Shown here: in pieces, positions 1 to 64,000 of the stretch | Layout of the letters: the number at the start of each line of letters is the position of its first letter | Position numbering within the stretch: position 1 is the first letter of the stretch | Position numbers and translations under genes: made by a program | Notes under the pieces: model-generated | Seen by the model: the letters and a program-made list of their open reading frames with translations, nothing else | What the model was told of the DNA's origin: nothing | Databases searched by the model: none | Source: an uncultured Bdellovibrio sp. | GTDB taxonomy: Bacteria; Bdellovibrionota; Bdellovibrionia; Bdellovibrionales; Bdellovibrionaceae | DNA: 64,000 bases | Direction of reading: 5' to 3' | NCBI GenBank assembly: GCA_963932905.1 | Contig: CAWVRN010000003.1 | Coordinates: forward strand, 160,001-224,000

Positions 1-1280
1 CATGGACGACGGATGCTACTCCTCCCAGCGCACCAAGCCTAGTGCCCGACGTTATTGTGGGAACATCTCGATCTAGCAGTATCACGTTTACGTTTTCTGG
101 CTTCGATTCAGGATCAAACGTTGATAGCTATCGATGCTTACTGGATGGCGTAACCGGATGGAACCCATGCACAAGTCCGAAAACATTATCGGATTTAAAG
201 GATGGCCGTCATGTTTTTGAAGTCAGCGCTGTTGACAAAGCAGGTAATGTTTCCCAGTCGACGAAATACACTTGGGATATAAGCACCGTTACTTACACAG
301 CGATTGCCAACGGCGGAAATCATGCCTGCGGCTTAACATCAGATAAAAAAGTAAAATGCACAGGTTGGAATGGCTTTGGAGCTCTGGGTATTGGCATTTT
401 TGACAGTTACGAAAGTGGCGGAATTAAAACAGTGGACGTTCTTAACCTATCAAACAATATAGTGGCTGTCTCCGCCGGCAACTATCACAGTTGTGCACTG
501 ACTTCCGCTGGTGACGTAAAATGTTGGGGTGACGCTATCGCAAATGGCACAGCAGCTAAAAGTTCTGTTCCTGTTAATGTTCCGGGATTGAGTGGAATCA
601 AAGCTATTTCTAGTGGTGGTAGTCATACGTGCGCCATCACATCAGATGACAAAGTAAGATGTTGGGGCAGCAGCACGTTCGGTGAACTTGGCAATGGATC
701 GACGGCAAGCTCCGCAACACCGGTTGAGGTCAGTGGTCTCACGGGTGTTAGCTCGATCTACACGACGATGTGGTATTCATGCGCTATTTCTGGTGGGCTT
801 TTAAAATGTTGGGGTAATTTAAATGGTCACATGTCTGGCAGTGATTCCTCGGTGCCTGTCACAGCCAGTCCACTTTCAGGTTTAAAATCAGCGTGTTTAG
901 GCACCAACCACACCTGTGTTATTGGTTCCGATGATAAAGTTAAATGCTGGGGCGATAATAGCAAAGGCATGTTGGGCAATGGAACCACAACAAGTTCTAG
1001 TACGCCTGTTGATGTATCGGGTCTTGGTACTGTCAAAAGTATTTCGTGCTACACCGGCACCACATGCGCCATTACGTCAGACAACACTGTAAAATGTTGG
1101 GGTGATAACTCTCTTTATCAATTGGGAAATGGGACCACAGCATCATCAAGTGTGCCCGTCGCATTTAAAACGAGTGAAATTAGCTCAGCAGCCGCTGTCG
1201 GTTCTGGTCCACTGTACACGTGCGCTTTAAGGACCAATGGCTATGTGACATGCTCGGGAAATATGTTGGCGGAGTGGTAA
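1..1280 (+). CDS. RCC1/BLIP-II repeat beta-propeller protein with preceding Ig-like domain (5' partial)
   Basis: Repeated 'HTCA....VKCWG.N..G.LG.G.T..S..PV.V.GL' units; Ig-like 'DGRHVFEVSAVDKAGN'; frame stays open to the window start. Confidence 0.85.
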   Translation, partial: WTTDATPPSAPSLVPDVIVGTSRSSSITFTFSGFDSGSNVDSYRCLLDGVTGWNPCTSPKTLSDLKDGRHVFEVSAVDKAGNVSQSTKYTWDISTVTYTAIANGGNHACGLTSDKKVKCTGWNGFGALGIGIFDSYESGGIKTVDVLNLSNNIVAVSAGNYHSCALTSAGDVKCWGDAIANGTAAKSSVPVNVPGLSGIKAISSGGSHTCAITSDDKVRCWGSSTFGELGNGSTASSATPVEVSGLTGVSSIYTTMWYSCAISGGLLKCWGNLNGHMSGSDSSVPVTASPLSGLKSACLGTNHTCVIGSDDKVKCWGDNSKGMLGNGTTTSSSTPVDVSGLGTVKSISCYTGTTCAITSDNTVKCWGDNSLYQLGNGTTASSSVPVAFKTSEISSAAAVGSGPLYTCALRTNGYVTCSGNMLAEW

Positions 1281-1498
1281 TCCAGGTTGCCTTATTTCCC
1301 CCTTTTGTCGACACAAGCAGCGTGAAACAAATAGGAAGTTGATATTGAAGGCGCAATGATAATGTAAAGTTTCTATACACTATTTTAGAACCATAGTATT
1401 TACCTATGGAATATATATAAATTTCAAGAATTCCCCTACTTCGCATTCTCATTTATATTCCATCCCGACCTTAACAATTCAAAACAAAAGGAGATATT

Positions 1499-1924
1499 AT
1501 GAAAGGTTTAGTTAAATTAATTTTAGTTTCTGGATTCGTTTTCGCCCACGCTTCACTGGCTTCTGTTTATTACAACACAGCAACAGTAACCTTAAAGGCT
1601 GGCAAAGAAAAACGTTACTACGATGCAGCTGTTCAGCATAATGTGGTGATCGAAACGGTAAAAGAAGCCGGCAACCTAGGCTACACTTTACTTCCAAATC
1701 GAAAAAACCTTAAAGAAGTCGTATTCAAAGAAATCTGGAAATCAAAAGCAGACCTAGATGCTCACTTGGGCGCACCTCACATGTTGGCGTTTTTCAAAAG
1801 CGTAAACTTTGACCCAGCATTATACGACATTGCACCTCAAGGCAGCGCTCTTGTTTTTACGGCTAAACCAAGTTCTAAGAACATCGTTATCGAGAAATTG
1901 GTTCTTGATGGCTACCAAGATTAA
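1499..1924 (+). CDS. Secreted ABM (antibiotic biosynthesis monooxygenase)-like dimeric alpha-beta barrel protein
   Basis: Signal peptide; 'EAGNLGY...EIWKSKADLDAHLGAPH' motif; AGGAG RBS. Confidence 0.7.
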   Translation: MKGLVKLILVSGFVFAHASLASVYYNTATVTLKAGKEKRYYDAAVQHNVVIETVKEAGNLGYTLLPNRKNLKEVVFKEIWKSKADLDAHLGAPHMLAFFKSVNFDPALYDIAPQGSALVFTAKPSSKNIVIEKLVLDGYQD

Positions 1925-1971
1925 GAAAATCATTTCAACGTATTCACAATATAAATTCTAAAGTAAGTCGA

Positions 1972-2005
1972 GTTCAAAACCGATCATAGCGACTCGGTTT
2001 TGAAC
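1972..2005. terminator. Hairpin between convergent genes (probable bidirectional terminator)
   Basis: gttcaaaaccga...tcggttttgaac 12-bp inverted repeat. Confidence 0.55.
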
Positions 2006-2022
2006 AAATGTTACCTAGCTAG

Positions 2023-2925
2023 TTACGGTTTAATATTAATAATTTTGCCGATAGCGCCAACGATCGATTCGATCTGCTGTTTAAACAAAACGTCAGCATT
2101 CGGTGCCGGTATGTTCGCAAAGATTTGATTTAAAGTATCCGCTAATCTTAAGCCTGAATAAAGAACCCGCGCATCTAAGTATGGTAGATTCAATGCCTGG
2201 TAGCGAGCTTGATCTTTGTTGTACATTTGATCGTATGTTTGCGCACGCAATGCAATCGATTCGTTTAACCAAGTTTCTAAACTTGTTTGTTGATATACGA
2301 TTCTAGCCCGATGGGCTCCCTGAGCTAAATACTGAGCATAAACTAAACTAGCCTGCTCTAAAGTCATTCCGGATTTGATAATGTCTTGGTGACCTGTTTC
2401 GATCATTCCGTAATCCCAAACTCCATGAAGACTCATCGATGTTCCGAACCAAGCGACTTGAATTTTAGTCGCACCGCTGTCTTGTGGGCGACCTGTGTGA
2501 AGAGGCTGATGAATATCACCAATAAAATGAGTTATAAATTTCAAAGCGTCGGTCTTGTCCCATTTCGTCGCAGAAGGTGATCTTAAAATATCTTGGCAAA
2601 CTAAAATCACTTGAACCACACCACCTAAAGCCCGTTGTTCTTTGGGCATAGCTTGCAAATTTTTTAAATAATTAAATCCGTCAGCGATTTTTTCGAAATG
2701 ATACCAGTGAGTTGCCTGGTAGGTATTGCCTGATTTGATGCTGTCAGCCCAGTTGGCAACATCGGCTAATGATTGCTGACCTAGTAATTGATTAATTGCC
2801 ATTTTAGCTTGTGGAGTTAAATGGGCATCAGCGATTAAACCAGAGGCTCTGTGACCCAGATCACCCCAACCGAATGAAACCAAAGAGAACAACATGCTGA
2901 ACAACATCGCGATTATTTTCGTCAT
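2023..2925 (-). CDS. S1/P1 nuclease, secreted
   Basis: WGDLGH after signal peptide, WADSIK, WYHF, HFIGDIHQPLH, LHGVWD zinc motifs; start taken at MTKII. Confidence 0.92.
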   Translation of the reverse strand: MTKIIAMLFSMLFSLVSFGWGDLGHRASGLIADAHLTPQAKMAINQLLGQQSLADVANWADSIKSGNTYQATHWYHFEKIADGFNYLKNLQAMPKEQRALGGVVQVILVCQDILRSPSATKWDKTDALKFITHFIGDIHQPLHTGRPQDSGATKIQVAWFGTSMSLHGVWDYGMIETGHQDIIKSGMTLEQASLVYAQYLAQGAHRARIVYQQTSLETWLNESIALRAQTYDQMYNKDQARYQALNLPYLDARVLYSGLRLADTLNQIFANIPAPNADVLFKQQIESIVGAIGKIINIKP

Positions 2926-3129
2926 TTTTACGCCAATTTTATAGGGGTTATTTGTATGCAATAATTTGTCTATCAGCAGACAGCATAAGGCAAGAATTAA
3001 AACCGCATTAATTGTCCGGTGTCTAAGACTTAATCACAAAATTTCTAAGCTCAACAATTATATTCTGTTATGTCCGGGCCTACTTTTCGCAGCTACCGCC
3101 ATCTTGACAGAAAACAAACGGAGCCTCCC

Positions 3130-4266
3130 ATGATTTCAACAAAAAATACGTTAAAATCCCTACTTTTAATTTCGTTAACTGCATTGTTAGCAATACGTAG
3201 TTCGGCAAAAGATTTTGAATTGGATGTTCTGCCTCAGGCCGAGCACCCTAATTTCATTTTGACGGATATGATCGGACAAACCTATTACGACGTCGTTCAC
3301 AACAAAATTGCTCATGCCATGGAAGAAGAAGGCGCCATTCGCGGTGGCGACAACGAAAAGAAATTGCGAACTGGTGGTGGTGTATCGGTTTATCTGGCTC
3401 CCGCGATTTACAATATTCACATCAATTTCCCAAAATCTGAAATGGGTGGCCGAAGCTACGGCTGGAACCACGGCAAAGTGGGTGACTGGTCTGATTCTAT
3501 GTACTTAAGAAGCCTTGCTAAAGTAACTCAAAAATCCAGCGAACAAGAAATTTCGGACTTCTATAGAGTCATAATTAATATTTTAGGTTCGTCCGATTCT
3601 AGAGGTATCAGCACACTGGAACCAGACGCCATTCGAGTGGCTACAAACTATTTGGCCATTCACACAGCAGAGCAATATCGCCGTATTCAGAAAAATACGA
3701 CTCGTTGGGATGACGCCCTATTACAAGTAACGTTACTTGCCGCGTTTCACAGCGGACAAGAGCGATTCCAAATGTTTTATACGGGTGACTTCACAGATGT
3801 AGTGCGCAAAAAAAACCCTGGTGTTTACGCCAACGGCCATGAAGGCGTCTTGTTCAATAATGCTAAATCAGAACGCGCTGATCTTGAATCTTACCACCAA
3901 TTTTCAGGTAAAACCCCAGATCAAAAAGGTTCAAATAGATCAGGAATTAACCTAACTCGTAAAGATTTCGAACGAATGGGACAGGAAATCACAAGCTATT
4001 TCGAAGCTACCGGAAGTAAAAACCTAGACGCCATCAAAAAAATCGTGGGCTACCGACCAAACAGAGATTCTAATATCATTGCGGCAATTGCTAAATACTA
4101 TTGCGAGGGCTTTGCAAAATCAAAAGATACGCAAGCCTTGGCAGCAGCGGTATCGGCGTTCATGATTGAAACTCGCGATCACGCCAACGAAATTACAAAA
4201 GTAGTCGCAAAGCGAGTTCATCAAGATTCAGCAGCCACTTCGTGCCTAAGGTTCTACACCCACTAA
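3130..4266 (+). CDS. Secreted hypothetical protein
   Basis: Long ORF, signal peptide from MISTK, C-terminal CLRFY motif. Confidence 0.7.
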   Translation: MISTKNTLKSLLLISLTALLAIRSSAKDFELDVLPQAEHPNFILTDMIGQTYYDVVHNKIAHAMEEEGAIRGGDNEKKLRTGGGVSVYLAPAIYNIHINFPKSEMGGRSYGWNHGKVGDWSDSMYLRSLAKVTQKSSEQEISDFYRVIINILGSSDSRGISTLEPDAIRVATNYLAIHTAEQYRRIQKNTTRWDDALLQVTLLAAFHSGQERFQMFYTGDFTDVVRKKNPGVYANGHEGVLFNNAKSERADLESYHQFSGKTPDQKGSNRSGINLTRKDFERMGQEITSYFEATGSKNLDAIKKIVGYRPNRDSNIIAAIAKYYCEGFAKSKDTQALAAAVSAFMIETRDHANEITKVVAKRVHQDSAATSCLRFYTH

Positions 4267-4395
4267 GGGCAACCACTCCTGTCGACGTTACCGGTTTATT
4301 ACAAGGATGAAGCCGTTATTTGGATAAATAAAACGATGTAATGTTGACTCTGGCCGATCTTCTTTACTACTCTCTTGTGCATCGAGGGGGATTCC

Positions 4396-5484
4396 ATGAT
4401 TGGCCGTATTTCATTTTTGATTTTCGCAGTGTTTTTAATTTTAAACCCAGCCCAGGCGGATGAACGCGTTCTACCTATAGCAACGCTACAGAAAATGGGT
4501 TATCGTCCGTTTAATTCATTTCCTCATTATCGTGGTCAACGCCGAGTGCGATCGGAACTGCCGACGGGTTTAAAATGGCCCGTTCAGTTTGTTGATGCCT
4601 CTCGCACGATCGCGCAAAATTATGTAAATTACCAGCAGTATGGTTCGGCCCTGCCTTATTATCACAAGGGTTGCGACCTGCGATCCCCACCTAATTCCGT
4701 GGTGACGGCGCCCGTTACAGGCGTTTTGGAAGCTGGTTATTACAGTTACTCTGACAGTCCAGATGGTTCTGAAGTTAAACATTGGATTCCATGGAACGGC
4801 AAAACTCACGATGATCCCTATTTTGAATTAGCAGTTGTCACCGCCGATGGTTACCGCTTTGAAATGCATCACGTGGATTCTATGAATCTACCAAAAGAAA
4901 CGATTCAGGCATTAAACAAAGGAAACGTTGTTGTTCAGGAAGGCACCGTCATCGGCCGAGTTCTTCCTTGGGGCGGCAATTATGATCACATTCATTACAA
5001 TATCTTTCGTCAAGATGGCGTGATTGTAAATCCAGAGGCGTACACTGTTTCACCGGTGGACCATATTGCTCCAAAAATTCATGGTGTTTATGGGGTTCGC
5101 GCGGATGGAACTGTTGTTGAACTTATAAACGGCGGCACGACGGCTCCATTGCAACAAATTATCGTCGCCACAACAGAAACTCGAGATAACAACATCTATG
5201 TTCAAACACCTCCCTATGTTGGAATTCAATTTCAGACTCGTGAGATGTTTGCTTGGGATTTTAGAAAAGTAATCATGGGTCCCGATAACAAATGGCCTGA
5301 TATTCGTCAGGTGTTTGTGACAAAGCTAAAAACTCCAAGTGGCAAAGTTCTTTCGACAACCGGTCAATACGGCAAAGGACTATTCCTAATGCGTTTGGTG
5401 GTGCCTGCGTCGCGTGGGCCTTTCGCGATTGCCGTGTCGGATACAGCAGGAAATACAACGCGATTTACCGGCGTCATGCAGTAA
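4396..5484 (+). CDS. Secreted M23-like metallopeptidase
   Basis: Signal peptide; HKGCD (HxxxD) and HIH motifs; 'VTAPVTGV'. Confidence 0.7.
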   Translation: MIGRISFLIFAVFLILNPAQADERVLPIATLQKMGYRPFNSFPHYRGQRRVRSELPTGLKWPVQFVDASRTIAQNYVNYQQYGSALPYYHKGCDLRSPPNSVVTAPVTGVLEAGYYSYSDSPDGSEVKHWIPWNGKTHDDPYFELAVVTADGYRFEMHHVDSMNLPKETIQALNKGNVVVQEGTVIGRVLPWGGNYDHIHYNIFRQDGVIVNPEAYTVSPVDHIAPKIHGVYGVRADGTVVELINGGTTAPLQQIIVATTETRDNNIYVQTPPYVGIQFQTREMFAWDFRKVIMGPDNKWPDIRQVFVTKLKTPSGKVLSTTGQYGKGLFLMRLVVPASRGPFAIAVSDTAGNTTRFTGVMQ

Positions 5485-5741
5485 GAACTGGCCCCTTAGC
5501 CTGCGGCTACGGCCAAGTAAAATATCGTCAAATCAAGTGAATTTAAAACGTGCTATCTAAAATCCAGAAAGATCCAACACGCTCGCTTTTTTGAGGGATC
5601 GAAACTCGAATGTATTACGAGTTAATTCGGATAATAATTTTTTTTTGAAAAACTGTTTCAAGACAGCGCTTTTAAATTTCAGCTAAACAACTGTCTTTCC
5701 AATAGATTTTAGCTTCTTAGCCGCAAGCTAAGGAGCCAGTT

Positions 5742-6029
5742 CTAGTCACCTAAATCAAAAAGAACGACTTCATTTGGTCCGGGAAGATGTTCTGTATCCA
5801 GACTGTCTTCCGAATAGTCCTCGAATTCCTCGAGGGTATAAATACCCTCTACGATAAAACGTTTGATATCAATCGCCTTAAGTGCAGGATCCAAGCTTCT
5901 AATTTTTTGGGTAAATAAATCTCTCGCTTCTTTGGTCGATTTAGCCCAAACAGAAACATGTCCTTCAAGATCATTGTTCGCAATACTAAATGCCACCACA
6001 AAGATTGGCTTTTTTTCCTTTTTTTTCAT
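5742..6029 (-). CDS. Hypothetical protein
   Basis: ORF with acidic C-terminus; start uncertain. Confidence 0.5.
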   Translation of the reverse strand: MKKKEKKPIFVVAFSIANNDLEGHVSVWAKSTKEARDLFTQKIRSLDPALKAIDIKRFIVEGIYTLEEFEDYSEDSLDTEHLPGPNEVVLFDLGD

Positions 6030-6149
6030 ACCAATGCAGCTTACACGATTTTTAAAATCCGCCATAGCAAAATTGTTGACCAAAGTAAGGCTTAGTAATC
6101 CAATCGTAGCATGCGACCTCCAAACTCTAACGACAATAAAAAAAAATCA

Positions 6150-7700
6150 ATGTTAGTATACATCGTCGCCTCCCTACTGTTAGGCCTGTCACTTTTTGTG
6201 AGGGTCTATAACCTTGATGGGAAATTCTATTGGATTGATGAAGTTTCGAGTTCATTTGCAATCACGGGGCATTGGCCAGAACATATCGAGCAGCAGCTGA
6301 GCCAAAAAGTTGGTCAGATTATTTCAATCGGGCAATTTCAAGACTTTTTAGAGCATAAACCTATATCTGACACCGGACCATTGGTATCATCGTTGTTAAA
6401 ACGCGATCCGCAACACTCACCGCTCTATTTTATCTTAGCTCAAAAGTGGGCGACTATTTTTGGCGCTAGCCCACAGAGTCTACGAATGGCTTCCGCTTTT
6501 TTAAGTTTCTTAGGCATACCCATTTTCGTATGGCTATGCATTGAGCTATTCGGATCGTTACTGGCGGGCATGGTAGGACTAGGTATTGTAGCCATTGCCC
6601 CATTTCCCGTTCTATTCAGTCAGCAAAACAGAGAGTACGGCATGTGGTTCACTCTGTGCGCCCTTTCCACGGTTATTCTGCTGTTAGCAAATCGAAAAAA
6701 CACGTATCCCTACTGGGTCGCTTACGGTTTTTCTGTTGCTGTGAGTTTGTACACATTTTTATTTTCTCTTCCATTCTTGGTTAGTCATCTATTATTTCAA
6801 CGGATTGAATTAAAGAAATATTCTGACTCAAGATTTCGAAGGTTTATTATTGCCTTTTCTTTAGGAATTCTGGCTTACACGCCATGGCTGATAAATATAT
6901 TTATAAATAGAGAACAAGTATTAAGGTTGAACGATTGGTCCTCAAAATATCTAGATCCCGCCATTTATCTTCAAGGTCTTCTGCTTAACGTATCAAGGCT
7001 ATTTGTAGATTTCGGATTACCTTCATTTAAGCCCCTGCCATGGAAACATTTGGAATTGTTGTTACCAATTTTAATAGCCGTAGCTATCGCAATTACAAGC
7101 TTATCCCTATCAGCAAGACGTCTAACTCATTCAAAACGGATTCTTATTATTTCGATGTTTGCCATTCCAATTTTATTTCTTTTTTTGATGGATATCGTTG
7201 CAGGAAAAGGTATACACGCACTTGTTGCGAGGCAGCTAATGCCGTCATGGATGGCAATCTATCTGTCTGTGACCTTTTCCGTAACCTTCGGATTGAATTC
7301 AAAATCTTTTACGAAAAATGGATTCGCATTTGGTGCACTAATCTTGGTTCTGATATTTGAAACTATTTCGATGATGTCCTATTTGCCAGAGCGACAATGG
7401 TGGACATTAAAACCGAAACCCATTTTTAATGACGTCCTTGTGATTGAATCTACAAATCCAGATTTGTTGATTGTCACGGAATCAGAAATCGAGCTCAAAG
7501 AATTTCTTTCCATTGGCTACAGTTTAAAGCCAGAACTCCCTTTACTGGCACTTAACGAAAACGACATCCTCCCTAACTTAGACAAATTTCAGAAAATAAC
7601 TCTTTACCACCCTAGTCAGCGACTATTAGAAAAAATTAAAAGTAATTTCGCTACAGAAGAGATTTCCAAAGAAATTTGGCTTGTACGTAGCCGGTTCTGA
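6150..7700 (+). CDS. GT-C fold glycosyltransferase (family 39/PMT-like), polytopic membrane protein
   Basis: 'YWIDE', 'QHSPLYF', 'SLRMASA', 'SQQNREY' motifs and many TM helices. Confidence 0.8.
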   Translation: MLVYIVASLLLGLSLFVRVYNLDGKFYWIDEVSSSFAITGHWPEHIEQQLSQKVGQIISIGQFQDFLEHKPISDTGPLVSSLLKRDPQHSPLYFILAQKWATIFGASPQSLRMASAFLSFLGIPIFVWLCIELFGSLLAGMVGLGIVAIAPFPVLFSQQNREYGMWFTLCALSTVILLLANRKNTYPYWVAYGFSVAVSLYTFLFSLPFLVSHLLFQRIELKKYSDSRFRRFIIAFSLGILAYTPWLINIFINREQVLRLNDWSSKYLDPAIYLQGLLLNVSRLFVDFGLPSFKPLPWKHLELLLPILIAVAIAITSLSLSARRLTHSKRILIISMFAIPILFLFLMDIVAGKGIHALVARQLMPSWMAIYLSVTFSVTFGLNSKSFTKNGFAFGALILVLIFETISMMSYLPERQWWTLKPKPIFNDVLVIESTNPDLLIVTESEIELKEFLSIGYSLKPELPLLALNENDILPNLDKFQKITLYHPSQRLLEKIKSNFATEEISKEIWLVRSRF

Positions 7701-7884
7701 CATAAAACAGGTTTGTAAAACCGGACCTTCCATTGCATGGCAATCACACGTTATCAACTCCTTTCAAAAGAAAAAAAATCCTTATGGAGTGTACACAGAT
7801 GTGAACAGAAGTACGGTGATAACAAGCCATCTCTTTGACCCAACACTGCCTCCCAGTTACGACAGTCATCAACAAGGAGATACT

Positions 7885-8277
7885 ATGAAATTTGTTTTCG
7901 CATTTATTTTATTACTAACAGCAATCGCTTTTTCTGAACCATTTGAGGCGTCACAGATTCCAGCAGAGACACCACGACCATTTGGTGCATTCACTTATGG
8001 AAACTATCTTTACGTTACGATTCCTGGTGATTGCAACAAACAAGGCGCACATCTGGAAGTCAGTAGCCTTTGCAACAAAAACCGCTTAACTCGCAATTTA
8101 GCACTCAGCTGCGAGGTTAATTTAAATATTGTTTCCACGCTGATGTACTGCACGACTATGGTACACGCCCCAAAAGTCTTTATGTTCGATTTAGCTAATG
8201 AACCAATTGCGCCCGAAGCCCGCGAACTTGTGATTCAGAGTGGAAGTCATTCCATCACTGTACCCGTAAATCGCTAG
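7885..8277 (+). CDS. Secreted Cys-containing hypothetical protein
   Basis: AGGAG RBS before MKFVFAF signal peptide; 'GDCN', 'TLMYC'. Confidence 0.65.
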   Translation: MKFVFAFILLLTAIAFSEPFEASQIPAETPRPFGAFTYGNYLYVTIPGDCNKQGAHLEVSSLCNKNRLTRNLALSCEVNLNIVSTLMYCTTMVHAPKVFMFDLANEPIAPEARELVIQSGSHSITVPVNR

Positions 8278-8326
8278 TTGATATCATCCTAGTGTAGGGT
8301 GATAATTGCCTATACTAGGAACGACT

Positions 8327-8746
8327 ATGCCACTATTTACAGTGATACTTTTGTTTACATCCATCACATTTGCACAAAATCTGGTTCCAGGTATATGGAA
8401 AGCAACCGTAAGAGTAAAATTACTTGGCATTCCGCTGCCCACCAATGAACAGAAGGAATGTGTACGCCCCAAAGATATTAAAAATATAAAGACTGTAGTT
8501 TCAGAGGCGCTAGAAAAAAATGGTTGCAAGTTAAAAGAATGGAAACTTAAAAAGCAAAAATTAGATGCTCAGATTCAATGTAAAACCGAAGACCTAGATG
8601 CGGCCGGAAAATTGACTGGCACAATCAAAGAAAAGAGTTACGATCTGGCCGGCACTGCCGAAGGCTACTACCAAAGTAAAATCCCAACCAAGGCCGAAAT
8701 CAGCCTAAAAGGCGAATGGTTAGGCTTTTGCTCTGAAAAATATTAG
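8327..8746 (+). CDS. DUF3617-like secreted protein
   Basis: 'PGIWKAT', conserved Cys pattern, terminal 'GEWLGFC'. Confidence 0.65.
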   Translation: MPLFTVILLFTSITFAQNLVPGIWKATVRVKLLGIPLPTNEQKECVRPKDIKNIKTVVSEALEKNGCKLKEWKLKKQKLDAQIQCKTEDLDAAGKLTGTIKEKSYDLAGTAEGYYQSKIPTKAEISLKGEWLGFCSEKY

Positions 8747-8821
8747 TCATCGCCCCTTAAGCGAAAAATCATAGTTTCGCCTGAATTGACATATATCTCA
8801 AATATATAATAAAATTACGTA

Positions 8822-8840
8822 GTATATCTTAAAACGATAC
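8822..8840. promoter_or_regulatory. Putative LysR box GTAT-N11-ATAC upstream of the lysR gene
   Basis: gtat atcttaaaacg atac; T-N11-A core; second copy at 9741. Confidence 0.55.
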
Positions 8841-8861
8841 AAAAAAATACGGAGGGTATTT

Positions 8862-9746
8862 ATGAGCCCATGGATCAATTATCACCACCTTTTTTATTTC
8901 AAAACCATCGCAGAAGAGGGCACTGTCTCTAAGGCCGCTGAAAAACTTCGCGTCGGACAACCCTCTTTGTCCGCGCAATTAAAGCAATTTGAAGCAACGC
9001 TCGGAGTGCAACTTTTCGAACGGCAACATAAAAAACTCATCCTTACCGAACAAGGCAAAGTCGCGTTAGACTATTCCAAAAGTATTTTTCGTATGGGGTC
9101 TGAAATGTTCGAAGTTTTACATGATCGCCTTAAGCCTTTAAAACCTTCGCTTCACCTGGGCGCTTTGGATAGCGTGCCGAAACAGATCGTCCTCCAGCTC
9201 GTTAAACATGCTTTCAGAATTTCGCCCTGCCAAATTACGTTATCTGAAGGTAAACCAGACGAGCTTTTGAGAGAACTCACTGCTCATCGAATGGATCTCA
9301 TGGTCACAAACTTCTTGCCTAGCGGAATAGACGCCAAGGGGCTCTACCCAAGATCTATCACAAAAAAGAATGTGGCCATTTACGGGGCCCCGAAATTCAA
9401 ATCACTACGAAAAGGTTTTCCAAAATCTATTTCCGGGGTTCCGATGATTTTACCAACTTATGATAGCCAGTTGAGGCAAGATTTAGACCACTGGGCCAAA
9501 ACTCATCAGATAGAACTTAATATAGTGATCGAAAGCCAAGACATCTCGGTCAAAAAACTTTTGGCCATAAATGAAATGGGTCTAGTGGCCACGGCTACAC
9601 ACACCGTCACAGGACAGATTTTAAGAGGCGAACTTATCGAGATTGGTCAACTGAAAGGCGTTTACGAAGAACTGTATCTCCTGACGGCACAACGGAAAAT
9701 TGAAAACCCTATCGCGGCCAAACTAAAGTCGTCATTTTTAGTATAG
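8862..9746 (+). CDS. LysR-family regulator (NhaR-like)
   Basis: 'WINYHHLFYF..IAEEG.VSKAAEKL..GQP.LSAQLKQFE' HTH plus substrate-binding domain. Confidence 0.9.
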   Translation: MSPWINYHHLFYFKTIAEEGTVSKAAEKLRVGQPSLSAQLKQFEATLGVQLFERQHKKLILTEQGKVALDYSKSIFRMGSEMFEVLHDRLKPLKPSLHLGALDSVPKQIVLQLVKHAFRISPCQITLSEGKPDELLRELTAHRMDLMVTNFLPSGIDAKGLYPRSITKKNVAIYGAPKFKSLRKGFPKSISGVPMILPTYDSQLRQDLDHWAKTHQIELNIVIESQDISVKKLLAINEMGLVATATHTVTGQILRGELIEIGQLKGVYEELYLLTAQRKIENPIAAKLKSSFLV

Positions 9747-9759
9747 TTAAAATGAATAC
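9741..9759. promoter_or_regulatory. Putative LysR box GTAT-N11-ATAC upstream of the baeRF operon
   Basis: gtat agttaaaatga atac; same spacing and A-rich flank as the 8822 copy. Confidence 0.55.
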
Positions 9760-9860
9760 AAAATAGAGTTATTATATATTTTAATGATTCAGTATTACTC
9801 CGTAGACTCGTTGTTAAGTGAGAGCGTTATGCTTGCACTTCTATCAAAAGGAGGATACGA

Positions 9861-10985
9861 ATGGTCACTTCAAAACAGAATGCTTTAAAACCACTTCTCG
9901 CTTCGAGAGACGGTGTGCACCTGACAGCTTATTTGGTCAATCGCGCAGACTTGATTGATATTAAATCACAGCTAAGAACAGCCATCGAAGAAGCCAATGA
10001 ATGGCTTTCTCCAGCAATGACCGACGACGACAGGAAGAGGTTTCTTGAACCTCTCGAATCACTACTCGCAGATGCGAGTGTGTTTCGACAAATGAAAGGC
10101 AACATCGGACTTTTCCGAAACGAAGTCTCGTTTCGAATTCTAAATATTCCCGTAGACGTTGAACCCAGTTGCCAAGTAGCCACCAGTTTTCATGTTAAGC
10201 CCCTCCTTAGATGGCTACAAGGTGATCAAGATTTTATCTTTTTAGGGTCAGAGAAAAACAAAGCCCACCTCTATTTTGGAAATCAAGACTCGTTTAAATT
10301 GATCGAAACGATTTGGTTTGACGGCGCCTCCTCACCCAGTTCTTCGAAGCCCAAGACCACACAAGCCGGAAAAATAAAAAAAGAAAATGTACATGTTTGG
10401 TTAAACGATTGGATTGACGAACTCACAAAGAAATCTAGACCAAAATTATTTTTGGCGGGAGATAAAAAAGTCATTCAGTCAGTATGTAAGCATGTAAAAT
10501 ATAAAAACATAATTACTACGCCAATATCTAATATATATATCGACAGTCTTTCCATTAAAGCGTGTCAAACCATTCGTAAAGTTCTTAAAAGTGATTCCGC
10601 AAAGTCACTAGAACGAGCATTACTTGAATTCAGATTTGCCGAAAGAGGAAATCGAGTTAAAAAAAATATTTTTCAAATTTCCAAAGCCGTGGTCCAAGGC
10701 AAAGTTCGAAAACTCGTTGTCACCGACGAGCTCAGCATTTTCGGTAAAATCGATCTAAAATCCGGCGGCCTCGCCATTCATCCTTTTGACCTCGATCACG
10801 AGGACGATTGCATACTCGATGATTTAGCTCAACTAGTTTTAGGCCAAGGCGGAGAAGTTATTGTCGCCAAACGAAATGAAATTCCAAATGGACGCCCCAT
10901 ACTGGCCATTTTAGATGATGACGATGAAAATATAGAAAAGATGGAAGACTTTCACTATCGAGATCTCGCGGAACGCTTTGGGTGA
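9861..10985 (+). CDS. Bacterial aeRF1-like (baeRF3-type / Balon-like) protein
   Basis: 'VATSFHVKPLL', 'AVVQGKVRKL', 'DDCILDDLAQLVLGQGGEV' motifs; no GGQ motif. Confidence 0.75.
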   Translation: MVTSKQNALKPLLASRDGVHLTAYLVNRADLIDIKSQLRTAIEEANEWLSPAMTDDDRKRFLEPLESLLADASVFRQMKGNIGLFRNEVSFRILNIPVDVEPSCQVATSFHVKPLLRWLQGDQDFIFLGSEKNKAHLYFGNQDSFKLIETIWFDGASSPSSSKPKTTQAGKIKKENVHVWLNDWIDELTKKSRPKLFLAGDKKVIQSVCKHVKYKNIITTPISNIYIDSLSIKACQTIRKVLKSDSAKSLERALLEFRFAERGNRVKKNIFQISKAVVQGKVRKLVVTDELSIFGKIDLKSGGLAIHPFDLDHEDDCILDDLAQLVLGQGGEVIVAKRNEIPNGRPILAILDDDDENIEKMEDFHYRDLAERFG

Positions 10986-11018
10986 AAACATATACAGATT
11001 CAAAAAAAGGAGTTAAAT

Positions 11019-11405
11019 ATGATTCTGGTAAAATTTAAAAACCTAGAAAAGTCCGAAATGGCCCGAAACGCCGTTCACGACAGAATTGAAGACCTTGTCG
11101 AAAAATTCTCCGATCTGAAAGAGAGCAAAATTCATGTGACACTGGATATGCAAAACTCACCAGTTCAGGTCGGTCCGGATCTGTTTAAAGTCAAACTTCA
11201 CGTATATCAAGGTCGCTTTGATGGTGTTACAGTTGAAAAATCAAATTCCAATTTGTACGTAGCTTTGGCCGATGTGGTGGACCACATGCTAGAGGTTCTA
11301 AATCGATACGGTGACCGGCAACGCACGAAAGAAAGAAAAAAGGCCAGAGCACTGACCAAATACAAAGAATTTGACCCCCAAATTGAAAGTGAAAAACGTG
11401 AATGA
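11019..11405 (+). CDS. HPF/RaiA-family ribosome-associated protein
   Basis: 'VKFKNLEKSE', 'NLYVALADVVDHM'; size typical of HPF. Confidence 0.75.
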   Translation: MILVKFKNLEKSEMARNAVHDRIEDLVEKFSDLKESKIHVTLDMQNSPVQVGPDLFKVKLHVYQGRFDGVTVEKSNSNLYVALADVVDHMLEVLNRYGDRQRTKERKKARALTKYKEFDPQIESEKRE

Positions 11406-12346
11406 CCCATTTCGCTGGTTTCGATTTTATTATTCTTTTCTTTGTTCTGGGAGGCTTTGCCTCCTGGATCAATTCAGACCTAGAAATTCCAGAACCTATA
11501 TCTAAATTTTTGTCGATATTTTTACTACTGGCATTGGGTTTAAAGGGCGGACATGAAGTGCAAAGCGCTGACAATCTGACCGGCTTCACAACTACGCTGT
11601 CGCTGGGAATTGTTTCGTGTGTCGCTCTACCCATAGTTATGTTCTATTTACTGAAAAACAAACTTAGCATCGGAAATGCAGCGGCCATTTCGGCATCATA
11701 CGGTTCCGTCAGCGCCGTCACTTTTATAACGGCCCAAGGCCTACTAACCAACAAAGGTATGATTTTTAGCGGGTTTATGGTAGCGATCATGGCCTTAATG
11801 GAGATTCCCGGGATTCTGATTGGCGCCTATCTTTATAAAAAACATACCAAGAGCCTGGCTTTTGGAAAATCAATTTTTTTAAATATCTTGTCAGCAAAAT
11901 CAGTGATTCTTTTACTGGGCGGTTTCATCATCGGCTTGCTTATGAATGATAAAACTTGGCTGGGTGTCTCCCCTATGTTTCAGGATTTATTCAAGGGTGC
12001 ACTTGCTTTTTTCCTGCTCGACTTAGGCATCGCAGCTCAACGACGTATTCGCGAAGCCTGGACATTTAAAAGGGTTATCCTACCCATAGCAATACTCTTC
12101 CCATTATTTTGGGGAACGGTGTTTTTATTATTGGGCCATGCAGCCGGAGTCGCTCAGGGAGATCTCGTTCTACTGGGCACCTTGGTTGGCAGCGCTTCGT
12201 ACATTGCCGCCCCAGCAGCTATGAGATCGCTGATTGTCGACTCTAACCCTAGCCTCTATTTAGCTTTGCCACTGGCTCTGACATTCCCATTTAATTTAGC
12301 TGTGGGCATACCTTTCTATATTGAGTTAAGCAGTTGGCTAGCTTGA
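11402..12346 (+). CDS. sbtA: SbtA-family sodium-dependent bicarbonate permease
   Basis: 'SDLEIP', 'GLKGG', 'YGSVSAVTF', 'ASYIAAPAAMR', 'TFPFN..VGIPFY'. Confidence 0.85.
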   Translation: MTHFAGFDFIILFFVLGGFASWINSDLEIPEPISKFLSIFLLLALGLKGGHEVQSADNLTGFTTTLSLGIVSCVALPIVMFYLLKNKLSIGNAAAISASYGSVSAVTFITAQGLLTNKGMIFSGFMVAIMALMEIPGILIGAYLYKKHTKSLAFGKSIFLNILSAKSVILLLGGFIIGLLMNDKTWLGVSPMFQDLFKGALAFFLLDLGIAAQRRIREAWTFKRVILPIAILFPLFWGTVFLLLGHAAGVAQGDLVLLGTLVGSASYIAAPAAMRSLIVDSNPSLYLALPLALTFPFNLAVGIPFYIELSSWLA

Positions 12347-12595
12347 AAATTTTAATTACAAGAGTCAGGTCTAAAATTGATATTATTTTTGCTAATTTAA
12401 CAATTTGTGGAATCAATTGGACCTGAAACAGTGATATCTTCCGTCTTAAGGAAGTGCAGTACCGGAACGAAAACCATTACAACCGTTCTCCCTATTTTGT
12501 CACTACTGCCGACGTCCCTGTAAAGTGTCACTGAAGTAACTGTGGGTAGCCTCTCTGGCAACGTATAACGGCATACCTATTGTAAATTTGAAGAT

Positions 12596-15500
12596 ATGCG
12601 CCTAGGTCTTTTTATTCCTCTATGTATCCTAATTATTTTCGCTTTTAAATCCTCCTACGCGCTTGCGGATGATGTCTCAAAAAAAGACAATCTCTATGAT
12701 CAAGTTGGTGAACTTCTTCAAAACGATTCTTACTTCCGCGCCGGCTGGACTTCATTATTAGAAAGCCTGAAAGCTAATTCCATTTCTGAAATCATCAGCT
12801 ACAATGGTGGTCTAGCAACCGAAAACCTGGAACTGGCCGCACAATGGAATCGCGAGCTATACAAAATTTACGATGAATTGATCGTTGGTTTTGAAGATAA
12901 AATGCAAGGTCGCAGGCCGCTGATCCTGATTTCTGACGGCCCTAGTACTTCCATCGAAGTTGGGAAAATACACACTCAAAACATAATCGACGGTATTGCC
13001 AAACGGCTGAAACTTTCTACCCAAAGTCTTTACGTGATTGTCGTGTCAACCCGTACGCTGAATGAATTTGGTTCCGTTCGCGATCAAATCGCCGGGCAAT
13101 TGGCGCATGAACTGACTCACATCAAAAATGGTGACCTAGATAAATCCGGTGCAAGTGGCTTTATCAGTCGTGCCCACTCTAAAGGAAACGAAACCGCTGC
13201 CGATCTGGGCGCCATTGAATTCTGCAAGGGGAAATTTTCTTTGCGTAGCCTGATCAACAATTTTTCAAGGCTTCAGGTGGTTCATTCAAATAAAAACAAA
13301 CCATCGATAGTCAGTACTTTAACTCGAGCCCATCCCGCCGATGAAGTAAGGCAAAATTCGTCCGCCCTTTCTGCCATTGATTTATTAATGATGTATCCTC
13401 AGTACGATATCGCTGAAACCAAATTGAAAATTCCGCATTTCGGGTTGTATTCAAAAATCGACTACGCTAGTGCGGTCGAGCGCGCCCAAATAGTTCAAAT
13501 ACTTTTGTCGTCAAGTCATAAATTAAATGAATCTGAATTTATGAAATTAAAAATCTCCGTTCGCAAACTGACACCGCATGAATCCGTAGAAATCCAAAAC
13601 GAAGTTTTAGATCGCGTAATGTCGCAACCATCAAAGGACATTTCTCTTAACGCTAGCACCGTTACCGATCTTTTAAAATTACCCAACAAGTTAGCAGAAA
13701 TCGACCTACAAAATACTTTAACCGACTCTACGTTTGTTCGTTGGTTTGATCAGGTAGGAAAATTCATAAACGAGATCAATCTGGACATGCTTTCTTCAAA
13801 AGAAAGAGAGTCGTTGTTTAAACTTGTCCTGAAACCAGAAAACACCGACTACCTTATTCGTCACAGACAAGATGGGTCGGTAAAACAATTTTTTGAAAAT
13901 GTTTTAGTTCCCATTTTCAAAGACACCGGAATGTGGGCCGTTTTTTTTGATAGTCCGCTATCGCTTGAATTAATTCGCCACCTAAAGCAATCATCACTGC
14001 CCGTTACCGAACACGAAGTCGTCAATCTAGAATCGATAACTCGACGACATTATACCTATTTTCAAAACCTACCGGGATCCCAATCTGTGTACTGGTATTA
14101 CCAACAAGCCAAAAAAACCTATTACAGCCAGGTCAGTATCAACGCAACAAATTTAGGCAAAGACTTCGTCATCGATAGCATTTTAGAAACTCTACAGACC
14201 AAGGAACTCAAAGGTTTAGAAACCAAATTCCCCAAAACTATATCATTTGAAAATTATAAAAAAAAAGATGACGTCAAAAAACTCGTTCTCAGCCTGAGTC
14301 AAAATTTCGATTGGCAAATTGAATTTATTCAAAGGTTATCTTCACGTATCCCGCCATATTCTATTTTCCATAACGGGTTCGCGGGTGATTTTGATTTAAA
14401 TGACGAAATAAAAAAAATATTCTATCGAACTCTGGCGTCTGAAAGGACAACCACGGAACAAAAAATATTAATTTTTAAGTTGTTACTAAAATCTAATATT
14501 CACTTTGATGGCAAAGGAATGAATTTCCTTAGCTCGGCCTACAAACAGTTTACTCCAGACCAACGACGCAGTTTGTTCTACCCAAAAGAATTGCTAGCAT
14601 TGACGGATGACGACTTTAGTAAAATCCAACAAAAAGAGCATTCCGGCCACGAGCACAATAGTATATTGTTTCGGTCCGGTTCCTACTACGTTGAGCTTGT
14701 AGAGCTTTTTTACAAACGTGGCCTAGAGTTTCCTTTAACTGGCAAGGAACTAAGTCAGCTAATCAAATTTTTCGAAGCCACTGGACAGCACTATACGCTA
14801 AACACAAAGAGTCACGTCGTTAAATATTTAGTTTCTGAATTAATTAAGCATAAATCTGAAGTCCCATTCGAAGAATTTGCAAAAAGCTTTCAGATTCTTT
14901 TGAACCGTGTAGCCTACCCGGCTTCAAGGCCAGCGGTCCAACATGTCTTCCCCCATCAACTAGATGAATTTTCAAATGCATTTAAAGAATCGCTTCAACA
15001 AACAGGAACGTGGGATTTACGAACAGTGGCTAAATTTGCAGACCACAATGCCATGTTCCTTAACCTTTCCACCGCTTCGGTAGCCGAACTAATGGAAAAA
15101 CATTTCGAGCAAATCTTAGCGATCGAAAATCGTGACTATAAGCTATCATCCGCTCAAAACATGTTTAAAGAATTTCGAAAAACCTACTACCTGCATGTTA
15201 GTCATCGAACGGCGTACTTAAATCTGTTTGAAAAATCGTTGGCATTGATGCAGGTGACTCCAGCTGAGTATAAAAGTTTCAGATCCAACGCGTTGGATGT
15301 CGATGGTCTTAGTTTGGATCGTCCAAGTATTTTGGATAAAATGCTAGTTGATTTTGGTGATGGCATTATCGAATGGACAATGAACCAAGAGCCTAAAAAT
15401 CAACTAGAGTTTATTGACTATATAATGAACTCAGAAAAACCCTTGCCTGGATGGGTCACAGAGGAAACACAAAAAAAATCCCGAAATGGCGAAATTGCAG

Positions 15501-17128
15501 AATACGTATCAGATGTGCTAGAGAAAGTTGAAAATCTGAAAAGCATCTATCTTCGATCAGATCCCGTTATGCAATCGGCAGTGATCAGCTATTTCCTTAC
15601 GAATAGTCGTCGGGGACTTTTACAGTCGACCACTCATGAGGATATTCTATTGAAGCGGTTAACCAAAGGTATGTCGCCCAATCAAACTGAAATGGTAATG
15701 GCATTCTATCGCGCGATGAAAAAAACAGAACCAAATTTCTACACCCACATGCTGTCACGGGCTGTTGTCCTGAAGAATCAAAATCGCGGAAAATCCACCG
15801 ACCCTTCTCCGCTTTTAGTACCGGTAGTAGAGTATTTTGATGTCCCAGGAATTAAGCTTGCGCAACTGTCGCATTTCGGGTTTGACGGGGCCGAGAAAAT
15901 GGAAGGCTTTGAAAAATTTTACGAATCGGCGGTAGTTCTTTCTAATTCGCAAATACTGGATCACATCGCCGAACTCTATGGTGATCGTTTTCCTGCTCAG
16001 TGGAGATTTATTAAACCGCTTGGTTTTGGTTCTGCCAATTATGCTGTTTTAATCTATGATGAAAATGAAAAACGCGAATTTGTTTTAAATATTCCAAGGA
16101 AAAATATTGCCGCAATATCCAGTCAAAAGTTTACGCACTTTCAAACGTTTTTGAATCATTTAAATAGTGAGCTTCAGGGTAAAGGAGAAGTTATAGAACT
16201 TTTGGGCGGTCTATCTAAATTCCTTAAGAGGTCCATGGAACTAGAATTCGATCGCGCCCGTGTATTCCAAAGAACCAAGCAAGCTTCAAATATATATCGA
16301 GGAAGGGCAAAAGGTTGGAAGTTCGTTCCGGTCCAGGTCGGTAACGTCGATGCAAACGGAGTCATCAGTATGAGTCGCGCTCAAGGCGAATCGTTGGCCA
16401 GTTTAGAAAAATCCAATCCAAAACTATTTCGAAAAAGCTCTGAAGCGATTGCCGATTTCTTGGGTGATCGACTATTAAATCAAAACGAGACCGTTCGCCT
16501 AAATACCAATGGCGACTGGCACCCGGGGCAATTTTTTGTTGATCGAACTACGTCACAATTTTCCATTTTAGATTTTGGACAAGAGTCAGAAATGACCGAA
16601 AACGAACTTATCTTCGCCAAAGACCTATTGACGATTCTTTCCGCCGATGAATTTGCAAAACATACCAATTTCGATCGCGACCAGGCGTTTGCACTATTAC
16701 AAAAAAGCCTTTCCGAACACATGGGAGTTACACTTTCTGCAAAAAGATTAGATGGCTTCACACACGCTATGGATCGCTCGACATCCATGTCACGTTTTAT
16801 TTACCTAGTTAGTTATCTGGAAAATCAAGGCATCCAAGTCCCGGTCACATCAGGGCACTGGATCAAAGAAGTAAATGCCATCCTAAATTTTGAACGCGAA
16901 GCGGGCGTGAAAAACAGATTCTCTGACAAATTAAAAACAGAACTTTTTAATCACCTACGGTCCCGCCGTCCCGATGTGAAAATCAAACTAAACTCCATCT
17001 GGGGCGACCGTATGGCTAGAATGAAATCGTTATTTACTCAGGCGAAACAAAAAACAGTATCCCTGTTTAGAAAACAAAAAGAAGCACCGACCGATGAATC
17101 TAATGCCTGTCTAAAATTTTACAAATGA
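12596..17128 (+). CDS. Large secreted protein: N-terminal M48-like metallopeptidase, C-terminal AarF/UbiB (ABC1)-like kinase domain
   Basis: 'LAHELTH...NETAADL...HPADEVR'; 'IKLAQL', 'LGFGSAN', 'ELEFDR', 'NGDWHPGQF', 'ILDFGQ'. Confidence 0.7.
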   Translation: MRLGLFIPLCILIIFAFKSSYALADDVSKKDNLYDQVGELLQNDSYFRAGWTSLLESLKANSISEIISYNGGLATENLELAAQWNRELYKIYDELIVGFEDKMQGRRPLILISDGPSTSIEVGKIHTQNIIDGIAKRLKLSTQSLYVIVVSTRTLNEFGSVRDQIAGQLAHELTHIKNGDLDKSGASGFISRAHSKGNETAADLGAIEFCKGKFSLRSLINNFSRLQVVHSNKNKPSIVSTLTRAHPADEVRQNSSALSAIDLLMMYPQYDIAETKLKIPHFGLYSKIDYASAVERAQIVQILLSSSHKLNESEFMKLKISVRKLTPHESVEIQNEVLDRVMSQPSKDISLNASTVTDLLKLPNKLAEIDLQNTLTDSTFVRWFDQVGKFINEINLDMLSSKERESLFKLVLKPENTDYLIRHRQDGSVKQFFENVLVPIFKDTGMWAVFFDSPLSLELIRHLKQSSLPVTEHEVVNLESITRRHYTYFQNLPGSQSVYWYYQQAKKTYYSQVSINATNLGKDFVIDSILETLQTKELKGLETKFPKTISFENYKKKDDVKKLVLSLSQNFDWQIEFIQRLSSRIPPYSIFHNGFAGDFDLNDEIKKIFYRTLASERTTTEQKILIFKLLLKSNIHFDGKGMNFLSSAYKQFTPDQRRSLFYPKELLALTDDDFSKIQQKEHSGHEHNSILFRSGSYYVELVELFYKRGLEFPLTGKELSQLIKFFEATGQHYTLNTKSHVVKYLVSELIKHKSEVPFEEFAKSFQILLNRVAYPASRPAVQHVFPHQLDEFSNAFKESLQQTGTWDLRTVAKFADHNAMFLNLSTASVAELMEKHFEQILAIENRDYKLSSAQNMFKEFRKTYYLHVSHRTAYLNLFEKSLALMQVTPAEYKSFRSNALDVDGLSLDRPSILDKMLVDFGDGIIEWTMNQEPKNQLEFIDYIMNSEKPLPGWVTEETQKKSRNGEIAEYVSDVLEKVENLKSIYLRSDPVMQSAVISYFLTNSRRGLLQSTTHEDILLKRLTKGMSPNQTEMVMAFYRAMKKTEPNFYTHMLSRAVVLKNQNRGKSTDPSPLLVPVVEYFDVPGIKLAQLSHFGFDGAEKMEGFEKFYESAVVLSNSQILDHIAELYGDRFPAQWRFIKPLGFGSANYAVLIYDENEKREFVLNIPRKNIAAISSQKFTHFQTFLNHLNSELQGKGEVIELLGGLSKFLKRSMELEFDRARVFQRTKQASNIYRGRAKGWKFVPVQVGNVDANGVISMSRAQGESLASLEKSNPKLFRKSSEAIADFLGDRLLNQNETVRLNTNGDWHPGQFFVDRTTSQFSILDFGQESEMTENELIFAKDLLTILSADEFAKHTNFDRDQAFALLQKSLSEHMGVTLSAKRLDGFTHAMDRSTSMSRFIYLVSYLENQGIQVPVTSGHWIKEVNAILNFEREAGVKNRFSDKLKTELFNHLRSRRPDVKIKLNSIWGDRMARMKSLFTQAKQKTVSLFRKQKEAPTDESNACLKFYK

Positions 17129-17389
17129 TATTATAGCGAGAAAAACCCTATTTTAGAGCGATGATACCGCAGTCCATGGACCAGATCCTAAACACAGAAT
17201 GATTTCTTCGGCCTAAATATTTTTAGACGATTTTCCCGTAGAAGGAAAAATGGCGCGATATGCGCTAAAATCGACGGCGCCGGGAAACCATGTCGCCCTG
17301 CCAAGACCAAACCAGGAAACTATTTCCGAATGTTTGTAAAATCCAAATATTCCGTTGCTTCAGGATACTTTCGCCCTTAGAAGTGTCCT

Positions 17390-17740
17390 ATGCATAATTT
17401 AACTAAAGAACAGATCATGGTCATTTCAGATTCTATGCGCCAAGAAAACGGCGCTACTCACGAAGAAGTTTCAAATTTATTGAAACGTGCAATGACCGTA
17501 GGGGATTTAAAAAAACTACTAACTACCGTTGACGATTCTCTTCCCGTTGAACTTGAAGTCATTATGGAAATTTCTGAAGATGGACAGTGCACGGCTCAGC
17601 CTGGTCTAGCGATTCATCATTATCAAGTTCAAAGTGGGGATGATGGGTACCCTCGATTAACTTTAGTCGGCGCTCAACCGCAAAACGTCGAGTTGTACGC
17701 AGAGGCCTTTGAGTTAGATCTTCCAGTGCAACCCAACTAA
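17390..17740 (+). CDS. Hypothetical protein
   Basis: 116-aa ORF with 'MTVGDLKKLL..VDDSLPV' motif. Confidence 0.6.
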   Translation: MHNLTKEQIMVISDSMRQENGATHEEVSNLLKRAMTVGDLKKLLTTVDDSLPVELEVIMEISEDGQCTAQPGLAIHHYQVQSGDDGYPRLTLVGAQPQNVELYAEAFELDLPVQPN

Positions 17741-17750
17741 ATTAGAGTCA

Positions 17751-17927
17751 ATGAAAACCCAAGAACCAAATCCAATACTTCAACTCTTAAAGCAAAAAGA
17801 AGCGACTCAAAAGGCCGCTAAGAATTTTGGTTTCTTCGGTAAATCAAAACCCAGCGCATTTTCACGGCCCAGCAATTCCAGCCGACCAACACATCGTGGT
17901 GGCCGCAATGGTCACGGCAAACCGTAG
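17751..17927 (+). CDS. Small basic hypothetical protein (58 aa, not in ORF track)
   Basis: MKTQEPNPILQLLKQKEATQ...HRGGRNGHGKP*, directly downstream of the 17390 gene. Confidence 0.45.
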   Translation: MKTQEPNPILQLLKQKEATQKAAKNFGFFGKSKPSAFSRPSNSSRPTHRGGRNGHGKP

Positions 17928-17964
17928 ATCGCTACCATTGGTGGTTCTGTTTTAATTGAGCGTT

Positions 17965-18090
17965 CTACCAGAGACTGGACGATATTGCCAGAAATGGGCC
18001 GATCCCGAGTCTATGCATTCAATCCAAAATCACCTCTCTTAAAACCAGTGAAAGAACCAAAGTGGAAAACCGCCACTGAAGAACAAATAG
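17965..18090 (+). pseudogene. Multiply deleted relic of the HTH/nucleotidyltransferase segment at 21746-22190
   Basis: Three blocks match ~21746-21768, ~21985-22051 and ~22147-22185 in order. Confidence 0.8.
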
Positions 18091-18097
18091 GTTGGAC

Positions 18098-19327
18098 TCA
18101 ATTTGAGTAAATTAAGTCTGAGTACACATAACCGTCCAATTCAGCAGTCAATATTGGAAAATCCTTGTTCGTAATGGTAACAACGATATGACGATTTACA
18201 TTTGTTTTTGGGTCATGAAAATAGGTTTCAAATTGCACCGATGTTTCAAGCATACCAAAATCCTTCGACGAAAGAACCCCATGCCTATCCATAAAAACTC
18301 TTTGCTCCGCGGGAAGAACCAATTTTAAAATAGGTTCCCACTTAATGTCTCGTTGGCCATTTTTACGTTCTACCAACTGAACTTTTTGCCTATCACCCGA
18401 CTTAGAAACAAAATCCAAATCTAAAACGTACTGACCATCTTGCATTGAATATTCGTAGTAGGCACAAAGAGGATTAATAGTTAGATGAAAGAACTTCTTT
18501 AATCGTATTTCAGCAGGACTCCATGAACCAGGCTTAACTGCATAATTTGGACTATTCGGGTTTACAATACTGAACCAGCACGTTCCACTTCGCTTGGAAC
18601 TCGTATCCTGATTATAAGAAGCTCTCACCTTAAAAAGATCGGCCAAATAGAAATCGCTGCGGACCTTATCAAGAGTATAGTGCTGCCAAAAATTATTAGT
18701 CGTAACAAACCTTACATAAGAATCACGCATTAATGGAATTCGATCAGAATGAGAAAGTCCAAACACATGACCAAGTTCGTGCACAACCGTCAATTGCGTC
18801 GTCCAGCCATCAAATTCGCTCCATGTCTTTGGCCACATTAACTCTGGATCCAAGGCCAAAGGACCGCGTTCAGGAGCTAAATAAATAAAACCTTTACCAC
18901 GAAGGTGTACTCGGTCGTAATCCGTCCTGACGGCCATCGCAATTTTTTTATCAATTCCGGAAAGGTTTTGAAGCTGCTCCAAACTTAAAACACCAAATTG
19001 AAAACGAAGATCAGTTGATGGAGCGCAGTCTTCGTAAGTAAACACCTGTTTACCAACTGGGAAGTCGGCATCTGCATAGTAGGACTCTGCGAACTGCCTA
19101 GTCCAAAATTTAAGAGCTCTTTCAACAATCATTTCTAGTTGTGGTTTTTTAAGGCTAAAGTTAGTTTCGTCAACTTGAATGCAGTAACGGACATTCTTGT
19201 TATTGTTTAAAAACCAAGGGTTATCGGTATCACTCTGGATTTGACCACCGCCTACGACCCAACCGCCCGCGTAGGAATAGCATGATCCAAACAACATACA
19301 AAGGATAAATAAATTTGTAAGTTTCAT
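18098..19327 (-). CDS. Secreted zinc metalloprotease (matrixin/metzincin-like)
   Basis: Signal peptide; HELGHVFGLSH followed by Met-turn 'PLM'. Confidence 0.8.
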   Translation of the reverse strand: MKLTNLFILCMLFGSCYSYAGGWVVGGGQIQSDTDNPWFLNNNKNVRYCIQVDETNFSLKKPQLEMIVERALKFWTRQFAESYYADADFPVGKQVFTYEDCAPSTDLRFQFGVLSLEQLQNLSGIDKKIAMAVRTDYDRVHLRGKGFIYLAPERGPLALDPELMWPKTWSEFDGWTTQLTVVHELGHVFGLSHSDRIPLMRDSYVRFVTTNNFWQHYTLDKVRSDFYLADLFKVRASYNQDTSSKRSGTCWFSIVNPNSPNYAVKPGSWSPAEIRLKKFFHLTINPLCAYYEYSMQDGQYVLDLDFVSKSGDRQKVQLVERKNGQRDIKWEPILKLVLPAEQRVFMDRHGVLSSKDFGMLETSVQFETYFHDPKTNVNRHIVVTITNKDFPILTAELDGYVYSDLIYSN

Positions 19328-19475
19328 TTCTCGAACTCCTCTCTATTTTTCTACCTAAATTAGAACAGCATGGTGTTTCTACTGTTATATGGAGACTTGA
19401 TTAAGTAAATTATTTAGTTAATAATTTTAATTAAATTGGTTAACTTTTTATTAACATCATATCACCCAGGATACT

Positions 19476-20288
19476 ATGAGCGTGTTTGAAATTTCAAGCT
19501 ATAAAGACATCATTAAATATAAAGTCGGATTACTAAAAAAAGTAAACTTTAAATACACTTTTGATTCACTCGCCAAGGCCATTGATGTCCATAAACCTTA
19601 TTTATCGCGTGTCTTGAATCAAAAAGGGGACCTCAGCAGCGATCAAATTTATAAGTGTTCACGCTACCTAAAATTTAGCGATCTAGAGAAACAGTATTTC
19701 GCCTTAGTATACGAAGAAAACATCTCTACTTTGCCCGACAGAAAGTCCATGCTTACAAATGAAATGGATAAGATCCGCAGGAAAGCACTTAAAAGCGATG
19801 TTCTTTATCCTGAAACACCTCAAGATATCGAACGACCAGAAAATTATTTTTTAGATCCTTATCATGCCTTGGTACATATGCATTTACTTATCCCAAAGTA
19901 CAAGAACAATACCGACCTAATTGCTGCAAAACTAAATTTATCAAAGCCTAAAGTGAACGAATACGTAGAAGCTCTACATGACATGCAAATCATTAATAAA
20001 ACTGGCAGCGAAATCAAAATCATGAAGGAGTTTGTTCGTCTGCCCGATAGCTCTCACTTAATGACCTCGTTCAGAAATCTATCAAAATTGAAAGCCCTTG
20101 AAAAAATCACTCAACTCCCGAACGAGGACTATCTCTCTATGCACGTTTTCTTTGTGGCCGATAACTCCGGAAAACAGAAAATCCAGAAATTATTTTTAGA
20201 TTTCCTTAACGAAGCTAAAAAAATAGCAGACAAATCAAAGTGTGAAGACGTTTATCAATTGAATTTTGACTTGTTGAAATGGAGCTAA
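19476..20288 (+). CDS. TIGR02147/DUF4423-like HTH protein
   Basis: 'SVFEISSYK', N-terminal HTH 'YLSRVLN', C-terminal 'VYQLNFDL..W'. Confidence 0.75.
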   Translation: MSVFEISSYKDIIKYKVGLLKKVNFKYTFDSLAKAIDVHKPYLSRVLNQKGDLSSDQIYKCSRYLKFSDLEKQYFALVYEENISTLPDRKSMLTNEMDKIRRKALKSDVLYPETPQDIERPENYFLDPYHALVHMHLLIPKYKNNTDLIAAKLNLSKPKVNEYVEALHDMQIINKTGSEIKIMKEFVRLPDSSHLMTSFRNLSKLKALEKITQLPNEDYLSMHVFFVADNSGKQKIQKLFLDFLNEAKKIADKSKCEDVYQLNFDLLKWS

Positions 20289-20293
20289 GCAGC

Positions 20294-20324
20294 ACCTCTT
20301 CCACGTCAAGGAAGTGGGCTACCA
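20294..20324 (-). repeat. tRNA-Val(GAC) fragment (D-loop through anticodon arm)
   Basis: Reverse complement TGGTAGCCCACTTCC-TTGACGT-GGAAGAGGT. Confidence 0.75.
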
Positions 20325-20407
20325 AATAGCGCCCTTTGCAATTAAAACCATTTTGAGCTTATAAAATCTAAAGTCCTCCGTTGTAGATTCTGTCTTTTTG
20401 TCATAAT

Positions 20408-20632
20408 ATGGCAGAAAGCGATACTAAGGTTTGTATGGAAGTATATATAAAAGAATCTCTAAATTCAGTTTTAGCAAATACGGATCACGACTTAATTGAC
20501 TTTAATCTTTCGCTTTCTTATGAAGAACGACTGTTAAATCATCAGCGCTCACTAGACACAATAAACGAATTACTAAAGGCACGAGTACAAATTTATGGAG
20601 AATCTGAATCTTCTACTCAAACGCCTTCTTGA
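20408..20632 (+). CDS. Small protein, probable antitoxin partner of the downstream nucleotidyltransferase
   Basis: 'DLIDFNLSLSYEERL..H' pattern; overlaps the next gene. Confidence 0.6.
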   Translation: MAESDTKVCMEVYIKESLNSVLANTDHDLIDFNLSLSYEERLLNHQRSLDTINELLKARVQIYGESESSTQTPS

Positions 20633-21518
20633 TGCCAAAATCGACTTTGTACTGATTGGCGGATATGCCGCCGTTGTACATGGAGCATCCCAGGTCACTC
20701 ACGATCTGGATATTTGCGCCGTTATTACAGAAGAACAACTTGTAAAACTAAAAGCGGCACTCAAGGGACTAGATCCTAAACACAGAATGAATCCTTCGGC
20801 TCAATTATCTTTGGACGATTTCCCAGCCGAAGGAAAGACCATAGACAACTACTATCTAAGAACTACAGCAGGAGTTTTGGATATCTTAAAAGAAGTTTCA
20901 ATTGTCGGAGATTTTGAAAAGTTAAAATCTAATGCCAATACAGTGAAAATTTTTGGTCACGAATGCAAAGTGATTTCACTCGATGATTTAATTACAGTAA
21001 AGAAATCAATGACTCGTCCAAAAGACAAAAGTGTTTTGGATGAGCTTTTGACAGTTAAGCAAAAGCTTTCAATAGATAGCGAGAGTTTTCTGAAAACTAT
21101 AAAAGCAAATAGTATCAGCTTTTCAGCAGTTAAAGTTATTGATGAAAATCACTTTGAATCTCGCGTAATTTTCAAAGATTCAAAAAACGAGTCCCTTAAT
21201 TTTGAAGTTGCAATATCCAAAGAAGATTTACGGAATTTTGCAGAAAGACTAAAATCCTTCCCAAAAGACAGTCACGACTATTTAGAAGTCATACTGAAGT
21301 CACTTAAATCTGAAAAAATTGGTTTATCCGTAAAAGTAGTAGATTCAAGCGGAAGATGCGAATTCAAATTAGAGCTAAAAGAAGTTAAAAAAATTGAACT
21401 AGGAATGAAATTCTCAAACACTATTTTAGCAGAACCTTTAAAACTTAATAAGTTAGGCCAATCAATAGAAAGTTGGCTCAATCATCCTTCGGGGAACTTC
21501 TTATTTTCCCTAAAATAA
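20595..21518 (+). CDS. Nucleotidyltransferase (DUF6036/AbiEii-like) fused to an unrelated C-terminal domain
   Basis: 'FVLIGGYAAVVHG...THDLDI', 'SLDDLI..K....RPKD'; further ~150 aa. Confidence 0.75.
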   Translation: MENLNLLLKRLLDAKIDFVLIGGYAAVVHGASQVTHDLDICAVITEEQLVKLKAALKGLDPKHRMNPSAQLSLDDFPAEGKTIDNYYLRTTAGVLDILKEVSIVGDFEKLKSNANTVKIFGHECKVISLDDLITVKKSMTRPKDKSVLDELLTVKQKLSIDSESFLKTIKANSISFSAVKVIDENHFESRVIFKDSKNESLNFEVAISKEDLRNFAERLKSFPKDSHDYLEVILKSLKSEKIGLSVKVVDSSGRCEFKLELKEVKKIELGMKFSNTILAEPLKLNKLGQSIESWLNHPSGNFLFSLK

Positions 21519-21565
21519 AAGGCGCAGCTAAAAGCCAGCAAGAACAAAAACGACGAGACAAGCAA

Positions 21566-21695
21566 ACCAATTCTTCCTAAAATTTCAAAATGCGAGGCGC
21601 CCGAGGACTTCGCGCGGAGGCGTGGCCCGTCCACGCCGCACAAGCGAGGTCCGAAGAGGCAACGAAGTCAGTTTGGAATTTTAGGAAGAATTGGT
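21566..21695. repeat. REP-like nested hairpin element, copy 1
   Basis: 24-bp outer IR (accaattcttcctaaaatttcaaa / tttggaattttaggaagaattggt); inner ggacttcgc/gcgaggtcc and ggcgtgg/ccacgcc stems. Confidence 0.8.
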
Positions 21696-21751
21696 GCGAA
21701 TAACTGGACTCGAACCAGTACCCACTTCCATGTCAAGGAAGTGGGCTACCA
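21692..21751 (-). repeat. 3' 60 nt of a tRNA-Val(GAC), type B (acceptor 3' strand TATTCGC-ACCA), lacking the 5' end
   Basis: Reverse complement TGGTAGCCCACTTCCTTGACATGGAAGTGGGTACTGGTTCGAGTCCAGTTATTCGCACCA. Confidence 0.85.
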
Positions 21752-21810
21752 GAAACTGGACTATATTGACCAATATTTGGTTGATATCGACCAGTTTCTG
21801 GTAATATGAT
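21747..21810 (+). promoter_or_regulatory. Operator inverted repeat overlapping a sigma70-like promoter of the HTH gene
   Basis: taccagaaactgg ... ccagtttctggta (13 bp); TTGATA-18-TATGAT ending 6 nt before the ATG. Confidence 0.6.
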
Positions 21811-21816
21811 AAATCC

Positions 21817-22149
21817 ATGCTAGAAGGAATATTCGGAAACAAAACCGCGGAAAAAGTACTACTTCATATTTTTCACTATGGAGAATCTCATGCATCGGCT
21901 ATTGCTGGTGATTTTAAAATGGCCCACAACCCTATTATTCAACAACTTAATCGTTTTGAGTTAGCGGGAATCTTAATTTCAAAAGAAATGGGTCGATCTC
22001 GAGTTTATTCATTTAATCCCAAATCACCTCTCTTAAAACCAGTGAAAGAACTTATAGAAATTGCGTACGAATCCATATCAATCTCTGAACGCCAAAAAAT
22101 ATTTCAAGTCCGTCGCCGTCCGCGCCGCAAAGGCAAGCCGGTTCAATGA
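21817..22149 (+). CDS. Winged-helix HTH protein, probable antitoxin/regulator
   Basis: 'LEGIFGNKTAEKVLL', 'QLNRFE.AGIL.S...GRSRVY.FNP'; ATGA overlap with the next gene. Confidence 0.75.
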   Translation: MLEGIFGNKTAEKVLLHIFHYGESHASAIAGDFKMAHNPIIQQLNRFELAGILISKEMGRSRVYSFNPKSPLLKPVKELIEIAYESISISERQKIFQVRRRPRRKGKPVQ

Positions 22150-22685
22150 AGGAACCTAATTGGAAAACCGCCACTGAAGAAAAAGTATGGCAATACGTGG
22201 GCTGGCATTTAGCCAAAAACGGAATTGAGACAATACTTGTCGGCGGCGCTGTCGCTGCAATTTATTCCGAAGGAATTTACAAATCAGGAGATTTAGATTT
22301 TGTTCTAAAAACATATATCGAAAACAAACTCACTGAAGCAATGGAGTCGATAGGTTTTCAAAGGCCTACTGGTCGACACTACGTTCACCCAGAATGCAGT
22401 ATTTTTATAGAGTTCATGCATGGACCGGTGGGTATAGGTGATGACGTAAAAATTAAGCCTGATGCAAAAACGATCGAAGGACAAAAACTATATATTTATT
22501 CTCCTACAGATTGCATACGCGATCGCCTAGCCTCTTATATTCATTTCAAAGCACGTGAATGTTTAGACCAGGCCGCACTCGTTGCTAAAAAATTTCCTTT
22601 TAATCAAAAGAAAGTAAAAGACTGGTGCGCTTCCGAAGGAGCTCCGCACGCTTTCGATGACTTAATGAAAAAAATTAAAAATTAA
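22146..22685 (+). CDS. Nucleotidyltransferase-family protein (DUF6036-like), probable toxin
   Basis: 'LVGGAVAAIYS.G.YKSGDLDFV', 'SPTDCIRDRLA'. Confidence 0.7.
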   Translation: MKEPNWKTATEEKVWQYVGWHLAKNGIETILVGGAVAAIYSEGIYKSGDLDFVLKTYIENKLTEAMESIGFQRPTGRHYVHPECSIFIEFMHGPVGIGDDVKIKPDAKTIEGQKLYIYSPTDCIRDRLASYIHFKARECLDQAALVAKKFPFNQKKVKDWCASEGAPHAFDDLMKKIKN

Positions 22686-22752
22686 GTCCCGCACAATCTA
22701 CAACTATTGGTAAATCAGGTAAGGGATCAAGACCTAACTTCTACAACTAAAC

Positions 22753-23358
22753 TCAGTCGATATGCTGACAACCTGCGCTTGTTATTCCAGAGCCAAGCAA
22801 AAGATTGGGTTTTAAAACGCCAGTTTTTAAAGCGTTCTTAATATCCTCACGAAACTGAGCCCAAAACTTGTCATTAATTGTCCATGGAAAATCATGTCTG
22901 ACTACAAAGTCGTGCGCCCCAAACAAAGCCATTAATACATTTCTGGCCTCAGTCGTTAGTTGTCCTCTTTCATCATAGGGGATTAACTTCCCGTCGGTTA
23001 CCGCAAATTTGATTGCGGCACCTCCTGAATAATCTTTTGTTCTCTTTAGAAGAAAACTATCGAAATTCAGCAGCTGAAATACCTTGCCTCGCTCAGGATC
23101 CTGCATTTCTTTGTCTAAACGCGTATCCATCTGATAGAGTTCTCCGAATTCATCCTTTTGCAAGCCCGCCGAGAAAATGTAATCCGCAATTGAAAACCCA
23201 TTCTGATTGGGGTTTTCAAGCGGTATTTCAATAATTTTTTTTACGTCTAGTTTTCTATCAGCAAAATAAATTCCTACTTCGCAATTCATTGTTCCTGAAT
23301 AAGCAGAACATGCAAAAAAGGAAGTAAGTAGGATTAAAATCTTATTATGCGCTTTCAT
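22753..23358 (-). CDS. Secreted hypothetical protein
   Basis: Signal peptide from MKAHN; AGGAG RBS. Confidence 0.6.
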   Translation of the reverse strand: MKAHNKILILLTSFFACSAYSGTMNCEVGIYFADRKLDVKKIIEIPLENPNQNGFSIADYIFSAGLQKDEFGELYQMDTRLDKEMQDPERGKVFQLLNFDSFLLKRTKDYSGGAAIKFAVTDGKLIPYDERGQLTTEARNVLMALFGAHDFVVRHDFPWTINDKFWAQFREDIKNALKTGVLKPNLLLGSGITSAGCQHID

Positions 23359-23366
23359 GGAATCTC

Positions 23367-23768
23367 CTAGTTGCATTCAATTCTGCTTTTACTGCCGTCA
23401 TTTTCTAGCACATCCATGTAAAATAATTTTCCCCAACTATGAATTGATAATTTTCTATACTTAATGGCAGCACCCGTCTTTGGGTTGTACTCATAAATTT
23501 CAATGCCTTCCAAATCAGCGCCCTCCGAATGAGATTTAAATTCCAAATTTACAGACTCTTTTAGAGTCGCTCCCTCTAACTCGTAGCGATTTTCAAAGTG
23601 AATAATACCTCTGCCAAATCCAACCGCATATTTATACTGCAGCAAAGAGTAAGGTCCGCACTGGGCTACCTTTTTGGATTCAAATCCAGCGTCCGAAGTA
23701 GCCATGGCCTCTGAAAGAAGTGAAATAAGTAATGTTAAAACAAGTGTATTTAAAATTTTCATAGTCAT
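23367..23768 (-). CDS. Secreted hypothetical protein
   Basis: Signal peptide; GAGG RBS; in an operon. Confidence 0.6.
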   Translation of the reverse strand: MTMKILNTLVLTLLISLLSEAMATSDAGFESKKVAQCGPYSLLQYKYAVGFGRGIIHFENRYELEGATLKESVNLEFKSHSEGADLEGIEIYEYNPKTGAAIKYRKLSIHSWGKLFYMDVLENDGSKSRIECN

Positions 23769-23774
23769 ATCCTC

Positions 23775-24209
23775 CTATTTGATCGTCACGCAAAAATCTT
23801 TTTTTGTTCCATCGCCAACATAGGCACTTAACAACGCGTTGGCTCCTTCACTGCAATAGCTGGTGGTATAGGATAAATTCGATCCAGTGCTGTTGCGCCC
23901 AATTACGATTAGATTTTGATCATTATATTTTTGAGTAGTAGGGTTTAAATTTAAACTATAGAAGAAATATTTTTTTGGTTTTGTTACGTAAGCGAAAATT
24001 TTTCCATCTTCCAAAGTCGCCTCGCCAATATCTTCACCTTCGATTAACATTTCGCTAATACCTGTCTTATTTAACGAAACTTGAATTTTCTTTGTCAGAA
24101 CAGCATTAAGTTCACGATCATAGCCCGTGTTGATCTGGCCCGATTTCACGACGGGTGCGGCACTGGCCATAGCACTTATGACGGTTAATAAAACGGTAAA
24201 GCTTTTCAT
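23775..24209 (-). CDS. Secreted hypothetical protein
   Basis: Signal peptide; AGGAG RBS. Confidence 0.65.
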   Translation of the reverse strand: MKSFTVLLTVISAMASAAPVVKSGQINTGYDRELNAVLTKKIQVSLNKTGISEMLIEGEDIGEATLEDGKIFAYVTKPKKYFFYSLNLNPTTQKYNDQNLIVIGRNSTGSNLSYTTSYCSEGANALLSAYVGDGTKKDFCVTIK

Positions 24210-24345
24210 AAAAACTCCTTTATTGGTTGATGACGCGAAGATAATTCATTGCGTTAATCGCTTCTAGATTAAATTGGTACAAAAGTTTACATTTTCAGTA
24301 CTTTTAGTTCATTATTTTCATTAAATAACCGATTATATTGATATA

Positions 24346-25149
24346 ATGAGTATTTTTAAATATCAGAATTTTCGCAAATACTTGAAGTCTGTCCAGGATG
24401 AACTACCTAAGAAGGGCCGCGGTACGATTACCCTATGGGCTTCTATTATCCAATCTACACCCACTCTAGTGAGCCAGATTTTAATAGGTAACAAGTCAAT
24501 GAGTTTAGAAATGGTCGATCGCCTATCGACTCATTTGGAGCTGTCTGAGAAAGAAAAAGACTACTTTATCTTGCTTGTAGAATTTGATCGCGCGGGTACA
24601 AAATCTTTAAAAGATTACTTCCTTAAGAAGATAGTGATTATGCAGGATGAATCACGCTATTTGAAAAATCAAATTAAAGGTATTACTGAACTACCGGCCG
24701 AGGTAAAAGCCATCTACTACTCACAGTGGGTGTATGCCGGTATTAGAAACCTCGTCGCCTGTGCTAAAATTGCGAATGCTGAAACGATCGCTGAGGAACT
24801 GAATCTTCCTAGGGAAACTATCTCTAATGTGATCGATTTTCTTGTGAAACATCAACTTATAGTTCCTGCAAAGAAAGGATGGGCTCCTGGTCCGCAAAGT
24901 ACGTTTGTTCCCGCCGACTCCCCGTTAGTTTACAAGCACCATCAGAATTGGAGGCTTAAAGGTATTCAACAAATGGATCTACAATCCAAAGAAGATTTGT
25001 TTTACACTTCACCAATGTCACTTTCGGCAGACTTAGCGAAAGAACTGCGCAGCCGTATCGTAAAGGTTATTCAAGACTTTCAAAAAGACATCGGCCCGTC
25101 AGAATCAGAAGTCGTTCGTTGCCTAAATATTGACTGGTTTGAATACTAG
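24346..25149 (+). CDS. TIGR02147/DUF4423-like HTH protein
   Basis: 'SIFKYQNFR.YL', 'YYSQWVY..IR', 'HHQNWR', 'VRCLNIDWFEY'. Confidence 0.8.
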   Translation: MSIFKYQNFRKYLKSVQDELPKKGRGTITLWASIIQSTPTLVSQILIGNKSMSLEMVDRLSTHLELSEKEKDYFILLVEFDRAGTKSLKDYFLKKIVIMQDESRYLKNQIKGITELPAEVKAIYYSQWVYAGIRNLVACAKIANAETIAEELNLPRETISNVIDFLVKHQLIVPAKKGWAPGPQSTFVPADSPLVYKHHQNWRLKGIQQMDLQSKEDLFYTSPMSLSADLAKELRSRIVKVIQDFQKDIGPSESEVVRCLNIDWFEY

Positions 25150-25181
25150 GTTTTGGCCAACCATTTGCTATTTTATAGGGT

Positions 25182-26528
25182 ATGACGAAGACTACCCCCA
25201 ACCTATTGATTCCTATAGCATTTACGGTGTATTTCGTCGCATTTTTAGTCGCCTGTCAGCCTAAAAAAGATACTTCGCCTACAGCTTCACCCGCCCCTAC
25301 GAGCCCTCCGGGTCCGAGCGTTCCCGATTCCAAGGGTACGTCCGATCAAGGTGGAGGGGGAAATTTGATTAACGGCAAGCCTCTAGAGTTCTACAAAAAA
25401 GATATTACTCAGTTACCTGAGTATATAAAATTCGTAGATCCCATCGACAAAAAATTAAATGATATCCGTGAAGACAATCAAGCCGACAACGGAGTGACGT
25501 ACTTGGCAACCGCTGCCAAAAGAAAAACGTGGTACATAGTGCCGGTAAAACTTGAAGAGTTAGAAGCTGCGCGCATCGGCACCAATTTTAAATCGGATCA
25601 GGGCGCCTACCAAACAGAAAAAGAAATCTTTATTTCAGAACTTATATACAAAGATATGGACGAGGAACACAAAGCCCAATTACTTCTACATGAAACGGTA
25701 ATGGCTTTTTACTTGGTTAAATATGAAGACGGCCGTTTCTACTGTGAGGCATTCAAAAAAGCGAGCGTCCGTGAAAATTGTTTAAATAGTTTTACTGATA
25801 TGTCGGCTAAAACGGAATTTAAGCCTGCGCAAAGAAACGGAAAGTTTTTGGATCCGGAAGAATATGAAAGCATTCGCCATGTCACAGAATGGCTTTTTAA
25901 TGGATACAAAGCACTAACAAAATTAAAATTCGAAGAGAAAATGTTTGAAAAGAAATTTGATCCACGCGTATTCAACAATCGAAATATAGTTGATCGTCAA
26001 CAAAACCAGCCTACGGAAATGCAGACCAACGATATCTTAAAAATTCTCGAAACTCAGCAACTTACAAATCAATCCCTTACATACTGCGGATTTGATTTCA
26101 GCGCAAAAACTCCGACAGCTAGGCGTACATGCAAAATCGTCTACAACGTCAAAGATAAACTTTTAAATATGACAATTCAATCGGATGACGGAAAAACAGA
26201 ATCGATAGATTTTAATATCTACCCGACTATATTTGCTGCAAAAGTTGGTTTTAAAAATGGACTAACCTTATTCAACGTAAGATTCCAAGAAGCAGTACGT
26301 TCTGAGCACGGTAAATCATTCAGAACACTAATGTTTTGGTTACAGCATTCTACATCTACAGAATTCAATATTAAAGCCATCCGAATTCAAAAAAGCATGT
26401 GGATCAAACAAGATGAATCCGGAAATTCTCTTCGTTCCGAAGAAGTAAACCAAATTCCAGAAGAGGATATGTATAGACTCATTTACGGGGCTAAAGAAAC
26501 TGATATTTCTTTCGATGATTTAAACTAA
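25182..26528 (+). CDS. Lipoprotein, hypothetical
   Basis: Lipobox LVAC, Pro-rich linker, 'GTSDQGGGGN', 'LLLHETVM'. Confidence 0.7.
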   Translation: MTKTTPNLLIPIAFTVYFVAFLVACQPKKDTSPTASPAPTSPPGPSVPDSKGTSDQGGGGNLINGKPLEFYKKDITQLPEYIKFVDPIDKKLNDIREDNQADNGVTYLATAAKRKTWYIVPVKLEELEAARIGTNFKSDQGAYQTEKEIFISELIYKDMDEEHKAQLLLHETVMAFYLVKYEDGRFYCEAFKKASVRENCLNSFTDMSAKTEFKPAQRNGKFLDPEEYESIRHVTEWLFNGYKALTKLKFEEKMFEKKFDPRVFNNRNIVDRQQNQPTEMQTNDILKILETQQLTNQSLTYCGFDFSAKTPTARRTCKIVYNVKDKLLNMTIQSDDGKTESIDFNIYPTIFAAKVGFKNGLTLFNVRFQEAVRSEHGKSFRTLMFWLQHSTSTEFNIKAIRIQKSMWIKQDESGNSLRSEEVNQIPEEDMYRLIYGAKETDISFDDLN

Positions 26529-26558
26529 AAAAAGAGAAAAGAACGGAAGAATCAGAAC

Positions 26559-26619
26559 TGTTGATCTGTAGTGAACTCGAACCACTGACCTCGTCGATGT
26601 CAAGGACGCGCGCTACCAA
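26559..26619 (-). repeat. Degenerate 3' 61 nt copy of the type A tRNA-Val(GAC) at 47241
   Basis: 57/61 identical to 47241-47301 by manual alignment. Confidence 0.85.
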
Positions 26620-26879
26620 GATATAACTCATCCCAATTTGGACAGCAAAGCCTACAAACTTAACAGAGGCCGTTCCGAAACCTAGGGTCATAGTGACCGT
26701 AAGCTAGGATGAAAATTCGACAAGAATTGGAGACAATCGTCTCTTTAGCCAAATTCAGTACAGTTCAAATCATCTAAGAATTACAGCATCATAGGGGTTT
26801 TTCTCGCATTTTTGTACTGGGTTTAGTCAAAAAAAAGGGCGAATTAGTGTTGGCATAGCTTGCAGAATTTTTTATACAG

Positions 26880-27830
26880 ATGAAAGATTTAGGATTTAAA
26901 TTTTTAATATTCGTTTTAGTAGGACTAGCTCCTCACTTTGTTAATGCTCAAGCTTGCTTAAAGTTTTACAGCAGGTCGAATATTAAATCTGTACCTATGA
27001 AAATTGTGAATGACTTGTTTGCTGGATCCATTGACGGCTATTATGGTGAAACAAAAGCAGTTCTTGTGAATGCCTCCTTGGTATCAAGAAGGAATATTTC
27101 TGAGATCAATTCCTTATTTAATCAAACCCCTAATGGATACTATGGCCCAACGAAAGCATCGCTTGTGTACACATCGATTGTCTCTGGAAAACCAATTTCC
27201 GAACTGAACGCCATGTTTAATAAAACCACCGATGGCTATTATGGTGAAACAAAAGCAGCACTTGTGCATGCTGCTGCCGTCTCTGGAAAGCCAATTTCAG
27301 AAATCATCGATTTATTTAATCAAACCCCTAATGGATACTATGGCCCAACGAAAGCATCGCTTGTGTACACATCGATTGTCTCTGGAAAACCAATTTCCGA
27401 ACTGAACGCCATGTTTAATAAAACCACCGATGGCTATTATGGTGAAACAAAAGCAGCACTTGTGCATGCTGCTGCCGTCTCTGGAAAGCCAATTTCAGAA
27501 ATCATCGATTTATTTAATCAAACCCCTAATGGTTATTACGGTGAAACAAAGGCGTTACTCGTATACTCGGTGGTGGCCTCGGGAAAACCGATTTCGGAAA
27601 TCATCGATTTGTTTAATCAAACCCCTAACGGTTATTACGGTGAAACAAAGGCGTTACTCGTCTATGCTTCGATCGCTTCAGGAAAACCGGTTTCCCAGAT
27701 CAATGCTTTATTTAATCAAACCCCTAATGGTTATTACGGGCCGACAAAAGCATTGCTTGTCCTAAGCTCATTGGGTCTAAAAATTCCATTTGAACATCTT
27801 TTAATTGTCCTAAATCTTAAAAAGAAATAA
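26880..27830 (+). CDS. Secreted protein with eight 33-aa tandem repeats (GYYG[E/P]TKA)
   Basis: Repeats visible in protein; exact 198-bp tandem DNA duplication starting ~27114. Confidence 0.8.
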   Translation: MKDLGFKFLIFVLVGLAPHFVNAQACLKFYSRSNIKSVPMKIVNDLFAGSIDGYYGETKAVLVNASLVSRRNISEINSLFNQTPNGYYGPTKASLVYTSIVSGKPISELNAMFNKTTDGYYGETKAALVHAAAVSGKPISEIIDLFNQTPNGYYGPTKASLVYTSIVSGKPISELNAMFNKTTDGYYGETKAALVHAAAVSGKPISEIIDLFNQTPNGYYGETKALLVYSVVASGKPISEIIDLFNQTPNGYYGETKALLVYASIASGKPVSQINALFNQTPNGYYGPTKALLVLSSLGLKIPFEHLLIVLNLKKK

Positions 27831-28139
27831 GCCAGATGGGTTTTGATGTTTTCCCTTCCCAATGAAATTTCGGACTTGTGAACGCTGGATCAAATGCACA
27901 AGAACTAGTTAACAAAATGCTCAAAGAACATTCTGTCGCCCTTCTAGGGTGATCTCATTACGGACTACCAAACCACATCAGAATTTCTGTAGGTTTACCA
28001 GAAACAAATCGGACAGTTTTATCACAACTCAAAATTCAATTCCAAAAGATAAACACTCAATCCTGTTAGAAATTTTACGCAAAACAACAAAGAGCGCAGC
28101 CAAAGGCCAGCCAGAAAAAAGAACGACGATCCAAGCACA

Positions 28140-28269
28140 CTTAAACTTCCTAATAGATCAAAATGCACGGCGGACCGATTTCAAAAGCGCGGAGGCGTGC
28201 TCAATGCACGTCGCAGCGATTTTGGAATCGAGGCCAACGCAGTCAGTTTGATCTATTAGGAAGTTTAAG
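28140..28269. repeat. REP-like nested hairpin element, copy 2
   Basis: Perfect 23-bp outer IR cttaaacttcctaatagatcaaa / tttgatctattaggaagtttaag; inner cgatttcaaaa/ttttggaatcg and ggcgtgc/gcacgtc stems. Confidence 0.8.
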
Positions 28270-28273
28270 AATA

Positions 28274-28332
28274 GGTGCGAATAACTGGACTTGAACCAGT
28301 GACCTCTTCCATGTCAAGGAAGCGCGCTACCA
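28274..28332 (-). repeat. 3' fragment of tRNA-Val(GAC), type B
   Basis: Identical to 34000-34058; ends CCT rather than CCA. Confidence 0.88.
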
Positions 28333-28668
28333 AAGACTGAAGAATCACCAGCCCGGTTGCATAAATTTAGAAATTCCACATAATTAATAGATTTGGGATG
28401 CAGGATCGGGATTCTAATTGGTTTTGGTCAGGACATTTCTATTCGATTGCGAGTTAAATTAGAATGTGTAGCCATTTTAGGACTTCAATTATGTTTAATT
28501 CTGAGACCTTCTAAATAACAAAATTTATTGTTCGATAGTCGGGTAAACATTTAGCCGATTAACTAATTGCCATAAACCTTTGAGTTATTTAACCGGATCT
28601 GAAACCATTTCGCTAAGTGAAGCTATTTTCGTCATTGACAGAAAAAAATATCAATTGGGAGAAAATCT

Positions 28669-30045
28669 ATGTCTTCAAAAAAAATTGCCGTGGAATATAT
28701 CAAACTTATTGAAGACTACTTTAATCCCCTATTTAAGCTTGGCCCCAATGAAATTGATCATATTAGTTTGGGAGAAGAGTTTTCAAACTACAGATCACTT
28801 TCAAACCTAATATCAAGCTCGCTCGATGACCTAGGGAAAGATATTAAATCTTTTTGGGAAGCGAATAATAACGAGCTACAGCAAGAATTAAAGAATTCTG
28901 ATGGCATGAAATGCATCTACTCAGGCGACATTTCTCCACACAATGCCCTAAAATTAACAAAGAAAACCGCAATGTACATGGACAGTGTACTAATCCCAGA
29001 TCCACTCTATAAAATTTCAGTGCAACTTTCTGAACTAAAAAGAGATAAACCAGAATACCTTAGCAGAATTATTAGACATGCAGCAAATATGTATAAATTA
29101 AGAGACCTAATTACAGCCGACACAGCGTACCCGATAGTATGCGTGGCTCCGCTCGGCCTTGATCATATTTCACCTGAGAAAAAAAAAGAGATAGTACAAA
29201 GCGGAATCGAAAATCTCACCAGATATGGATCTAAAATTTTCGATAAAGATTTTTCAACTTTTGATAATTTATACGACTACCTTTCGAAAATAAATACAAT
29301 TGAAGGTCTCACTACAGAAATCTCGAAATGGGATCAACTTCCCCCTGATATAAGAGATACAGCATCATTGAACGAGCTAGTGAGCGGTTTTTCTAAATTG
29401 GGAAAGACCATGCAAAGACAAAACAAAGAAACATACGGTCAATCTTTTATTATTTATCTGAATTCCCAGCTTATCCGAGTTGAAGAACATAAGTATCTTT
29501 GCAACGAGCTCGGAGCTTCGCCTATCTACGATTTTCATCGACCTTGGTTTTTTATGAATAGAGATCTTAATGCTCCCAACATTGATTCCGCAATAGCTCA
29601 GGGACTGCAGGACACTAAATTAGAATGGCTTGGAAATATTCCGCCGGAGGCAATTAAAGTGCTTAGGGAGGAAAATGAATTGGAAGATTTTAGACAGCTT
29701 TTACGGAAAGGCCTTCACGATGTAAAGGTAAAAAACGATCCAAACTTAAATAGGACCGTCGATACACTTCAGCAAAACTTAAAATCTTGCATTGAATTTC
29801 ATAATTCAAAAATTGATGATATTCAAAAGAAGGTAAATCGAATTGCAAATTACGATATCCCTATAACGACAATTGGTGCACTAGTCGGATGGATACCTGT
29901 TGTTGGAAATTTCTTGAGCATGCCTTTTACTATTAAGGATTGGTTTTCTCAGTCTAATGAAGTCGAGGCTGCTACAAAAGAGTTAGCTAAGAGTGAGGCT
30001 GGTTTTATAAACTTCTTAATACAGGCAAAAGATGACAGAAAGTAA
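28669..30045 (+). CDS. Hypothetical protein, candidate defence component
   Basis: 458-aa ORF, 'AMYMDSVLIPDP', C-terminal coiled coil plus hydrophobic segment; overlaps the next gene. Confidence 0.65.
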   Translation: MSSKKIAVEYIKLIEDYFNPLFKLGPNEIDHISLGEEFSNYRSLSNLISSSLDDLGKDIKSFWEANNNELQQELKNSDGMKCIYSGDISPHNALKLTKKTAMYMDSVLIPDPLYKISVQLSELKRDKPEYLSRIIRHAANMYKLRDLITADTAYPIVCVAPLGLDHISPEKKKEIVQSGIENLTRYGSKIFDKDFSTFDNLYDYLSKINTIEGLTTEISKWDQLPPDIRDTASLNELVSGFSKLGKTMQRQNKETYGQSFIIYLNSQLIRVEEHKYLCNELGASPIYDFHRPWFFMNRDLNAPNIDSAIAQGLQDTKLEWLGNIPPEAIKVLREENELEDFRQLLRKGLHDVKVKNDPNLNRTVDTLQQNLKSCIEFHNSKIDDIQKKVNRIANYDIPITTIGALVGWIPVVGNFLSMPFTIKDWFSQSNEVEAATKELAKSEAGFINFLIQAKDDRK

Positions 30046-30766
30046 ATTTATCTCTTATGGTATTTTATTTTTCCTTGGATATGTTCAAAGAAAACTCAGA
30101 TCAGACCCTCAATATTTGCCGAATTCTTTAATTAGAGCAATCAACGCAGCAGCAGCGGCGGCGGAAACAGTAACGGTGGATAGAAATGCAATGGGAACGG
30201 CATTTGACGTCAAAGAGGATGACATTCAACAAGGTTATGCAGTCATTGTTGCACGTCGGTCATATGGAATCGAGATTTTAAAAATTCAAGATTTAACTAA
30301 CAACGTCGAAATTCCTCCAGAGCTTTGTTTAAATATTTTTAATATTCAAATCCTACTCGACAAATATTCTGGTGAAGAAATAAGTGTTTTCGACGCCGTC
30401 GACGTTATGAACAGTTGCTTCGAGTCTCCGCAGTTTATTGCCCTAGGAGATAATTGGCCCGCCGCTAGGGACAAATTTATAGAAGCGGTAAATAGAAAAA
30501 CATTTAATTTTGGTAGCCAGGAAGAAAAGGTATTCGTGCAAACTATGCTGTCGAAAATAACCCGAAACACAAATTGGGAAGATTACCCTTCACGATTAAG
30601 ATCCTTGATTTCCGCATATTTCGTAGACAAAGATAACGGCAAACCAAATACCTTAGTGATATCTACTACGGGCAAACATTTAGTAAAAAAATCCCAAATA
30701 TTTAAGTTTTCAAATAATATCGTCATGGATTTTGGAATGAAATACATGGCACCAAAATTTAGGTAA
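30032..30766 (+). CDS. Hypothetical protein
   Basis: 244-aa ORF overlapping the upstream gene. Confidence 0.6.
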   Translation: MTESKFISYGILFFLGYVQRKLRSDPQYLPNSLIRAINAAAAAAETVTVDRNAMGTAFDVKEDDIQQGYAVIVARRSYGIEILKIQDLTNNVEIPPELCLNIFNIQILLDKYSGEEISVFDAVDVMNSCFESPQFIALGDNWPAARDKFIEAVNRKTFNFGSQEEKVFVQTMLSKITRNTNWEDYPSRLRSLISAYFVDKDNGKPNTLVISTTGKHLVKKSQIFKFSNNIVMDFGMKYMAPKFR

Positions 30767-30771
30767 TTATT

Positions 30772-31995
30772 TGTAGAAGTTAGGACTTGATCTGACACAT
30801 CTTGGATAGAAAAGATGTGGAAAACTCAGTTACCCTTTTGTTTGGTACTAACAAACAAAAGGGGCCAATCCCCAAAGGATAACTGAGCATGCAAACAATA
30901 CAACAAAAAATCATATCAAACAAACTCGGACTTTTAAGTTTAGCTGAAGAATTACAAAATGTTTCTAAAGCCTGTAAAATAATGGGTTATTCTCGTGACA
31001 CATTTTACCGATATAAAGAATTAAAAGACGACGGAGGAATCGATGCGCTTCACGAAAGAACTCGAAAGAAACCCAATTTTAAAAACAGAGTAGATGGAAC
31101 TATTGAATCTAGCGTCTTGAAAATGGCTATCGACTTTCCGGTTTTTGGCCAAAAACGCGCTGCCAATGAACTTCGAAAGAACGGAATTTTTCTATCGCCA
31201 GCTGGGGTTCGAAGTATTTGGCGTCGTCAAGATCTAGAGACTTTTAAAAAGCGCCTCGCGGCACTAGAAGCTAAAAGCGCTGCTGAGGGGTTGGTTTACA
31301 CCGAAGCCCAAATCGCTGCGCTAGAACGTAAGAAAGACGACGACGTTGCCTTCGGTGAAATTGAAACGGCACATCCTGGATATTTAGGATCGCAAGACAC
31401 GTTTTACGTTGGCACGATTAAAGGCGTTGGTCGAATTTACCAGCAAACTTTTGTTGATACATATTCCAAAGTTGCCTTCGCTAAATTATATAATCAGAAA
31501 ACACCGATCACCGCAGCTGACATATTAAACGACAAGGTTCTTACATTTTTTGAAAGTTACTCCGTGCCTTTGCTAAGAATATTAACAGATCGCGGAACTG
31601 AATTTTGCGGCAAGGTCGATCAGCACGACTACCAGCTCTATATTGGCGTTAACGACATCGAACACACCAAAACTAAAGTCGCACATCCACAAACCAACGG
31701 AATATGCGAAAGATTTCATAAAACAATCCTGCAAGAGTTTTATCAAGTCACGTTTAGAAAGAAAATTTATAAAGCGATGGATGATCTGCAAACTGATTTA
31801 GATCAATGGATGATAGAATATAATGAAAGGAGAACCCACCAAGGTAAAATGTGCAATGGACGAACCCCGATGGAAACTTTTATTGACGGAATTAAAATCT
31901 GGAGACAAAAGGACATCGGTTTAAACTTGAACTGACAGTACAAAATAATTTGCTGAACAAAAAGGCGACTGTCAGATCAAATCTAAACTTCTACA
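30772..31995 (+). mobile_element. IS481-family insertion sequence
   Basis: TGT...ACA ends; 26-bp IRs (tgtagaagttaggacttgatctgaca / tgtcagatcaaatctaaacttctaca, 23/26 match). Confidence 0.9.
30889..31935 (+). CDS. IS481-family DDE transposase
   Basis: 'NVSKACKIMGYSRDTFYRY', 'SQDTFYVG', 'LTDRGTEFCG', 'PQTNGICERFHKT'. Confidence 0.95.
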   Translation: MQTIQQKIISNKLGLLSLAEELQNVSKACKIMGYSRDTFYRYKELKDDGGIDALHERTRKKPNFKNRVDGTIESSVLKMAIDFPVFGQKRAANELRKNGIFLSPAGVRSIWRRQDLETFKKRLAALEAKSAAEGLVYTEAQIAALERKKDDDVAFGEIETAHPGYLGSQDTFYVGTIKGVGRIYQQTFVDTYSKVAFAKLYNQKTPITAADILNDKVLTFFESYSVPLLRILTDRGTEFCGKVDQHDYQLYIGVNDIEHTKTKVAHPQTNGICERFHKTILQEFYQVTFRKKIYKAMDDLQTDLDQWMIEYNERRTHQGKMCNGRTPMETFIDGIKIWRQKDIGLNLN

Positions 31996-32055
31996 CCTAA
32001 TATGTAAAAAATATTCTCCAAACATTCGTTTAGGTGAAATTTACAGATTTACAAA

Positions 32056-33624
32056 TTATCGAACCGATTCAATTGATCTCTTTGTTGCTTCTACTTCAGA
32101 GGTTGTTTTTTGCAATGATTTACCACAATAATTTAATAGCTGAGGAACAATTTCTTTAGAAGCTATAGTTTGATCTATTACGGCGCACATTAGTTTATTT
32201 GAACTTGAAGGATGATTGACTAGTTTCCGATCCGTTTCGTTATTTGATAGTGTTTCACAGCCTTTATAGTTGTGAAATGTTTCTCGACTTGAAATTGTCC
32301 GATAGTCCGAAAAATTTTCTCTGACCCCCGGGATACCTCCCCATGTTGGATTTGCCGTGTGTACTCCAGTCCAAGTTAGATCATGGTTTAGTTGCATTTG
32401 AAATTGCTCAAATGATTTTAGCTCTTCTGAATTAACGCCCGAAACAAAAGAGCCATTAAAAACTATTTTTCCTTTTTCAAGACTGTATGTTTGGTCGTAT
32501 ATTTTACCTCTGATGCGCACCTTAGTTGAAATTCTATCTGTTGAGCATGAGGTTCGATCAAAATTGATGTCTGCTTGTCTTTCTAAAAGGTGATTTGCAT
32601 CATTAATAAATGTTTTTTCGAAAGCTCTGCACAGGGTGGGCGATTTTCCAAAGAGATCATCTCTATCTTTTTTATTCATTAGAAGAACTTGCCATAATTT
32701 TGTTGGGTTAATTTCAACGATGCAGTTGGAAAAATCAACCGCACCGAGACTCCGAAATAACGATAGATCCTCTTCACTTTTAAATCCAATTGAAGACTTA
32801 CATTTTCTTATGGATACTTCGTCCCTCAAAGCCGGAGCTAACGCCAAGCCAATTCCAGTCACTGCGCCTAGTGCCGTTCCTCTAATTGCCCTAGTTTCCA
32901 TGCTTCCCTTTGGTGTCCACTCTTTTTGAATCTCTAAAATTTTTTGTACGGCATTTAACCGTGAAGAGTCTCTGCCGAGGGCCTTTATAGCATCGATATT
33001 TGGCATCGAATTAAATGAAGCTATTTTTTTTGATATTTTGTCTTTTTTAGATAAAAGGGTTTGATCAGAAGGTTTTCTTTTTAAAGCATCGTCTATTTCT
33101 TTAGCCTGACGTTCGAGATCACGTTTTATTTTAAGTTCCGAATCGTCATGATCTGCCATTGAATCCTGCATTCCTGTTTTTCCGGATCGATACTCATTAA
33201 GTATTTTTTTAATTTTCTCAATCTGATCAACTTTGAACCCTTTTTTTTTCAGCATTTTAACTGTGTCGTCCGCAAGTTCCGTTGAAAAGTAGTCTACTGA
33301 ATAAGTTTTGGAGCTCTTCGGGTCTGGTTTAGTTGAATAAGTGGCTTTTTTGAAAAATGAATCTAAATTGTCATCATTTAATTTAAACCGCATTTTTTCT
33401 GCTTTACGAGCTGAAAATTCCTCTCTACCGAGTGTTCCAAATGCTCCACCCATTGCACCAAATAAACCGTAAATCAAAGAGCATGAACCTAAATCATTTC
33501 CAGCGATGCACAATGAAGATTCCTTTACGGCACCTACAAAATTTTCATCAAAACAGAGTGGCTTTTTTTCTTGAGCAAAGACGATGTTAGATATTAGTAG
33601 GTAAAGGACTATGAATCTTTTCAT
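32056..33624 (-). CDS. Secreted hypothetical protein with Gly-rich hydrophobic segments
   Basis: Signal peptide from MKRFIV; 'GLFGAMGGAFG', 'GTALGAVTGIGLALA'. Confidence 0.65.
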   Translation of the reverse strand: MKRFIVLYLLISNIVFAQEKKPLCFDENFVGAVKESSLCIAGNDLGSCSLIYGLFGAMGGAFGTLGREEFSARKAEKMRFKLNDDNLDSFFKKATYSTKPDPKSSKTYSVDYFSTELADDTVKMLKKKGFKVDQIEKIKKILNEYRSGKTGMQDSMADHDDSELKIKRDLERQAKEIDDALKRKPSDQTLLSKKDKISKKIASFNSMPNIDAIKALGRDSSRLNAVQKILEIQKEWTPKGSMETRAIRGTALGAVTGIGLALAPALRDEVSIRKCKSSIGFKSEEDLSLFRSLGAVDFSNCIVEINPTKLWQVLLMNKKDRDDLFGKSPTLCRAFEKTFINDANHLLERQADINFDRTSCSTDRISTKVRIRGKIYDQTYSLEKGKIVFNGSFVSGVNSEELKSFEQFQMQLNHDLTWTGVHTANPTWGGIPGVRENFSDYRTISSRETFHNYKGCETLSNNETDRKLVNHPSSSNKLMCAVIDQTIASKEIVPQLLNYCGKSLQKTTSEVEATKRSIESVR

Positions 33625-33710
33625 AGTTTTACTCTCGGCTAATAGTTCGGAGTTCTTTAGCAATAATCTGTCACAAGCTAGACAATAGACCTGAAACTTT
33701 GTTTGTGTTT

Positions 33711-33988
33711 TGTCCTTCCTGAGACATAGTTAACACTTCATTCCGGGCACATGGGTTACACTTTCTGGCATAGGGGGAATTCTATGTCATGGAAGGATAG
33801 TAGCATGTTAGATGAAAAAGTTAAATTTATAGCGAGACTTTTAGATGGTGAAAAGATGGCGCCACTTTGTCGTGAGTAGAACCGTAGCACCGTAGCAAAT
33901 CGGGTCGAACCAGTGGACGACCCGTTTAAAATAAAAGTGTTACCTATGTCTCCGGAATAAACTGTTACCCATGTCCCCGGAATGGACC
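33711..33988 (+). mobile_element. Internally deleted (MITE-like) IS481-family element
   Basis: Doubled terminal repeats at each end (ttcc...acat.g.t.aca left; tgttacc.atgtc.ccggaa right); encodes MSWKDSSMLDEKVKFIARLLDGEKMAPLCRE* and the C-terminal RVEPVDDPFKIKVLPMSPE*. Confidence 0.75.
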
Positions 33989-33998
33989 CTGTTGGAAG

Positions 33999-34058
33999 TG
34001 GTGCGAATAACTGGACTTGAACCAGTGACCTCTTCCATGTCAAGGAAGCGCGCTACCA
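33999..34058 (-). repeat. 3' 60 nt of tRNA-Val(GAC), type B, with CCA
   Basis: Reverse complement TGGTAGCGCGCTTCCTTGACATGGAAGAGGTCACTGGTTCAAGTCCAGTTATTCGCACCA. Confidence 0.9.
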
Positions 34059-34321
34059 AAATCGGTAGTAATGAAGCCCAAGCCAATAATTGAAACCTAT
34101 TTTCCTGACGCTTTTTAAAGGCTCCCACCAGGAACCCAGAACGCACCAAATTCAAGAATGGGAATCCAATACCTGCCAATTGGAGCCTATAAAAAATTTT
34201 AAATTCAGTATAAGAAAGGGTAAAAAAGGGATCTTTTATATGGAGCTAAACCTCAGAAGAAGAGATCTCCCCCTAAAGTTTAGCAACACCATACATGGAT
34301 GTTTTGATTGAAACCGGTAAA

Positions 34322-36745
34322 TTAAATGCTACCGATCTTGCGATTACGCAGACGGAGGGCATTTCCAACAACTGATACAGAGCTTAGGCTCATTGCGAGG
34401 CTCGCGATCATTGGACTTAGAACAATTCCAAAAACTGGATATAACAACCCCGCAGCGACCGGCACACCAAGCGCATTGTAACCAAATGCGAAAAGCAAAT
34501 TCTGCCTTATATTTTTCATCGTGGCCTGGCTTAGTTTGTGAGCCCGAACAATTCCAACTAGATCTCCCTTAACAAGAGTAACGCCCGCACTCTCCATCGC
34601 AACATCCGTACCTGTGCCCATCGCAATCCCAATTTGCGCTTGAGCTAATGCCGGAGCGTCATTGATTCCATCTCCTGCCATCGCGACAACTTTACCCTCG
34701 GATTGAAGGCGTTTTACAATTTCACTTTTCTGTTGAGGAAGAACTTCTGCTTCCACTCGGTCAATTCCCATTTCTCTTGCTACCACTTCAGCCGTATTAC
34801 GATTGTCTCCAGTTAGCATGACGACTTCAATTCCATTTGAATGGAAATATTCAATCGCTGGTTTTGCAGATTCTTTAATTGGATCTTTGACAGCAATAAC
34901 AGCCGCAGGCTTTCCATCTACGGCGGCTAGCATCGCCCCATGTCCTGTGCTTTGAAGTTCTTTCGCAATTTGAGCAAGCTCAGCAGCTTCGACCCCGAAT
35001 TTCTCAAGAAGTTTTTTATTTCCGACCAGAACAGTGCGGTTCTGATTTTTTCCGCGCACTCCCATTCCGGTGATTGATTCAAAGTCAACGATAGGCTCAA
35101 TTTTTAAATTTCTCTCTAAGGCTCCTTCGACAATAGCTTCCGCCAAAGGATGCTCACTTGATTTTTCAAGAGAAGCTACTAACGTTAAAATTTCTGATTC
35201 ATTAAAGCCGCTCAATGTTTTGACGACCGCAAGCTTTGGTTTTCCAACAGTTAGAGTTCCCGTTTTATCTACAACAAGAGTTGTAATTTTCTCTAAACTT
35301 TCTAAAGCCTCGGCGTTTTTAATCAATACACCAAGGTTTGCGCCTTTCCCTGTTCCAACCATAATTGACATAGGAGTCGCAAGACCTAAGGCACAAGGAC
35401 ATGAAATGATAAGAACTGCGACCGCGTTAATAATTGCGTGAGTCAACCGAGGCTCAGGTCCCACGAGATACCAAACAATGGCGGTAATGAGCGCAATGGC
35501 AATCACTGCTGGAACAAAATATCCAGAAACTGTATCCGCTAATTTTTGAATCGGCGCTCGGCTTCTTTGCGCTTGAGAAACCATTTTTACAATTTGTGAT
35601 AATAAAGTATCAGATCCAACTTTTGTCGCCTTCATGATCAGGCTTCCGGTGCCATTGACTGTAGCGCCTGTGACTAAATCACCTTTGCTTTTCTCTACTG
35701 GAATTGGCTCTCCTGTAATCATGGACTCATCAACAGAACTTCGGCCACCAGTCACTTCGCCATCGACTGGAATTTTTTCGCCAGGCCTGACACGCAAAAG
35801 ATCTCCAACGTGAATATGTTCAACTGGAACATCTTCTTCCGTTCCATCAGCTTTAACTTTTCGAGCTGTTTTTGGAGCAAGACCCAGAAGTGCGCGAATC
35901 GCGTTTCCAGTTTGGCTTCTGGCTCGAAGCTCAAGAACTTGCCCTAGCAGAACTAGAGCGGTAATGACTGCGGCGGCTTCATAATAAAGCGGCACCATTC
36001 CACCATGAACTTTAATACTTTCAGGAAATAGCGAAGGAAAAAATGTTCCGACCAAACTGAATAAGTAAGCTACTCCAGTTCCAAGCGCAATAAGAGTGAA
36101 CATATTAAAGTTTCGAGATTTGACAGACGCCCAGCCTCTTTCAAAAAATGGAAATCCGGCCCATAACACAACAGGCGTTGCCAGTAAGAATTGAATGCCC
36201 GCGTTTAGCCAAGCGGGAATGGCGTGCTGTACAGGCTGACCAGGAATCAGATCTGACATCGCAAGTAGCAGCAGAGGAATAGTTAAAGGAACGCTGACTT
36301 TTAATCGTTTTGTGAAATCAGTAAGCTCAGGATTTTCAACCTCATTCAAAGATACTTCTTCTGGTTCAAGTGCCATTCCACAGATCGGACAATTACCAGG
36401 TCCTTTTTGTCTAATCTCTGGATGCATGGGACAAGTGTAGATCGCTTCCGTATCAACTTTTTCAATCTTTTTATTTTGTGGCTCTAAATACTTCAATGGT
36501 TCGGCTTCAAATTTAGTTTTGCACTTAGGATTACAAAAGTAATAAGTTTCTCCATTATAATCGGTGTTCCCACCTTTAGCCGTTTTCGGATCGATCATCA
36601 TTCCGCAAACTGGATCTTTTACAAGATGTGTATCTTTCTTATCATCAATTGAGCAGCAGGAATGTCCCTCGTGAGAGGACGAGTGTTCATGCTTTTGATC
36701 ATGACCATGTTGATGGTTTTTGTGGTTATGCTGTGAATGATCCAT
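34322..36745 (-). CDS. copA: Cu(I)-translocating P1B-type ATPase with His-rich N-terminus and YHS domain
   Basis: DPVCGM (YHS), [30 protein letters not shown] and MSLSS; start at MDHSQ. Confidence 0.93.
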
Positions 36746-36801
36746 AAATACTCCATTCAAGTTTCCATTAAAGAGGAAGACTCGGTATAAAGTCATCATG
36801 C

Positions 36802-36822
36802 ACCTTCCAAGCATTGGAAGGT
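36802..36822 (-). promoter_or_regulatory. CueR operator in the copA promoter
   Basis: ACCTTCC-N7-GGAAGGT overlapping TTGACC on the minus strand. Confidence 0.85.
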
Positions 36823-36900
36823 CAATAGGAAAAATAAACTGCCAACTGCAAAATGAATGGTTCCGACATGTTTTAAATCGATAATTTGACCTGGATCTTG

Positions 36901-36921
36901 ACCTTCCAATGGTAGGAAGGT
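36901..36921 (+). promoter_or_regulatory. CueR operator in the cueR promoter
   Basis: TTGACC-19-TATATT containing ACCTTCC-N7-GGAAGGT. Confidence 0.8.
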
Positions 36922-36963
36922 TTATATTTAAGCTGTGTTGTAACAATCAACAAAGGAAACTGT

Positions 36964-37353
36964 ATGAATATTGGCGAAGCGGCAAAAATATCAGGTGTGA
37001 ATGCCAAGCTTATTCGACATTATGAATCTATCGGTATTATTCCAAAGGCAAGCCGCTCTGAAGCTGGTTATCGTACCTATACAGAAACCGACGTTAATAT
37101 TTTAGCCTTTGTGAAGAGATCCCGAAATATGGGCTTTTCTATGAAAGAAATTAAGAAGCTCGTCAGCTTGTGGCGTAACAAAACAAGAGCCAGTGCGGAG
37201 GTTAAGGGCCTAGCTATTAAGCATATTGATGAGATGGAAAAGAAGATTACCGAGCTTCAAGGAATGGTTAAAAGCTTAAAGCATCTGGCTAAATGCTGCC
37301 ACGGCGACCAGAGACCTGATTGTCCCATTTTAGATGACTTGGCGAGCCATTAA
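36964..37353 (+). CDS. cueR: Cu(I)-responsive MerR-family regulator
   Basis: MNIGEAA..SGV.AKLIRHYE; CHGDQRPDCPILDDL. Confidence 0.95.
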   Translation: MNIGEAAKISGVNAKLIRHYESIGIIPKASRSEAGYRTYTETDVNILAFVKRSRNMGFSMKEIKKLVSLWRNKTRASAEVKGLAIKHIDEMEKKITELQGMVKSLKHLAKCCHGDQRPDCPILDDLASH

Positions 37354-37365
37354 ACCCGTCTTGAA

Positions 37366-37396
37366 TTGACCTTCCAACTATTGGAAGCCCTATTCT
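37366..37396 (+). promoter_or_regulatory. CueR-type promoter of the multicopper oxidase operon
   Basis: TTGACC-ttccaactattggaagccc-TATTCT (19-bp spacer). Confidence 0.8.
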
Positions 37397-37426
37397 TGTC
37401 ACAAAAGAAGGGTTCGGGTCGTATTT
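37397..37426 (+). promoter_or_regulatory. Putative ECF-sigma promoter TGTCACAA-N15-CGTATT
   Basis: Same motif and spacing as the two copies at 43094-43233. Confidence 0.65.
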
Positions 37427-37432
37427 AAGATT

Positions 37433-39670
37433 ATGAAAACATCTCTATTCAATCTCATATTAAGTCTTTTTGTTGTCACTCTCACTAGCCCTGCTTTTGC
37501 TAAAACGGTTCGCTATGAACTTAATATCGCCAATCAGAAGGTTAATATCACGGGAAAGGAAGTTGATTTCGCTATCACAGTTAACGGCGGAATCCCAGCT
37601 CCTACTTTAGAATTCACCGAAGGCGACGACGCAGAGATCACGGTGAACAACAAACTTGAAAATGAAGAGGCTTCAGTGCACTGGCATGGGATATTGCTTC
37701 CACCAGAAGAAGATGGCGTAGCTTACGTGAACACTCCGCCCATTTTTCCGGGTCAATCTCGTACTTTTAAATTTAAGATCAGACAGCACGGAACCTATTG
37801 GTATCACTCTCATACGATGGTCCAAGAACAAAAAGGCGTCTATGGTGCCTTTATCATTCATCCCAAAAAAGAAACTATTAAAGCTGATAAAGAAGCCGTC
37901 GTTGTTTTAAGTGATTGGTCTGATGAAAACGCGGATCAAATCATTCGAAACTTAAGAAAAGATGGTGACTACTATCTTTACAAGAAAAATTCTGTACGTT
38001 CGATTTTTGGCGCAGCCAAAGCAGGAGAGCTTAAAACCTATTTTGCTAACGAACTTGATCGCATGGGTGGAATGGATCTTTCTGATGTAGGTTATGACGC
38101 TTTTTTAATTAATGGAAAAAAAGACTCTCAGTTACTTGTAGCGCATCCAGGTGAAAAAGTCCGAATCCGTATTATCAATGCAGCAGCTTCTAGTTATTTC
38201 TATGTGTCTCTCGGCAAATCCCCAATGCAGGTGATTTCCGCTGACGGAGTGGATATTGATCCTATTTACACGAATGAAATTTTAATGGGAATGGCCGAAA
38301 CTTACGACGTCCTCTTTACGGTTCCTGAGCATAAAAATTTCGAGCTTCGCGCTACGGCTCAAGACGTAACTGGATTTGCTTCCGCATGGATTGGTATGGG
38401 CCCTAAAGTCCCAGCTCCGGATAAGCCGCTACCGGATCTCTACGCCCCTATGAATCACGGCTCGCACGCAGGCCATGGCGGAATGGATCATTCAAAAATG
38501 GATCACAGTAAAATGAACCACGCAACCATGGACCATTCTAAGATGGATCATAGCCAGACGAGCCCCGCAACAATGGATCATTCGAAAATGAACCATGGCA
38601 ACATGGACCATAGTAAAATGGATCACTCCAAGCCTAAAGCTAAACTTTCTGCAAAAAAAGAATCTGCCGATCCTCATGCGGGTCACGGAGTGGTTCAAAC
38701 CATCACTCCCGGTGAGGTCGTTCCAACTTTGACAGTTGATAACTTGAAAGCCAAAGAGTCGACGGTTCTTCCCAAAACTGCAAAGGTCACCGATCTTAAG
38801 CTTGTCTTGGGCGGAGATATGGAACGTTACGTTTGGCATATCAACGGAAAAGCCATTCATGAAGACCGCGATATTTTAATTAACGAAGGAGATACCGTTC
38901 GGTTTACTTTCGTGAACGAAACAATGATGCATCATCCGATGCATCTGCATGGACATTTCTTCCGAGTGCTAAATGAAAATGGCGACCGCTCACCACTAAA
39001 ACACACTGTCGACGTGCCACCGTTGGGAACACGGACCATTGAGTTTTACGCTAATGAACCCGGCCAGTGGATGCTTCACTGTCACAATCTCTATCATATG
39101 AAAACAGGAATGGCGCGCGTTGTGAAGTACATGAGCTTCAAGCCACCGCCTGAGATTGCGGGTCATGAAAAACACGATCCACATTTACATGACCATTGGT
39201 ACAAGTCTGGGTATTTGCAAGCGGCTACCAATCATGCAGAAGCTGGATTCAAATTCACTCAAACTTGGAACGAGTTTGAAGGAAAAATTGAAACGCGAAA
39301 AGACGATGATTGGGATGCGGAAGGCGATCTTTTTTACCGAAGATGGTTCAATAACTACTTTAACGTCATACTTGGTGGTTCCGTCATTCATGACGAAACA
39401 CGTGGTCAAATAGGTTTTGGGTACTTGCTGCCATTACTTATCGAGACCAATGTTCTTGTGGACCACAAAGGAAAACTTCGAGTCGATCTTGAAAAACGCT
39501 TTCAATGGACAAGTTCGCTCTTTACAGAGGCGGAATACACTTGGAGACAAGACGATGAGTTTGGCTCTGATCTCGCTGTCTCACTTATGTATGGACCACA
39601 ATGGCATTGGGGCGCGGGTCTTAAATTCACGGACAAAAGCGTGGGCGTTGGATTTCAATACAAGTTCTAA
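37433..39670 (+). CDS. Multicopper oxidase (CopA/PcoA-like) with Met/His-rich insert and C-terminal beta-barrel-like extension
   Basis: HWHG, WYHSH, HPMHLHGH, HCHNLYHM; MDHSK repeats; C-terminal aromatic residue (YKF). Confidence 0.9.
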   Translation: MKTSLFNLILSLFVVTLTSPAFAKTVRYELNIANQKVNITGKEVDFAITVNGGIPAPTLEFTEGDDAEITVNNKLENEEASVHWHGILLPPEEDGVAYVNTPPIFPGQSRTFKFKIRQHGTYWYHSHTMVQEQKGVYGAFIIHPKKETIKADKEAVVVLSDWSDENADQIIRNLRKDGDYYLYKKNSVRSIFGAAKAGELKTYFANELDRMGGMDLSDVGYDAFLINGKKDSQLLVAHPGEKVRIRIINAAASSYFYVSLGKSPMQVISADGVDIDPIYTNEILMGMAETYDVLFTVPEHKNFELRATAQDVTGFASAWIGMGPKVPAPDKPLPDLYAPMNHGSHAGHGGMDHSKMDHSKMNHATMDHSKMDHSQTSPATMDHSKMNHGNMDHSKMDHSKPKAKLSAKKESADPHAGHGVVQTITPGEVVPTLTVDNLKAKESTVLPKTAKVTDLKLVLGGDMERYVWHINGKAIHEDRDILINEGDTVRFTFVNETMMHHPMHLHGHFFRVLNENGDRSPLKHTVDVPPLGTRTIEFYANEPGQWMLHCHNLYHMKTGMARVVKYMSFKPPPEIAGHEKHDPHLHDHWYKSGYLQAATNHAEAGFKFTQTWNEFEGKIETRKDDDWDAEGDLFYRRWFNNYFNVILGGSVIHDETRGQIGFGYLLPLLIETNVLVDHKGKLRVDLEKRFQWTSSLFTEAEYTWRQDDEFGSDLAVSLMYGPQWHWGAGLKFTDKSVGVGFQYKF

Positions 39671-39682
39671 CTTGGAGCGAGA

Positions 39683-40171
39683 ATGAATTTCCATAAAAGG
39701 CAAATATTAGTTTTCAGCTTGGCAATGATGACGTTCATTGCTTGGGCTCATGAAGGAAAGCATCATCCAAAGTCCAACACTCAAGAGAAAACCAGTTTTG
39801 TTCAAATTAACGAATTGTATTTAACGGACGTAAAACCCATTTTTGAAAAAAAGTGTTTCGACTGCCACGGCTCATCAAGCTCATCAGCTTGGTATCGAAA
39901 TGTTCCTGGCGCGAAACAGCTTATCGATAGCGACATTAAAGAATCAAAAGAGCACTTAGATATGTCTTCTGATTTTCCTTTTAAAAGTCATGCGACTCCG
40001 CTTGAGGATTTAGACGCGATCCAAAGCTCAATTGATAAGAACGAAATGCCGCCTTTTCGTTATCGCATTATGCATTCAGACAGTACCTTAACCACTGTTG
40101 AAAAAGAAAAAGTCAGCAAGTGGGTGCAATTTGGAAAAGAAATTTTAAAAGTAAAACAAACCAACCAGTAA
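39683..40171 (+). CDS. Haem-binding domain (cytochrome c-like) protein
   Basis: CFDCH, 'WY...PG', 'EMPP..Y..MH'. Confidence 0.8.
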   Translation: MNFHKRQILVFSLAMMTFIAWAHEGKHHPKSNTQEKTSFVQINELYLTDVKPIFEKKCFDCHGSSSSSAWYRNVPGAKQLIDSDIKESKEHLDMSSDFPFKSHATPLEDLDAIQSSIDKNEMPPFRYRIMHSDSTLTTVEKEKVSKWVQFGKEILKVKQTNQ

Positions 40172-40184
40172 AGGAATTACCAAA

Positions 40185-40808
40185 ATGAAAATATTTTTAA
40201 TGTCACTCTCGCTTTTGATCAGTCAGATCGCATTCGCGAGTGAGCCGCCACCGAACTATCCGCTGGTTAAAGGAATAATCAGAAAATTAGATATTAATTC
40301 TGGGCGCGCTTCCATTAAGCACGAAGAGATTCCAAATCTGAACATGCCTGGTATGACAATGTCGTTTCTTGCCCAAGATCCCGAGATTCTTGCGGGTCTC
40401 GCTGTCGGCGATCAAGTTAACTTTGTCGCTGATGAAGTCGAAGGAGAACTTGTCGTTCTTTGGATTGAAAAAACAGCCCCGCCAACAGCAGAAACTTCAA
40501 ACGTTACTTGCACTGGAACGGCCAACACTTATCCAAAAACGAATGTCGAAATTGAAATTCGGCATGGCAAGTTTAGCACAATCCGCTATGAATACGCAGA
40601 GGGGCCTTATAAAGGAACCTCTCACATTAATTCAATCGGTCGAATGCAAATGCATAAACGTAACGGCTTTTTTATCGCTCGCTCCGGCACTGGAGAACTT
40701 GATTCAAAACTTATTTTTAAAGCTCAGGATGGGAAAATTTCTGATGCTTGTTTCACAAACTTTAGCGCAAGTATGAACAATGCGATTGTTCAGTGTGCTT
40801 TTGAATAA
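40185..40808 (+). CDS. CusF-like copper-binding protein with C-terminal extension
   Basis: 'IKHEEIPNLNMPGMTMSF', 'L.VGDQV.F'. Confidence 0.8.
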   Translation: MKIFLMSLSLLISQIAFASEPPPNYPLVKGIIRKLDINSGRASIKHEEIPNLNMPGMTMSFLAQDPEILAGLAVGDQVNFVADEVEGELVVLWIEKTAPPTAETSNVTCTGTANTYPKTNVEIEIRHGKFSTIRYEYAEGPYKGTSHINSIGRMQMHKRNGFFIARSGTGELDSKLIFKAQDGKISDACFTNFSASMNNAIVQCAFE

Positions 40809-40935
40809 TTGAAGACATGTCTGGATTAATTTTTGCATATTTTCGCTCTAGCAAGCAAGAAAACGTTCGTTCTGGGATTTTTTTCCTCTTGCGATGTTTC
40901 TGGTGTGGCGATTTTTAAGACTAGGGAGGTTATTT

Positions 40936-41412
40936 ATGCACGGACACACGAACCACGAAAATCATGGCGGAGGAATGCACTACAAGCACCTGGCAATCAT
41001 GACATTTCTTTCATTTTTAGCCATGTACATTCTTATGTATGCAATGGTTGATCGCTTGGAAAATGTTTATCACAGCTTCAACCAAGTCTATATGGCGGCA
41101 CTCATGACTTCGCCGATGGTTTTGATCGAACTTATTATCATGAAAATGATGTACCCAGATAAAAAGAAAAATATGGTAATTCTTGCAGTTAGTACGGTTG
41201 CGCTTGTCGTGTTTTTTTCGTTCATTCGATTTCAGACAGGGATTTCTGACAAACAATTCTTACGGTCTATGATACCCCATCATGCAGGGGCCGTACTTAT
41301 GTGTAATGAGGCGAAGATTTCAGACGAAGAAATTAAGAGTCTTTGCAACAGCATTATTGAAGGTCAGCAAAAAGAAATTGATAAAATGAAGGCGATCTTA
41401 AATAGACTTTAA
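40936..41412 (+). CDS. DUF305 (CopM-like) membrane protein
   Basis: 'FLRSMIPHHAGAVLMC', 'IIEGQQKEI..M'. Confidence 0.8.
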   Translation: MHGHTNHENHGGGMHYKHLAIMTFLSFLAMYILMYAMVDRLENVYHSFNQVYMAALMTSPMVLIELIIMKMMYPDKKKNMVILAVSTVALVVFFSFIRFQTGISDKQFLRSMIPHHAGAVLMCNEAKISDEEIKSLCNSIIEGQQKEIDKMKAILNRL

Positions 41413-41438
41413 ATAATCGCCTTTATAAAATCTGGGAA

Positions 41439-41774
41439 TTATTTGGCTGTAATTTCCCCTTTAAGCATATTCATTCCACAAGCAAAACCAAGTTTACCTT
41501 TTTTAACTTTACCTAAATCGATCGAAACTGTTTCGTTAAGTGGCAGTTTCTTTTCGATCTTTTTATCTTTAATTTTGATGTCGGTCGCGCAAGTATTATC
41601 CGTTGTTCGCGTCACTTTTAGAGTCACGGGAACATTGGCTGGGACTTCCAAATTGCTAGGCTCAAACCCTCCTTCGGTAATTTTGATTTCAATAACTTGG
41701 CTTTCATTAGCAAAAGCTGCGATTGGAGAAGTCAGAGACAGAGCAAAACAAAGTGACAAAATTATTTTTTTCAT
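41439..41774 (-). CDS. Cupredoxin-domain protein
   Basis: 'GFEPS.LEV', 'TCAT', 'FACGMNMLKG'. Confidence 0.8.
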   Translation of the reverse strand: MKKIILSLCFALSLTSPIAAFANESQVIEIKITEGGFEPSNLEVPANVPVTLKVTRTTDNTCATDIKIKDKKIEKKLPLNETVSIDLGKVKKGKLGFACGMNMLKGEITAK

Positions 41775-41787
41775 TTCAATTTCCTTT

Positions 41788-42159
41788 TTAAATGTTAGGC
41801 AAAATGTAAGCGAATCCAAACCCAATAAGAAACACGAAAAGACTTACAGTATAAAAAATCTTACTCGTTTTTCGTCCTCTGATGCAAGCATCTCGAAGCT
41901 TCGGATCAATCGGACAAGGCGCATTTCGATTCATCCAAAGTAAAACACCATTTCCAGCCAGCATGACTCCTGAAAAGCCAAAAAGTAAGGCTTTATTTTC
42001 TGATGCCCAAATGAGGCCCGGAACATTGGAAGCTAAGCCTGCCATGACAGCGCCTAACCCTAGGCTCACCAACAAAGCTGGAAGAGCACAACAAATCAGC
42101 GTGCTCATCGAGCCGAACAGTGTGAGATAGTTAACAACTCCATCACGAATCTTGGTCAT
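41788..42159 (-). CDS. MerT-like heavy-metal transport membrane protein
   Basis: 'LICCALPALLV.LG.GA', 'PCP.DP....AC'. Confidence 0.7.
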   Translation of the reverse strand: MTKIRDGVVNYLTLFGSMSTLICCALPALLVSLGLGAVMAGLASNVPGLIWASENKALLFGFSGVMLAGNGVLLWMNRNAPCPIDPKLRDACIRGRKTSKIFYTVSLFVFLIGFGFAYILPNI

Positions 42160-42443
42160 TTTTTCTCCTCAAAACTAGCTTCGTAGCCAGCATCTTTAAG
42201 AATTTCAGCGACTTTTTCATTTGGAAGACGCTTTCCATCTTTGAAATTCAGTTTCACGAATTTATTAGCAAGACTTACTTCAACTTTTGCGACTTCTGGT
42301 TGAGCCATAAATTTTTTCTCGATACCTTGTGCGCAAAAAGCGCAGACCATACCTTTAACATTCACTTTAAGTTCTTCGCCTGCGAAGGCCAAACTTGTAG
42401 ATAGAATCATCACTGATAATAGAATTAATTTTTTCATATTCAT
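42156..42443 (-). CDS. Periplasmic HMA-domain metal-binding protein (MerP-like)
   Basis: Signal peptide; GMVCAFC. Confidence 0.85.
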   Translation of the reverse strand: MNMKKLILLSVMILSTSLAFAGEELKVNVKGMVCAFCAQGIEKKFMAQPEVAKVEVSLANKFVKLNFKDGKRLPNEKVAEILKDAGYEASFEEKK

Positions 42444-42448
42444 ACTCC

Positions 42449-43084
42449 TTAAAAATGCACCATGTAGTTAAACGCCCATCCACCATCGAATCTCGCTCCC
42501 ACTTCCCAGAGCGTATTTTTCATATAAAATCTTAAAAACTGGGTCATTTCGATATTGGATTCATTGAGATGTTTCTCGCCTTGAAGAATCAGCCACACAT
42601 TTAAATCGGCATAGTCCGCTAAGAAAGGAGCTGTTCCAACGCGAAGTTTAGAGTGGTTATAATCCCGCTCTGGAAGTTGAGCATTTTGTTCATTACTGCG
42701 ATTTAAGTAAAGATGATCGAAGTAAATATAGTACTTTCGACTTTCCCAATCAGCGACGAACTCAGCTAGATTTACGCCATAATTTTTAGAAGCAAATTTT
42801 TCGTAGCCAGCACCGCCGCTTAAATAAATATTCCCTTGAGAGTCATCATTATTCCATCGCTTTAAGAGAAAGTTCACACGCGGAATGTAAAACTCAGATT
42901 TAGAATCCCGAAGATAAGTTCCAGCAACTGCAAAATGTGGGGTTAACGAGTAAGTTAGTAAGATCTCGTTCATCTCTGGGTTATTGTAGGACATCAAGCC
43001 CACGGCATCCTTATAAGATACTGGATGAGCGTACACAAAATTCGATGAAAGTAAGATCGAAGCTATTAGCAGACGTATTTTCAT
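42449..43084 (-). CDS. Probable outer-membrane beta-barrel protein
   Basis: Signal peptide then HPV; amphipathic strands; C-terminal F. Confidence 0.6.
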   Translation of the reverse strand: MKIRLLIASILLSSNFVYAHPVSYKDAVGLMSYNNPEMNEILLTYSLTPHFAVAGTYLRDSKSEFYIPRVNFLLKRWNNDDSQGNIYLSGGAGYEKFASKNYGVNLAEFVADWESRKYYIYFDHLYLNRSNEQNAQLPERDYNHSKLRVGTAPFLADYADLNVWLILQGEKHLNESNIEMTQFLRFYMKNTLWEVGARFDGGWAFNYMVHF

Positions 43085-43093
43085 AGGGGTTAC

Positions 43094-43133
43094 TCCTACA
43101 TAGGAATACGAATACTTTGATAGAGTTGTGACA
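43094..43133 (-). promoter_or_regulatory. Putative ECF promoter TGTCACAA-N15-CGTATTC for the leftward operon
   Basis: Minus strand tgtcacaa ctctatcaaagtatt cgtattcctatgtagga. Confidence 0.7.
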
Positions 43134-43194
43134 GCTATACGCAGAACACTATTAAACGCTTGAAATCACTTAAGTTTAGCGTTTCAATTTGAGA

Positions 43195-43233
43195 TGTCAC
43201 AAACCGCTCGTGAGCGTCGTATTCTATGTAGGA
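43195..43233 (+). promoter_or_regulatory. Putative ECF autoregulatory promoter
   Basis: tgtcacaa accgctcgtgagcgt cgtattctatgtagga. Confidence 0.7.
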
Positions 43234-43240
43234 AGGGTTA

Positions 43241-43777
43241 ATGTCGAAAGACTTGAAAACAAAGTCAGACGAAGAACTTATGCAAAGCTATCAAGATGGT
43301 GGTGTCGCGGCTTTTGATGTCCTTTTTGAAAGACATTCCGGACGTGTTTTTGGATTTCTTTCTAAGAGACTTACAAAAAAGAAGGAAGCCGAGGATTTAC
43401 TACAGGAAGCGTTCTTTAAACTGCATCGTTCAAAGCATTTGTATAACTCGACGCTGCCTTTTTCACCTTGGTTATTTTCAATTACGCGCTCTGTTTTGCT
43501 GGATTTTGCTAAAAAGAAAAATTTAGAAGATCCAGTTGATATAAGTGATTTCGATAAAATTGCGATAGCTGAAAATCCGGAGATACGACACGACTTAGAA
43601 GGTCTCGTTTCGGCTCTGCCTCAAACCCAAAGTGAAGCGTTAAGTCTTCGCATTTATGAAGATAAAACGTTTGAGGAAATTGCTTCTCGTTTATCGACTT
43701 CTCCTGAAAACGCCCGTCAGCTTGTGAGTAGGGGAATTAAAAAACTCAAACAAGCGCTTGTAAGAAAGGAAGATTAG
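43241..43777 (+). CDS. ECF sigma factor
   Basis: 'AEDLLQEAF.KL', 'FSPWLFSI.R', region 4 'FEEIA..L'. Confidence 0.9.
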   Translation: MSKDLKTKSDEELMQSYQDGGVAAFDVLFERHSGRVFGFLSKRLTKKKEAEDLLQEAFFKLHRSKHLYNSTLPFSPWLFSITRSVLLDFAKKKNLEDPVDISDFDKIAIAENPEIRHDLEGLVSALPQTQSEALSLRIYEDKTFEEIASRLSTSPENARQLVSRGIKKLKQALVRKED

Positions 43778-43778
43778 T

Positions 43779-44309
43779 ATGGATTTAGGTCAAAAAAATG
43801 AATGGCTCAAAGACTTCACAGAGTTTTCAAATGTTACTTCTGATCAGGTTCCAGCTTCAGCTTATGCGAGGCTGAAGAAACGCCTGTTCCCCAGTCCTTG
43901 GATTGTTTTTGGCAAAATTCTAGGAGTTCATGCCGTTGTTGGATCTTTGTCTTTGGCCGTGTGTAACCAGTTTGGCCTTAATCCCTTTAATACTCAGCAA
44001 TCATTGACGGATTGGTTTATGAAAATCGCGGGTCATAACTTTTGTATGCTTTTGTGCGGAATGTTCTTTATGATGACCACATATATTCTATCGAATTTGA
44101 TTTTAACTTTTGAGGAAATTGAATCTGTTAAGCGACATGAATGGTTACAAACAGGAATTATTGGCCTTGTTTCATTAGCCGCATTCCATTTCTTTGGAGC
44201 TGAATTGATCGGAACATTTATGGCTTTGTGGATAGCGGGAGCTTTAATTGGCGGATACGTTTCAATTGAGGGAAGCTATCGATTCAGAAGAAACTTTTTT
44301 ACTGTCTGA
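43779..44309 (+). CDS. Membrane protein, probable anti-sigma factor
   Basis: Immediately follows the sigma gene; TM helices with 'CNQFG' and 'HNFCMLLCG'. Confidence 0.65.
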   Translation: MDLGQKNEWLKDFTEFSNVTSDQVPASAYARLKKRLFPSPWIVFGKILGVHAVVGSLSLAVCNQFGLNPFNTQQSLTDWFMKIAGHNFCMLLCGMFFMMTTYILSNLILTFEEIESVKRHEWLQTGIIGLVSLAAFHFFGAELIGTFMALWIAGALIGGYVSIEGSYRFRRNFFTV

Positions 44310-44396
44310 TGAAATTATCCTCCTTCTATGATCAAAAGCGGGTTGGCTCAAGGTAAGATTAGTAAATCACGAGCAAAGAGTTACTACAAGAAAACA

Positions 44397-44422
44397 GCAC
44401 GAAGTCAAACCTCCCTTCGTGC
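44397..44422. terminator. Hairpin between convergent operons
   Basis: gcacgaag...cttcgtgc followed by a T-run. Confidence 0.45.
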
Positions 44423-44491
44423 GCTTTTATAAAGTCTTGAAATGAACTTCAGCCTTTAACAAAAGGCTATTAAGTGTGAGATTTGAGCTAT

Positions 44492-44920
44492 TCAAATTAA
44501 AGGAAACAGTGATTTTTTTAAAGTAAGGAGATGTTTTTCAATCAAGTCACGACTAGTTCTGAATCTTTGCATTTGTTCTTCGCTTGAACTAGACTGCCCT
44601 ACGGGGTCATCTACAGGCCAATGAAGCTTTTGGGCCGTTTTCGATGGCAAAACCGGGCACACTTCTTCAGCGCAAAGTGTGATCACGAAATCTAGATCAC
44701 TCATAAATTCAATTGAAAGGTCATCAATCGATTTTGAATAGTTCTCACTGATATCAATACCAATTTCTTTCAGAGTCGAAATTGCGAATGGCTGAACTTT
44801 CCCACTCGGATTCGAGCCTGCACTTTGAATTTCAAATGTATCGCCAAGTATGGACTTAGCTAGCCCCTCCGCAATTTGGCTTCGCGCTGAATTCGCTACA
44901 CAAAGAAATAATATTTTCAT
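44492..44920 (-). CDS. arsC: Arsenate reductase (LMW-PTP type)
   Basis: LFLCVANSARSQIAEG, ITLCAEEVCP, HWPVDDP. Confidence 0.92.
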   Translation of the reverse strand: MKILFLCVANSARSQIAEGLAKSILGDTFEIQSAGSNPSGKVQPFAISTLKEIGIDISENYSKSIDDLSIEFMSDLDFVITLCAEEVCPVLPSKTAQKLHWPVDDPVGQSSSSEEQMQRFRTSRDLIEKHLLTLKKSLFPLI

Positions 44921-44935
44921 ATCTAGATTCCTATT

Positions 44936-45634
44936 TTAAATTTTCTCAAGGTTAATCTTTAAATTGTGTTCTTTTCGTTCGCTGTAGCGATCAACCAAAA
45001 AATCGCGAATATCTCTAGTTAAAAATGTAAACTTCATTAACTCTTCCAGAACGTCAACAACCCGGTCTCGATATGAAGATGCCTTCATTTTCCCATCTTC
45101 ATCAAATTCGTTGTATGCCTGCGCCACAGAAGACTGGTTCGGGATAGTTAGCATTCTCATCCAACGTCCAAGAATGCGTAAAGTATTAACTGCATTAAAT
45201 GATTGAGATCCGCCCGAAACTTGCATGATTGCAAGAGTTCGCCCCTGAGTTGGACGTACTGCATTTAAACTCAGCGGAATCCAATCAATTTGATTCTTAA
45301 TTACACCAGATACATTTCCATGCATTTCCGGAGTAACCCATACCTGCCCTTCAGACCATATGCTTAGCTCGCGAAGTTCAGCAACCTTTGGATCACCCTC
45401 CGATTCCTGATCAAATACTGGAAGATCCTTTGGATCGAAAAATTTTATCTCAGCTCCCATCTTTTCTAAGATTCGTCCACACTCCTGTGCCAATAATCTT
45501 GAATACGATTTCACTCTAAGTGATCCGTGCAAGATAAGAATTTTAGGTGCGTGTGTCGATGAATATAATTTGGAATTCTCAGGTTTAAAATGAAAGTCGA
45601 CTTTATCAAGGTATGCAGGAGATTCTTTTTTCAT
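44936..45634 (-). CDS. arsH: ArsH NADPH-dependent FMN reductase
   Basis: [30 protein letters not shown]. Confidence 0.95.
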
Positions 45635-46704
45635 TTTGCCGCCGATGTAGAAATTTTGATTGAGTCAAAAAAATAGTTTCGCTTAATCCATAGTGACACA
45701 TGAACCAAACCTACAAGCACCGGGACTTCTACCAATGGACCAATAACCACAGCAAAAGTCGCCCCATGACCAATTCCGAATGAAGCGATAGAAATGGCAA
45801 TAGCTAGTTCAAAATTGTTGGAGGCTGCGGTAAATGACAGGGTTGCAGACTGCGAGTAGTCGGCCCCAGCTTTTTTGCTCATAATAAATGAAATTAAAAA
45901 CATAGTTAGGAAATAGATAGTTAGAGGAATTGCGATTCTAACCACATCAAAAGGCAGTTGAAGAATTTGCTCTGCTTTTAAAGAAAACATGAATATGATC
46001 GTCAGAAGCAGAGCAATCAAGGTAATTGGACTTACACGAGGTAGAAATTCTGATTCGTACCAGTCGTTACCTTTCTTGGATTTTAAAATTGCACGGGTAA
46101 CTATGCCCGCAGTGAATGGTATGCCTAAATATAAAAGGACGGACTTAGCCACATCTAACATGGAAATCTGAATTTCGGTTTCTTGCATATTAAGAAAATG
46201 AGGAAGCCACTTCAAAAAGAAGAAGGCATAAAAAGGAAATAGAAGAATTTGGAATATTGAATTGAAAGCCACAAGTCCAGCGCAATATTCTGGGTCCCCG
46301 TCTGATAAGTCATTCCACACAAGGACCATGGCAATACAGCGAGCAAGACCAATCAAGATGAGGCCAACCATGTAATCAGGATATCCTCGAAGGAACAAGA
46401 TCGCTAAAGCAAACATAAGCAAAGGGCCAACGATCCAGTTTTGAACAAGAGAAAGTAATAGGACCTTCTTATTTTTAAAGACTAAGCCAATTTGTTCGTA
46501 CTTAACTTTTGCAAGTGGCGGAAACATCATCAGAATCAAACCGATTGCCAAAGGTATTGATGTTGTCCCGTAATTAAATTGATTAGCAACCCGAACCAAC
46601 GACGGCGCGAAGTTTCCAAGTACCAAGCCAAAGCCCATCGCTAGAAAAATCCATAAAGTAAGATACCGATCAAAAAAAGAAAGTCTCTTTTCCTTCATCA
46701 GCAA
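45631..46704 (-). CDS. acr3: ACR3-family arsenite efflux permease
   Basis: [37 protein letters not shown]. Confidence 0.95.
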
Positions 46705-47102
46705 TTTCCTTCAAAGCAGTCGATAATTCGACAGCAAGCCACTGCTTCCTTACTTTTTGCACAGGCAGCTTCTATCTGCTGTAGGGACTTTTTCATTCGT
46801 TGCAGATCTTTAATTTTCTCCTGAATTTCCGCAATCTTTGACTCTGCACGAACCTGAACATCACCACAGGTAGCTCTCATATCAGTATTCATAAACAACA
46901 GTTCCTGAACCTCTTTTAACGTGAATCCTAAGTTCTGAGCGCGTTTGATAAAAAGAATTCGCTGAATAGTTTCCTTGGGATAATGTCGGAATCCAATTCG
47001 TGTCGATGGCTTTTTAATAAGGCCCTTACGTTCGTAAAATCGAACAGTTTCTACCCCAACACTGGCTTCACTCGCTAATTTTCCAATAGTAAAATCACCC
47101 AT
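46698..47102 (-). CDS. MerR-family metal-responsive regulator
   Basis: FTIGKLA...[21 protein letters not shown] and two further C-terminal Cys; start at MGDF. Confidence 0.9.
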
Positions 47103-47107
47103 AACCA

Positions 47108-47139
47108 ACTTTAAACTCCGTACCATAGTACGGAGTCAA
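47108..47139 (-). promoter_or_regulatory. MerR-type operator/promoter
   Basis: TTGACT-20-TAAAGT containing the palindrome actccgtac-cata-gtacggagt (47115-47136). Confidence 0.85.
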
Positions 47140-47240
47140 TGCAGAAACGGAAACTTTTTGTAGGCATGCGATAATTTTGTGCATTTAAAGTAGAGCATCG
47201 AGAAATTCCACTAAAAATGCCAAAAAAATCGGAGGAGAAA

Positions 47241-47316
47241 TGGTGGTCTGTAGTGGACTCGAACCACTGACCTCGTCCATGTCAAGGACGCGCGCTACCA
47301 ACTACGCTAACAGACC
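47241..47316 (-). tRNA. tRNA-Val(GAC), intact, CCA encoded (type A)
   Basis: GGTCTGT TA GCGT AGTTGGTA GCGC G CGTCC TTGACAT GGACG AGGTC AGTGG TTCGAGT CCACT ACAGACC ACCA folds as a cloverleaf. Confidence 0.95.
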
Positions 47317-47457
47317 AATTTAGACACACTAAACTTCGCAAAATCGATTTTGCTTAGCTTGCTACCAAGCTACCAAACCCCAGACAGCTGTCGGAACCTT
47401 GATACTAAATTCTTTCGAATTTCTAGCGACATAGAAGAGTTTGTTTTCCTGATGCAG

Positions 47458-47483
47458 TTCCATGTGAAGGAAGCGCGCTACCA
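47458..47483 (-). repeat. Short type B tRNA-Val fragment (anticodon reads CAC)
   Basis: ttccatgtgaaggaagcgcgctacca, 25/26 identical to the 33999 copy. Confidence 0.75.
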
Positions 47484-47776
47484 AATTCAGCGCTTTACAA
47501 TTCATCACTAAGTAATAATCAAAGGCCTTTCGTTTTCAAATTTTTGAAAAAACAATCGCGCAAACGGACCGCTCCAAAATTGCTTGAACATCGATTTGGT
47601 TAAGCTGATATAAAAGTTGGTTTTAGGACAATTAATGATTTCTTATAGGAAACGGCCGAACTCGTGAAAATGGCCGCAGCAGAGGGTTTAGAAGAAATAT
47701 TACGGTGCATTATAGTGCCGTTCTGCACGATTTATCTTTCTCTAGTCGATCTTAATGTTAGCATTATTTAGAAAAG

Positions 47777-47810
47777 AAGATCGGTTTCCCCGGCCAGGGA
47801 AACCGATCTT
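47777..47810. terminator. Perfect 14-bp hairpin upstream of the unknown gene pair
   Basis: aagatcggtttccc-cggcca-gggaaaccgatctt. Confidence 0.55.
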
Positions 47811-47915
47811 TAAAAAATTATACAACAGCGGTGGCTGAAGAATATTTTTCCGGTGAATAGATCATATAATATTCAAAGCCCTCCGCAACAAAATAGTTTG
47901 CATAGGAGGGAATCA

Positions 47916-48917
47916 ATGCAAAAAGTCGAGAAGTCCCATTTCTCTACATCAGGGAGAAAACGGGATAGCACAGCAACAGATATCAGTTCAATAATTTATG
48001 CACTCAACAACTTTAGGAAAGAGCGCCTAGCTTATATTCTGGAGCAAAGTGGATTTGAAACAGATGGTGAAAAAGAACATCTGATTAGGCACATTACAAT
48101 CGCCTTACATAAAGGCACAATGGATTTAGAATTCGTAAAGGATTGCGTTTTAAGTTGGGAACCATGGAGTCGCCGTCACGTGTTTTTTTTTCGCCACGAT
48201 GAACTTCAACAGCTTGACCTCGAAACCATTGTGCAAGAGATTCCAAAAGAATATAGGCATCTCGTAGGACGAGATCGTCGTTATCTTAATTCAATGAAGA
48301 TAGAAGTTGAGAGTATCGAAATTAGTCCATCTAAGCTAAAAATGTTTATGCGCGCACCAGCTCTCATTGAAATCAGAGAGCAAAGCGAAGATGAATTTGG
48401 ACACGACAACGGATTAAAGAAATATGCATACCGCGACGTTAAAATCAGAAAAATCTATGTTTTTGAATTAGACATCATTAGCGGTACTGGGTTTGTATCC
48501 ATTCCATCCATTCAATCGAAAAGTAAATACACGAAAGAAGCGGAATTAGTTTTAAAATTCGTAAACAGAATTTTCCCGAGTCTTTCATTAAACAAAATAC
48601 AAATCAGGGACTCCATAAGCAATTTGCGATTGTTAGAAAATATCAAAAACAAAGGCCTAGATGTTCATATGGGCGAACTCAAAGCCTTGTTTAGGTCTAC
48701 TTCTAAAAAAGATCTGGCTGACGAAGACATTCCAGAAGAGGTCTCGAAAATTATCGACGAAAATCATTTGGAAGAAGGAATTTTTGAAGTAGGCGACTTA
48801 GAACTGAAAAAGATCTGTAGTATGAGAATCTATAAAGATAGTCGTTTAGGTATTTTCCGAGACATTGACGAAGAAGAATTCCGGTATGTTTGTGAAACAG
48901 TTCTTACCAACACATAG
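47916..48917 (+). CDS. Hypothetical protein, candidate defence component
   Basis: AGGAGG RBS before MQKVEK; overlaps the next ORF. Confidence 0.65.
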   Translation: MQKVEKSHFSTSGRKRDSTATDISSIIYALNNFRKERLAYILEQSGFETDGEKEHLIRHITIALHKGTMDLEFVKDCVLSWEPWSRRHVFFFRHDELQQLDLETIVQEIPKEYRHLVGRDRRYLNSMKIEVESIEISPSKLKMFMRAPALIEIREQSEDEFGHDNGLKKYAYRDVKIRKIYVFELDIISGTGFVSIPSIQSKSKYTKEAELVLKFVNRIFPSLSLNKIQIRDSISNLRLLENIKNKGLDVHMGELKALFRSTSKKDLADEDIPEEVSKIIDENHLEEGIFEVGDLELKKICSMRIYKDSRLGIFRDIDEEEFRYVCETVLTNT

Positions 48918-49800
48918 GCCCCCGTTCGAAAACGTAGATCTTGGTCTGATGGATTATTTGTCCATGAATGAGGTGGGAGCTACTTTTTTTCTGTCGGATT
49001 TTGATTTTTTAGGAATCCCAACAGGTAAATTGAACTCGTCAATTCAAATTTTGAGAGCACAGGGGTATTTGGAACTTCAGGAATCCTTGGTTTGCGAGGA
49101 CTGCCTTAAAGCAGTTTTAGATGAAGACATTTGTGATTTTTGCGGAGGTTCGGTTCTTGGAATCAGTGAAACTATTCAAAAAACACTTACTATAAAGAAG
49201 CCGGTTATGCGCTCCGAAGATTCAAAATGGCCCATAGACAACCGTTACTTTGAATCTAGTGTTATCGCGGTATATTCCAACGGCAAAGAGCATTCATACC
49301 GGGCAAACATTAAAGATTTTGAACTTTCTATCGCTGCATCCGCACTCATTAATAGTCTGCCGCCCGTCTATTTTAAAAACGCAGATGCGGTTTTGCATCT
49401 ATTATCGTCAGAGCACTTTAGGCCAAAAAATCGCCGTAGTCCAAGACGTTACACTTACAAAATCAAGATTAAGGAGAAGAAAAATATGCAATCGGTAACC
49501 ATAAATGGAAACAGCAACAAAGTTTCGCAGAGTATTCAAAAAGATGAGCAGAAGACTGAGATAGCAATTTCAGAAATCAAACATCATCTTGAGGAACTCA
49601 TTTCTAGATTAGACGCAAATGATCCCGAGCAATTAGAAATGAAAGAAAAAATCGAAGAGATAAAATCGTTAGATAGTGGTTCGTTTCTATCAAAAGGCAA
49701 AGACATTACACAAATGACATATTATCTTTCATCGATGTCTGATTTAAAGATTCCTGCGATCATCGCCAATATTCAGCATTGGTTAAAAGACTTATTCTAA
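48886..49800 (+). CDS. Hypothetical protein with CxxC...CxxC zinc-ribbon
   Basis: CEDC-x8-CDFC; C-terminal helical region. Confidence 0.6.
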   Translation: MFVKQFLPTHRPPFENVDLGLMDYLSMNEVGATFFLSDFDFLGIPTGKLNSSIQILRAQGYLELQESLVCEDCLKAVLDEDICDFCGGSVLGISETIQKTLTIKKPVMRSEDSKWPIDNRYFESSVIAVYSNGKEHSYRANIKDFELSIAASALINSLPPVYFKNADAVLHLLSSEHFRPKNRRSPRRYTYKIKIKEKKNMQSVTINGNSNKVSQSIQKDEQKTEIAISEIKHHLEELISRLDANDPEQLEMKEKIEEIKSLDSGSFLSKGKDITQMTYYLSSMSDLKIPAIIANIQHWLKDLF

Positions 49801-49881
49801 CTAAAACAGGGAACCGAGACTGCTTGAGTGGCAAGCTATAACTTTCAGTCTCGGCGCTTTGGCATATATACCTGCGGACTA

Positions 49882-51294
49882 TTAGGCTGCTCGGCCTCTA
49901 GCGTTTATTGGTCGAATTTTCGAAAGAGCATCGATACAATATCGATCCGACATTCCAGCAATATAATTTGCAACGGCCCGTCTTGGATCTATTAATTCAG
50001 GGTTTCTGTGCGCAAAAGAAACATGATGCCGCATACTTTGTGAAAGAAATTTGAACTCGTATTGTTTATCAAAGCCAGACTCGCTAAGTGGTTTTAACGC
50101 ATCGGTCATCTCACCGATAACATTGTTCGCCAGTAGGTCCTGCTCCACCACCTTGTCTTGCTTAAGAATAAATTCGTCGTAGCATGTGCGTTTTACGTCG
50201 TAATATATTTGGCCAGCCTTATTTCTTCTATCATTCCAATAAAGAAGATTGAGATCGGCTTTTCTCTTAGGTTTGTCACATTTTTTAATCCCCTTTTCAT
50301 CTATGAATTGCTCAAAGGCATCGGGTAACTCGTTAATATCTTCTATTTTTGAAACTACACTCTTTATTCCATCAAATACATGCATTATCATACTTTTCAT
50401 AAGGTTATTCCGAAATTGTTCTACCAGTTTATCCTTTTGTTCTGCATTGGAATCCGAATCGGTACTCGCAAGTCCATTCATTTTTGTAATCAGTTTAATC
50501 CAGGATTCTCGCGTCTCTTGGTAGTTGGAGTCTAAAATTGGCAATGCTTCTAACATTTCAGCTAGTACGTTCAGGACTTGGTGGTTACTAAACTGAATGA
50601 AGTAATCTACATAATCTTCTAAGTCAGAACAGATGTAGGCTATGTCATCTGCTGCTTCCATTAGAATACCCGCTGGATGCCTCACATTCTCAAGCCCAAG
50701 TTCATTCATCAATGACTTCAATTTGAATTTATCGGTTGAATAGCAATTTTTTTCCAATTCCGGCTTCTTAAGCGTAGCCGCGACTAAACAAGCCGTCGGG
50801 TCAATCCCCTCATAAAAAAACTCATTTAATAGAATATGAACAACTTGTTTGTTATCGTCAAAACCGTCCAACAATCCGTACTTTCGGGTTAAAGACTCTC
50901 CCAAAATTTTTGCGCCAGAGTGTCCGAACGGTGCGTGTCCAATATCATGAGCTAAGCAAGCAGACGCTGTAAGCTCTTCAAATTTTACTAGGAATGACCA
51001 GTAAATATCTCCAGTTAGAAACCCGTGATTCTTCAGTTGATAAGCGAGTTGCCTAGCTAACTGCCGTCCGATTTGCGACACTTCTATTGAATGAGTCAAC
51101 CTGCTACGAACATGATCATTCTCTGGAAGTGTGTAGACTTGAGTTTTTTTTGCCAATCTTTTGAAAAAATTCGAATGAACAATCATTCCGTAATCCCTGT
51201 GAAATACGTTGCGTGAATTTTCCGAGGAGTTTTTTGAATACACCGCCAAACTTCGAGCCGAGATTTCTTTCATCCAATTATTTCTTTTAAGCAT
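49882..51294 (-). CDS. dgt: dNTP triphosphohydrolase (dGTPase, HD superfamily)
   Basis: FKRLAKKTQV, RSRLTHSIEV, LAHDIGHAPFGHSG, EAADDIAY, YIAGMSDRY. Confidence 0.9.
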   Translation of the reverse strand: MLKRNNWMKEISARSLAVYSKNSSENSRNVFHRDYGMIVHSNFFKRLAKKTQVYTLPENDHVRSRLTHSIEVSQIGRQLARQLAYQLKNHGFLTGDIYWSFLVKFEELTASACLAHDIGHAPFGHSGAKILGESLTRKYGLLDGFDDNKQVVHILLNEFFYEGIDPTACLVAATLKKPELEKNCYSTDKFKLKSLMNELGLENVRHPAGILMEAADDIAYICSDLEDYVDYFIQFSNHQVLNVLAEMLEALPILDSNYQETRESWIKLITKMNGLASTDSDSNAEQKDKLVEQFRNNLMKSMIMHVFDGIKSVVSKIEDINELPDAFEQFIDEKGIKKCDKPKRKADLNLLYWNDRRNKAGQIYYDVKRTCYDEFILKQDKVVEQDLLANNVIGEMTDALKPLSESGFDKQYEFKFLSQSMRHHVSFAHRNPELIDPRRAVANYIAGMSDRYCIDALSKIRPINARGRAA

Positions 51295-51512
51295 AGACTC
51301 CCCGTATTTTGTTTTGTATTTAATCGTGAAGTCTTAAGATATCTTGAGTTAAACTTTGTTGTTTATCAATTCTCAGATTTAGACAACCAAAAGGTGTGTA
51401 AAAATAAACCAAATAGGTTTATTTAGTACCGAATTGATATGCATACTGTAAGAATTAATTGTCTCAACTAGAAAAACTATTAAATTAGAACTATTATTTT
51501 TAAAGGAAAATC

Positions 51513-51534
51513 CGGACAGAGTCACCTCTGTCCG
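51513..51534 (-). terminator. Intrinsic terminator of the 51541-51963 gene
   Basis: cggacagag-tcac-ctctgtccg, T-run on the minus strand. Confidence 0.65.
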
Positions 51535-51540
51535 ACCAAA

Positions 51541-51963
51541 TCAGTTGATTTTAATAACACCCATTTTGCGAGCATCTTCATCCAACCAACGCCGTTGCTC
51601 TTCCATCGTCATAGTATCGAAGAAGTCAGCCCACTCTGCAAGGTGCGGAGAAGTCGGCAGAAATCCTGGTCCGCGCAGAAAATCTCCAAGAGGAGTTCCC
51701 TTATGCTCAGGCAATTGCAGGCTTCTAAATCTCTGGATGATAGAATTCAATTCACCTTCAGAAGCTTTGATTAAAGCCTCCCATTTAAAGAATCCATACT
51801 CTACCGCAATTACATGCTGAACACGCATCAAAGTAATTTCTTCTGAATCTTTAAGTACTCGCAGAACACGAGCTTTAGCTTCGGCCTTATCCGCCTTAAC
51901 TTGTTTAAATAACTTTCTCGCTTCATTTTTGAAAAATTCAATAGGACTAGATTGAGTAGTCAT
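51541..51963 (-). CDS. Small helical protein (Glyoxalase_8/ankyrin-protein N-terminal-like domain)
   Basis: 'FKNEARKL.K...QHVIA.EYGF..W..L' motif. Confidence 0.6.
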   Translation of the reverse strand: MTTQSSPIEFFKNEARKLFKQVKADKAEAKARVLRVLKDSEEITLMRVQHVIAVEYGFFKWEALIKASEGELNSIIQRFRSLQLPEHKGTPLGDFLRGPGFLPTSPHLAEWADFFDTMTMEEQRRWLDEDARKMGVIKIN

Positions 51964-52146
51964 ACATCTCCCTTTAAAATAACTCGCTATATTGTTCGCA
52001 AATACGAGTCATAAAGTTAATGCTGACTCTTAGAAGGTTTGACCATAAGTCTTTGCGCGAACGACAGGCACAACCGTGCACCCATGTCACAATAATGCCA
52101 GAATTTCGTCATTCGAGTCAATAGCTCGACAAACGAAATTTAAAAC

Positions 52147-52725
52147 TTATTTGAATTTTAACATTCGGTAAATCCCCAACCACCCTAGCGGAGACAGAAG
52201 AAACACGGATGCCATTCCGGGAAAATAAGAAAATGGTTCCCGAACGACAAATGGAAAAACAAAGATATGCGCGAGTTCAGTTAGTCCCATTGACGTAAAG
52301 AAAGTCCAAATCAAGTAGCGACCAAACTCACTGTCTCGCTTTAAAAGATACGGAATGGATAACCAGCTACCTACTGAAGTAACAACCATTAATATAACTG
52401 GTACCGATAAAATCTCCGGTGTCGACACATCGGTAATTTCAGACAGTCGTTCAAAAAATCCCGAAACCTTTTCTTCTACTCTATGAATGACAAAAGCCAT
52501 GAAAGTAAAAATGAATGGCCATTTTAGATCATCGTAGTTAGCTTTTGATTTGAAACCTAGCCAAAGGAAGAAACCTCCGACAAAACCGGCAGAGATTATC
52601 ACCATCGTCCAAAACCCCAAAGACCAGAAACTCGAAAGTAGTACTAAAGCGGTTAAAATTGCAGCGACAGAAATACACGATCTGCTTTTATTTTTTTCCA
52701 AAAAGACTTCTTTTATGCCTGACAT
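52147..52725 (-). CDS. HXXEE-domain membrane protein
   Basis: HRVEE and 'YFPGM' in a multi-TM protein. Confidence 0.7.
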   Translation of the reverse strand: MSGIKEVFLEKNKSRSCISVAAILTALVLLSSFWSLGFWTMVIISAGFVGGFFLWLGFKSKANYDDLKWPFIFTFMAFVIHRVEEKVSGFFERLSEITDVSTPEILSVPVILMVVTSVGSWLSIPYLLKRDSEFGRYLIWTFFTSMGLTELAHIFVFPFVVREPFSYFPGMASVFLLSPLGWLGIYRMLKFK

Positions 52726-53079
52726 CTATTCAGTCCCGTTCAAAATCTTTTGAAGATCATCGGGAATTTGCATTGGTTCAAATATTCCTACATCAGCTCC
52801 GCCAGTATTTCCCTTTGGTGCTAACTTTAATATCGAGCCAGGCACTGCCAACATTATTCTTGGAATCTGACCTAAGAACTCTCTCACCAGTTTGTGTCGA
52901 ACACTATACCCTATCATTAAGACGTGAACATAGAGATGTTTTAGCGCATAGAACTGACCTAAGATGTGCGCTCGTTCCAGATGATTCCATTCTTCACTTG
53001 CAAATCCATTTACTTTGCTCTGATTAGCCAAATCAATTTCTTTCTCAAATGCAGAATCAATAGAATTTTCAACACTCAC
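52726..53079 (-). CDS. DUF3703-like protein
   Basis: 'HLERAHILGQ', 'GQIPR', 'GNTGGADV', 'MQIPDDL'. Confidence 0.85.
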   Translation of the reverse strand: MSVENSIDSAFEKEIDLANQSKVNGFASEEWNHLERAHILGQFYALKHLYVHVLMIGYSVRHKLVREFLGQIPRIMLAVPGSILKLAPKGNTGGADVGIFEPMQIPDDLQKILNGTE

Positions 53080-53092
53080 CGTTTACCTCAAA

Positions 53093-53740
53093 TTATTTTT
53101 TAAGTTCTTCCTCGATCGCTTTTTTAATCGGGTCATAACCAATCTCGCTCAGAATTTTACCGTTTACAAAAAAAGTAGGTGTTCTTCGTGCGCCGACAGC
53201 TTCTCCGTCAGCTTGATCTTGTTCAACTTTCCAACCATGTTTAGCCATTAATTGCTGAGTATCTAGCTTTGATAAATCAACACCGACTTCAGAAAGAATT
53301 TTTGGCAGCAATTCAGGTCTAGGACGTCCATGATCTGCCCACTCTGGTTGTTTTTCAAAAACTGCATCCAAAGCTGAATCGAATTTATCTTGCGCGCGAG
53401 CCTCTTCCAGCATGACCGCCGCTAGCTTTGAATTCCCGTGCAGTGGCATGTAGCGCAGCACAAGCTTTACCTTACCTTCATATTCAAACATTAAATTTTT
53501 AATTATTGGGTGCATTGCCCGACACGCCTCACACTCTGGATCTAGAAACTCTACGATAGTTACCTTGGCTGAGGCCGCGCCTTTTACCAAATTATGCGAC
53601 TTTATCAGAGTGGCCGAATCAACTTCAGGTGTTGAAACTATCGTTTCAGGTGCTCGACCGAAAGGCCAGAATGTATAACCCAGAAATAGAATTGCCACCG
53701 CAATCACTGACACAATTAAAAAGGATCTATTATTTTTCAT
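53093..53740 (-). CDS. DsbA/BdbD-like thiol-disulfide oxidoreductase
   Basis: EFLDPECEAC, TPTFFVNG. Confidence 0.88.
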   Translation of the reverse strand: MKNNRSFLIVSVIAVAILFLGYTFWPFGRAPETIVSTPEVDSATLIKSHNLVKGAASAKVTIVEFLDPECEACRAMHPIIKNLMFEYEGKVKLVLRYMPLHGNSKLAAVMLEEARAQDKFDSALDAVFEKQPEWADHGRPRPELLPKILSEVGVDLSKLDTQQLMAKHGWKVEQDQADGEAVGARRTPTFFVNGKILSEIGYDPIKKAIEEELKK

Positions 53741-54155
53741 TTATTCTCCGTGTGGTTTTCATAGCTATAAATCCTAATGAAGTAAGAAGTATAAAACTAA
53801 TTAGCGACATAAGTGGGATAGTCAGAAAGCCAAATATTTCAACTTGTTTACTGGTACACGAAACGCCCTGACTACATGGGGTTATACTGTCAGGGATTAT
53901 TCCGTAATATAAAAGATTATGATAAGCAGCGATCAACAACCCAATTGCTGAAAGCGGCAATGCTGCCCGATAAAACCGACTCTCATCGTTCCATAGAGCG
54001 CTTCCCAAAATAACTACCAGTGGATACATACAAATGCGCTGGTACCAGCATAATGTGCATGGAGGATATTTTAACACTTCACCAAAGTATAAACTTCCTG
54101 CGGTAGCAATTAGTGAAACTAGAAACGAAAGCTGTATATAGTTAAATTTCATCAA
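53730..54155 (-). CDS. DsbB/BdbC-like disulfide formation protein
   Basis: PCTLCWYQRICMYP, CSQGVSC, LTIP. Confidence 0.9.
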   Translation of the reverse strand: MMKFNYIQLSFLVSLIATAGSLYFGEVLKYPPCTLCWYQRICMYPLVVILGSALWNDESRFYRAALPLSAIGLLIAAYHNLLYYGIIPDSITPCSQGVSCTSKQVEIFGFLTIPLMSLISFILLTSLGFIAMKTTRRINEK

Positions 54156-54167
54156 TCTAATTTCGAC

Positions 54168-54632
54168 TTAATGATGATCGTGGTTATGATCAGTTTTTGT
54201 TCTTGGTATTACCTTAAATTGAACCGAGTGTTCTTTTCCATCAATTTTAAATTTAACCGCTAGGGAATCTCCATCGGCAATTTTCTTAACGGGATCAAAT
54301 AACATCAGATGCTTACCACCCGGCTTAAGTTCAAGTTTTGATTCTGGAGCGATTGTGTACTCATCCACCTTTTTCATAGACATCTTACCAGCATCTTCAA
54401 TTGTTTCGTGGGTCTCAAACGCTTTAAAGCCTTCAACACTAGACAAAACAACTTTGCGTGGAGATTTTGATTTGTTTTCGATTTCCACATAACCAGCGGT
54501 CACATTAGACCCTTTAAGCGGTGTAAATATCCTGGCATCCATAAATTTAATATCTTCAGCAGCAAAGCCCCCAACAGATAAAAGAAATAGTCCAATAAAT
54601 AGGCTTCGTACAAACTCAGAACGATGTTTCAT
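54168..54632 (-). CDS. PCu(A)C copper chaperone
   Basis: 'ETHET....KMSM', 'LKPGGKHLML'. Confidence 0.88.
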   Translation of the reverse strand: MKHRSEFVRSLFIGLFLLSVGGFAAEDIKFMDARIFTPLKGSNVTAGYVEIENKSKSPRKVVLSSVEGFKAFETHETIEDAGKMSMKKVDEYTIAPESKLELKPGGKHLMLFDPVKKIADGDSLAVKFKIDGKEHSVQFKVIPRTKTDHNHDHH

Positions 54633-55216
54633 ATATGCTCCTTAATTTTTTGCAAGATTACATCAGAATCACGAAGGCTGTCGATCGTATCGATCACAAT
54701 ACCTTTCTTATTTAAAATGAAAACTCTATCGGTATGAATAATCGAATAACCTAAATATGACTTGGGATTCTTCTCAACCATATAACTTGCAGGAAAAAGT
54801 TTAATTGTTTCATCTATTTGCTTTTTTGATCCACTTAACCCTAAAAACTCAGGGAAAAAATTAGTCGCGTAGTCAGCAACGTTGTTTGGATCATCATTTT
54901 CCTGGTCAACACTTACGAATAGAAATCTAATCTTTTTTAGTTCTTCTTGGCTCAGTTTGCTAAACGCGGTACCTACATAACTTAACGACATTGGACAGAC
55001 ATCCGGACATTTTGCATAACCGAAATAAATTAGATTAACACTTTTGGCCTTTTCACTAAAAGTCCACGGATTAGCTCTCAACGTCAGGGAAAAGTCGCCT
55101 CCCATCGTCGGCCCCTTTAATTCTTTCCATATTAGGTAACCAAGTGAACCCGCACAAACTAGTAACGCCAAACCAATCAATTGAAATATTCTTTTAAGTT
55201 TCACACTATTCCTCAC
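54629..55216 (-). CDS. SCO1/SenC protein
   Basis: YFGYAKCPDVCP, SVD, 'Y.IIHT'. Confidence 0.9.
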   Translation of the reverse strand: MRNSVKLKRIFQLIGLALLVCAGSLGYLIWKELKGPTMGGDFSLTLRANPWTFSEKAKSVNLIYFGYAKCPDVCPMSLSYVGTAFSKLSQEELKKIRFLFVSVDQENDDPNNVADYATNFFPEFLGLSGSKKQIDETIKLFPASYMVEKNPKSYLGYSIIHTDRVFILNKKGIVIDTIDSLRDSDVILQKIKEHI

Positions 55217-55253
55217 TCTAACGTATGATCTTTTACTATTAAATTCATGTGGA

Positions 55254-55463
55254 TCACTTTTTAGGCCGACTATTTGTTTGATAAGAATCGGGCGTCACAC
55301 TCAAGGGCACTTCAACATTTGGGTTGGAGTCCGCGCTTCGATCTTGAGTATCAAAATGTGGAGCAATTTTTCTCGAAGGAGCCTTATCATTTTTCATAAG
55401 CGATTTCGGGACTTTCACGCTTTTCGATTTCTTCTTAACTACTTTCTTCTTTTTCGAAGCCAT
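55254..55463 (-). CDS. Small basic hypothetical protein
   Basis: GAGG RBS; in operon order. Confidence 0.4.
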   Translation of the reverse strand: MASKKKKVVKKKSKSVKVPKSLMKNDKAPSRKIAPHFDTQDRSADSNPNVEVPLSVTPDSYQTNSRPKK

Positions 55464-55481
55464 TTTTAATTCCTCATATTT

Positions 55482-57644
55482 CTATTTCTCTACGTTCAAT
55501 AGTCTTAATGAATTCGCTATAACCAAAAGCGTAGCGCCCATATCTGCTGCCACCGCCAGCCAAAGGCTTGAGTATCCTATAGCTCCCAATACTATGAAAA
55601 TCGCCTTGGTTACCAACGCAAACGTAATATTGAATCTAATTATATTCAAAGCCTTTCGGCCTTTATTTACAGCTTTTGCCAATTGATTTAAATCATCCGT
55701 CATTAGCGCAACGTCCGCTGTTTCGATTGCCGCATCAGTTCCAGCGGCGCCCATCGCGATACCGATTGTCGCTTGAGCTAGCGCTGGCGCATCATTAATT
55801 CCATCGCCAACCATTCCTACAAATTCGTGTCGGTCTATAAGTTTTTTGATTTCTTCAACTTTATTTTCGGGAAGCATATCGCCTTTTGCAGAGTCAATTC
55901 CAACACGTTTTGCTATTGCACTTGCTGTTAATTGATTGTCTCCACTTAGCATCGAAATTTCTAAAATACCTTCTTTGTGAAGGTCTTTGATTGCCTGATT
56001 TACGTTTGCTCTTGGTTCGTCAGCCATCCCCAGAATTCCAAGGATCTTACCATAGGACTGGCCATCATTTTTACGTCCAATTACAAGGACAGACTGTGCT
56101 TCACTCTCTAATGATTTTAGGTAAGTTTCAATCTCAGGTGTACAAACACCTAACTCGTGAGCCAATTTATGGTTACCCGCAAAAAACGAGAATGAGTCGA
56201 TCGTTCCTTCAATACCTTTTCCTTGAATGACTTTGAAACCGTGAACAGGCTTTGCCTGAATTTTTTTATCTTCAGAGTATTTAACAACTGCTCGCGCCAA
56301 AGGATGAGTTGATTCTTTTTCTAGTGATAAAGCAATGGTTAGCAATTCTGCTTCTGACTCGGCTTTGATCAATTTTGTCGATACAACTTTGGGAACTCCT
56401 TCAGTAATTGTACCTGTTTTATCCACTGCAAGTGCGCGAAGTTTTCCTAGTGATTCCAAATACACTCCGCCTTTAACTAGAACTCCCATTTTTGCAAGTG
56501 CTGTCAGTGCAGACACTACTGATACAGGCGTGGCAATTACCAGGGCGCATGGACAGGCAATAACAAGAAACACCAATGATCTATACAACCAAGTATTTGA
56601 ATCGCCATTAAACAAAAGCGGCGGACCTATCGCCAGCAAAATAGCAATCACTGTAACTACCGGGGTGTATATTTTCGCAAATTTATCTACAAATAGTTGG
56701 GCGGGAGCTTTCTGACTTTGAGCCTCCTCTACCATTCTAATTACGTTTGAAATTTTTGAGTCTTTGAAAAGACTTTTAACTTTTACTGTCAGCGTGCCAG
56801 TTTCATTGATCGTTCCGGCCAGAACAGTGTCACCAATCTGTTTAAAGACAGGCTGCGATTCCCCAGTTAGCGGAGCTTGATTAACCGAAGAGGTACCTTT
56901 CTCGACAATTCCGTCTAGCGGAACTCGATCACCACCTAGGATTATAATTGTCTCTCCGATTTGAACTTCCTCTACAGGTTTTGCAAACCTACCTTTTGGA
57001 GTTTCAACCAGAGCATTTTGGGGAGTAATTGAGAGTACATCCTGGATAGCTTTTCTTGCGCGCGCCACACTAAATGCTTCGAGCAACTCCGCTAGCGAAA
57101 ATAGAAAGACAACTGCCGCACCTTCGGAATATTCTTTAATGAAAAAGGCTCCCACAGCGGCTATCACCATCAATACATTCATATCTAAAGAAAGCTGTTT
57201 TACTGCTCTATATGCTTTCGGAGCAATTAGCGATCCGCCTAACAAAGTGGATGCTAAAAAGAGACCAAATAGGAGTTCTTCAGGTGGACTAGCCAACCAT
57301 TGTAGCAGCAAACCAATCGACAACAAAACTCCAGAGGTCACAACTAGCCAAACTCGAGATTTGTTATTCGAATAAAACGACGCAGTGACTTTCTCATCAC
57401 GAACCGTAACCCCGGATTTATTGATTAACGCTTTGACATCATCTCGAGTGACGTCTGGATCATGTTCGACTTGAACCTGAGACGACATCAAATTTGCCGT
57501 TACCCTACCTATTTTTGGAATATTCAGACTATTCTGGATAGCTGCTATTTCGTCAGCACAATCCATTCCGGCGACGTTAAATGTCGATGTAACACTTTTA
57601 TTGAGTTTATTTACAACAATCGTTGAATCTTGTGTTTCATTCAT
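55482..57644 (-). CDS. Zn/Cd/Pb-translocating P1B-type ATPase (ZntA/CadA-like)
   Basis: [32 protein letters not shown] and ADMG in the last helices. Confidence 0.9.
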   Translation of the reverse strand: MNETQDSTIVVNKLNKSVTSTFNVAGMDCADEIAAIQNSLNIPKIGRVTANLMSSQVQVEHDPDVTRDDVKALINKSGVTVRDEKVTASFYSNNKSRVWLVVTSGVLLSIGLLLQWLASPPEELLFGLFLASTLLGGSLIAPKAYRAVKQLSLDMNVLMVIAAVGAFFIKEYSEGAAVVFLFSLAELLEAFSVARARKAIQDVLSITPQNALVETPKGRFAKPVEEVQIGETIIILGGDRVPLDGIVEKGTSSVNQAPLTGESQPVFKQIGDTVLAGTINETGTLTVKVKSLFKDSKISNVIRMVEEAQSQKAPAQLFVDKFAKIYTPVVTVIAILLAIGPPLLFNGDSNTWLYRSLVFLVIACPCALVIATPVSVVSALTALAKMGVLVKGGVYLESLGKLRALAVDKTGTITEGVPKVVSTKLIKAESEAELLTIALSLEKESTHPLARAVVKYSEDKKIQAKPVHGFKVIQGKGIEGTIDSFSFFAGNHKLAHELGVCTPEIETYLKSLESEAQSVLVIGRKNDGQSYGKILGILGMADEPRANVNQAIKDLHKEGILEISMLSGDNQLTASAIAKRVGIDSAKGDMLPENKVEEIKKLIDRHEFVGMVGDGINDAPALAQATIGIAMGAAGTDAAIETADVALMTDDLNQLAKAVNKGRKALNIIRFNITFALVTKAIFIVLGAIGYSSLWLAVAADMGATLLVIANSLRLLNVEK

Positions 57645-57662
57645 AAATTTACCTTTTGACTG

Positions 57663-58037
57663 CTAATTTTTTTTCACAAAGCTTCCGGCTTTTATTGGTG
57701 CCATGTTTTCGGTTTTCAATACGACTTCGTGAATATTTTCACTTGAAGTTACAATTGCATCTGACACCTTTTGGTCTACGCACTCCACTCGAGTAACTGT
57801 ACTCCATCTTTTTTGGTGGGCCTTTCTCCTGCAATTGCTTTCGAAAATCTCTAGGGTCTTACCATTTTGAATGCTCCGCCCTTCCAGGCATACGGTAGCC
57901 GCACCGTTCTCTGAAGTCCTAATATCTCCCACGACATGTTCATGTCGTGGGAGTGCGGAACAACCGCCAAGGAAAACCAGAGACAGATTCAAAACTAAAA
58001 GTGTTATGTTACTTTGAATCTTTCTTGTCGTCTTCAT
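57663..58037 (-). CDS. Lipoprotein, hypothetical
   Basis: Lipobox LGGC; similar Cys pattern to 58270-58620; start uncertain. Confidence 0.55.
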   Translation of the reverse strand: MKTTRKIQSNITLLVLNLSLVFLGGCSALPRHEHVVGDIRTSENGAATVCLEGRSIQNGKTLEIFESNCRRKAHQKRWSTVTRVECVDQKVSDAIVTSSENIHEVVLKTENMAPIKAGSFVKKN

Positions 58038-58227
58038 GTTCATGGTCCTCGTGTTTTTTGTCTTTATCATCACACTTACAATTCTTCTCGTCCTTCTTGC
58101 ACTTTTTACACTTGTGATCTTTGTGCGCGTGCGCACTCTTATCTTTGTGATTATGCTCGTCACCAGCAAAAGCGGACGTGCCGGTTAGCAGACCGAGCGC
58201 TGCAACTGTTAATAAAACTTGTTTCAT
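58009..58227 (-). CDS. Small secreted His/Cys-rich metal-binding protein
   Basis: AGGAG RBS, signal peptide, HKCKKCK..NCKC, His-rich. Confidence 0.65.
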   Translation of the reverse strand: MKQVLLTVAALGLLTGTSAFAGDEHNHKDKSAHAHKDHKCKKCKKDEKNCKCDDKDKKHEDHEHEDDKKDSK

Positions 58228-58269
58228 ACGTACTCCTTTTTAAAAAAGCGAAAATTCGCTTTCGTTGAT

Positions 58270-58620
58270 TCAATTGTCTGATTTTTCGACCGTCATTTCG
58301 CCTTCAACCTTAAACGTCGGCGTTTCTATTATGGCCGTATCTTTGGTAAGTATCTTAATGACTTTGCTAGTTCCAACTTTTACCGAATCGCAAGAATGAT
58401 CGACTTGCTCAATTTTCGCATTTGATTTTCTCTTGGGGCACACCTTTTTAAAGATGTCTACGGAATCACCTTCTTTAACTTCAGGCGATCCAATTTTAAC
58501 CCTAACTCCTTCAGGAATTTCAGATCGTTGCTCAGTTCCCATAATTTTATGGTAATGGGCACATCCTACATTGAACGCTAATACCGATAACATTAAAAAA
58601 ACTAACTTAATTTTTTTCAT
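58270..58620 (-). CDS. Lipoprotein, hypothetical
   Basis: Lipobox VGC; GGAG RBS. Confidence 0.6.
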   Translation of the reverse strand: MKKIKLVFLMLSVLAFNVGCAHYHKIMGTEQRSEIPEGVRVKIGSPEVKEGDSVDIFKKVCPKRKSNAKIEQVDHSCDSVKVGTSKVIKILTKDTAIIETPTFKVEGEMTVEKSDN

Positions 58621-58652
58621 TTAATCTCCAATTATTTTGATTTTGGAAGAAA

Positions 58653-58910
58653 CTAGTACGGCTTATCCATCCAGCGACCATATTTTTTTTTCGTTTTAAC
58701 CCGTTTAAGTTTTTTCCCTTTCTTTCCCTTACCGACGATAAAGAATCCCCATATTAGCATTCCCACAAACACAACCATCACTGAGACCGGATACCATGTG
58801 TAATCCGGTCTTTCTCTTCTTGTTAGCTCGGTCGGAGCTCGTAGAATACTTTCCTTGTTTGGATTCTCTTGAGCATGTGCACCAAAGTGCGAAAATGCCA
58901 ATTGATCCAT
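58653..58910 (-). CDS. Small single-TM hypothetical protein
   Basis: AGGAG RBS; TM segment then basic tail. Confidence 0.5.
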   Translation of the reverse strand: MDQLAFSHFGAHAQENPNKESILRAPTELTRRERPDYTWYPVSVMVVFVGMLIWGFFIVGKGKKGKKLKRVKTKKKYGRWMDKPY

Positions 58911-58922
58911 AACAACTCCTAT

Positions 58923-61900
58923 TTAGTGGGCGACTCGTCCTTTCATTTTTGATTCAAACACCGAGAAAACGATTGGTAGTACAACCAGAGTAAGTAGAGT
59001 CGATGAAATAATTCCACCGATAACCACCGACGCCAGCGGTTTCTGAACTTCAGATCCAACGCCCGATGAAAGCATCATTGGAATAAACCCAAATACAGCA
59101 ACCAAAGCGGTCATCATAACCGGACGAAGTCGAACCAAAGTCCCTTGTAGAACCAAATCTTTTCCTGTCTTTCCTTCAAGTTTTAGCTGATTGAAGAAGT
59201 TTACAAGCACGACCCCATTCAGAACTGCTATACCCGACAACGCGATAAATCCGATACCTGCTGAAATACTAAATGGAAGACCATTCAAAATCAGACCGAT
59301 AACGCCGCCGACCAGCGCCATTGGCACACATGCAAAAATCAACAATGTTTGTGCAACACTGCCAAACGCCGCGTAAACCATCATGAGCACCAGTACCATC
59401 GCAACCGGAGCAAGGATCATCAATCGAGAACGGGCTTGTTCCAAGTTCTTGAAGTTACCGCCCCACTCGACATAGTATCCAGTTGGTAACTTCACTTCTT
59501 TTTCAACCAAGGCGCGCGCTTCATTAACGAAAGATTCAGTATCTCGACCGCGCAAGTTAATCAGTACAGCAGTTCGACGATTTGAGTTCTCGCGATTCAC
59601 TGAACCATACGTCTCTTGAAACTTGATCGAAGCAAGGTCCTTCAGTGGCACAATAGTATTTGTAGCAATCCCAACTGGAAGCTCACGAACGGCATCGATA
59701 TCAGATCGAAGATCGTTATCCATTCTAACAACGATTGGAAACTTCTTTTCAGCTTCATACAAATAGCCAGCTTCTTGACCACCTAATGCAATCGAGATTG
59801 CATTAAGCACGTCAGAGATAGAGGCATTATATTTCTTAAGATTTTCTTCTTGTGGCTCGATCTTAAGAACAGGCGAGGTACCCGCAAGATCTACTTCGAC
59901 GTCACCAGCTCCCTTAACCTTCGATGCAACCTCTTGAATTTTTTTTGCAGTTTGAACTAGGGTATCTAGATCAGGACCAAAGATCTTAACTGATACATCC
60001 GCCCGTGTTCCCTCTAGCAATTCATTAAAACGCATCTGAATAGGTTGAGATGCAAGATATGTTTGTCCCGGAACTTCCAGGTTCAACTTTTCCACGATTG
60101 CCGAAGTCAATTCTTGGTAAGTACGTTTTTTACCATCAATCTCTTTCCATTCAGAACGTGGCTTAAGCATGATGTAACTATCCGAAACGTTAACACCCAT
60201 AGGATCAGTCGCCACTTCACTCGTACCAATACGAGAGAACACGTGACTAACTTCTGGGAAAGTTTCTACCACTTTGTCCGCCTTACGTTGCATTTCAACC
60301 GACTGAGTTAAGTTTGCATTCACAGGACGAATCATGTGAAACGCAAATGACCCTTCACCAAGTTGAGGCAAGAATTCAGCACCGCGAGATGCAAACAATA
60401 CAACACCCACCACAACGGAAGCTACGGCTAGTGCCATTGTCATTTTCGCGCGTTTAAATGCAAAATTAAAGATTGGGATATAGATTGCGCGAATCCACTC
60501 CATCAATTTAGGCTCTTTATCCGCAGCTTTTCCTGACAAGAACACACTCGCTAAAGCTGGTGCTGTAGTAAACGACATTATCAATGAAGCCGCCACCGCA
60601 AAAATGAACGTAGAAGCCATTGGTTGGAACATTTTGCCTTCAACGCCAGTCAAAGCAAATACTGGTAGGAACACCATGATGATGATTAACTCACCAAAAC
60701 CGGCCGCCGTTCTGATTTCCACTGTTGCTTCGTAAACTGCTTCTTTCACTTCTTCACGAGACAGCGACCTTCCGAACTCTTGAGAGCGCTTATGAATATA
60801 GCGAACGCAGTTATCCAAGACAATTACCGTACCGTCGACGATAATACCGAAATCTAGCGCACCTAAGCTCATTAGGTTTCCAGAGATTCCCATTGGCTTC
60901 ATCACCAAGAATGTTGCTAATAGAGAGAATGGAATCGTCACAGCCGTAATAATAGCCGCTCGAATATTTCCTAATAGAATCAAAAGAATGATCGTTACAA
61001 GCAAAGCACCCATAATTAAATTATGTTCTACTGTGCCAAGAGTTGCGTTCACTAGATCAGAACGATTGTATACAGTTGTGATCGATACGCCTTCTGGAAG
61101 TTGTTTATTGATCTCGGCCATTTTTTCATGAACACGAGTTGATACTGTCCGGCTGTTTTCACCTAACAACATCATAACCGTTCCAAGAACCGCTTCCTCA
61201 CCGTCAAAAGTTGCCGATCCAGTTCGTAATTCTTTTCCTAGAGTTACTTTTGCAATATCAGCGATAGTGATCGTTCTAAAAGACTCTAAGGTCTTTACGG
61301 GAACTCGACCGATCTCATCAGGGTTCTTAATCAAACCCACACCCTGAATTAAAAACTGCTCGGCAGTTTGTTCTACGTATCCTCCGCCGACGTTTCTATT
61401 AACTTTCTCAAGAGCTTGAACGATGTCATCAAAATGAATTCCGTTCGCGGCCATTTTCTTTGGATCTGGTTGAACATGAAATTGTTTCTCAAATCCACCA
61501 GAAGTATTAATCTCAGCAACACCTTCAACCGTTAACAATCGCGGTTTAACAAACCAATCTTGCAAAGATTTTAACTCCATTAGCTGGCGAGTGCGTTCAT
61601 CACCGGATTTTTTCTCTTTGAAATCGATCACGTACTGATAGATTTCTCCAAGACCCGTTGAAATTGGACCCAAACCTGGCTTCGCAGATGGTGGCAAATC
61701 CGACGCAATCCCTTGAAGCCGCTCAGACACAAGCTGACGCGCTCGATAGATATCAAGTCCATCTTTGAACACGACTGTGACTTGTGAAAGACCGAATCGA
61801 GTAATCGATCGAACCTGCTGAACACCAGCGATACCTCGCATAGATGATTCAATCGGAAACGTAATTGTTCTTTCAATCTCTTCAGGAGCTAGGCCTTCAA

Positions 61901-62057
61901 TGACCGTGTTTACTTGCACCTGATTATTTGTGATATCAGGAACAGCATCAATCGGAAGACTTTGAAAACTGTAAATCCCAGCTACAACCATTAGGAGTGT
62001 TAACAATAGAATCACTCCTCGATTGAATATGGAAAAACGTATAATTTTGTTTAACAT
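58923..62057 (-). CDS. czcA: CzcA/CusA-family heavy-metal RND efflux pump
   Basis: LPIDAVPDITNNQVQ, GALDFGIIVDG, RLRPVMMTALVA. Confidence 0.93.
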   Translation of the reverse strand: MLNKIIRFSIFNRGVILLLTLLMVVAGIYSFQSLPIDAVPDITNNQVQVNTVIEGLAPEEIERTITFPIESSMRGIAGVQQVRSITRFGLSQVTVVFKDGLDIYRARQLVSERLQGIASDLPPSAKPGLGPISTGLGEIYQYVIDFKEKKSGDERTRQLMELKSLQDWFVKPRLLTVEGVAEINTSGGFEKQFHVQPDPKKMAANGIHFDDIVQALEKVNRNVGGGYVEQTAEQFLIQGVGLIKNPDEIGRVPVKTLESFRTITIADIAKVTLGKELRTGSATFDGEEAVLGTVMMLLGENSRTVSTRVHEKMAEINKQLPEGVSITTVYNRSDLVNATLGTVEHNLIMGALLVTIILLILLGNIRAAIITAVTIPFSLLATFLVMKPMGISGNLMSLGALDFGIIVDGTVIVLDNCVRYIHKRSQEFGRSLSREEVKEAVYEATVEIRTAAGFGELIIIMVFLPVFALTGVEGKMFQPMASTFIFAVAASLIMSFTTAPALASVFLSGKAADKEPKLMEWIRAIYIPIFNFAFKRAKMTMALAVASVVVGVVLFASRGAEFLPQLGEGSFAFHMIRPVNANLTQSVEMQRKADKVVETFPEVSHVFSRIGTSEVATDPMGVNVSDSYIMLKPRSEWKEIDGKKRTYQELTSAIVEKLNLEVPGQTYLASQPIQMRFNELLEGTRADVSVKIFGPDLDTLVQTAKKIQEVASKVKGAGDVEVDLAGTSPVLKIEPQEENLKKYNASISDVLNAISIALGGQEAGYLYEAEKKFPIVVRMDNDLRSDIDAVRELPVGIATNTIVPLKDLASIKFQETYGSVNRENSNRRTAVLINLRGRDTESFVNEARALVEKEVKLPTGYYVEWGGNFKNLEQARSRLMILAPVAMVLVLMMVYAAFGSVAQTLLIFACVPMALVGGVIGLILNGLPFSISAGIGFIALSGIAVLNGVVLVNFFNQLKLEGKTGKDLVLQGTLVRLRPVMMTALVAVFGFIPMMLSSGVGSEVQKPLASVVIGGIISSTLLTLVVLPIVFSVFESKMKGRVAH

Positions 62058-62075
62058 ATATTTAATTCCTTATAA

Positions 62076-62681
62076 TTAATGAGAGTGACCTTCGGGAGCG
62101 CCACCAAAGGCGGCGATCTCGGCAATTCTAAGTAAGCCAGTTCCTTCGACTACAATTTGATCTCCTGCTTTTAAATCTTTCGACTTAATAACAGCTTTCT
62201 TGTCAGTTTTACTGACGAAGACAAAATCCACGCGTTTGTAGTGGCTATCTCGATAGCGATATAAATTTACTTCTGTCCCTGCGGTAACGATGGCAGTTTT
62301 AGGGATTTCAAACTGTGCAGAAGCAGGAACTTGAACTTTTTTAACATCAAAGTTCTTTTCCGCTTCAGGAGAAATCTGAAAACCTTCTTCTTCACTTGCG
62401 CTTACGATTCCTTTACCTGGGCCTATGTTCTCGTTACCTTCTTCGTGACCGTGGCCTCCATGGCCGCCGCCCTCGTCATGGTCATCATGCTTCTCGCCTT
62501 CATCTGATCCATGATCGTGATCGTCATGCTTTTCATCGCCTTCTTTTCCATGGCCTTCTTGCTTCTCGCCTTTTTCATGTTTGTGCTCGTCTTTCTTCGA
62601 TTCGTTAGCCATTCCAACGTTTTCGTAGAAACAGAACATAACTAGAGCACTAAATAAGATCGTTAAAAATCTTGATCTCAT
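62076..62681 (-). CDS. Short His-rich periplasmic protein in the CzcB position
   Basis: His/Glu/Asp-rich N-half; C-terminal 'IPKTAIV...LKAGDQIVVEG..LL' like an adaptor C-terminus. Confidence 0.65.
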   Translation of the reverse strand: MRSRFLTILFSALVMFCFYENVGMANESKKDEHKHEKGEKQEGHGKEGDEKHDDHDHGSDEGEKHDDHDEGGGHGGHGHEEGNENIGPGKGIVSASEEEGFQISPEAEKNFDVKKVQVPASAQFEIPKTAIVTAGTEVNLYRYRDSHYKRVDFVFVSKTDKKAVIKSKDLKAGDQIVVEGTGLLRIAEIAAFGGAPEGHSH

Positions 62682-63907
62682 AATACAACCTCGCTGAATT
62701 TATTATCCATAATGAGAATTCGTCCGTATGTTTCCAAAGCTTCCAGCTCCGAAGCATTTCTTCGTTCTTCAAGATCAAACAACTGTCGATGCGCTTCAAT
62801 CACCAAAGGACTAGAAACTAACCCTTTGAAAAATTGACGTTCAACCTTCTCATGTCTTTCTTCAAGCGCCTTCACACTTAAGGAATTTTTTAGGCTCGCG
62901 ATCATTTTATTGTATCTATTCACAAGCTCACTTCGAGACGCTGACAATTTTTTACGAGATTGGTCAGCAACTAATTCAGCCTCGATAAGTTTTTGAGAAC
63001 GATACTGACGATTACCGCTGTTTGTTGTTAGAACTGGAATCGGTAAAGAAAGTCCGACGCCAACAAAGGTTGTTGTTTCGCCGTTGTCCTTTGTGAGCTT
63101 CATAGATGGGCCAAGTTTCAAATCAGGCCAAGCTTCACTTTCTGCTCTATCTTTCTGGCTTCTGGCAAGTTTAAGATCAGCAACTGCTTGTCTCATTTGC
63201 GGAGAAGCTTCAATATCACCTTCAACAGAAACTTCAGCCCACTTTTCTTTTCTAGAAGGAAGACTTTTCAAGATTGCTTCCTTCGAAATTCCAGTTACGG
63301 CTGATAATCCCTGAACTAACTTTTCTTGATCCGCTTGGAGCTGAGTTAGCTTTAACTGGTGATCAGAAAGCGCCATTTTAAACACCGTTAGCGACACATC
63401 CTGTTCGGGTGATAATGCCGGTCGTTTTTGAAACTGATCAACGATTTTGGTAAAGGTGTTAACAGACTCATTGCCTAGAGCAATTTCTGTTTTTAGATGG
63501 GAGAGGCGATACAGTGAAAGCATAATTTCTAGTCGAGTTTGATTCACTGAGAGATCACGAGAAGCTTGCGCTCTTTGAATCTCGCTCCTCGCTTCACTCA
63601 CTAACGCATCTTTCTTTCCACCTAATCTCAAAGTAAAGAGTAATGCGGCAGAGGTCTCAGTTTTGTCAGAACCCTTCCAAACACTATCTACATCTAAATC
63701 AGGATTGACCCATTGTTGGGCAGCGTCCTCTAGTTTTGATGCACTCTGTACCTGCTGCTCAGAAATTCTAATGTCCGAAGAGCTTTTCTCAGCGCATTTT
63801 ACAAAATCGGCATAGGAATTAGGCTGGCAATTTGATGCCGCCTCAGCCGAGAACACCGGTTGGAACGCAATAGATAGCGCTACGACAGTGCGAATAACAT
63901 TGTTCAT
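62678..63907 (-). CDS. TolC/CzcC-family outer-membrane efflux protein
   Basis: Signal peptide; 'NPDL', 'WPDL.LG', 'VGLSLPIP'; heads the czc operon. Confidence 0.85.
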   Translation of the reverse strand: MNNVIRTVVALSIAFQPVFSAEAASNCQPNSYADFVKCAEKSSSDIRISEQQVQSASKLEDAAQQWVNPDLDVDSVWKGSDKTETSAALLFTLRLGGKKDALVSEARSEIQRAQASRDLSVNQTRLEIMLSLYRLSHLKTEIALGNESVNTFTKIVDQFQKRPALSPEQDVSLTVFKMALSDHQLKLTQLQADQEKLVQGLSAVTGISKEAILKSLPSRKEKWAEVSVEGDIEASPQMRQAVADLKLARSQKDRAESEAWPDLKLGPSMKLTKDNGETTTFVGVGLSLPIPVLTTNSGNRQYRSQKLIEAELVADQSRKKLSASRSELVNRYNKMIASLKNSLSVKALEERHEKVERQFFKGLVSSPLVIEAHRQLFDLEERRNASELEALETYGRILIMDNKFSEVVL

Positions 63908-64000
63908 TGGAATACTCCAAAAGTAAAAAGTTGTTTGTTTCGAAATCCAAAACGAAAAGCAGTAGCTAATCGATAGACTATCGAATCGTTAAAGTTGTCT

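Follow-up and report, generated by a model that had tools for sequence, protein, structure and literature searches.

Tandem att scars at a tRNA-Val(GAC) locus of an uncultured Bdellovibrio suggest stacking of elements by one tyrosine-integrase family

The window, a 64,000-nt stretch of DNA from an uncultured Bdellovibrio sp., probably represents the older portion of a tandem array of ~76 kb that formed at a tRNA-Val(GAC) hotspot through repeated integration by one tyrosine-integrase family and through subsequent decay. The process is of a known kind in a slightly unusual form. One array member appears to be still whole; it measures ~41 kb and encodes type IV secretion proteins, an FtsK-like coupling ATPase and an integrase. 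Segments A–G, which lie between the scars, would be either older arrivals whose integrase has been lost or small riders that lack one; judged from sequence, they resemble accreted remnants or CIME-like cassettes and not an integron.

The original prediction described one intact tRNA-Val(GAC) together with six fragments in the same orientation, and all of these are found here. ARAGORN places the complete tRNA at 47241–47316 on the minus strand, and a repeat search of the window locates co-oriented copies at 20299, 21726, 26593, 28307, 34033, 47275 and 47458; an ARAGORN pseudo-call at 21692–21770 is not a real tRNA. The copy spacings (1427, 4867, 1714, 5726, 13242 and 183) agree with the earlier junction-to-junction lengths. 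All copies also break at the same D-loop position, as had been proposed: alignment similarity starts exactly at TGGTAGC and, read in the tRNA sense, the intact tRNA and the six fragments share a start at the D-loop GGTAGC. Across five species of the genus, >20 fragments share this boundary. In the window, the junction word GCGCGCTACCAA is present five times against 0.15 expected, a count reached by 0 of 100 shuffles, and for TTGGTAGC the count is 11, with 1.28 expected. The further junction with a relic reported at 17970 is real, retaining only GGTAG and the flank common to 21752–22190. An nhmmer profile built from the window fragments detected an additional, decayed eighth scar at 12407–12463 (E 1.7e-5), which also aligns to the tRNAs.

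The fragments fall into a long class covering tRNA positions 16–76 (33999, 28274, 26559, 21692 and 12407) and a short class covering positions 16–42/47 (47458 and 20294). Fragments 33999 and 28274 match at 100% not the window tRNA but a second tRNA-Val(GAC), at C3:248450–248525; the type of the window tRNA is represented by fragment 26559 only. All tRNA-Val(GAC)-like matches in the genome lie inside C3:180294–248525. With growing distance from the tRNA, scar identity runs 100%, 100%, 96%, 90%, truncated, truncated and very degenerate, as expected if elements inserted one after another at the tRNA end and then decayed. These data support the assignment of the fragments as att scars left by site-specific integration at the tRNA.

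The scars, all on the minus strand, divide the window into multi-gene segments that occur in both orientations and encode regulators of their own (ORFs, Pfam). The distal end of the array is the eighth scar, apparently the oldest, which is strongly degenerate and aligns to tRNA-Val positions ~18–76. Segment G (12464–17964) encodes a 1510-aa protein (12596–17128) and a 116-aa ORF, and holds an 80-nt relic (17169–17248) of the segment E nucleotidyltransferase gene. It ends at the truncated junction (17965–17977), where only GGTAG of the core remains; the adjoining relic at 17990–18089 matches the left end of segment D. Segment F (17978–20293) contains a matrixin-like peptidase gene (18098–19327, minus strand) and a gene for a DUF4423 HTH protein (19476–20288, plus strand), a pair also present near the array of genome G175 at 36% and 58% amino acid identity. 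The short scar at 20294–20327 (repeats, nhmmer) spans positions 16–47 with an A37>G change in the anticodon loop. Segment E (20328–21691) encodes a toxin-antitoxin-like pair, a 74-aa ORF and a 307-aa nucleotidyltransferase/HEPN-like protein, and terminates in a ~175-nt palindromic tRNA-flank element (21517–21691) that is 94% identical to the sequence flanking the intact G179 tRNA on its 3′ side.

The next scar (21692–21753; positions 17–76) aligns at 90% to the outside tRNA, and changes at positions 24, 26, 44 and 47 have lengthened its anticodon-loop inverted repeat to 9 bp. Segment D (21754–26558) encodes an ArsR-like protein of 110 aa, a 179-aa protein, three small minus-strand ORFs, a DUF4423 protein and a 448-aa protein of no recognised family; its right part is conserved at 72–88% nucleotide identity in four other species, often beside a fragment. 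The scar of window-tRNA type at 26559–26621 (96% over positions 16–70; repeats, nhmmer) is followed by segment C (26622–28273), with a 316-aa protein built of 99-nt tandem repeats (27007–27801) and another palindromic tRNA-flank element (28086–28273). Between two scars that match the outside tRNA-Val at 100% (28274–28334, positions 16–75; 33999–34061, positions 16–76) lies segment B (28335–33998), which encodes proteins of 458, 244 and 535 aa from no recognised Pfam family. It also contains an IS481-like insertion sequence (30798–31968; joint 30797>31969) with its DDE transposase gene (30889–31935, Pfam) and a ~280-nt IS-derived miniature element (33711–33990; joint 27907>33711 and sequence). 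Segment A (34062–47240) is a copper and arsenic resistance island in which Pfam searches identified a Cu P-type ATPase, a CueR-like MerR protein, a multicopper oxidase, CusF, a cupredoxin, an HMA protein, an ECF sigma pair, ArsC, ArsH, Acr3 and a second MerR protein, and no integrase. Its copper part is 78% identical in genomes G171 and G172, where its orientation is inverted. Beyond the window tRNA, a spacer of element type (47317–47457, minus strand) with two adjacent TTGGTAGC boxes at 47361–47376 leads to a short att core (47458–47486; positions 16–42, G34>C) that forms the distal junction (attR) of the conjugative element. The distal 16.5 kb of this element fill the rest of the window (47487–64000; Pfam, PADLOC), with a dGTPase-like gene, DsbA/DsbB, PCuAC, SCO1, a P-type ATPase and an RND efflux system.

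The second tRNA-Val(GAC) lies outside the window, 41 kb past (upstream of) the window tRNA, and its 3′ 61 nt match two window fragments exactly. A recombinase had been anticipated beside a tRNA-Val elsewhere in the genome, and a divergent tyrosine integrase (C3:246767–248206) adjoins this tRNA, convergent with it across a gap of 244 nt. The earlier statement that no integrase is recognisable thus holds for tyrosine and serine recombinases in the window but not for the array, whose integrase is located 39.5 kb beyond the window tRNA. Action in trans on the segments, which have no recombinase of their own, is plausible as originally proposed, and this integrase is a candidate for it. The integrase heads the ~41-kb conjugative element, which extends from the second tRNA-Val to the short core at 47458 and encodes VirB2, VirB4, VirB6, VirB10, an FtsK-like ATPase and a MobC-like protein; domain searches of the element found no canonical relaxase. 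The integrase matches PF00589 weakly (19.7 bits, E 8e-4; below the Pfam cut-off). Its R…K…H-x-x-R/K…H…Y motifs are conserved across 14 aligned family members, and hhalign comparison with seven canonical integrases encoded elsewhere in this genome yields probabilities of 96.8–98.6%. An AF2 model (pLDDT 76.8) has 24 Foldseek matches at E<=0.001; those listed are XerH, XerA, lambda Int, Tn1549 Int, Cre and further integrases or Xer recombinases. Lysine replaces the second catalytic arginine; this substitution is probably tolerated, since the enzymes with the cleanest att sites (G001 and G301) also have it.

Those two enzymes belong to tRNA-Gly elements of other genera, outside the window array, in which we mapped the crossover by eye. 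Anticodon-stem strands are exchanged between the clean attL and attR of both elements, so that attL 27–31 pairs perfectly with attR 39–43, and vice versa, placing the crossover between positions 29 and 41. Reconstruction of attP gives a perfect palindrome of 14+7+14 with the anticodon loop at its centre. Its left arm corresponds to tRNA positions 18–31, its arms are complementary at 14/14 positions, and one pair covaries between the two elements. The D-arm crossover of the original prediction is therefore not borne out. Because the left arm of the palindrome ends at position 18, the D-loop break would instead mark the outer edge of an integrase half-site. Within the genus, the right arm of attL in G171 is 11/14 complementary (by eye), with an end, CTACC, that mirrors GGTAG, and a hybrid tRNA (G171:C74) changes type between positions 28 and 42. 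A hybrid in G175 changes type in the T-arm; therefore, homologous exchange between copies also occurs. Most likely, the integrase binds two inverted ~14-bp half-sites, one on either side of the 7-nt anticodon loop, and strand exchange takes place inside the loop; the crossover at this array is presumably the same. A left half-site at positions 18–31 would cause every scar to begin at the D-loop GGTAGC.

Of 384 genomes in the order, 28 contain the integrase family. In a set of 27 loci, nearly all come from records titled Bdellovibrio, Bdellovibrionaceae, Bdellovibrionales, Bdellovibrionia, Pseudobdellovibrionaceae or Bacteriovoracaceae, while the titles of three name only proteobacteria. A convergent tRNA (Val-GAC, Val-TAC, Gly-GCC or Ala-GGC) is present at 13/30 and 13/27 loci in two locus sets. 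An upstream 5′ partial tRNA, 107–164 nt away, accompanies 18/26 rows, or 12/17 distinct loci; these partial tRNAs span positions 1 to 40–48, apart from one that spans 6–63. Far fragments lie 17–21 kb away and start at tRNA positions 11–17. Phased GGTA[AG] boxes are found at 9/17 distinct family loci, compared with 55 sites in 9.1 Mb, and among the 34 tRNAs of the genome studied here only that at 47241 has phased GGTAG boxes upstream. The core–spacer–tRNA module of the window recurs in G171 and G172, and the same fragments form arrays in 6/10 species of the genus.

Typically, members of the family do not repair the tRNA gene: the host copy is left cut after position ~40–48, and a spacer with GGTAG boxes, which are probable arm-type sites, is added together with a whole replacement tRNA. 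We read the intact window tRNA as such a replacement, carried in by the segment A element. A replacement tRNA would offer a fresh target to the next arrival and so favour stacking. The lack of 5′ partial tRNAs at the long scars is a point against this reading: it would require collapse of the 5′ partial and spacer after each insertion, as comparison of this locus with G171–G173 suggests. Segments A–D could in principle be excised by the resident integrase, like cis-mobilizable elements, because the cores that bound them keep an intact anticodon loop. The large element itself may have lost precise excision, because its core at 47458 has an altered anticodon-loop base.

Similar accretion is known elsewhere. 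In the excerpted account of streptococcal CIMEs of the ICESt1/ICESt3 type (PMC5704250), integration and transfer genes are lost, flanking att sites are kept, and a newcomer inserts beside the remnant, which its integrase can possibly excise. The window array shares the single att site, the att-flanked remnants, the newcomer beside a remnant and the possible excision; the target here is the anticodon loop of a tRNA, whereas in that account it lies at the end of a protein-coding gene or of a tRNA. The present array would also differ in its seven consecutive remnants, an integrase family unrelated in sequence and a putative mobilisation. Prochlorococcus tycheposon islands, as outlined in bioRxiv 10.1101/2020.12.28.424599, are tRNA-side stacks with partial tRNA copies between elements, in which newcomers push older elements inward. 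They resemble this array in stacking, degenerate remnants, extra partial tRNAs and adaptive cargo. They belong to another phylum and integrase family and, as far as that outline goes, differ from this locus in its complete replacement tRNA behind a spacer, its one conjugative member and its remnants without integrase fragments. Islander site class 'A', as summarised in PMC4383910 and bioRxiv 10.1101/2020.11.02.365908, has its crossover in the anticodon loop, between flanks that are symmetric, and its far end is marked by a 3′ piece of the tRNA that has been displaced; the present array shares the far-end mark and, presumably, the crossover and flanks. In typical islands of these summaries the attP 3′ piece restores the gene, whereas in this family a 5′ partial pseudogene is typically followed by a whole new tRNA 107–164 nt further on and, unlike class 'A' integrases, the enzyme falls below the Pfam cut-off.

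A rather unlikely alternative is that the small integrase-less segments are true non-autonomous units with their own attP, captured and released by a resident or visiting integrase, so that the locus serves as a cassette store. A six-frame hmmsearch of C3:165000–250000 recovered only the intact gene (next E 0.29), with no relic of a family integrase in segments A–G. The segments (1.4–13 kb) are small beside whole elements (17–41 kb), and pure decay would require seven clean losses, which counts against it. Small inter-fragment segments of 1.4–5.9 kb are seen again in G175, G179 and G171. A 1.36-kb two-gene segment common to G175 and G179 at 82% begins 6 nt from the fragment 3′ end between neighbours that both differ, although in G179 its other side has no fragment. 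Segments A–D are flanked by cores with identical anticodon loops, and mobilisation of a CIME by a co-resident ICE is described in the part of PMC5704250 that concerns it. However, contigs of four runs contain no well-supported core-to-core joint or circle junction, the sole candidate (26619>34033) having just 23 letters on one side. Moreover, the decay of scars with distance matches passive accumulation, and the segments hold relics of each other (17169–17248 and 17990–18089), indicating decay and rearrangement rather than clean units.

Accretion and decay at the tRNA also account for the locus better than a strict integron-like system, in which a dedicated platform recombinase would act at the D-arm on folded or tRNA-derived att sites; we consider this highly improbable. 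The sharp shared boundary at GGTAGC and the longer hairpin-like inverted repeat evolved by fragment 21692 would suit it. In general layout the array resembles integrons, with gene-bearing units between recombination sites and one tyrosine recombinase. The strand exchange between positions 29 and 41 in G001 and G301 argues against it, and so do the multi-gene, bidirectional cassettes. The integron-like platform first proposed finds no counterpart at this locus: no IntI-type gene adjoins the array, the PF00589 matches in the contig lie outside it, and no attI, Pc or attC-type hairpin site was found. Unlike integron sites, those here are double-stranded tRNA-derived cores in direct repeat, and the units carry several genes with their own regulators. 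Misjoined repeats in a metagenome-assembled genome, or a chimeric bin, might be suspected in a genome of 58 contigs with identical 61-nt repeats, at which the assemblies of relatives often end. This explanation is hardly credible, as short contigs from other runs span fragments 20294 and 21692 and the same module types are found again in five other species. In addition, fragments 33999, 28274 and 26559 follow the same order on each of two metagenome contigs (loci L078/L079 and L087/L106) that match the window at 100%; these contigs, which may derive from the same data, differ by two 99-nt repeat units.

The window carries one intact tRNA-Val(GAC) gene, at 47241–47316 on the minus strand (ARAGORN), and a series of partial copies of it, here called scars or fragments and named by their start coordinates. 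A repeat search of the window recovered a 31-nt tRNA segment in seven co-oriented copies with spacings of 1427, 4867, 1714, 5726, 13242 and 183 nt, and five of these copies reach 76 nt. The junction word GCGCGCTACCAA occurs five times where 0.15 occurrences are expected. The fragment coordinates and junction-to-junction lengths of the original prediction proved correct in these searches, as did its common break at the D-loop: aligned in the tRNA sense, the similarity of every copy begins at TGGTAGC. A profile built from the fragments located one further, heavily mutated scar at 12407–12463, and the window's array therefore contains eight scars. Identity to the tRNA declines with distance, from 100%, 100%, 96% and 90% through two truncated copies to very degenerate sequence. 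ARAGORN also called a tRNA-Val gene at 21692–21770 with its anticodon at position 37; this call is an att scar with chance pairing on its 5′ side and no gene.

A whole-genome tRNA scan and BLAST place a second tRNA-Val(GAC) outside the window at C3:248450–248525 (C3, one of 58 contigs in this genome, contains the window at C3:160001–224000), on the same strand as the window tRNA, and all tRNA-Val(GAC)-like pieces of the genome lie within C3:180294–248525. Fragments 33999 and 28274 match the last 61 nt of the second gene at 100% identity; the window-tRNA type is found in fragment 26559 only. A recombinase next to a tRNA-Val elsewhere in the genome had been anticipated, and one is present: an ORF at C3:246767–248206, with a sub-threshold Phage_integrase match, adjoins the second tRNA-Val and converges on its 3′ end at a distance of 244 nt. 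A 118-aa ORF immediately precedes it and might encode a directionality factor. Upstream of the integrase ORF are TrbC/VirB2-, TraC/VirB4-, TrbL/VirB6- and TrbI/VirB10-like genes, together with an FtsK/SpoIIIE-type ATPase, a MobC-like protein (a weak family match, 24 bits against a cut-off of 200) and a DNA methylase. Pfam scans of the ORFs between the second tRNA-Val and scar 47458 contain no relaxase family. The integrase beside the second tRNA-Val and the short core at 47458–47486, 41 kb away, supply the integrase and flanking att repeats of an integrative and conjugative element (ICE), and the VirB-like genes and ATPase supply type IV secretion and a coupling protein. The segment from the second tRNA-Val to 47458 is therefore a conjugative-type element of ∼41 kb. 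Its distal 16.5 kb form the right end of the window and carry metal efflux, copper chaperone and dGTPase genes; the dGTPase-like gene, at 49882–51294, matches a phage-defence model (PADLOC, E 3e-58).

The integrase is highly divergent. Its PF00589 match (19.7 bits, E 8e-4) lies below the curated Pfam cut-off of 27.1 bits, the ORF is not among the matches of a genome-wide PF00589 search, and PF00589 and PF00239 gave 0 matches in C3:160–255 kb. A sequence profile search of the PDB matched a XerC-like protein at only E 0.36, so that searches by sequence alone give a weak signal. In profile comparison, hhalign against seven canonical integrases of the same genome gave probabilities of 96.8–98.6%, with the family motifs pairing with boxes I and II. 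Foldseek with an AlphaFold model (pLDDT 76.8) gave 24 matches at E ≤ 0.001, among the matches listed being XerH, XerA, lambda Int, Tn1549 Int, Cre and other integrases and Xer recombinases. Both comparisons identify a tyrosine recombinase fold and homology to this superfamily. The family alignment keeps the motifs TGLRRGN, TK, H-x-W-R/K-HSYAT, CCLH (CLH) and T-x-x-Y, to which the catalytic R-K-H-R-H/W-Y residues were assigned by eye through the hhalign pairing. The window genome's integrase and four others in the alignment have Lys at the second catalytic Arg. Because the enzymes of two comparison genomes with the cleanest att sites, G001 and G301, share this Lys, activity of the window genome's integrase is plausible.

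Among 384 genomes of the order, 28 contain a homologue, and the species collection contributed 27 loci. Nearly all of these 27 come from records titled Bdellovibrio, Bdellovibrionaceae, Bdellovibrionales, Bdellovibrionia, Pseudobdellovibrionaceae or Bacteriovoracaceae; three of them are titled only as proteobacteria. The integrase family, with its sub-threshold Pfam score and its confinement to Bdellovibrionales in these collections, is new. Among the titles and abstract openings listed by a literature search on Bdellovibrio, integrative and conjugative elements and tRNA, none deals with such an element. Since standard models miss the family, any island finder that depends on an integrase match would fail to detect the live element as well as the array.

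The position of strand exchange can be read from the tRNA-Gly elements of G001 and G301, in which both junctions lie on one contig. By eye, the anticodon-stem 5′ strand of attL is fully complementary to the 3′ strand of attR, and the two rebuild the host tRNA; the 5′ strand of attR is likewise fully complementary to the 3′ strand of attL, and these two rebuild attP. Position 29/41 is mismatched within attL and within attR. Strands are therefore exchanged between positions 29 and 41, as mapped in these tRNA-Gly elements. Exchange at the D-arm, as originally proposed, is unsupported by these junctions. The rebuilt attP, also read by eye, is a perfect 14+7+14 palindrome (arm complementarity 14/14) about the anticodon loop, its left arm corresponding to tRNA positions 18–31, and the attP sites of G001 and G301 differ at one pair, 28/42, which covaries. 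In G171, from the window's own genus, the right arm of attL is complementary to the left arm at 11/14 positions by eye and ends in CTACC, the mirror of GGTAG. These results would account for both limits of the similarity to the tRNA: position 18, where it begins, is the end of the half-site, and in the short form it stops at about 42–48 since the right arm is a mirror of the left one and not a copy of the tRNA. Changes at positions 24, 26, 44 and 47 of fragment 21692 lengthen the inverted repeat to 9 bp. Two hybrid tRNAs were found: one on contig C74 of G171 switches type between positions 28 and 42, and one in G175 switches in the T-arm, so copies also undergo homologous exchange with one another.

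A convergent tRNA (Val-GAC, Val-TAC, Gly-GCC or Ala-GGC) accompanies the integrase at 13 of 30 and 13 of 27 loci, and many of the remaining loci reach contig edges. Upstream of the convergent tRNA lies a second copy of the tRNA 5′ part in 18 of 26 rows (12 of 17 distinct loci), spanning positions 1 to 40–48 (6–63 in one case) and located 107–164 nt from the tRNA. The far end, in the better-assembled genomes, is a fragment running from positions 11–17 to 76 and 17–21 kb away; one ends at position 49, at a contig end. In three genomes of the window's genus (G171, G172 and G173) the order is chromosomal flank, 5′ partial, 137-nt spacer, complete tRNA and integrase, whereas in the window's genome and G179 the same conserved flank lies directly against a complete tRNA. 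The element thus normally cuts the host tRNA without mending it and brings a whole replacement tRNA, an architecture unlike the usual one. A subsequent collapse between the two 42-nt direct repeats would account for the arrangement in the window's genome. A new whole tRNA carries a new target, which provides a simple mechanical reason for stacking.

At 9 of the 17 distinct loci the spacer contains GGTA[AG] boxes in 8-bp phase, irrespective of the target tRNA. This phased motif occurs 55 times in 9.1 Mb, counting both strands. Of the 34 tRNAs in the window's genome, only that at 47241 has such boxes; this tRNA, its spacer and core 47458 therefore form an element-type module. G171 and G172 have the same tRNA–spacer–core module ahead of the copper island.

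Between the scars lie seven segments, A–G, with A adjoining the window tRNA and G most distal; they measure 13.2, 5.7, 1.65, 4.8, 1.4, 2.3 and 5.5 kb. Segment A encodes copper and arsenic resistance. B contains proteins of no known family, an insertion sequence and a miniature IS relic; C, a protein with a 99-nt repeat; D, an ArsR-like protein, a DUF4423 protein and proteins of no known family; E, a nucleotidyltransferase/HEPN-like pair; F, a matrixin-like peptidase and a DUF4423 protein; and G, a 1510-aa protein. The defence candidates previously suggested for the small segments were not confirmed, PADLOC matching only the dGTPase on the large element and, weakly, the ArsR-like protein. By Pfam, the only recombinase in A–G is the IS481-like transposase in B, and a six-frame search of C3:165000–250000 with the family HMM found only the intact gene, the next match having E 0.29. 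A 448-aa protein that occupies an integrase-like place in segment D was considered as a recombinase and rejected: it has no similarity to the integrase and no Pfam, NCBIfam or PADLOC family, and its protein-atlas matches are unnamed Bdellovibrionota clusters only. Proteins of 458 and 535 aa were likewise rejected for lack of evidence.

Segment content is partly shared among relatives, in differing contexts. In the proposed search for tRNA fragments in related genomes, 6 of 10 species in the genus had them as arrays and 4 as single fragments. The 448-aa/DUF4423 pair is present in four other species and the peptidase/DUF4423 pair in G175. A two-gene, 1.36-kb segment is common to G175 and G179, with one edge 6 nt from a fragment's end and, in G179, no fragment at the opposite edge. 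Relics of segments also occur inside other segments, at 17169–17248 and 17990–18089. G176 has a single tRNA-Val beside the conserved lipB/dnaE side and no synteny downstream of it; window positions 1–18500 have no synteny within the genus. The copper block of segment A (34346–40162) is 78% identical in G171 and G172 (L036:9970–12928 and L039:303–6080), where it is inverted and immediately adjoins the tRNA carried by the element; the island has thus undergone rearrangement between species. Within its multicopper oxidase gene, His/Met-rich units repeated in 15-nt phase at 38478–38625 probably encode a metal-binding loop.

The region behaves as a case of tandem, site-specific accretion at a tRNA, driven by a tyrosine integrase of the anticodon-loop site class, as that class is quoted in PMC4383910 and bioRxiv 10.1101/2020.11.02.365908. 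The segments fit successive insertion at the tRNA end followed by loss and rearrangement. Passages of PMC5704250 describe successive insertion with remnants for accretion of ICEs and cis-mobilizable elements (CIMEs), and parts of bioRxiv 10.1101/2020.12.28.424599 describe the same process for tycheposon islands. Segments A–G are bounded by cores and contain no integrase or type IV secretion family, as expected of CIMEs. The locus as it stands is a clear example of a known process. Besides the integrase family, three features are new: the target tRNA is replaced rather than repaired, the spacers have GGTAG boxes, and the series of segments lacking an integrase is long. Because integrase traces are wholly absent and small segments recur, it is possible that some segments are true non-autonomous riders. 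An outside integrase acting in trans is plausible, the candidate being that beside the second tRNA-Val. The proposed analogy to integrons is unsupported, and the region is not an integron. The array has no IntI, attI or attC, and there is no PF00589 match in or beside it that could represent an IntI-type integrase with attI and promoter. An integron keeps its recombinase beside the platform, whereas here the sole recombinase is on a conjugative element 41–76 kb from the cassettes. In place of attC sites, which are imperfect inverted repeats ending single-gene, co-oriented cassettes, each boundary here is formed by a tRNA segment in direct repeat, and the units are self-regulated and bidirectional, with 1–14 genes on both strands.

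A wider reading, which we consider rather unlikely, joins these observations. Elements specific to Bdellovibrionales, with a highly divergent tyrosine integrase and an attP palindrome of ∼35 bp mimicking tRNA positions 18–38, would discard the host tRNA, and the complete replacement would serve as a fresh attB, generating self-propagating arrays; in this genus the arrays would be a store of small integrase-less cassettes shuffled in trans by the resident integrase. Island arrays linked to tRNAs are a main bacterial route to adaptive genes, represented here by copper/arsenic resistance, secreted proteases and toxin–antitoxin-like pairs. Should trans mobilisation of the small segments be real, this order of predatory bacteria would possess a means of exchanging cassettes that is parallel but unrelated to integrons.

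An assembly artefact is unlikely because the order of fragments 33999, 28274 and 26559 recurs on two window-identical metagenome contigs, which have two 99-nt repeats fewer, and fragments 20294 and 21692 are bridged by short run contigs. In the four sequencing runs X1–X4 the stretch is present as short, low-depth contigs only, and none of these gives adequate support for a joint between two cores: one side of the candidate 26619>34033 spans just 23 letters. Two further joints, 27907>33711 and 30797>31969, reflect polymorphism of insertion sequences. When metagenomes were scanned once for the core pattern, 36 stretches were returned, which comprised window-identical contigs, contigs of known relatives and single tRNA-like matches lacking array homology.

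Several smaller features were observed. At least six tandem 99-nt units at 27007–27801 (ORF 26880–27830) encode a 33-aa repeat protein, and locus L079, an otherwise identical assembly, has about two units fewer. A miniature IS-derived element of ∼280 nt with inverted ends and a transposase N-terminal relic (33711–33990) directly adjoins fragment 33999; in contigs of two runs its end is joined at 27907 instead. About a dozen genes for large serine recombinases (∼570–640 aa) are present in the genome (C1:4353, C5:968, C58:381, C45, C22, C43, C12, C15 and C11), several at contig ends and one of them ∼1.3 kb from a tRNA-Val(TAC) gene on C1; they may represent a second, unrelated mobile-element family. 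A ∼260-nt repeat at 5485–5743, with at least 30 copies in the genome at 95–98% identity and many at contig ends, is likely a miniature transposable element. A palindromic GC-hairpin element of ∼130–190 nt lies directly 3′ of tRNA-Val copies in the window (28086–28273 and 21517–21691) and at loci L034:5641–5813 and L045:10593–10747; in G176 it is also found 3′ of tRNA-Arg(TCG), and shorter copies are dispersed in relatives.
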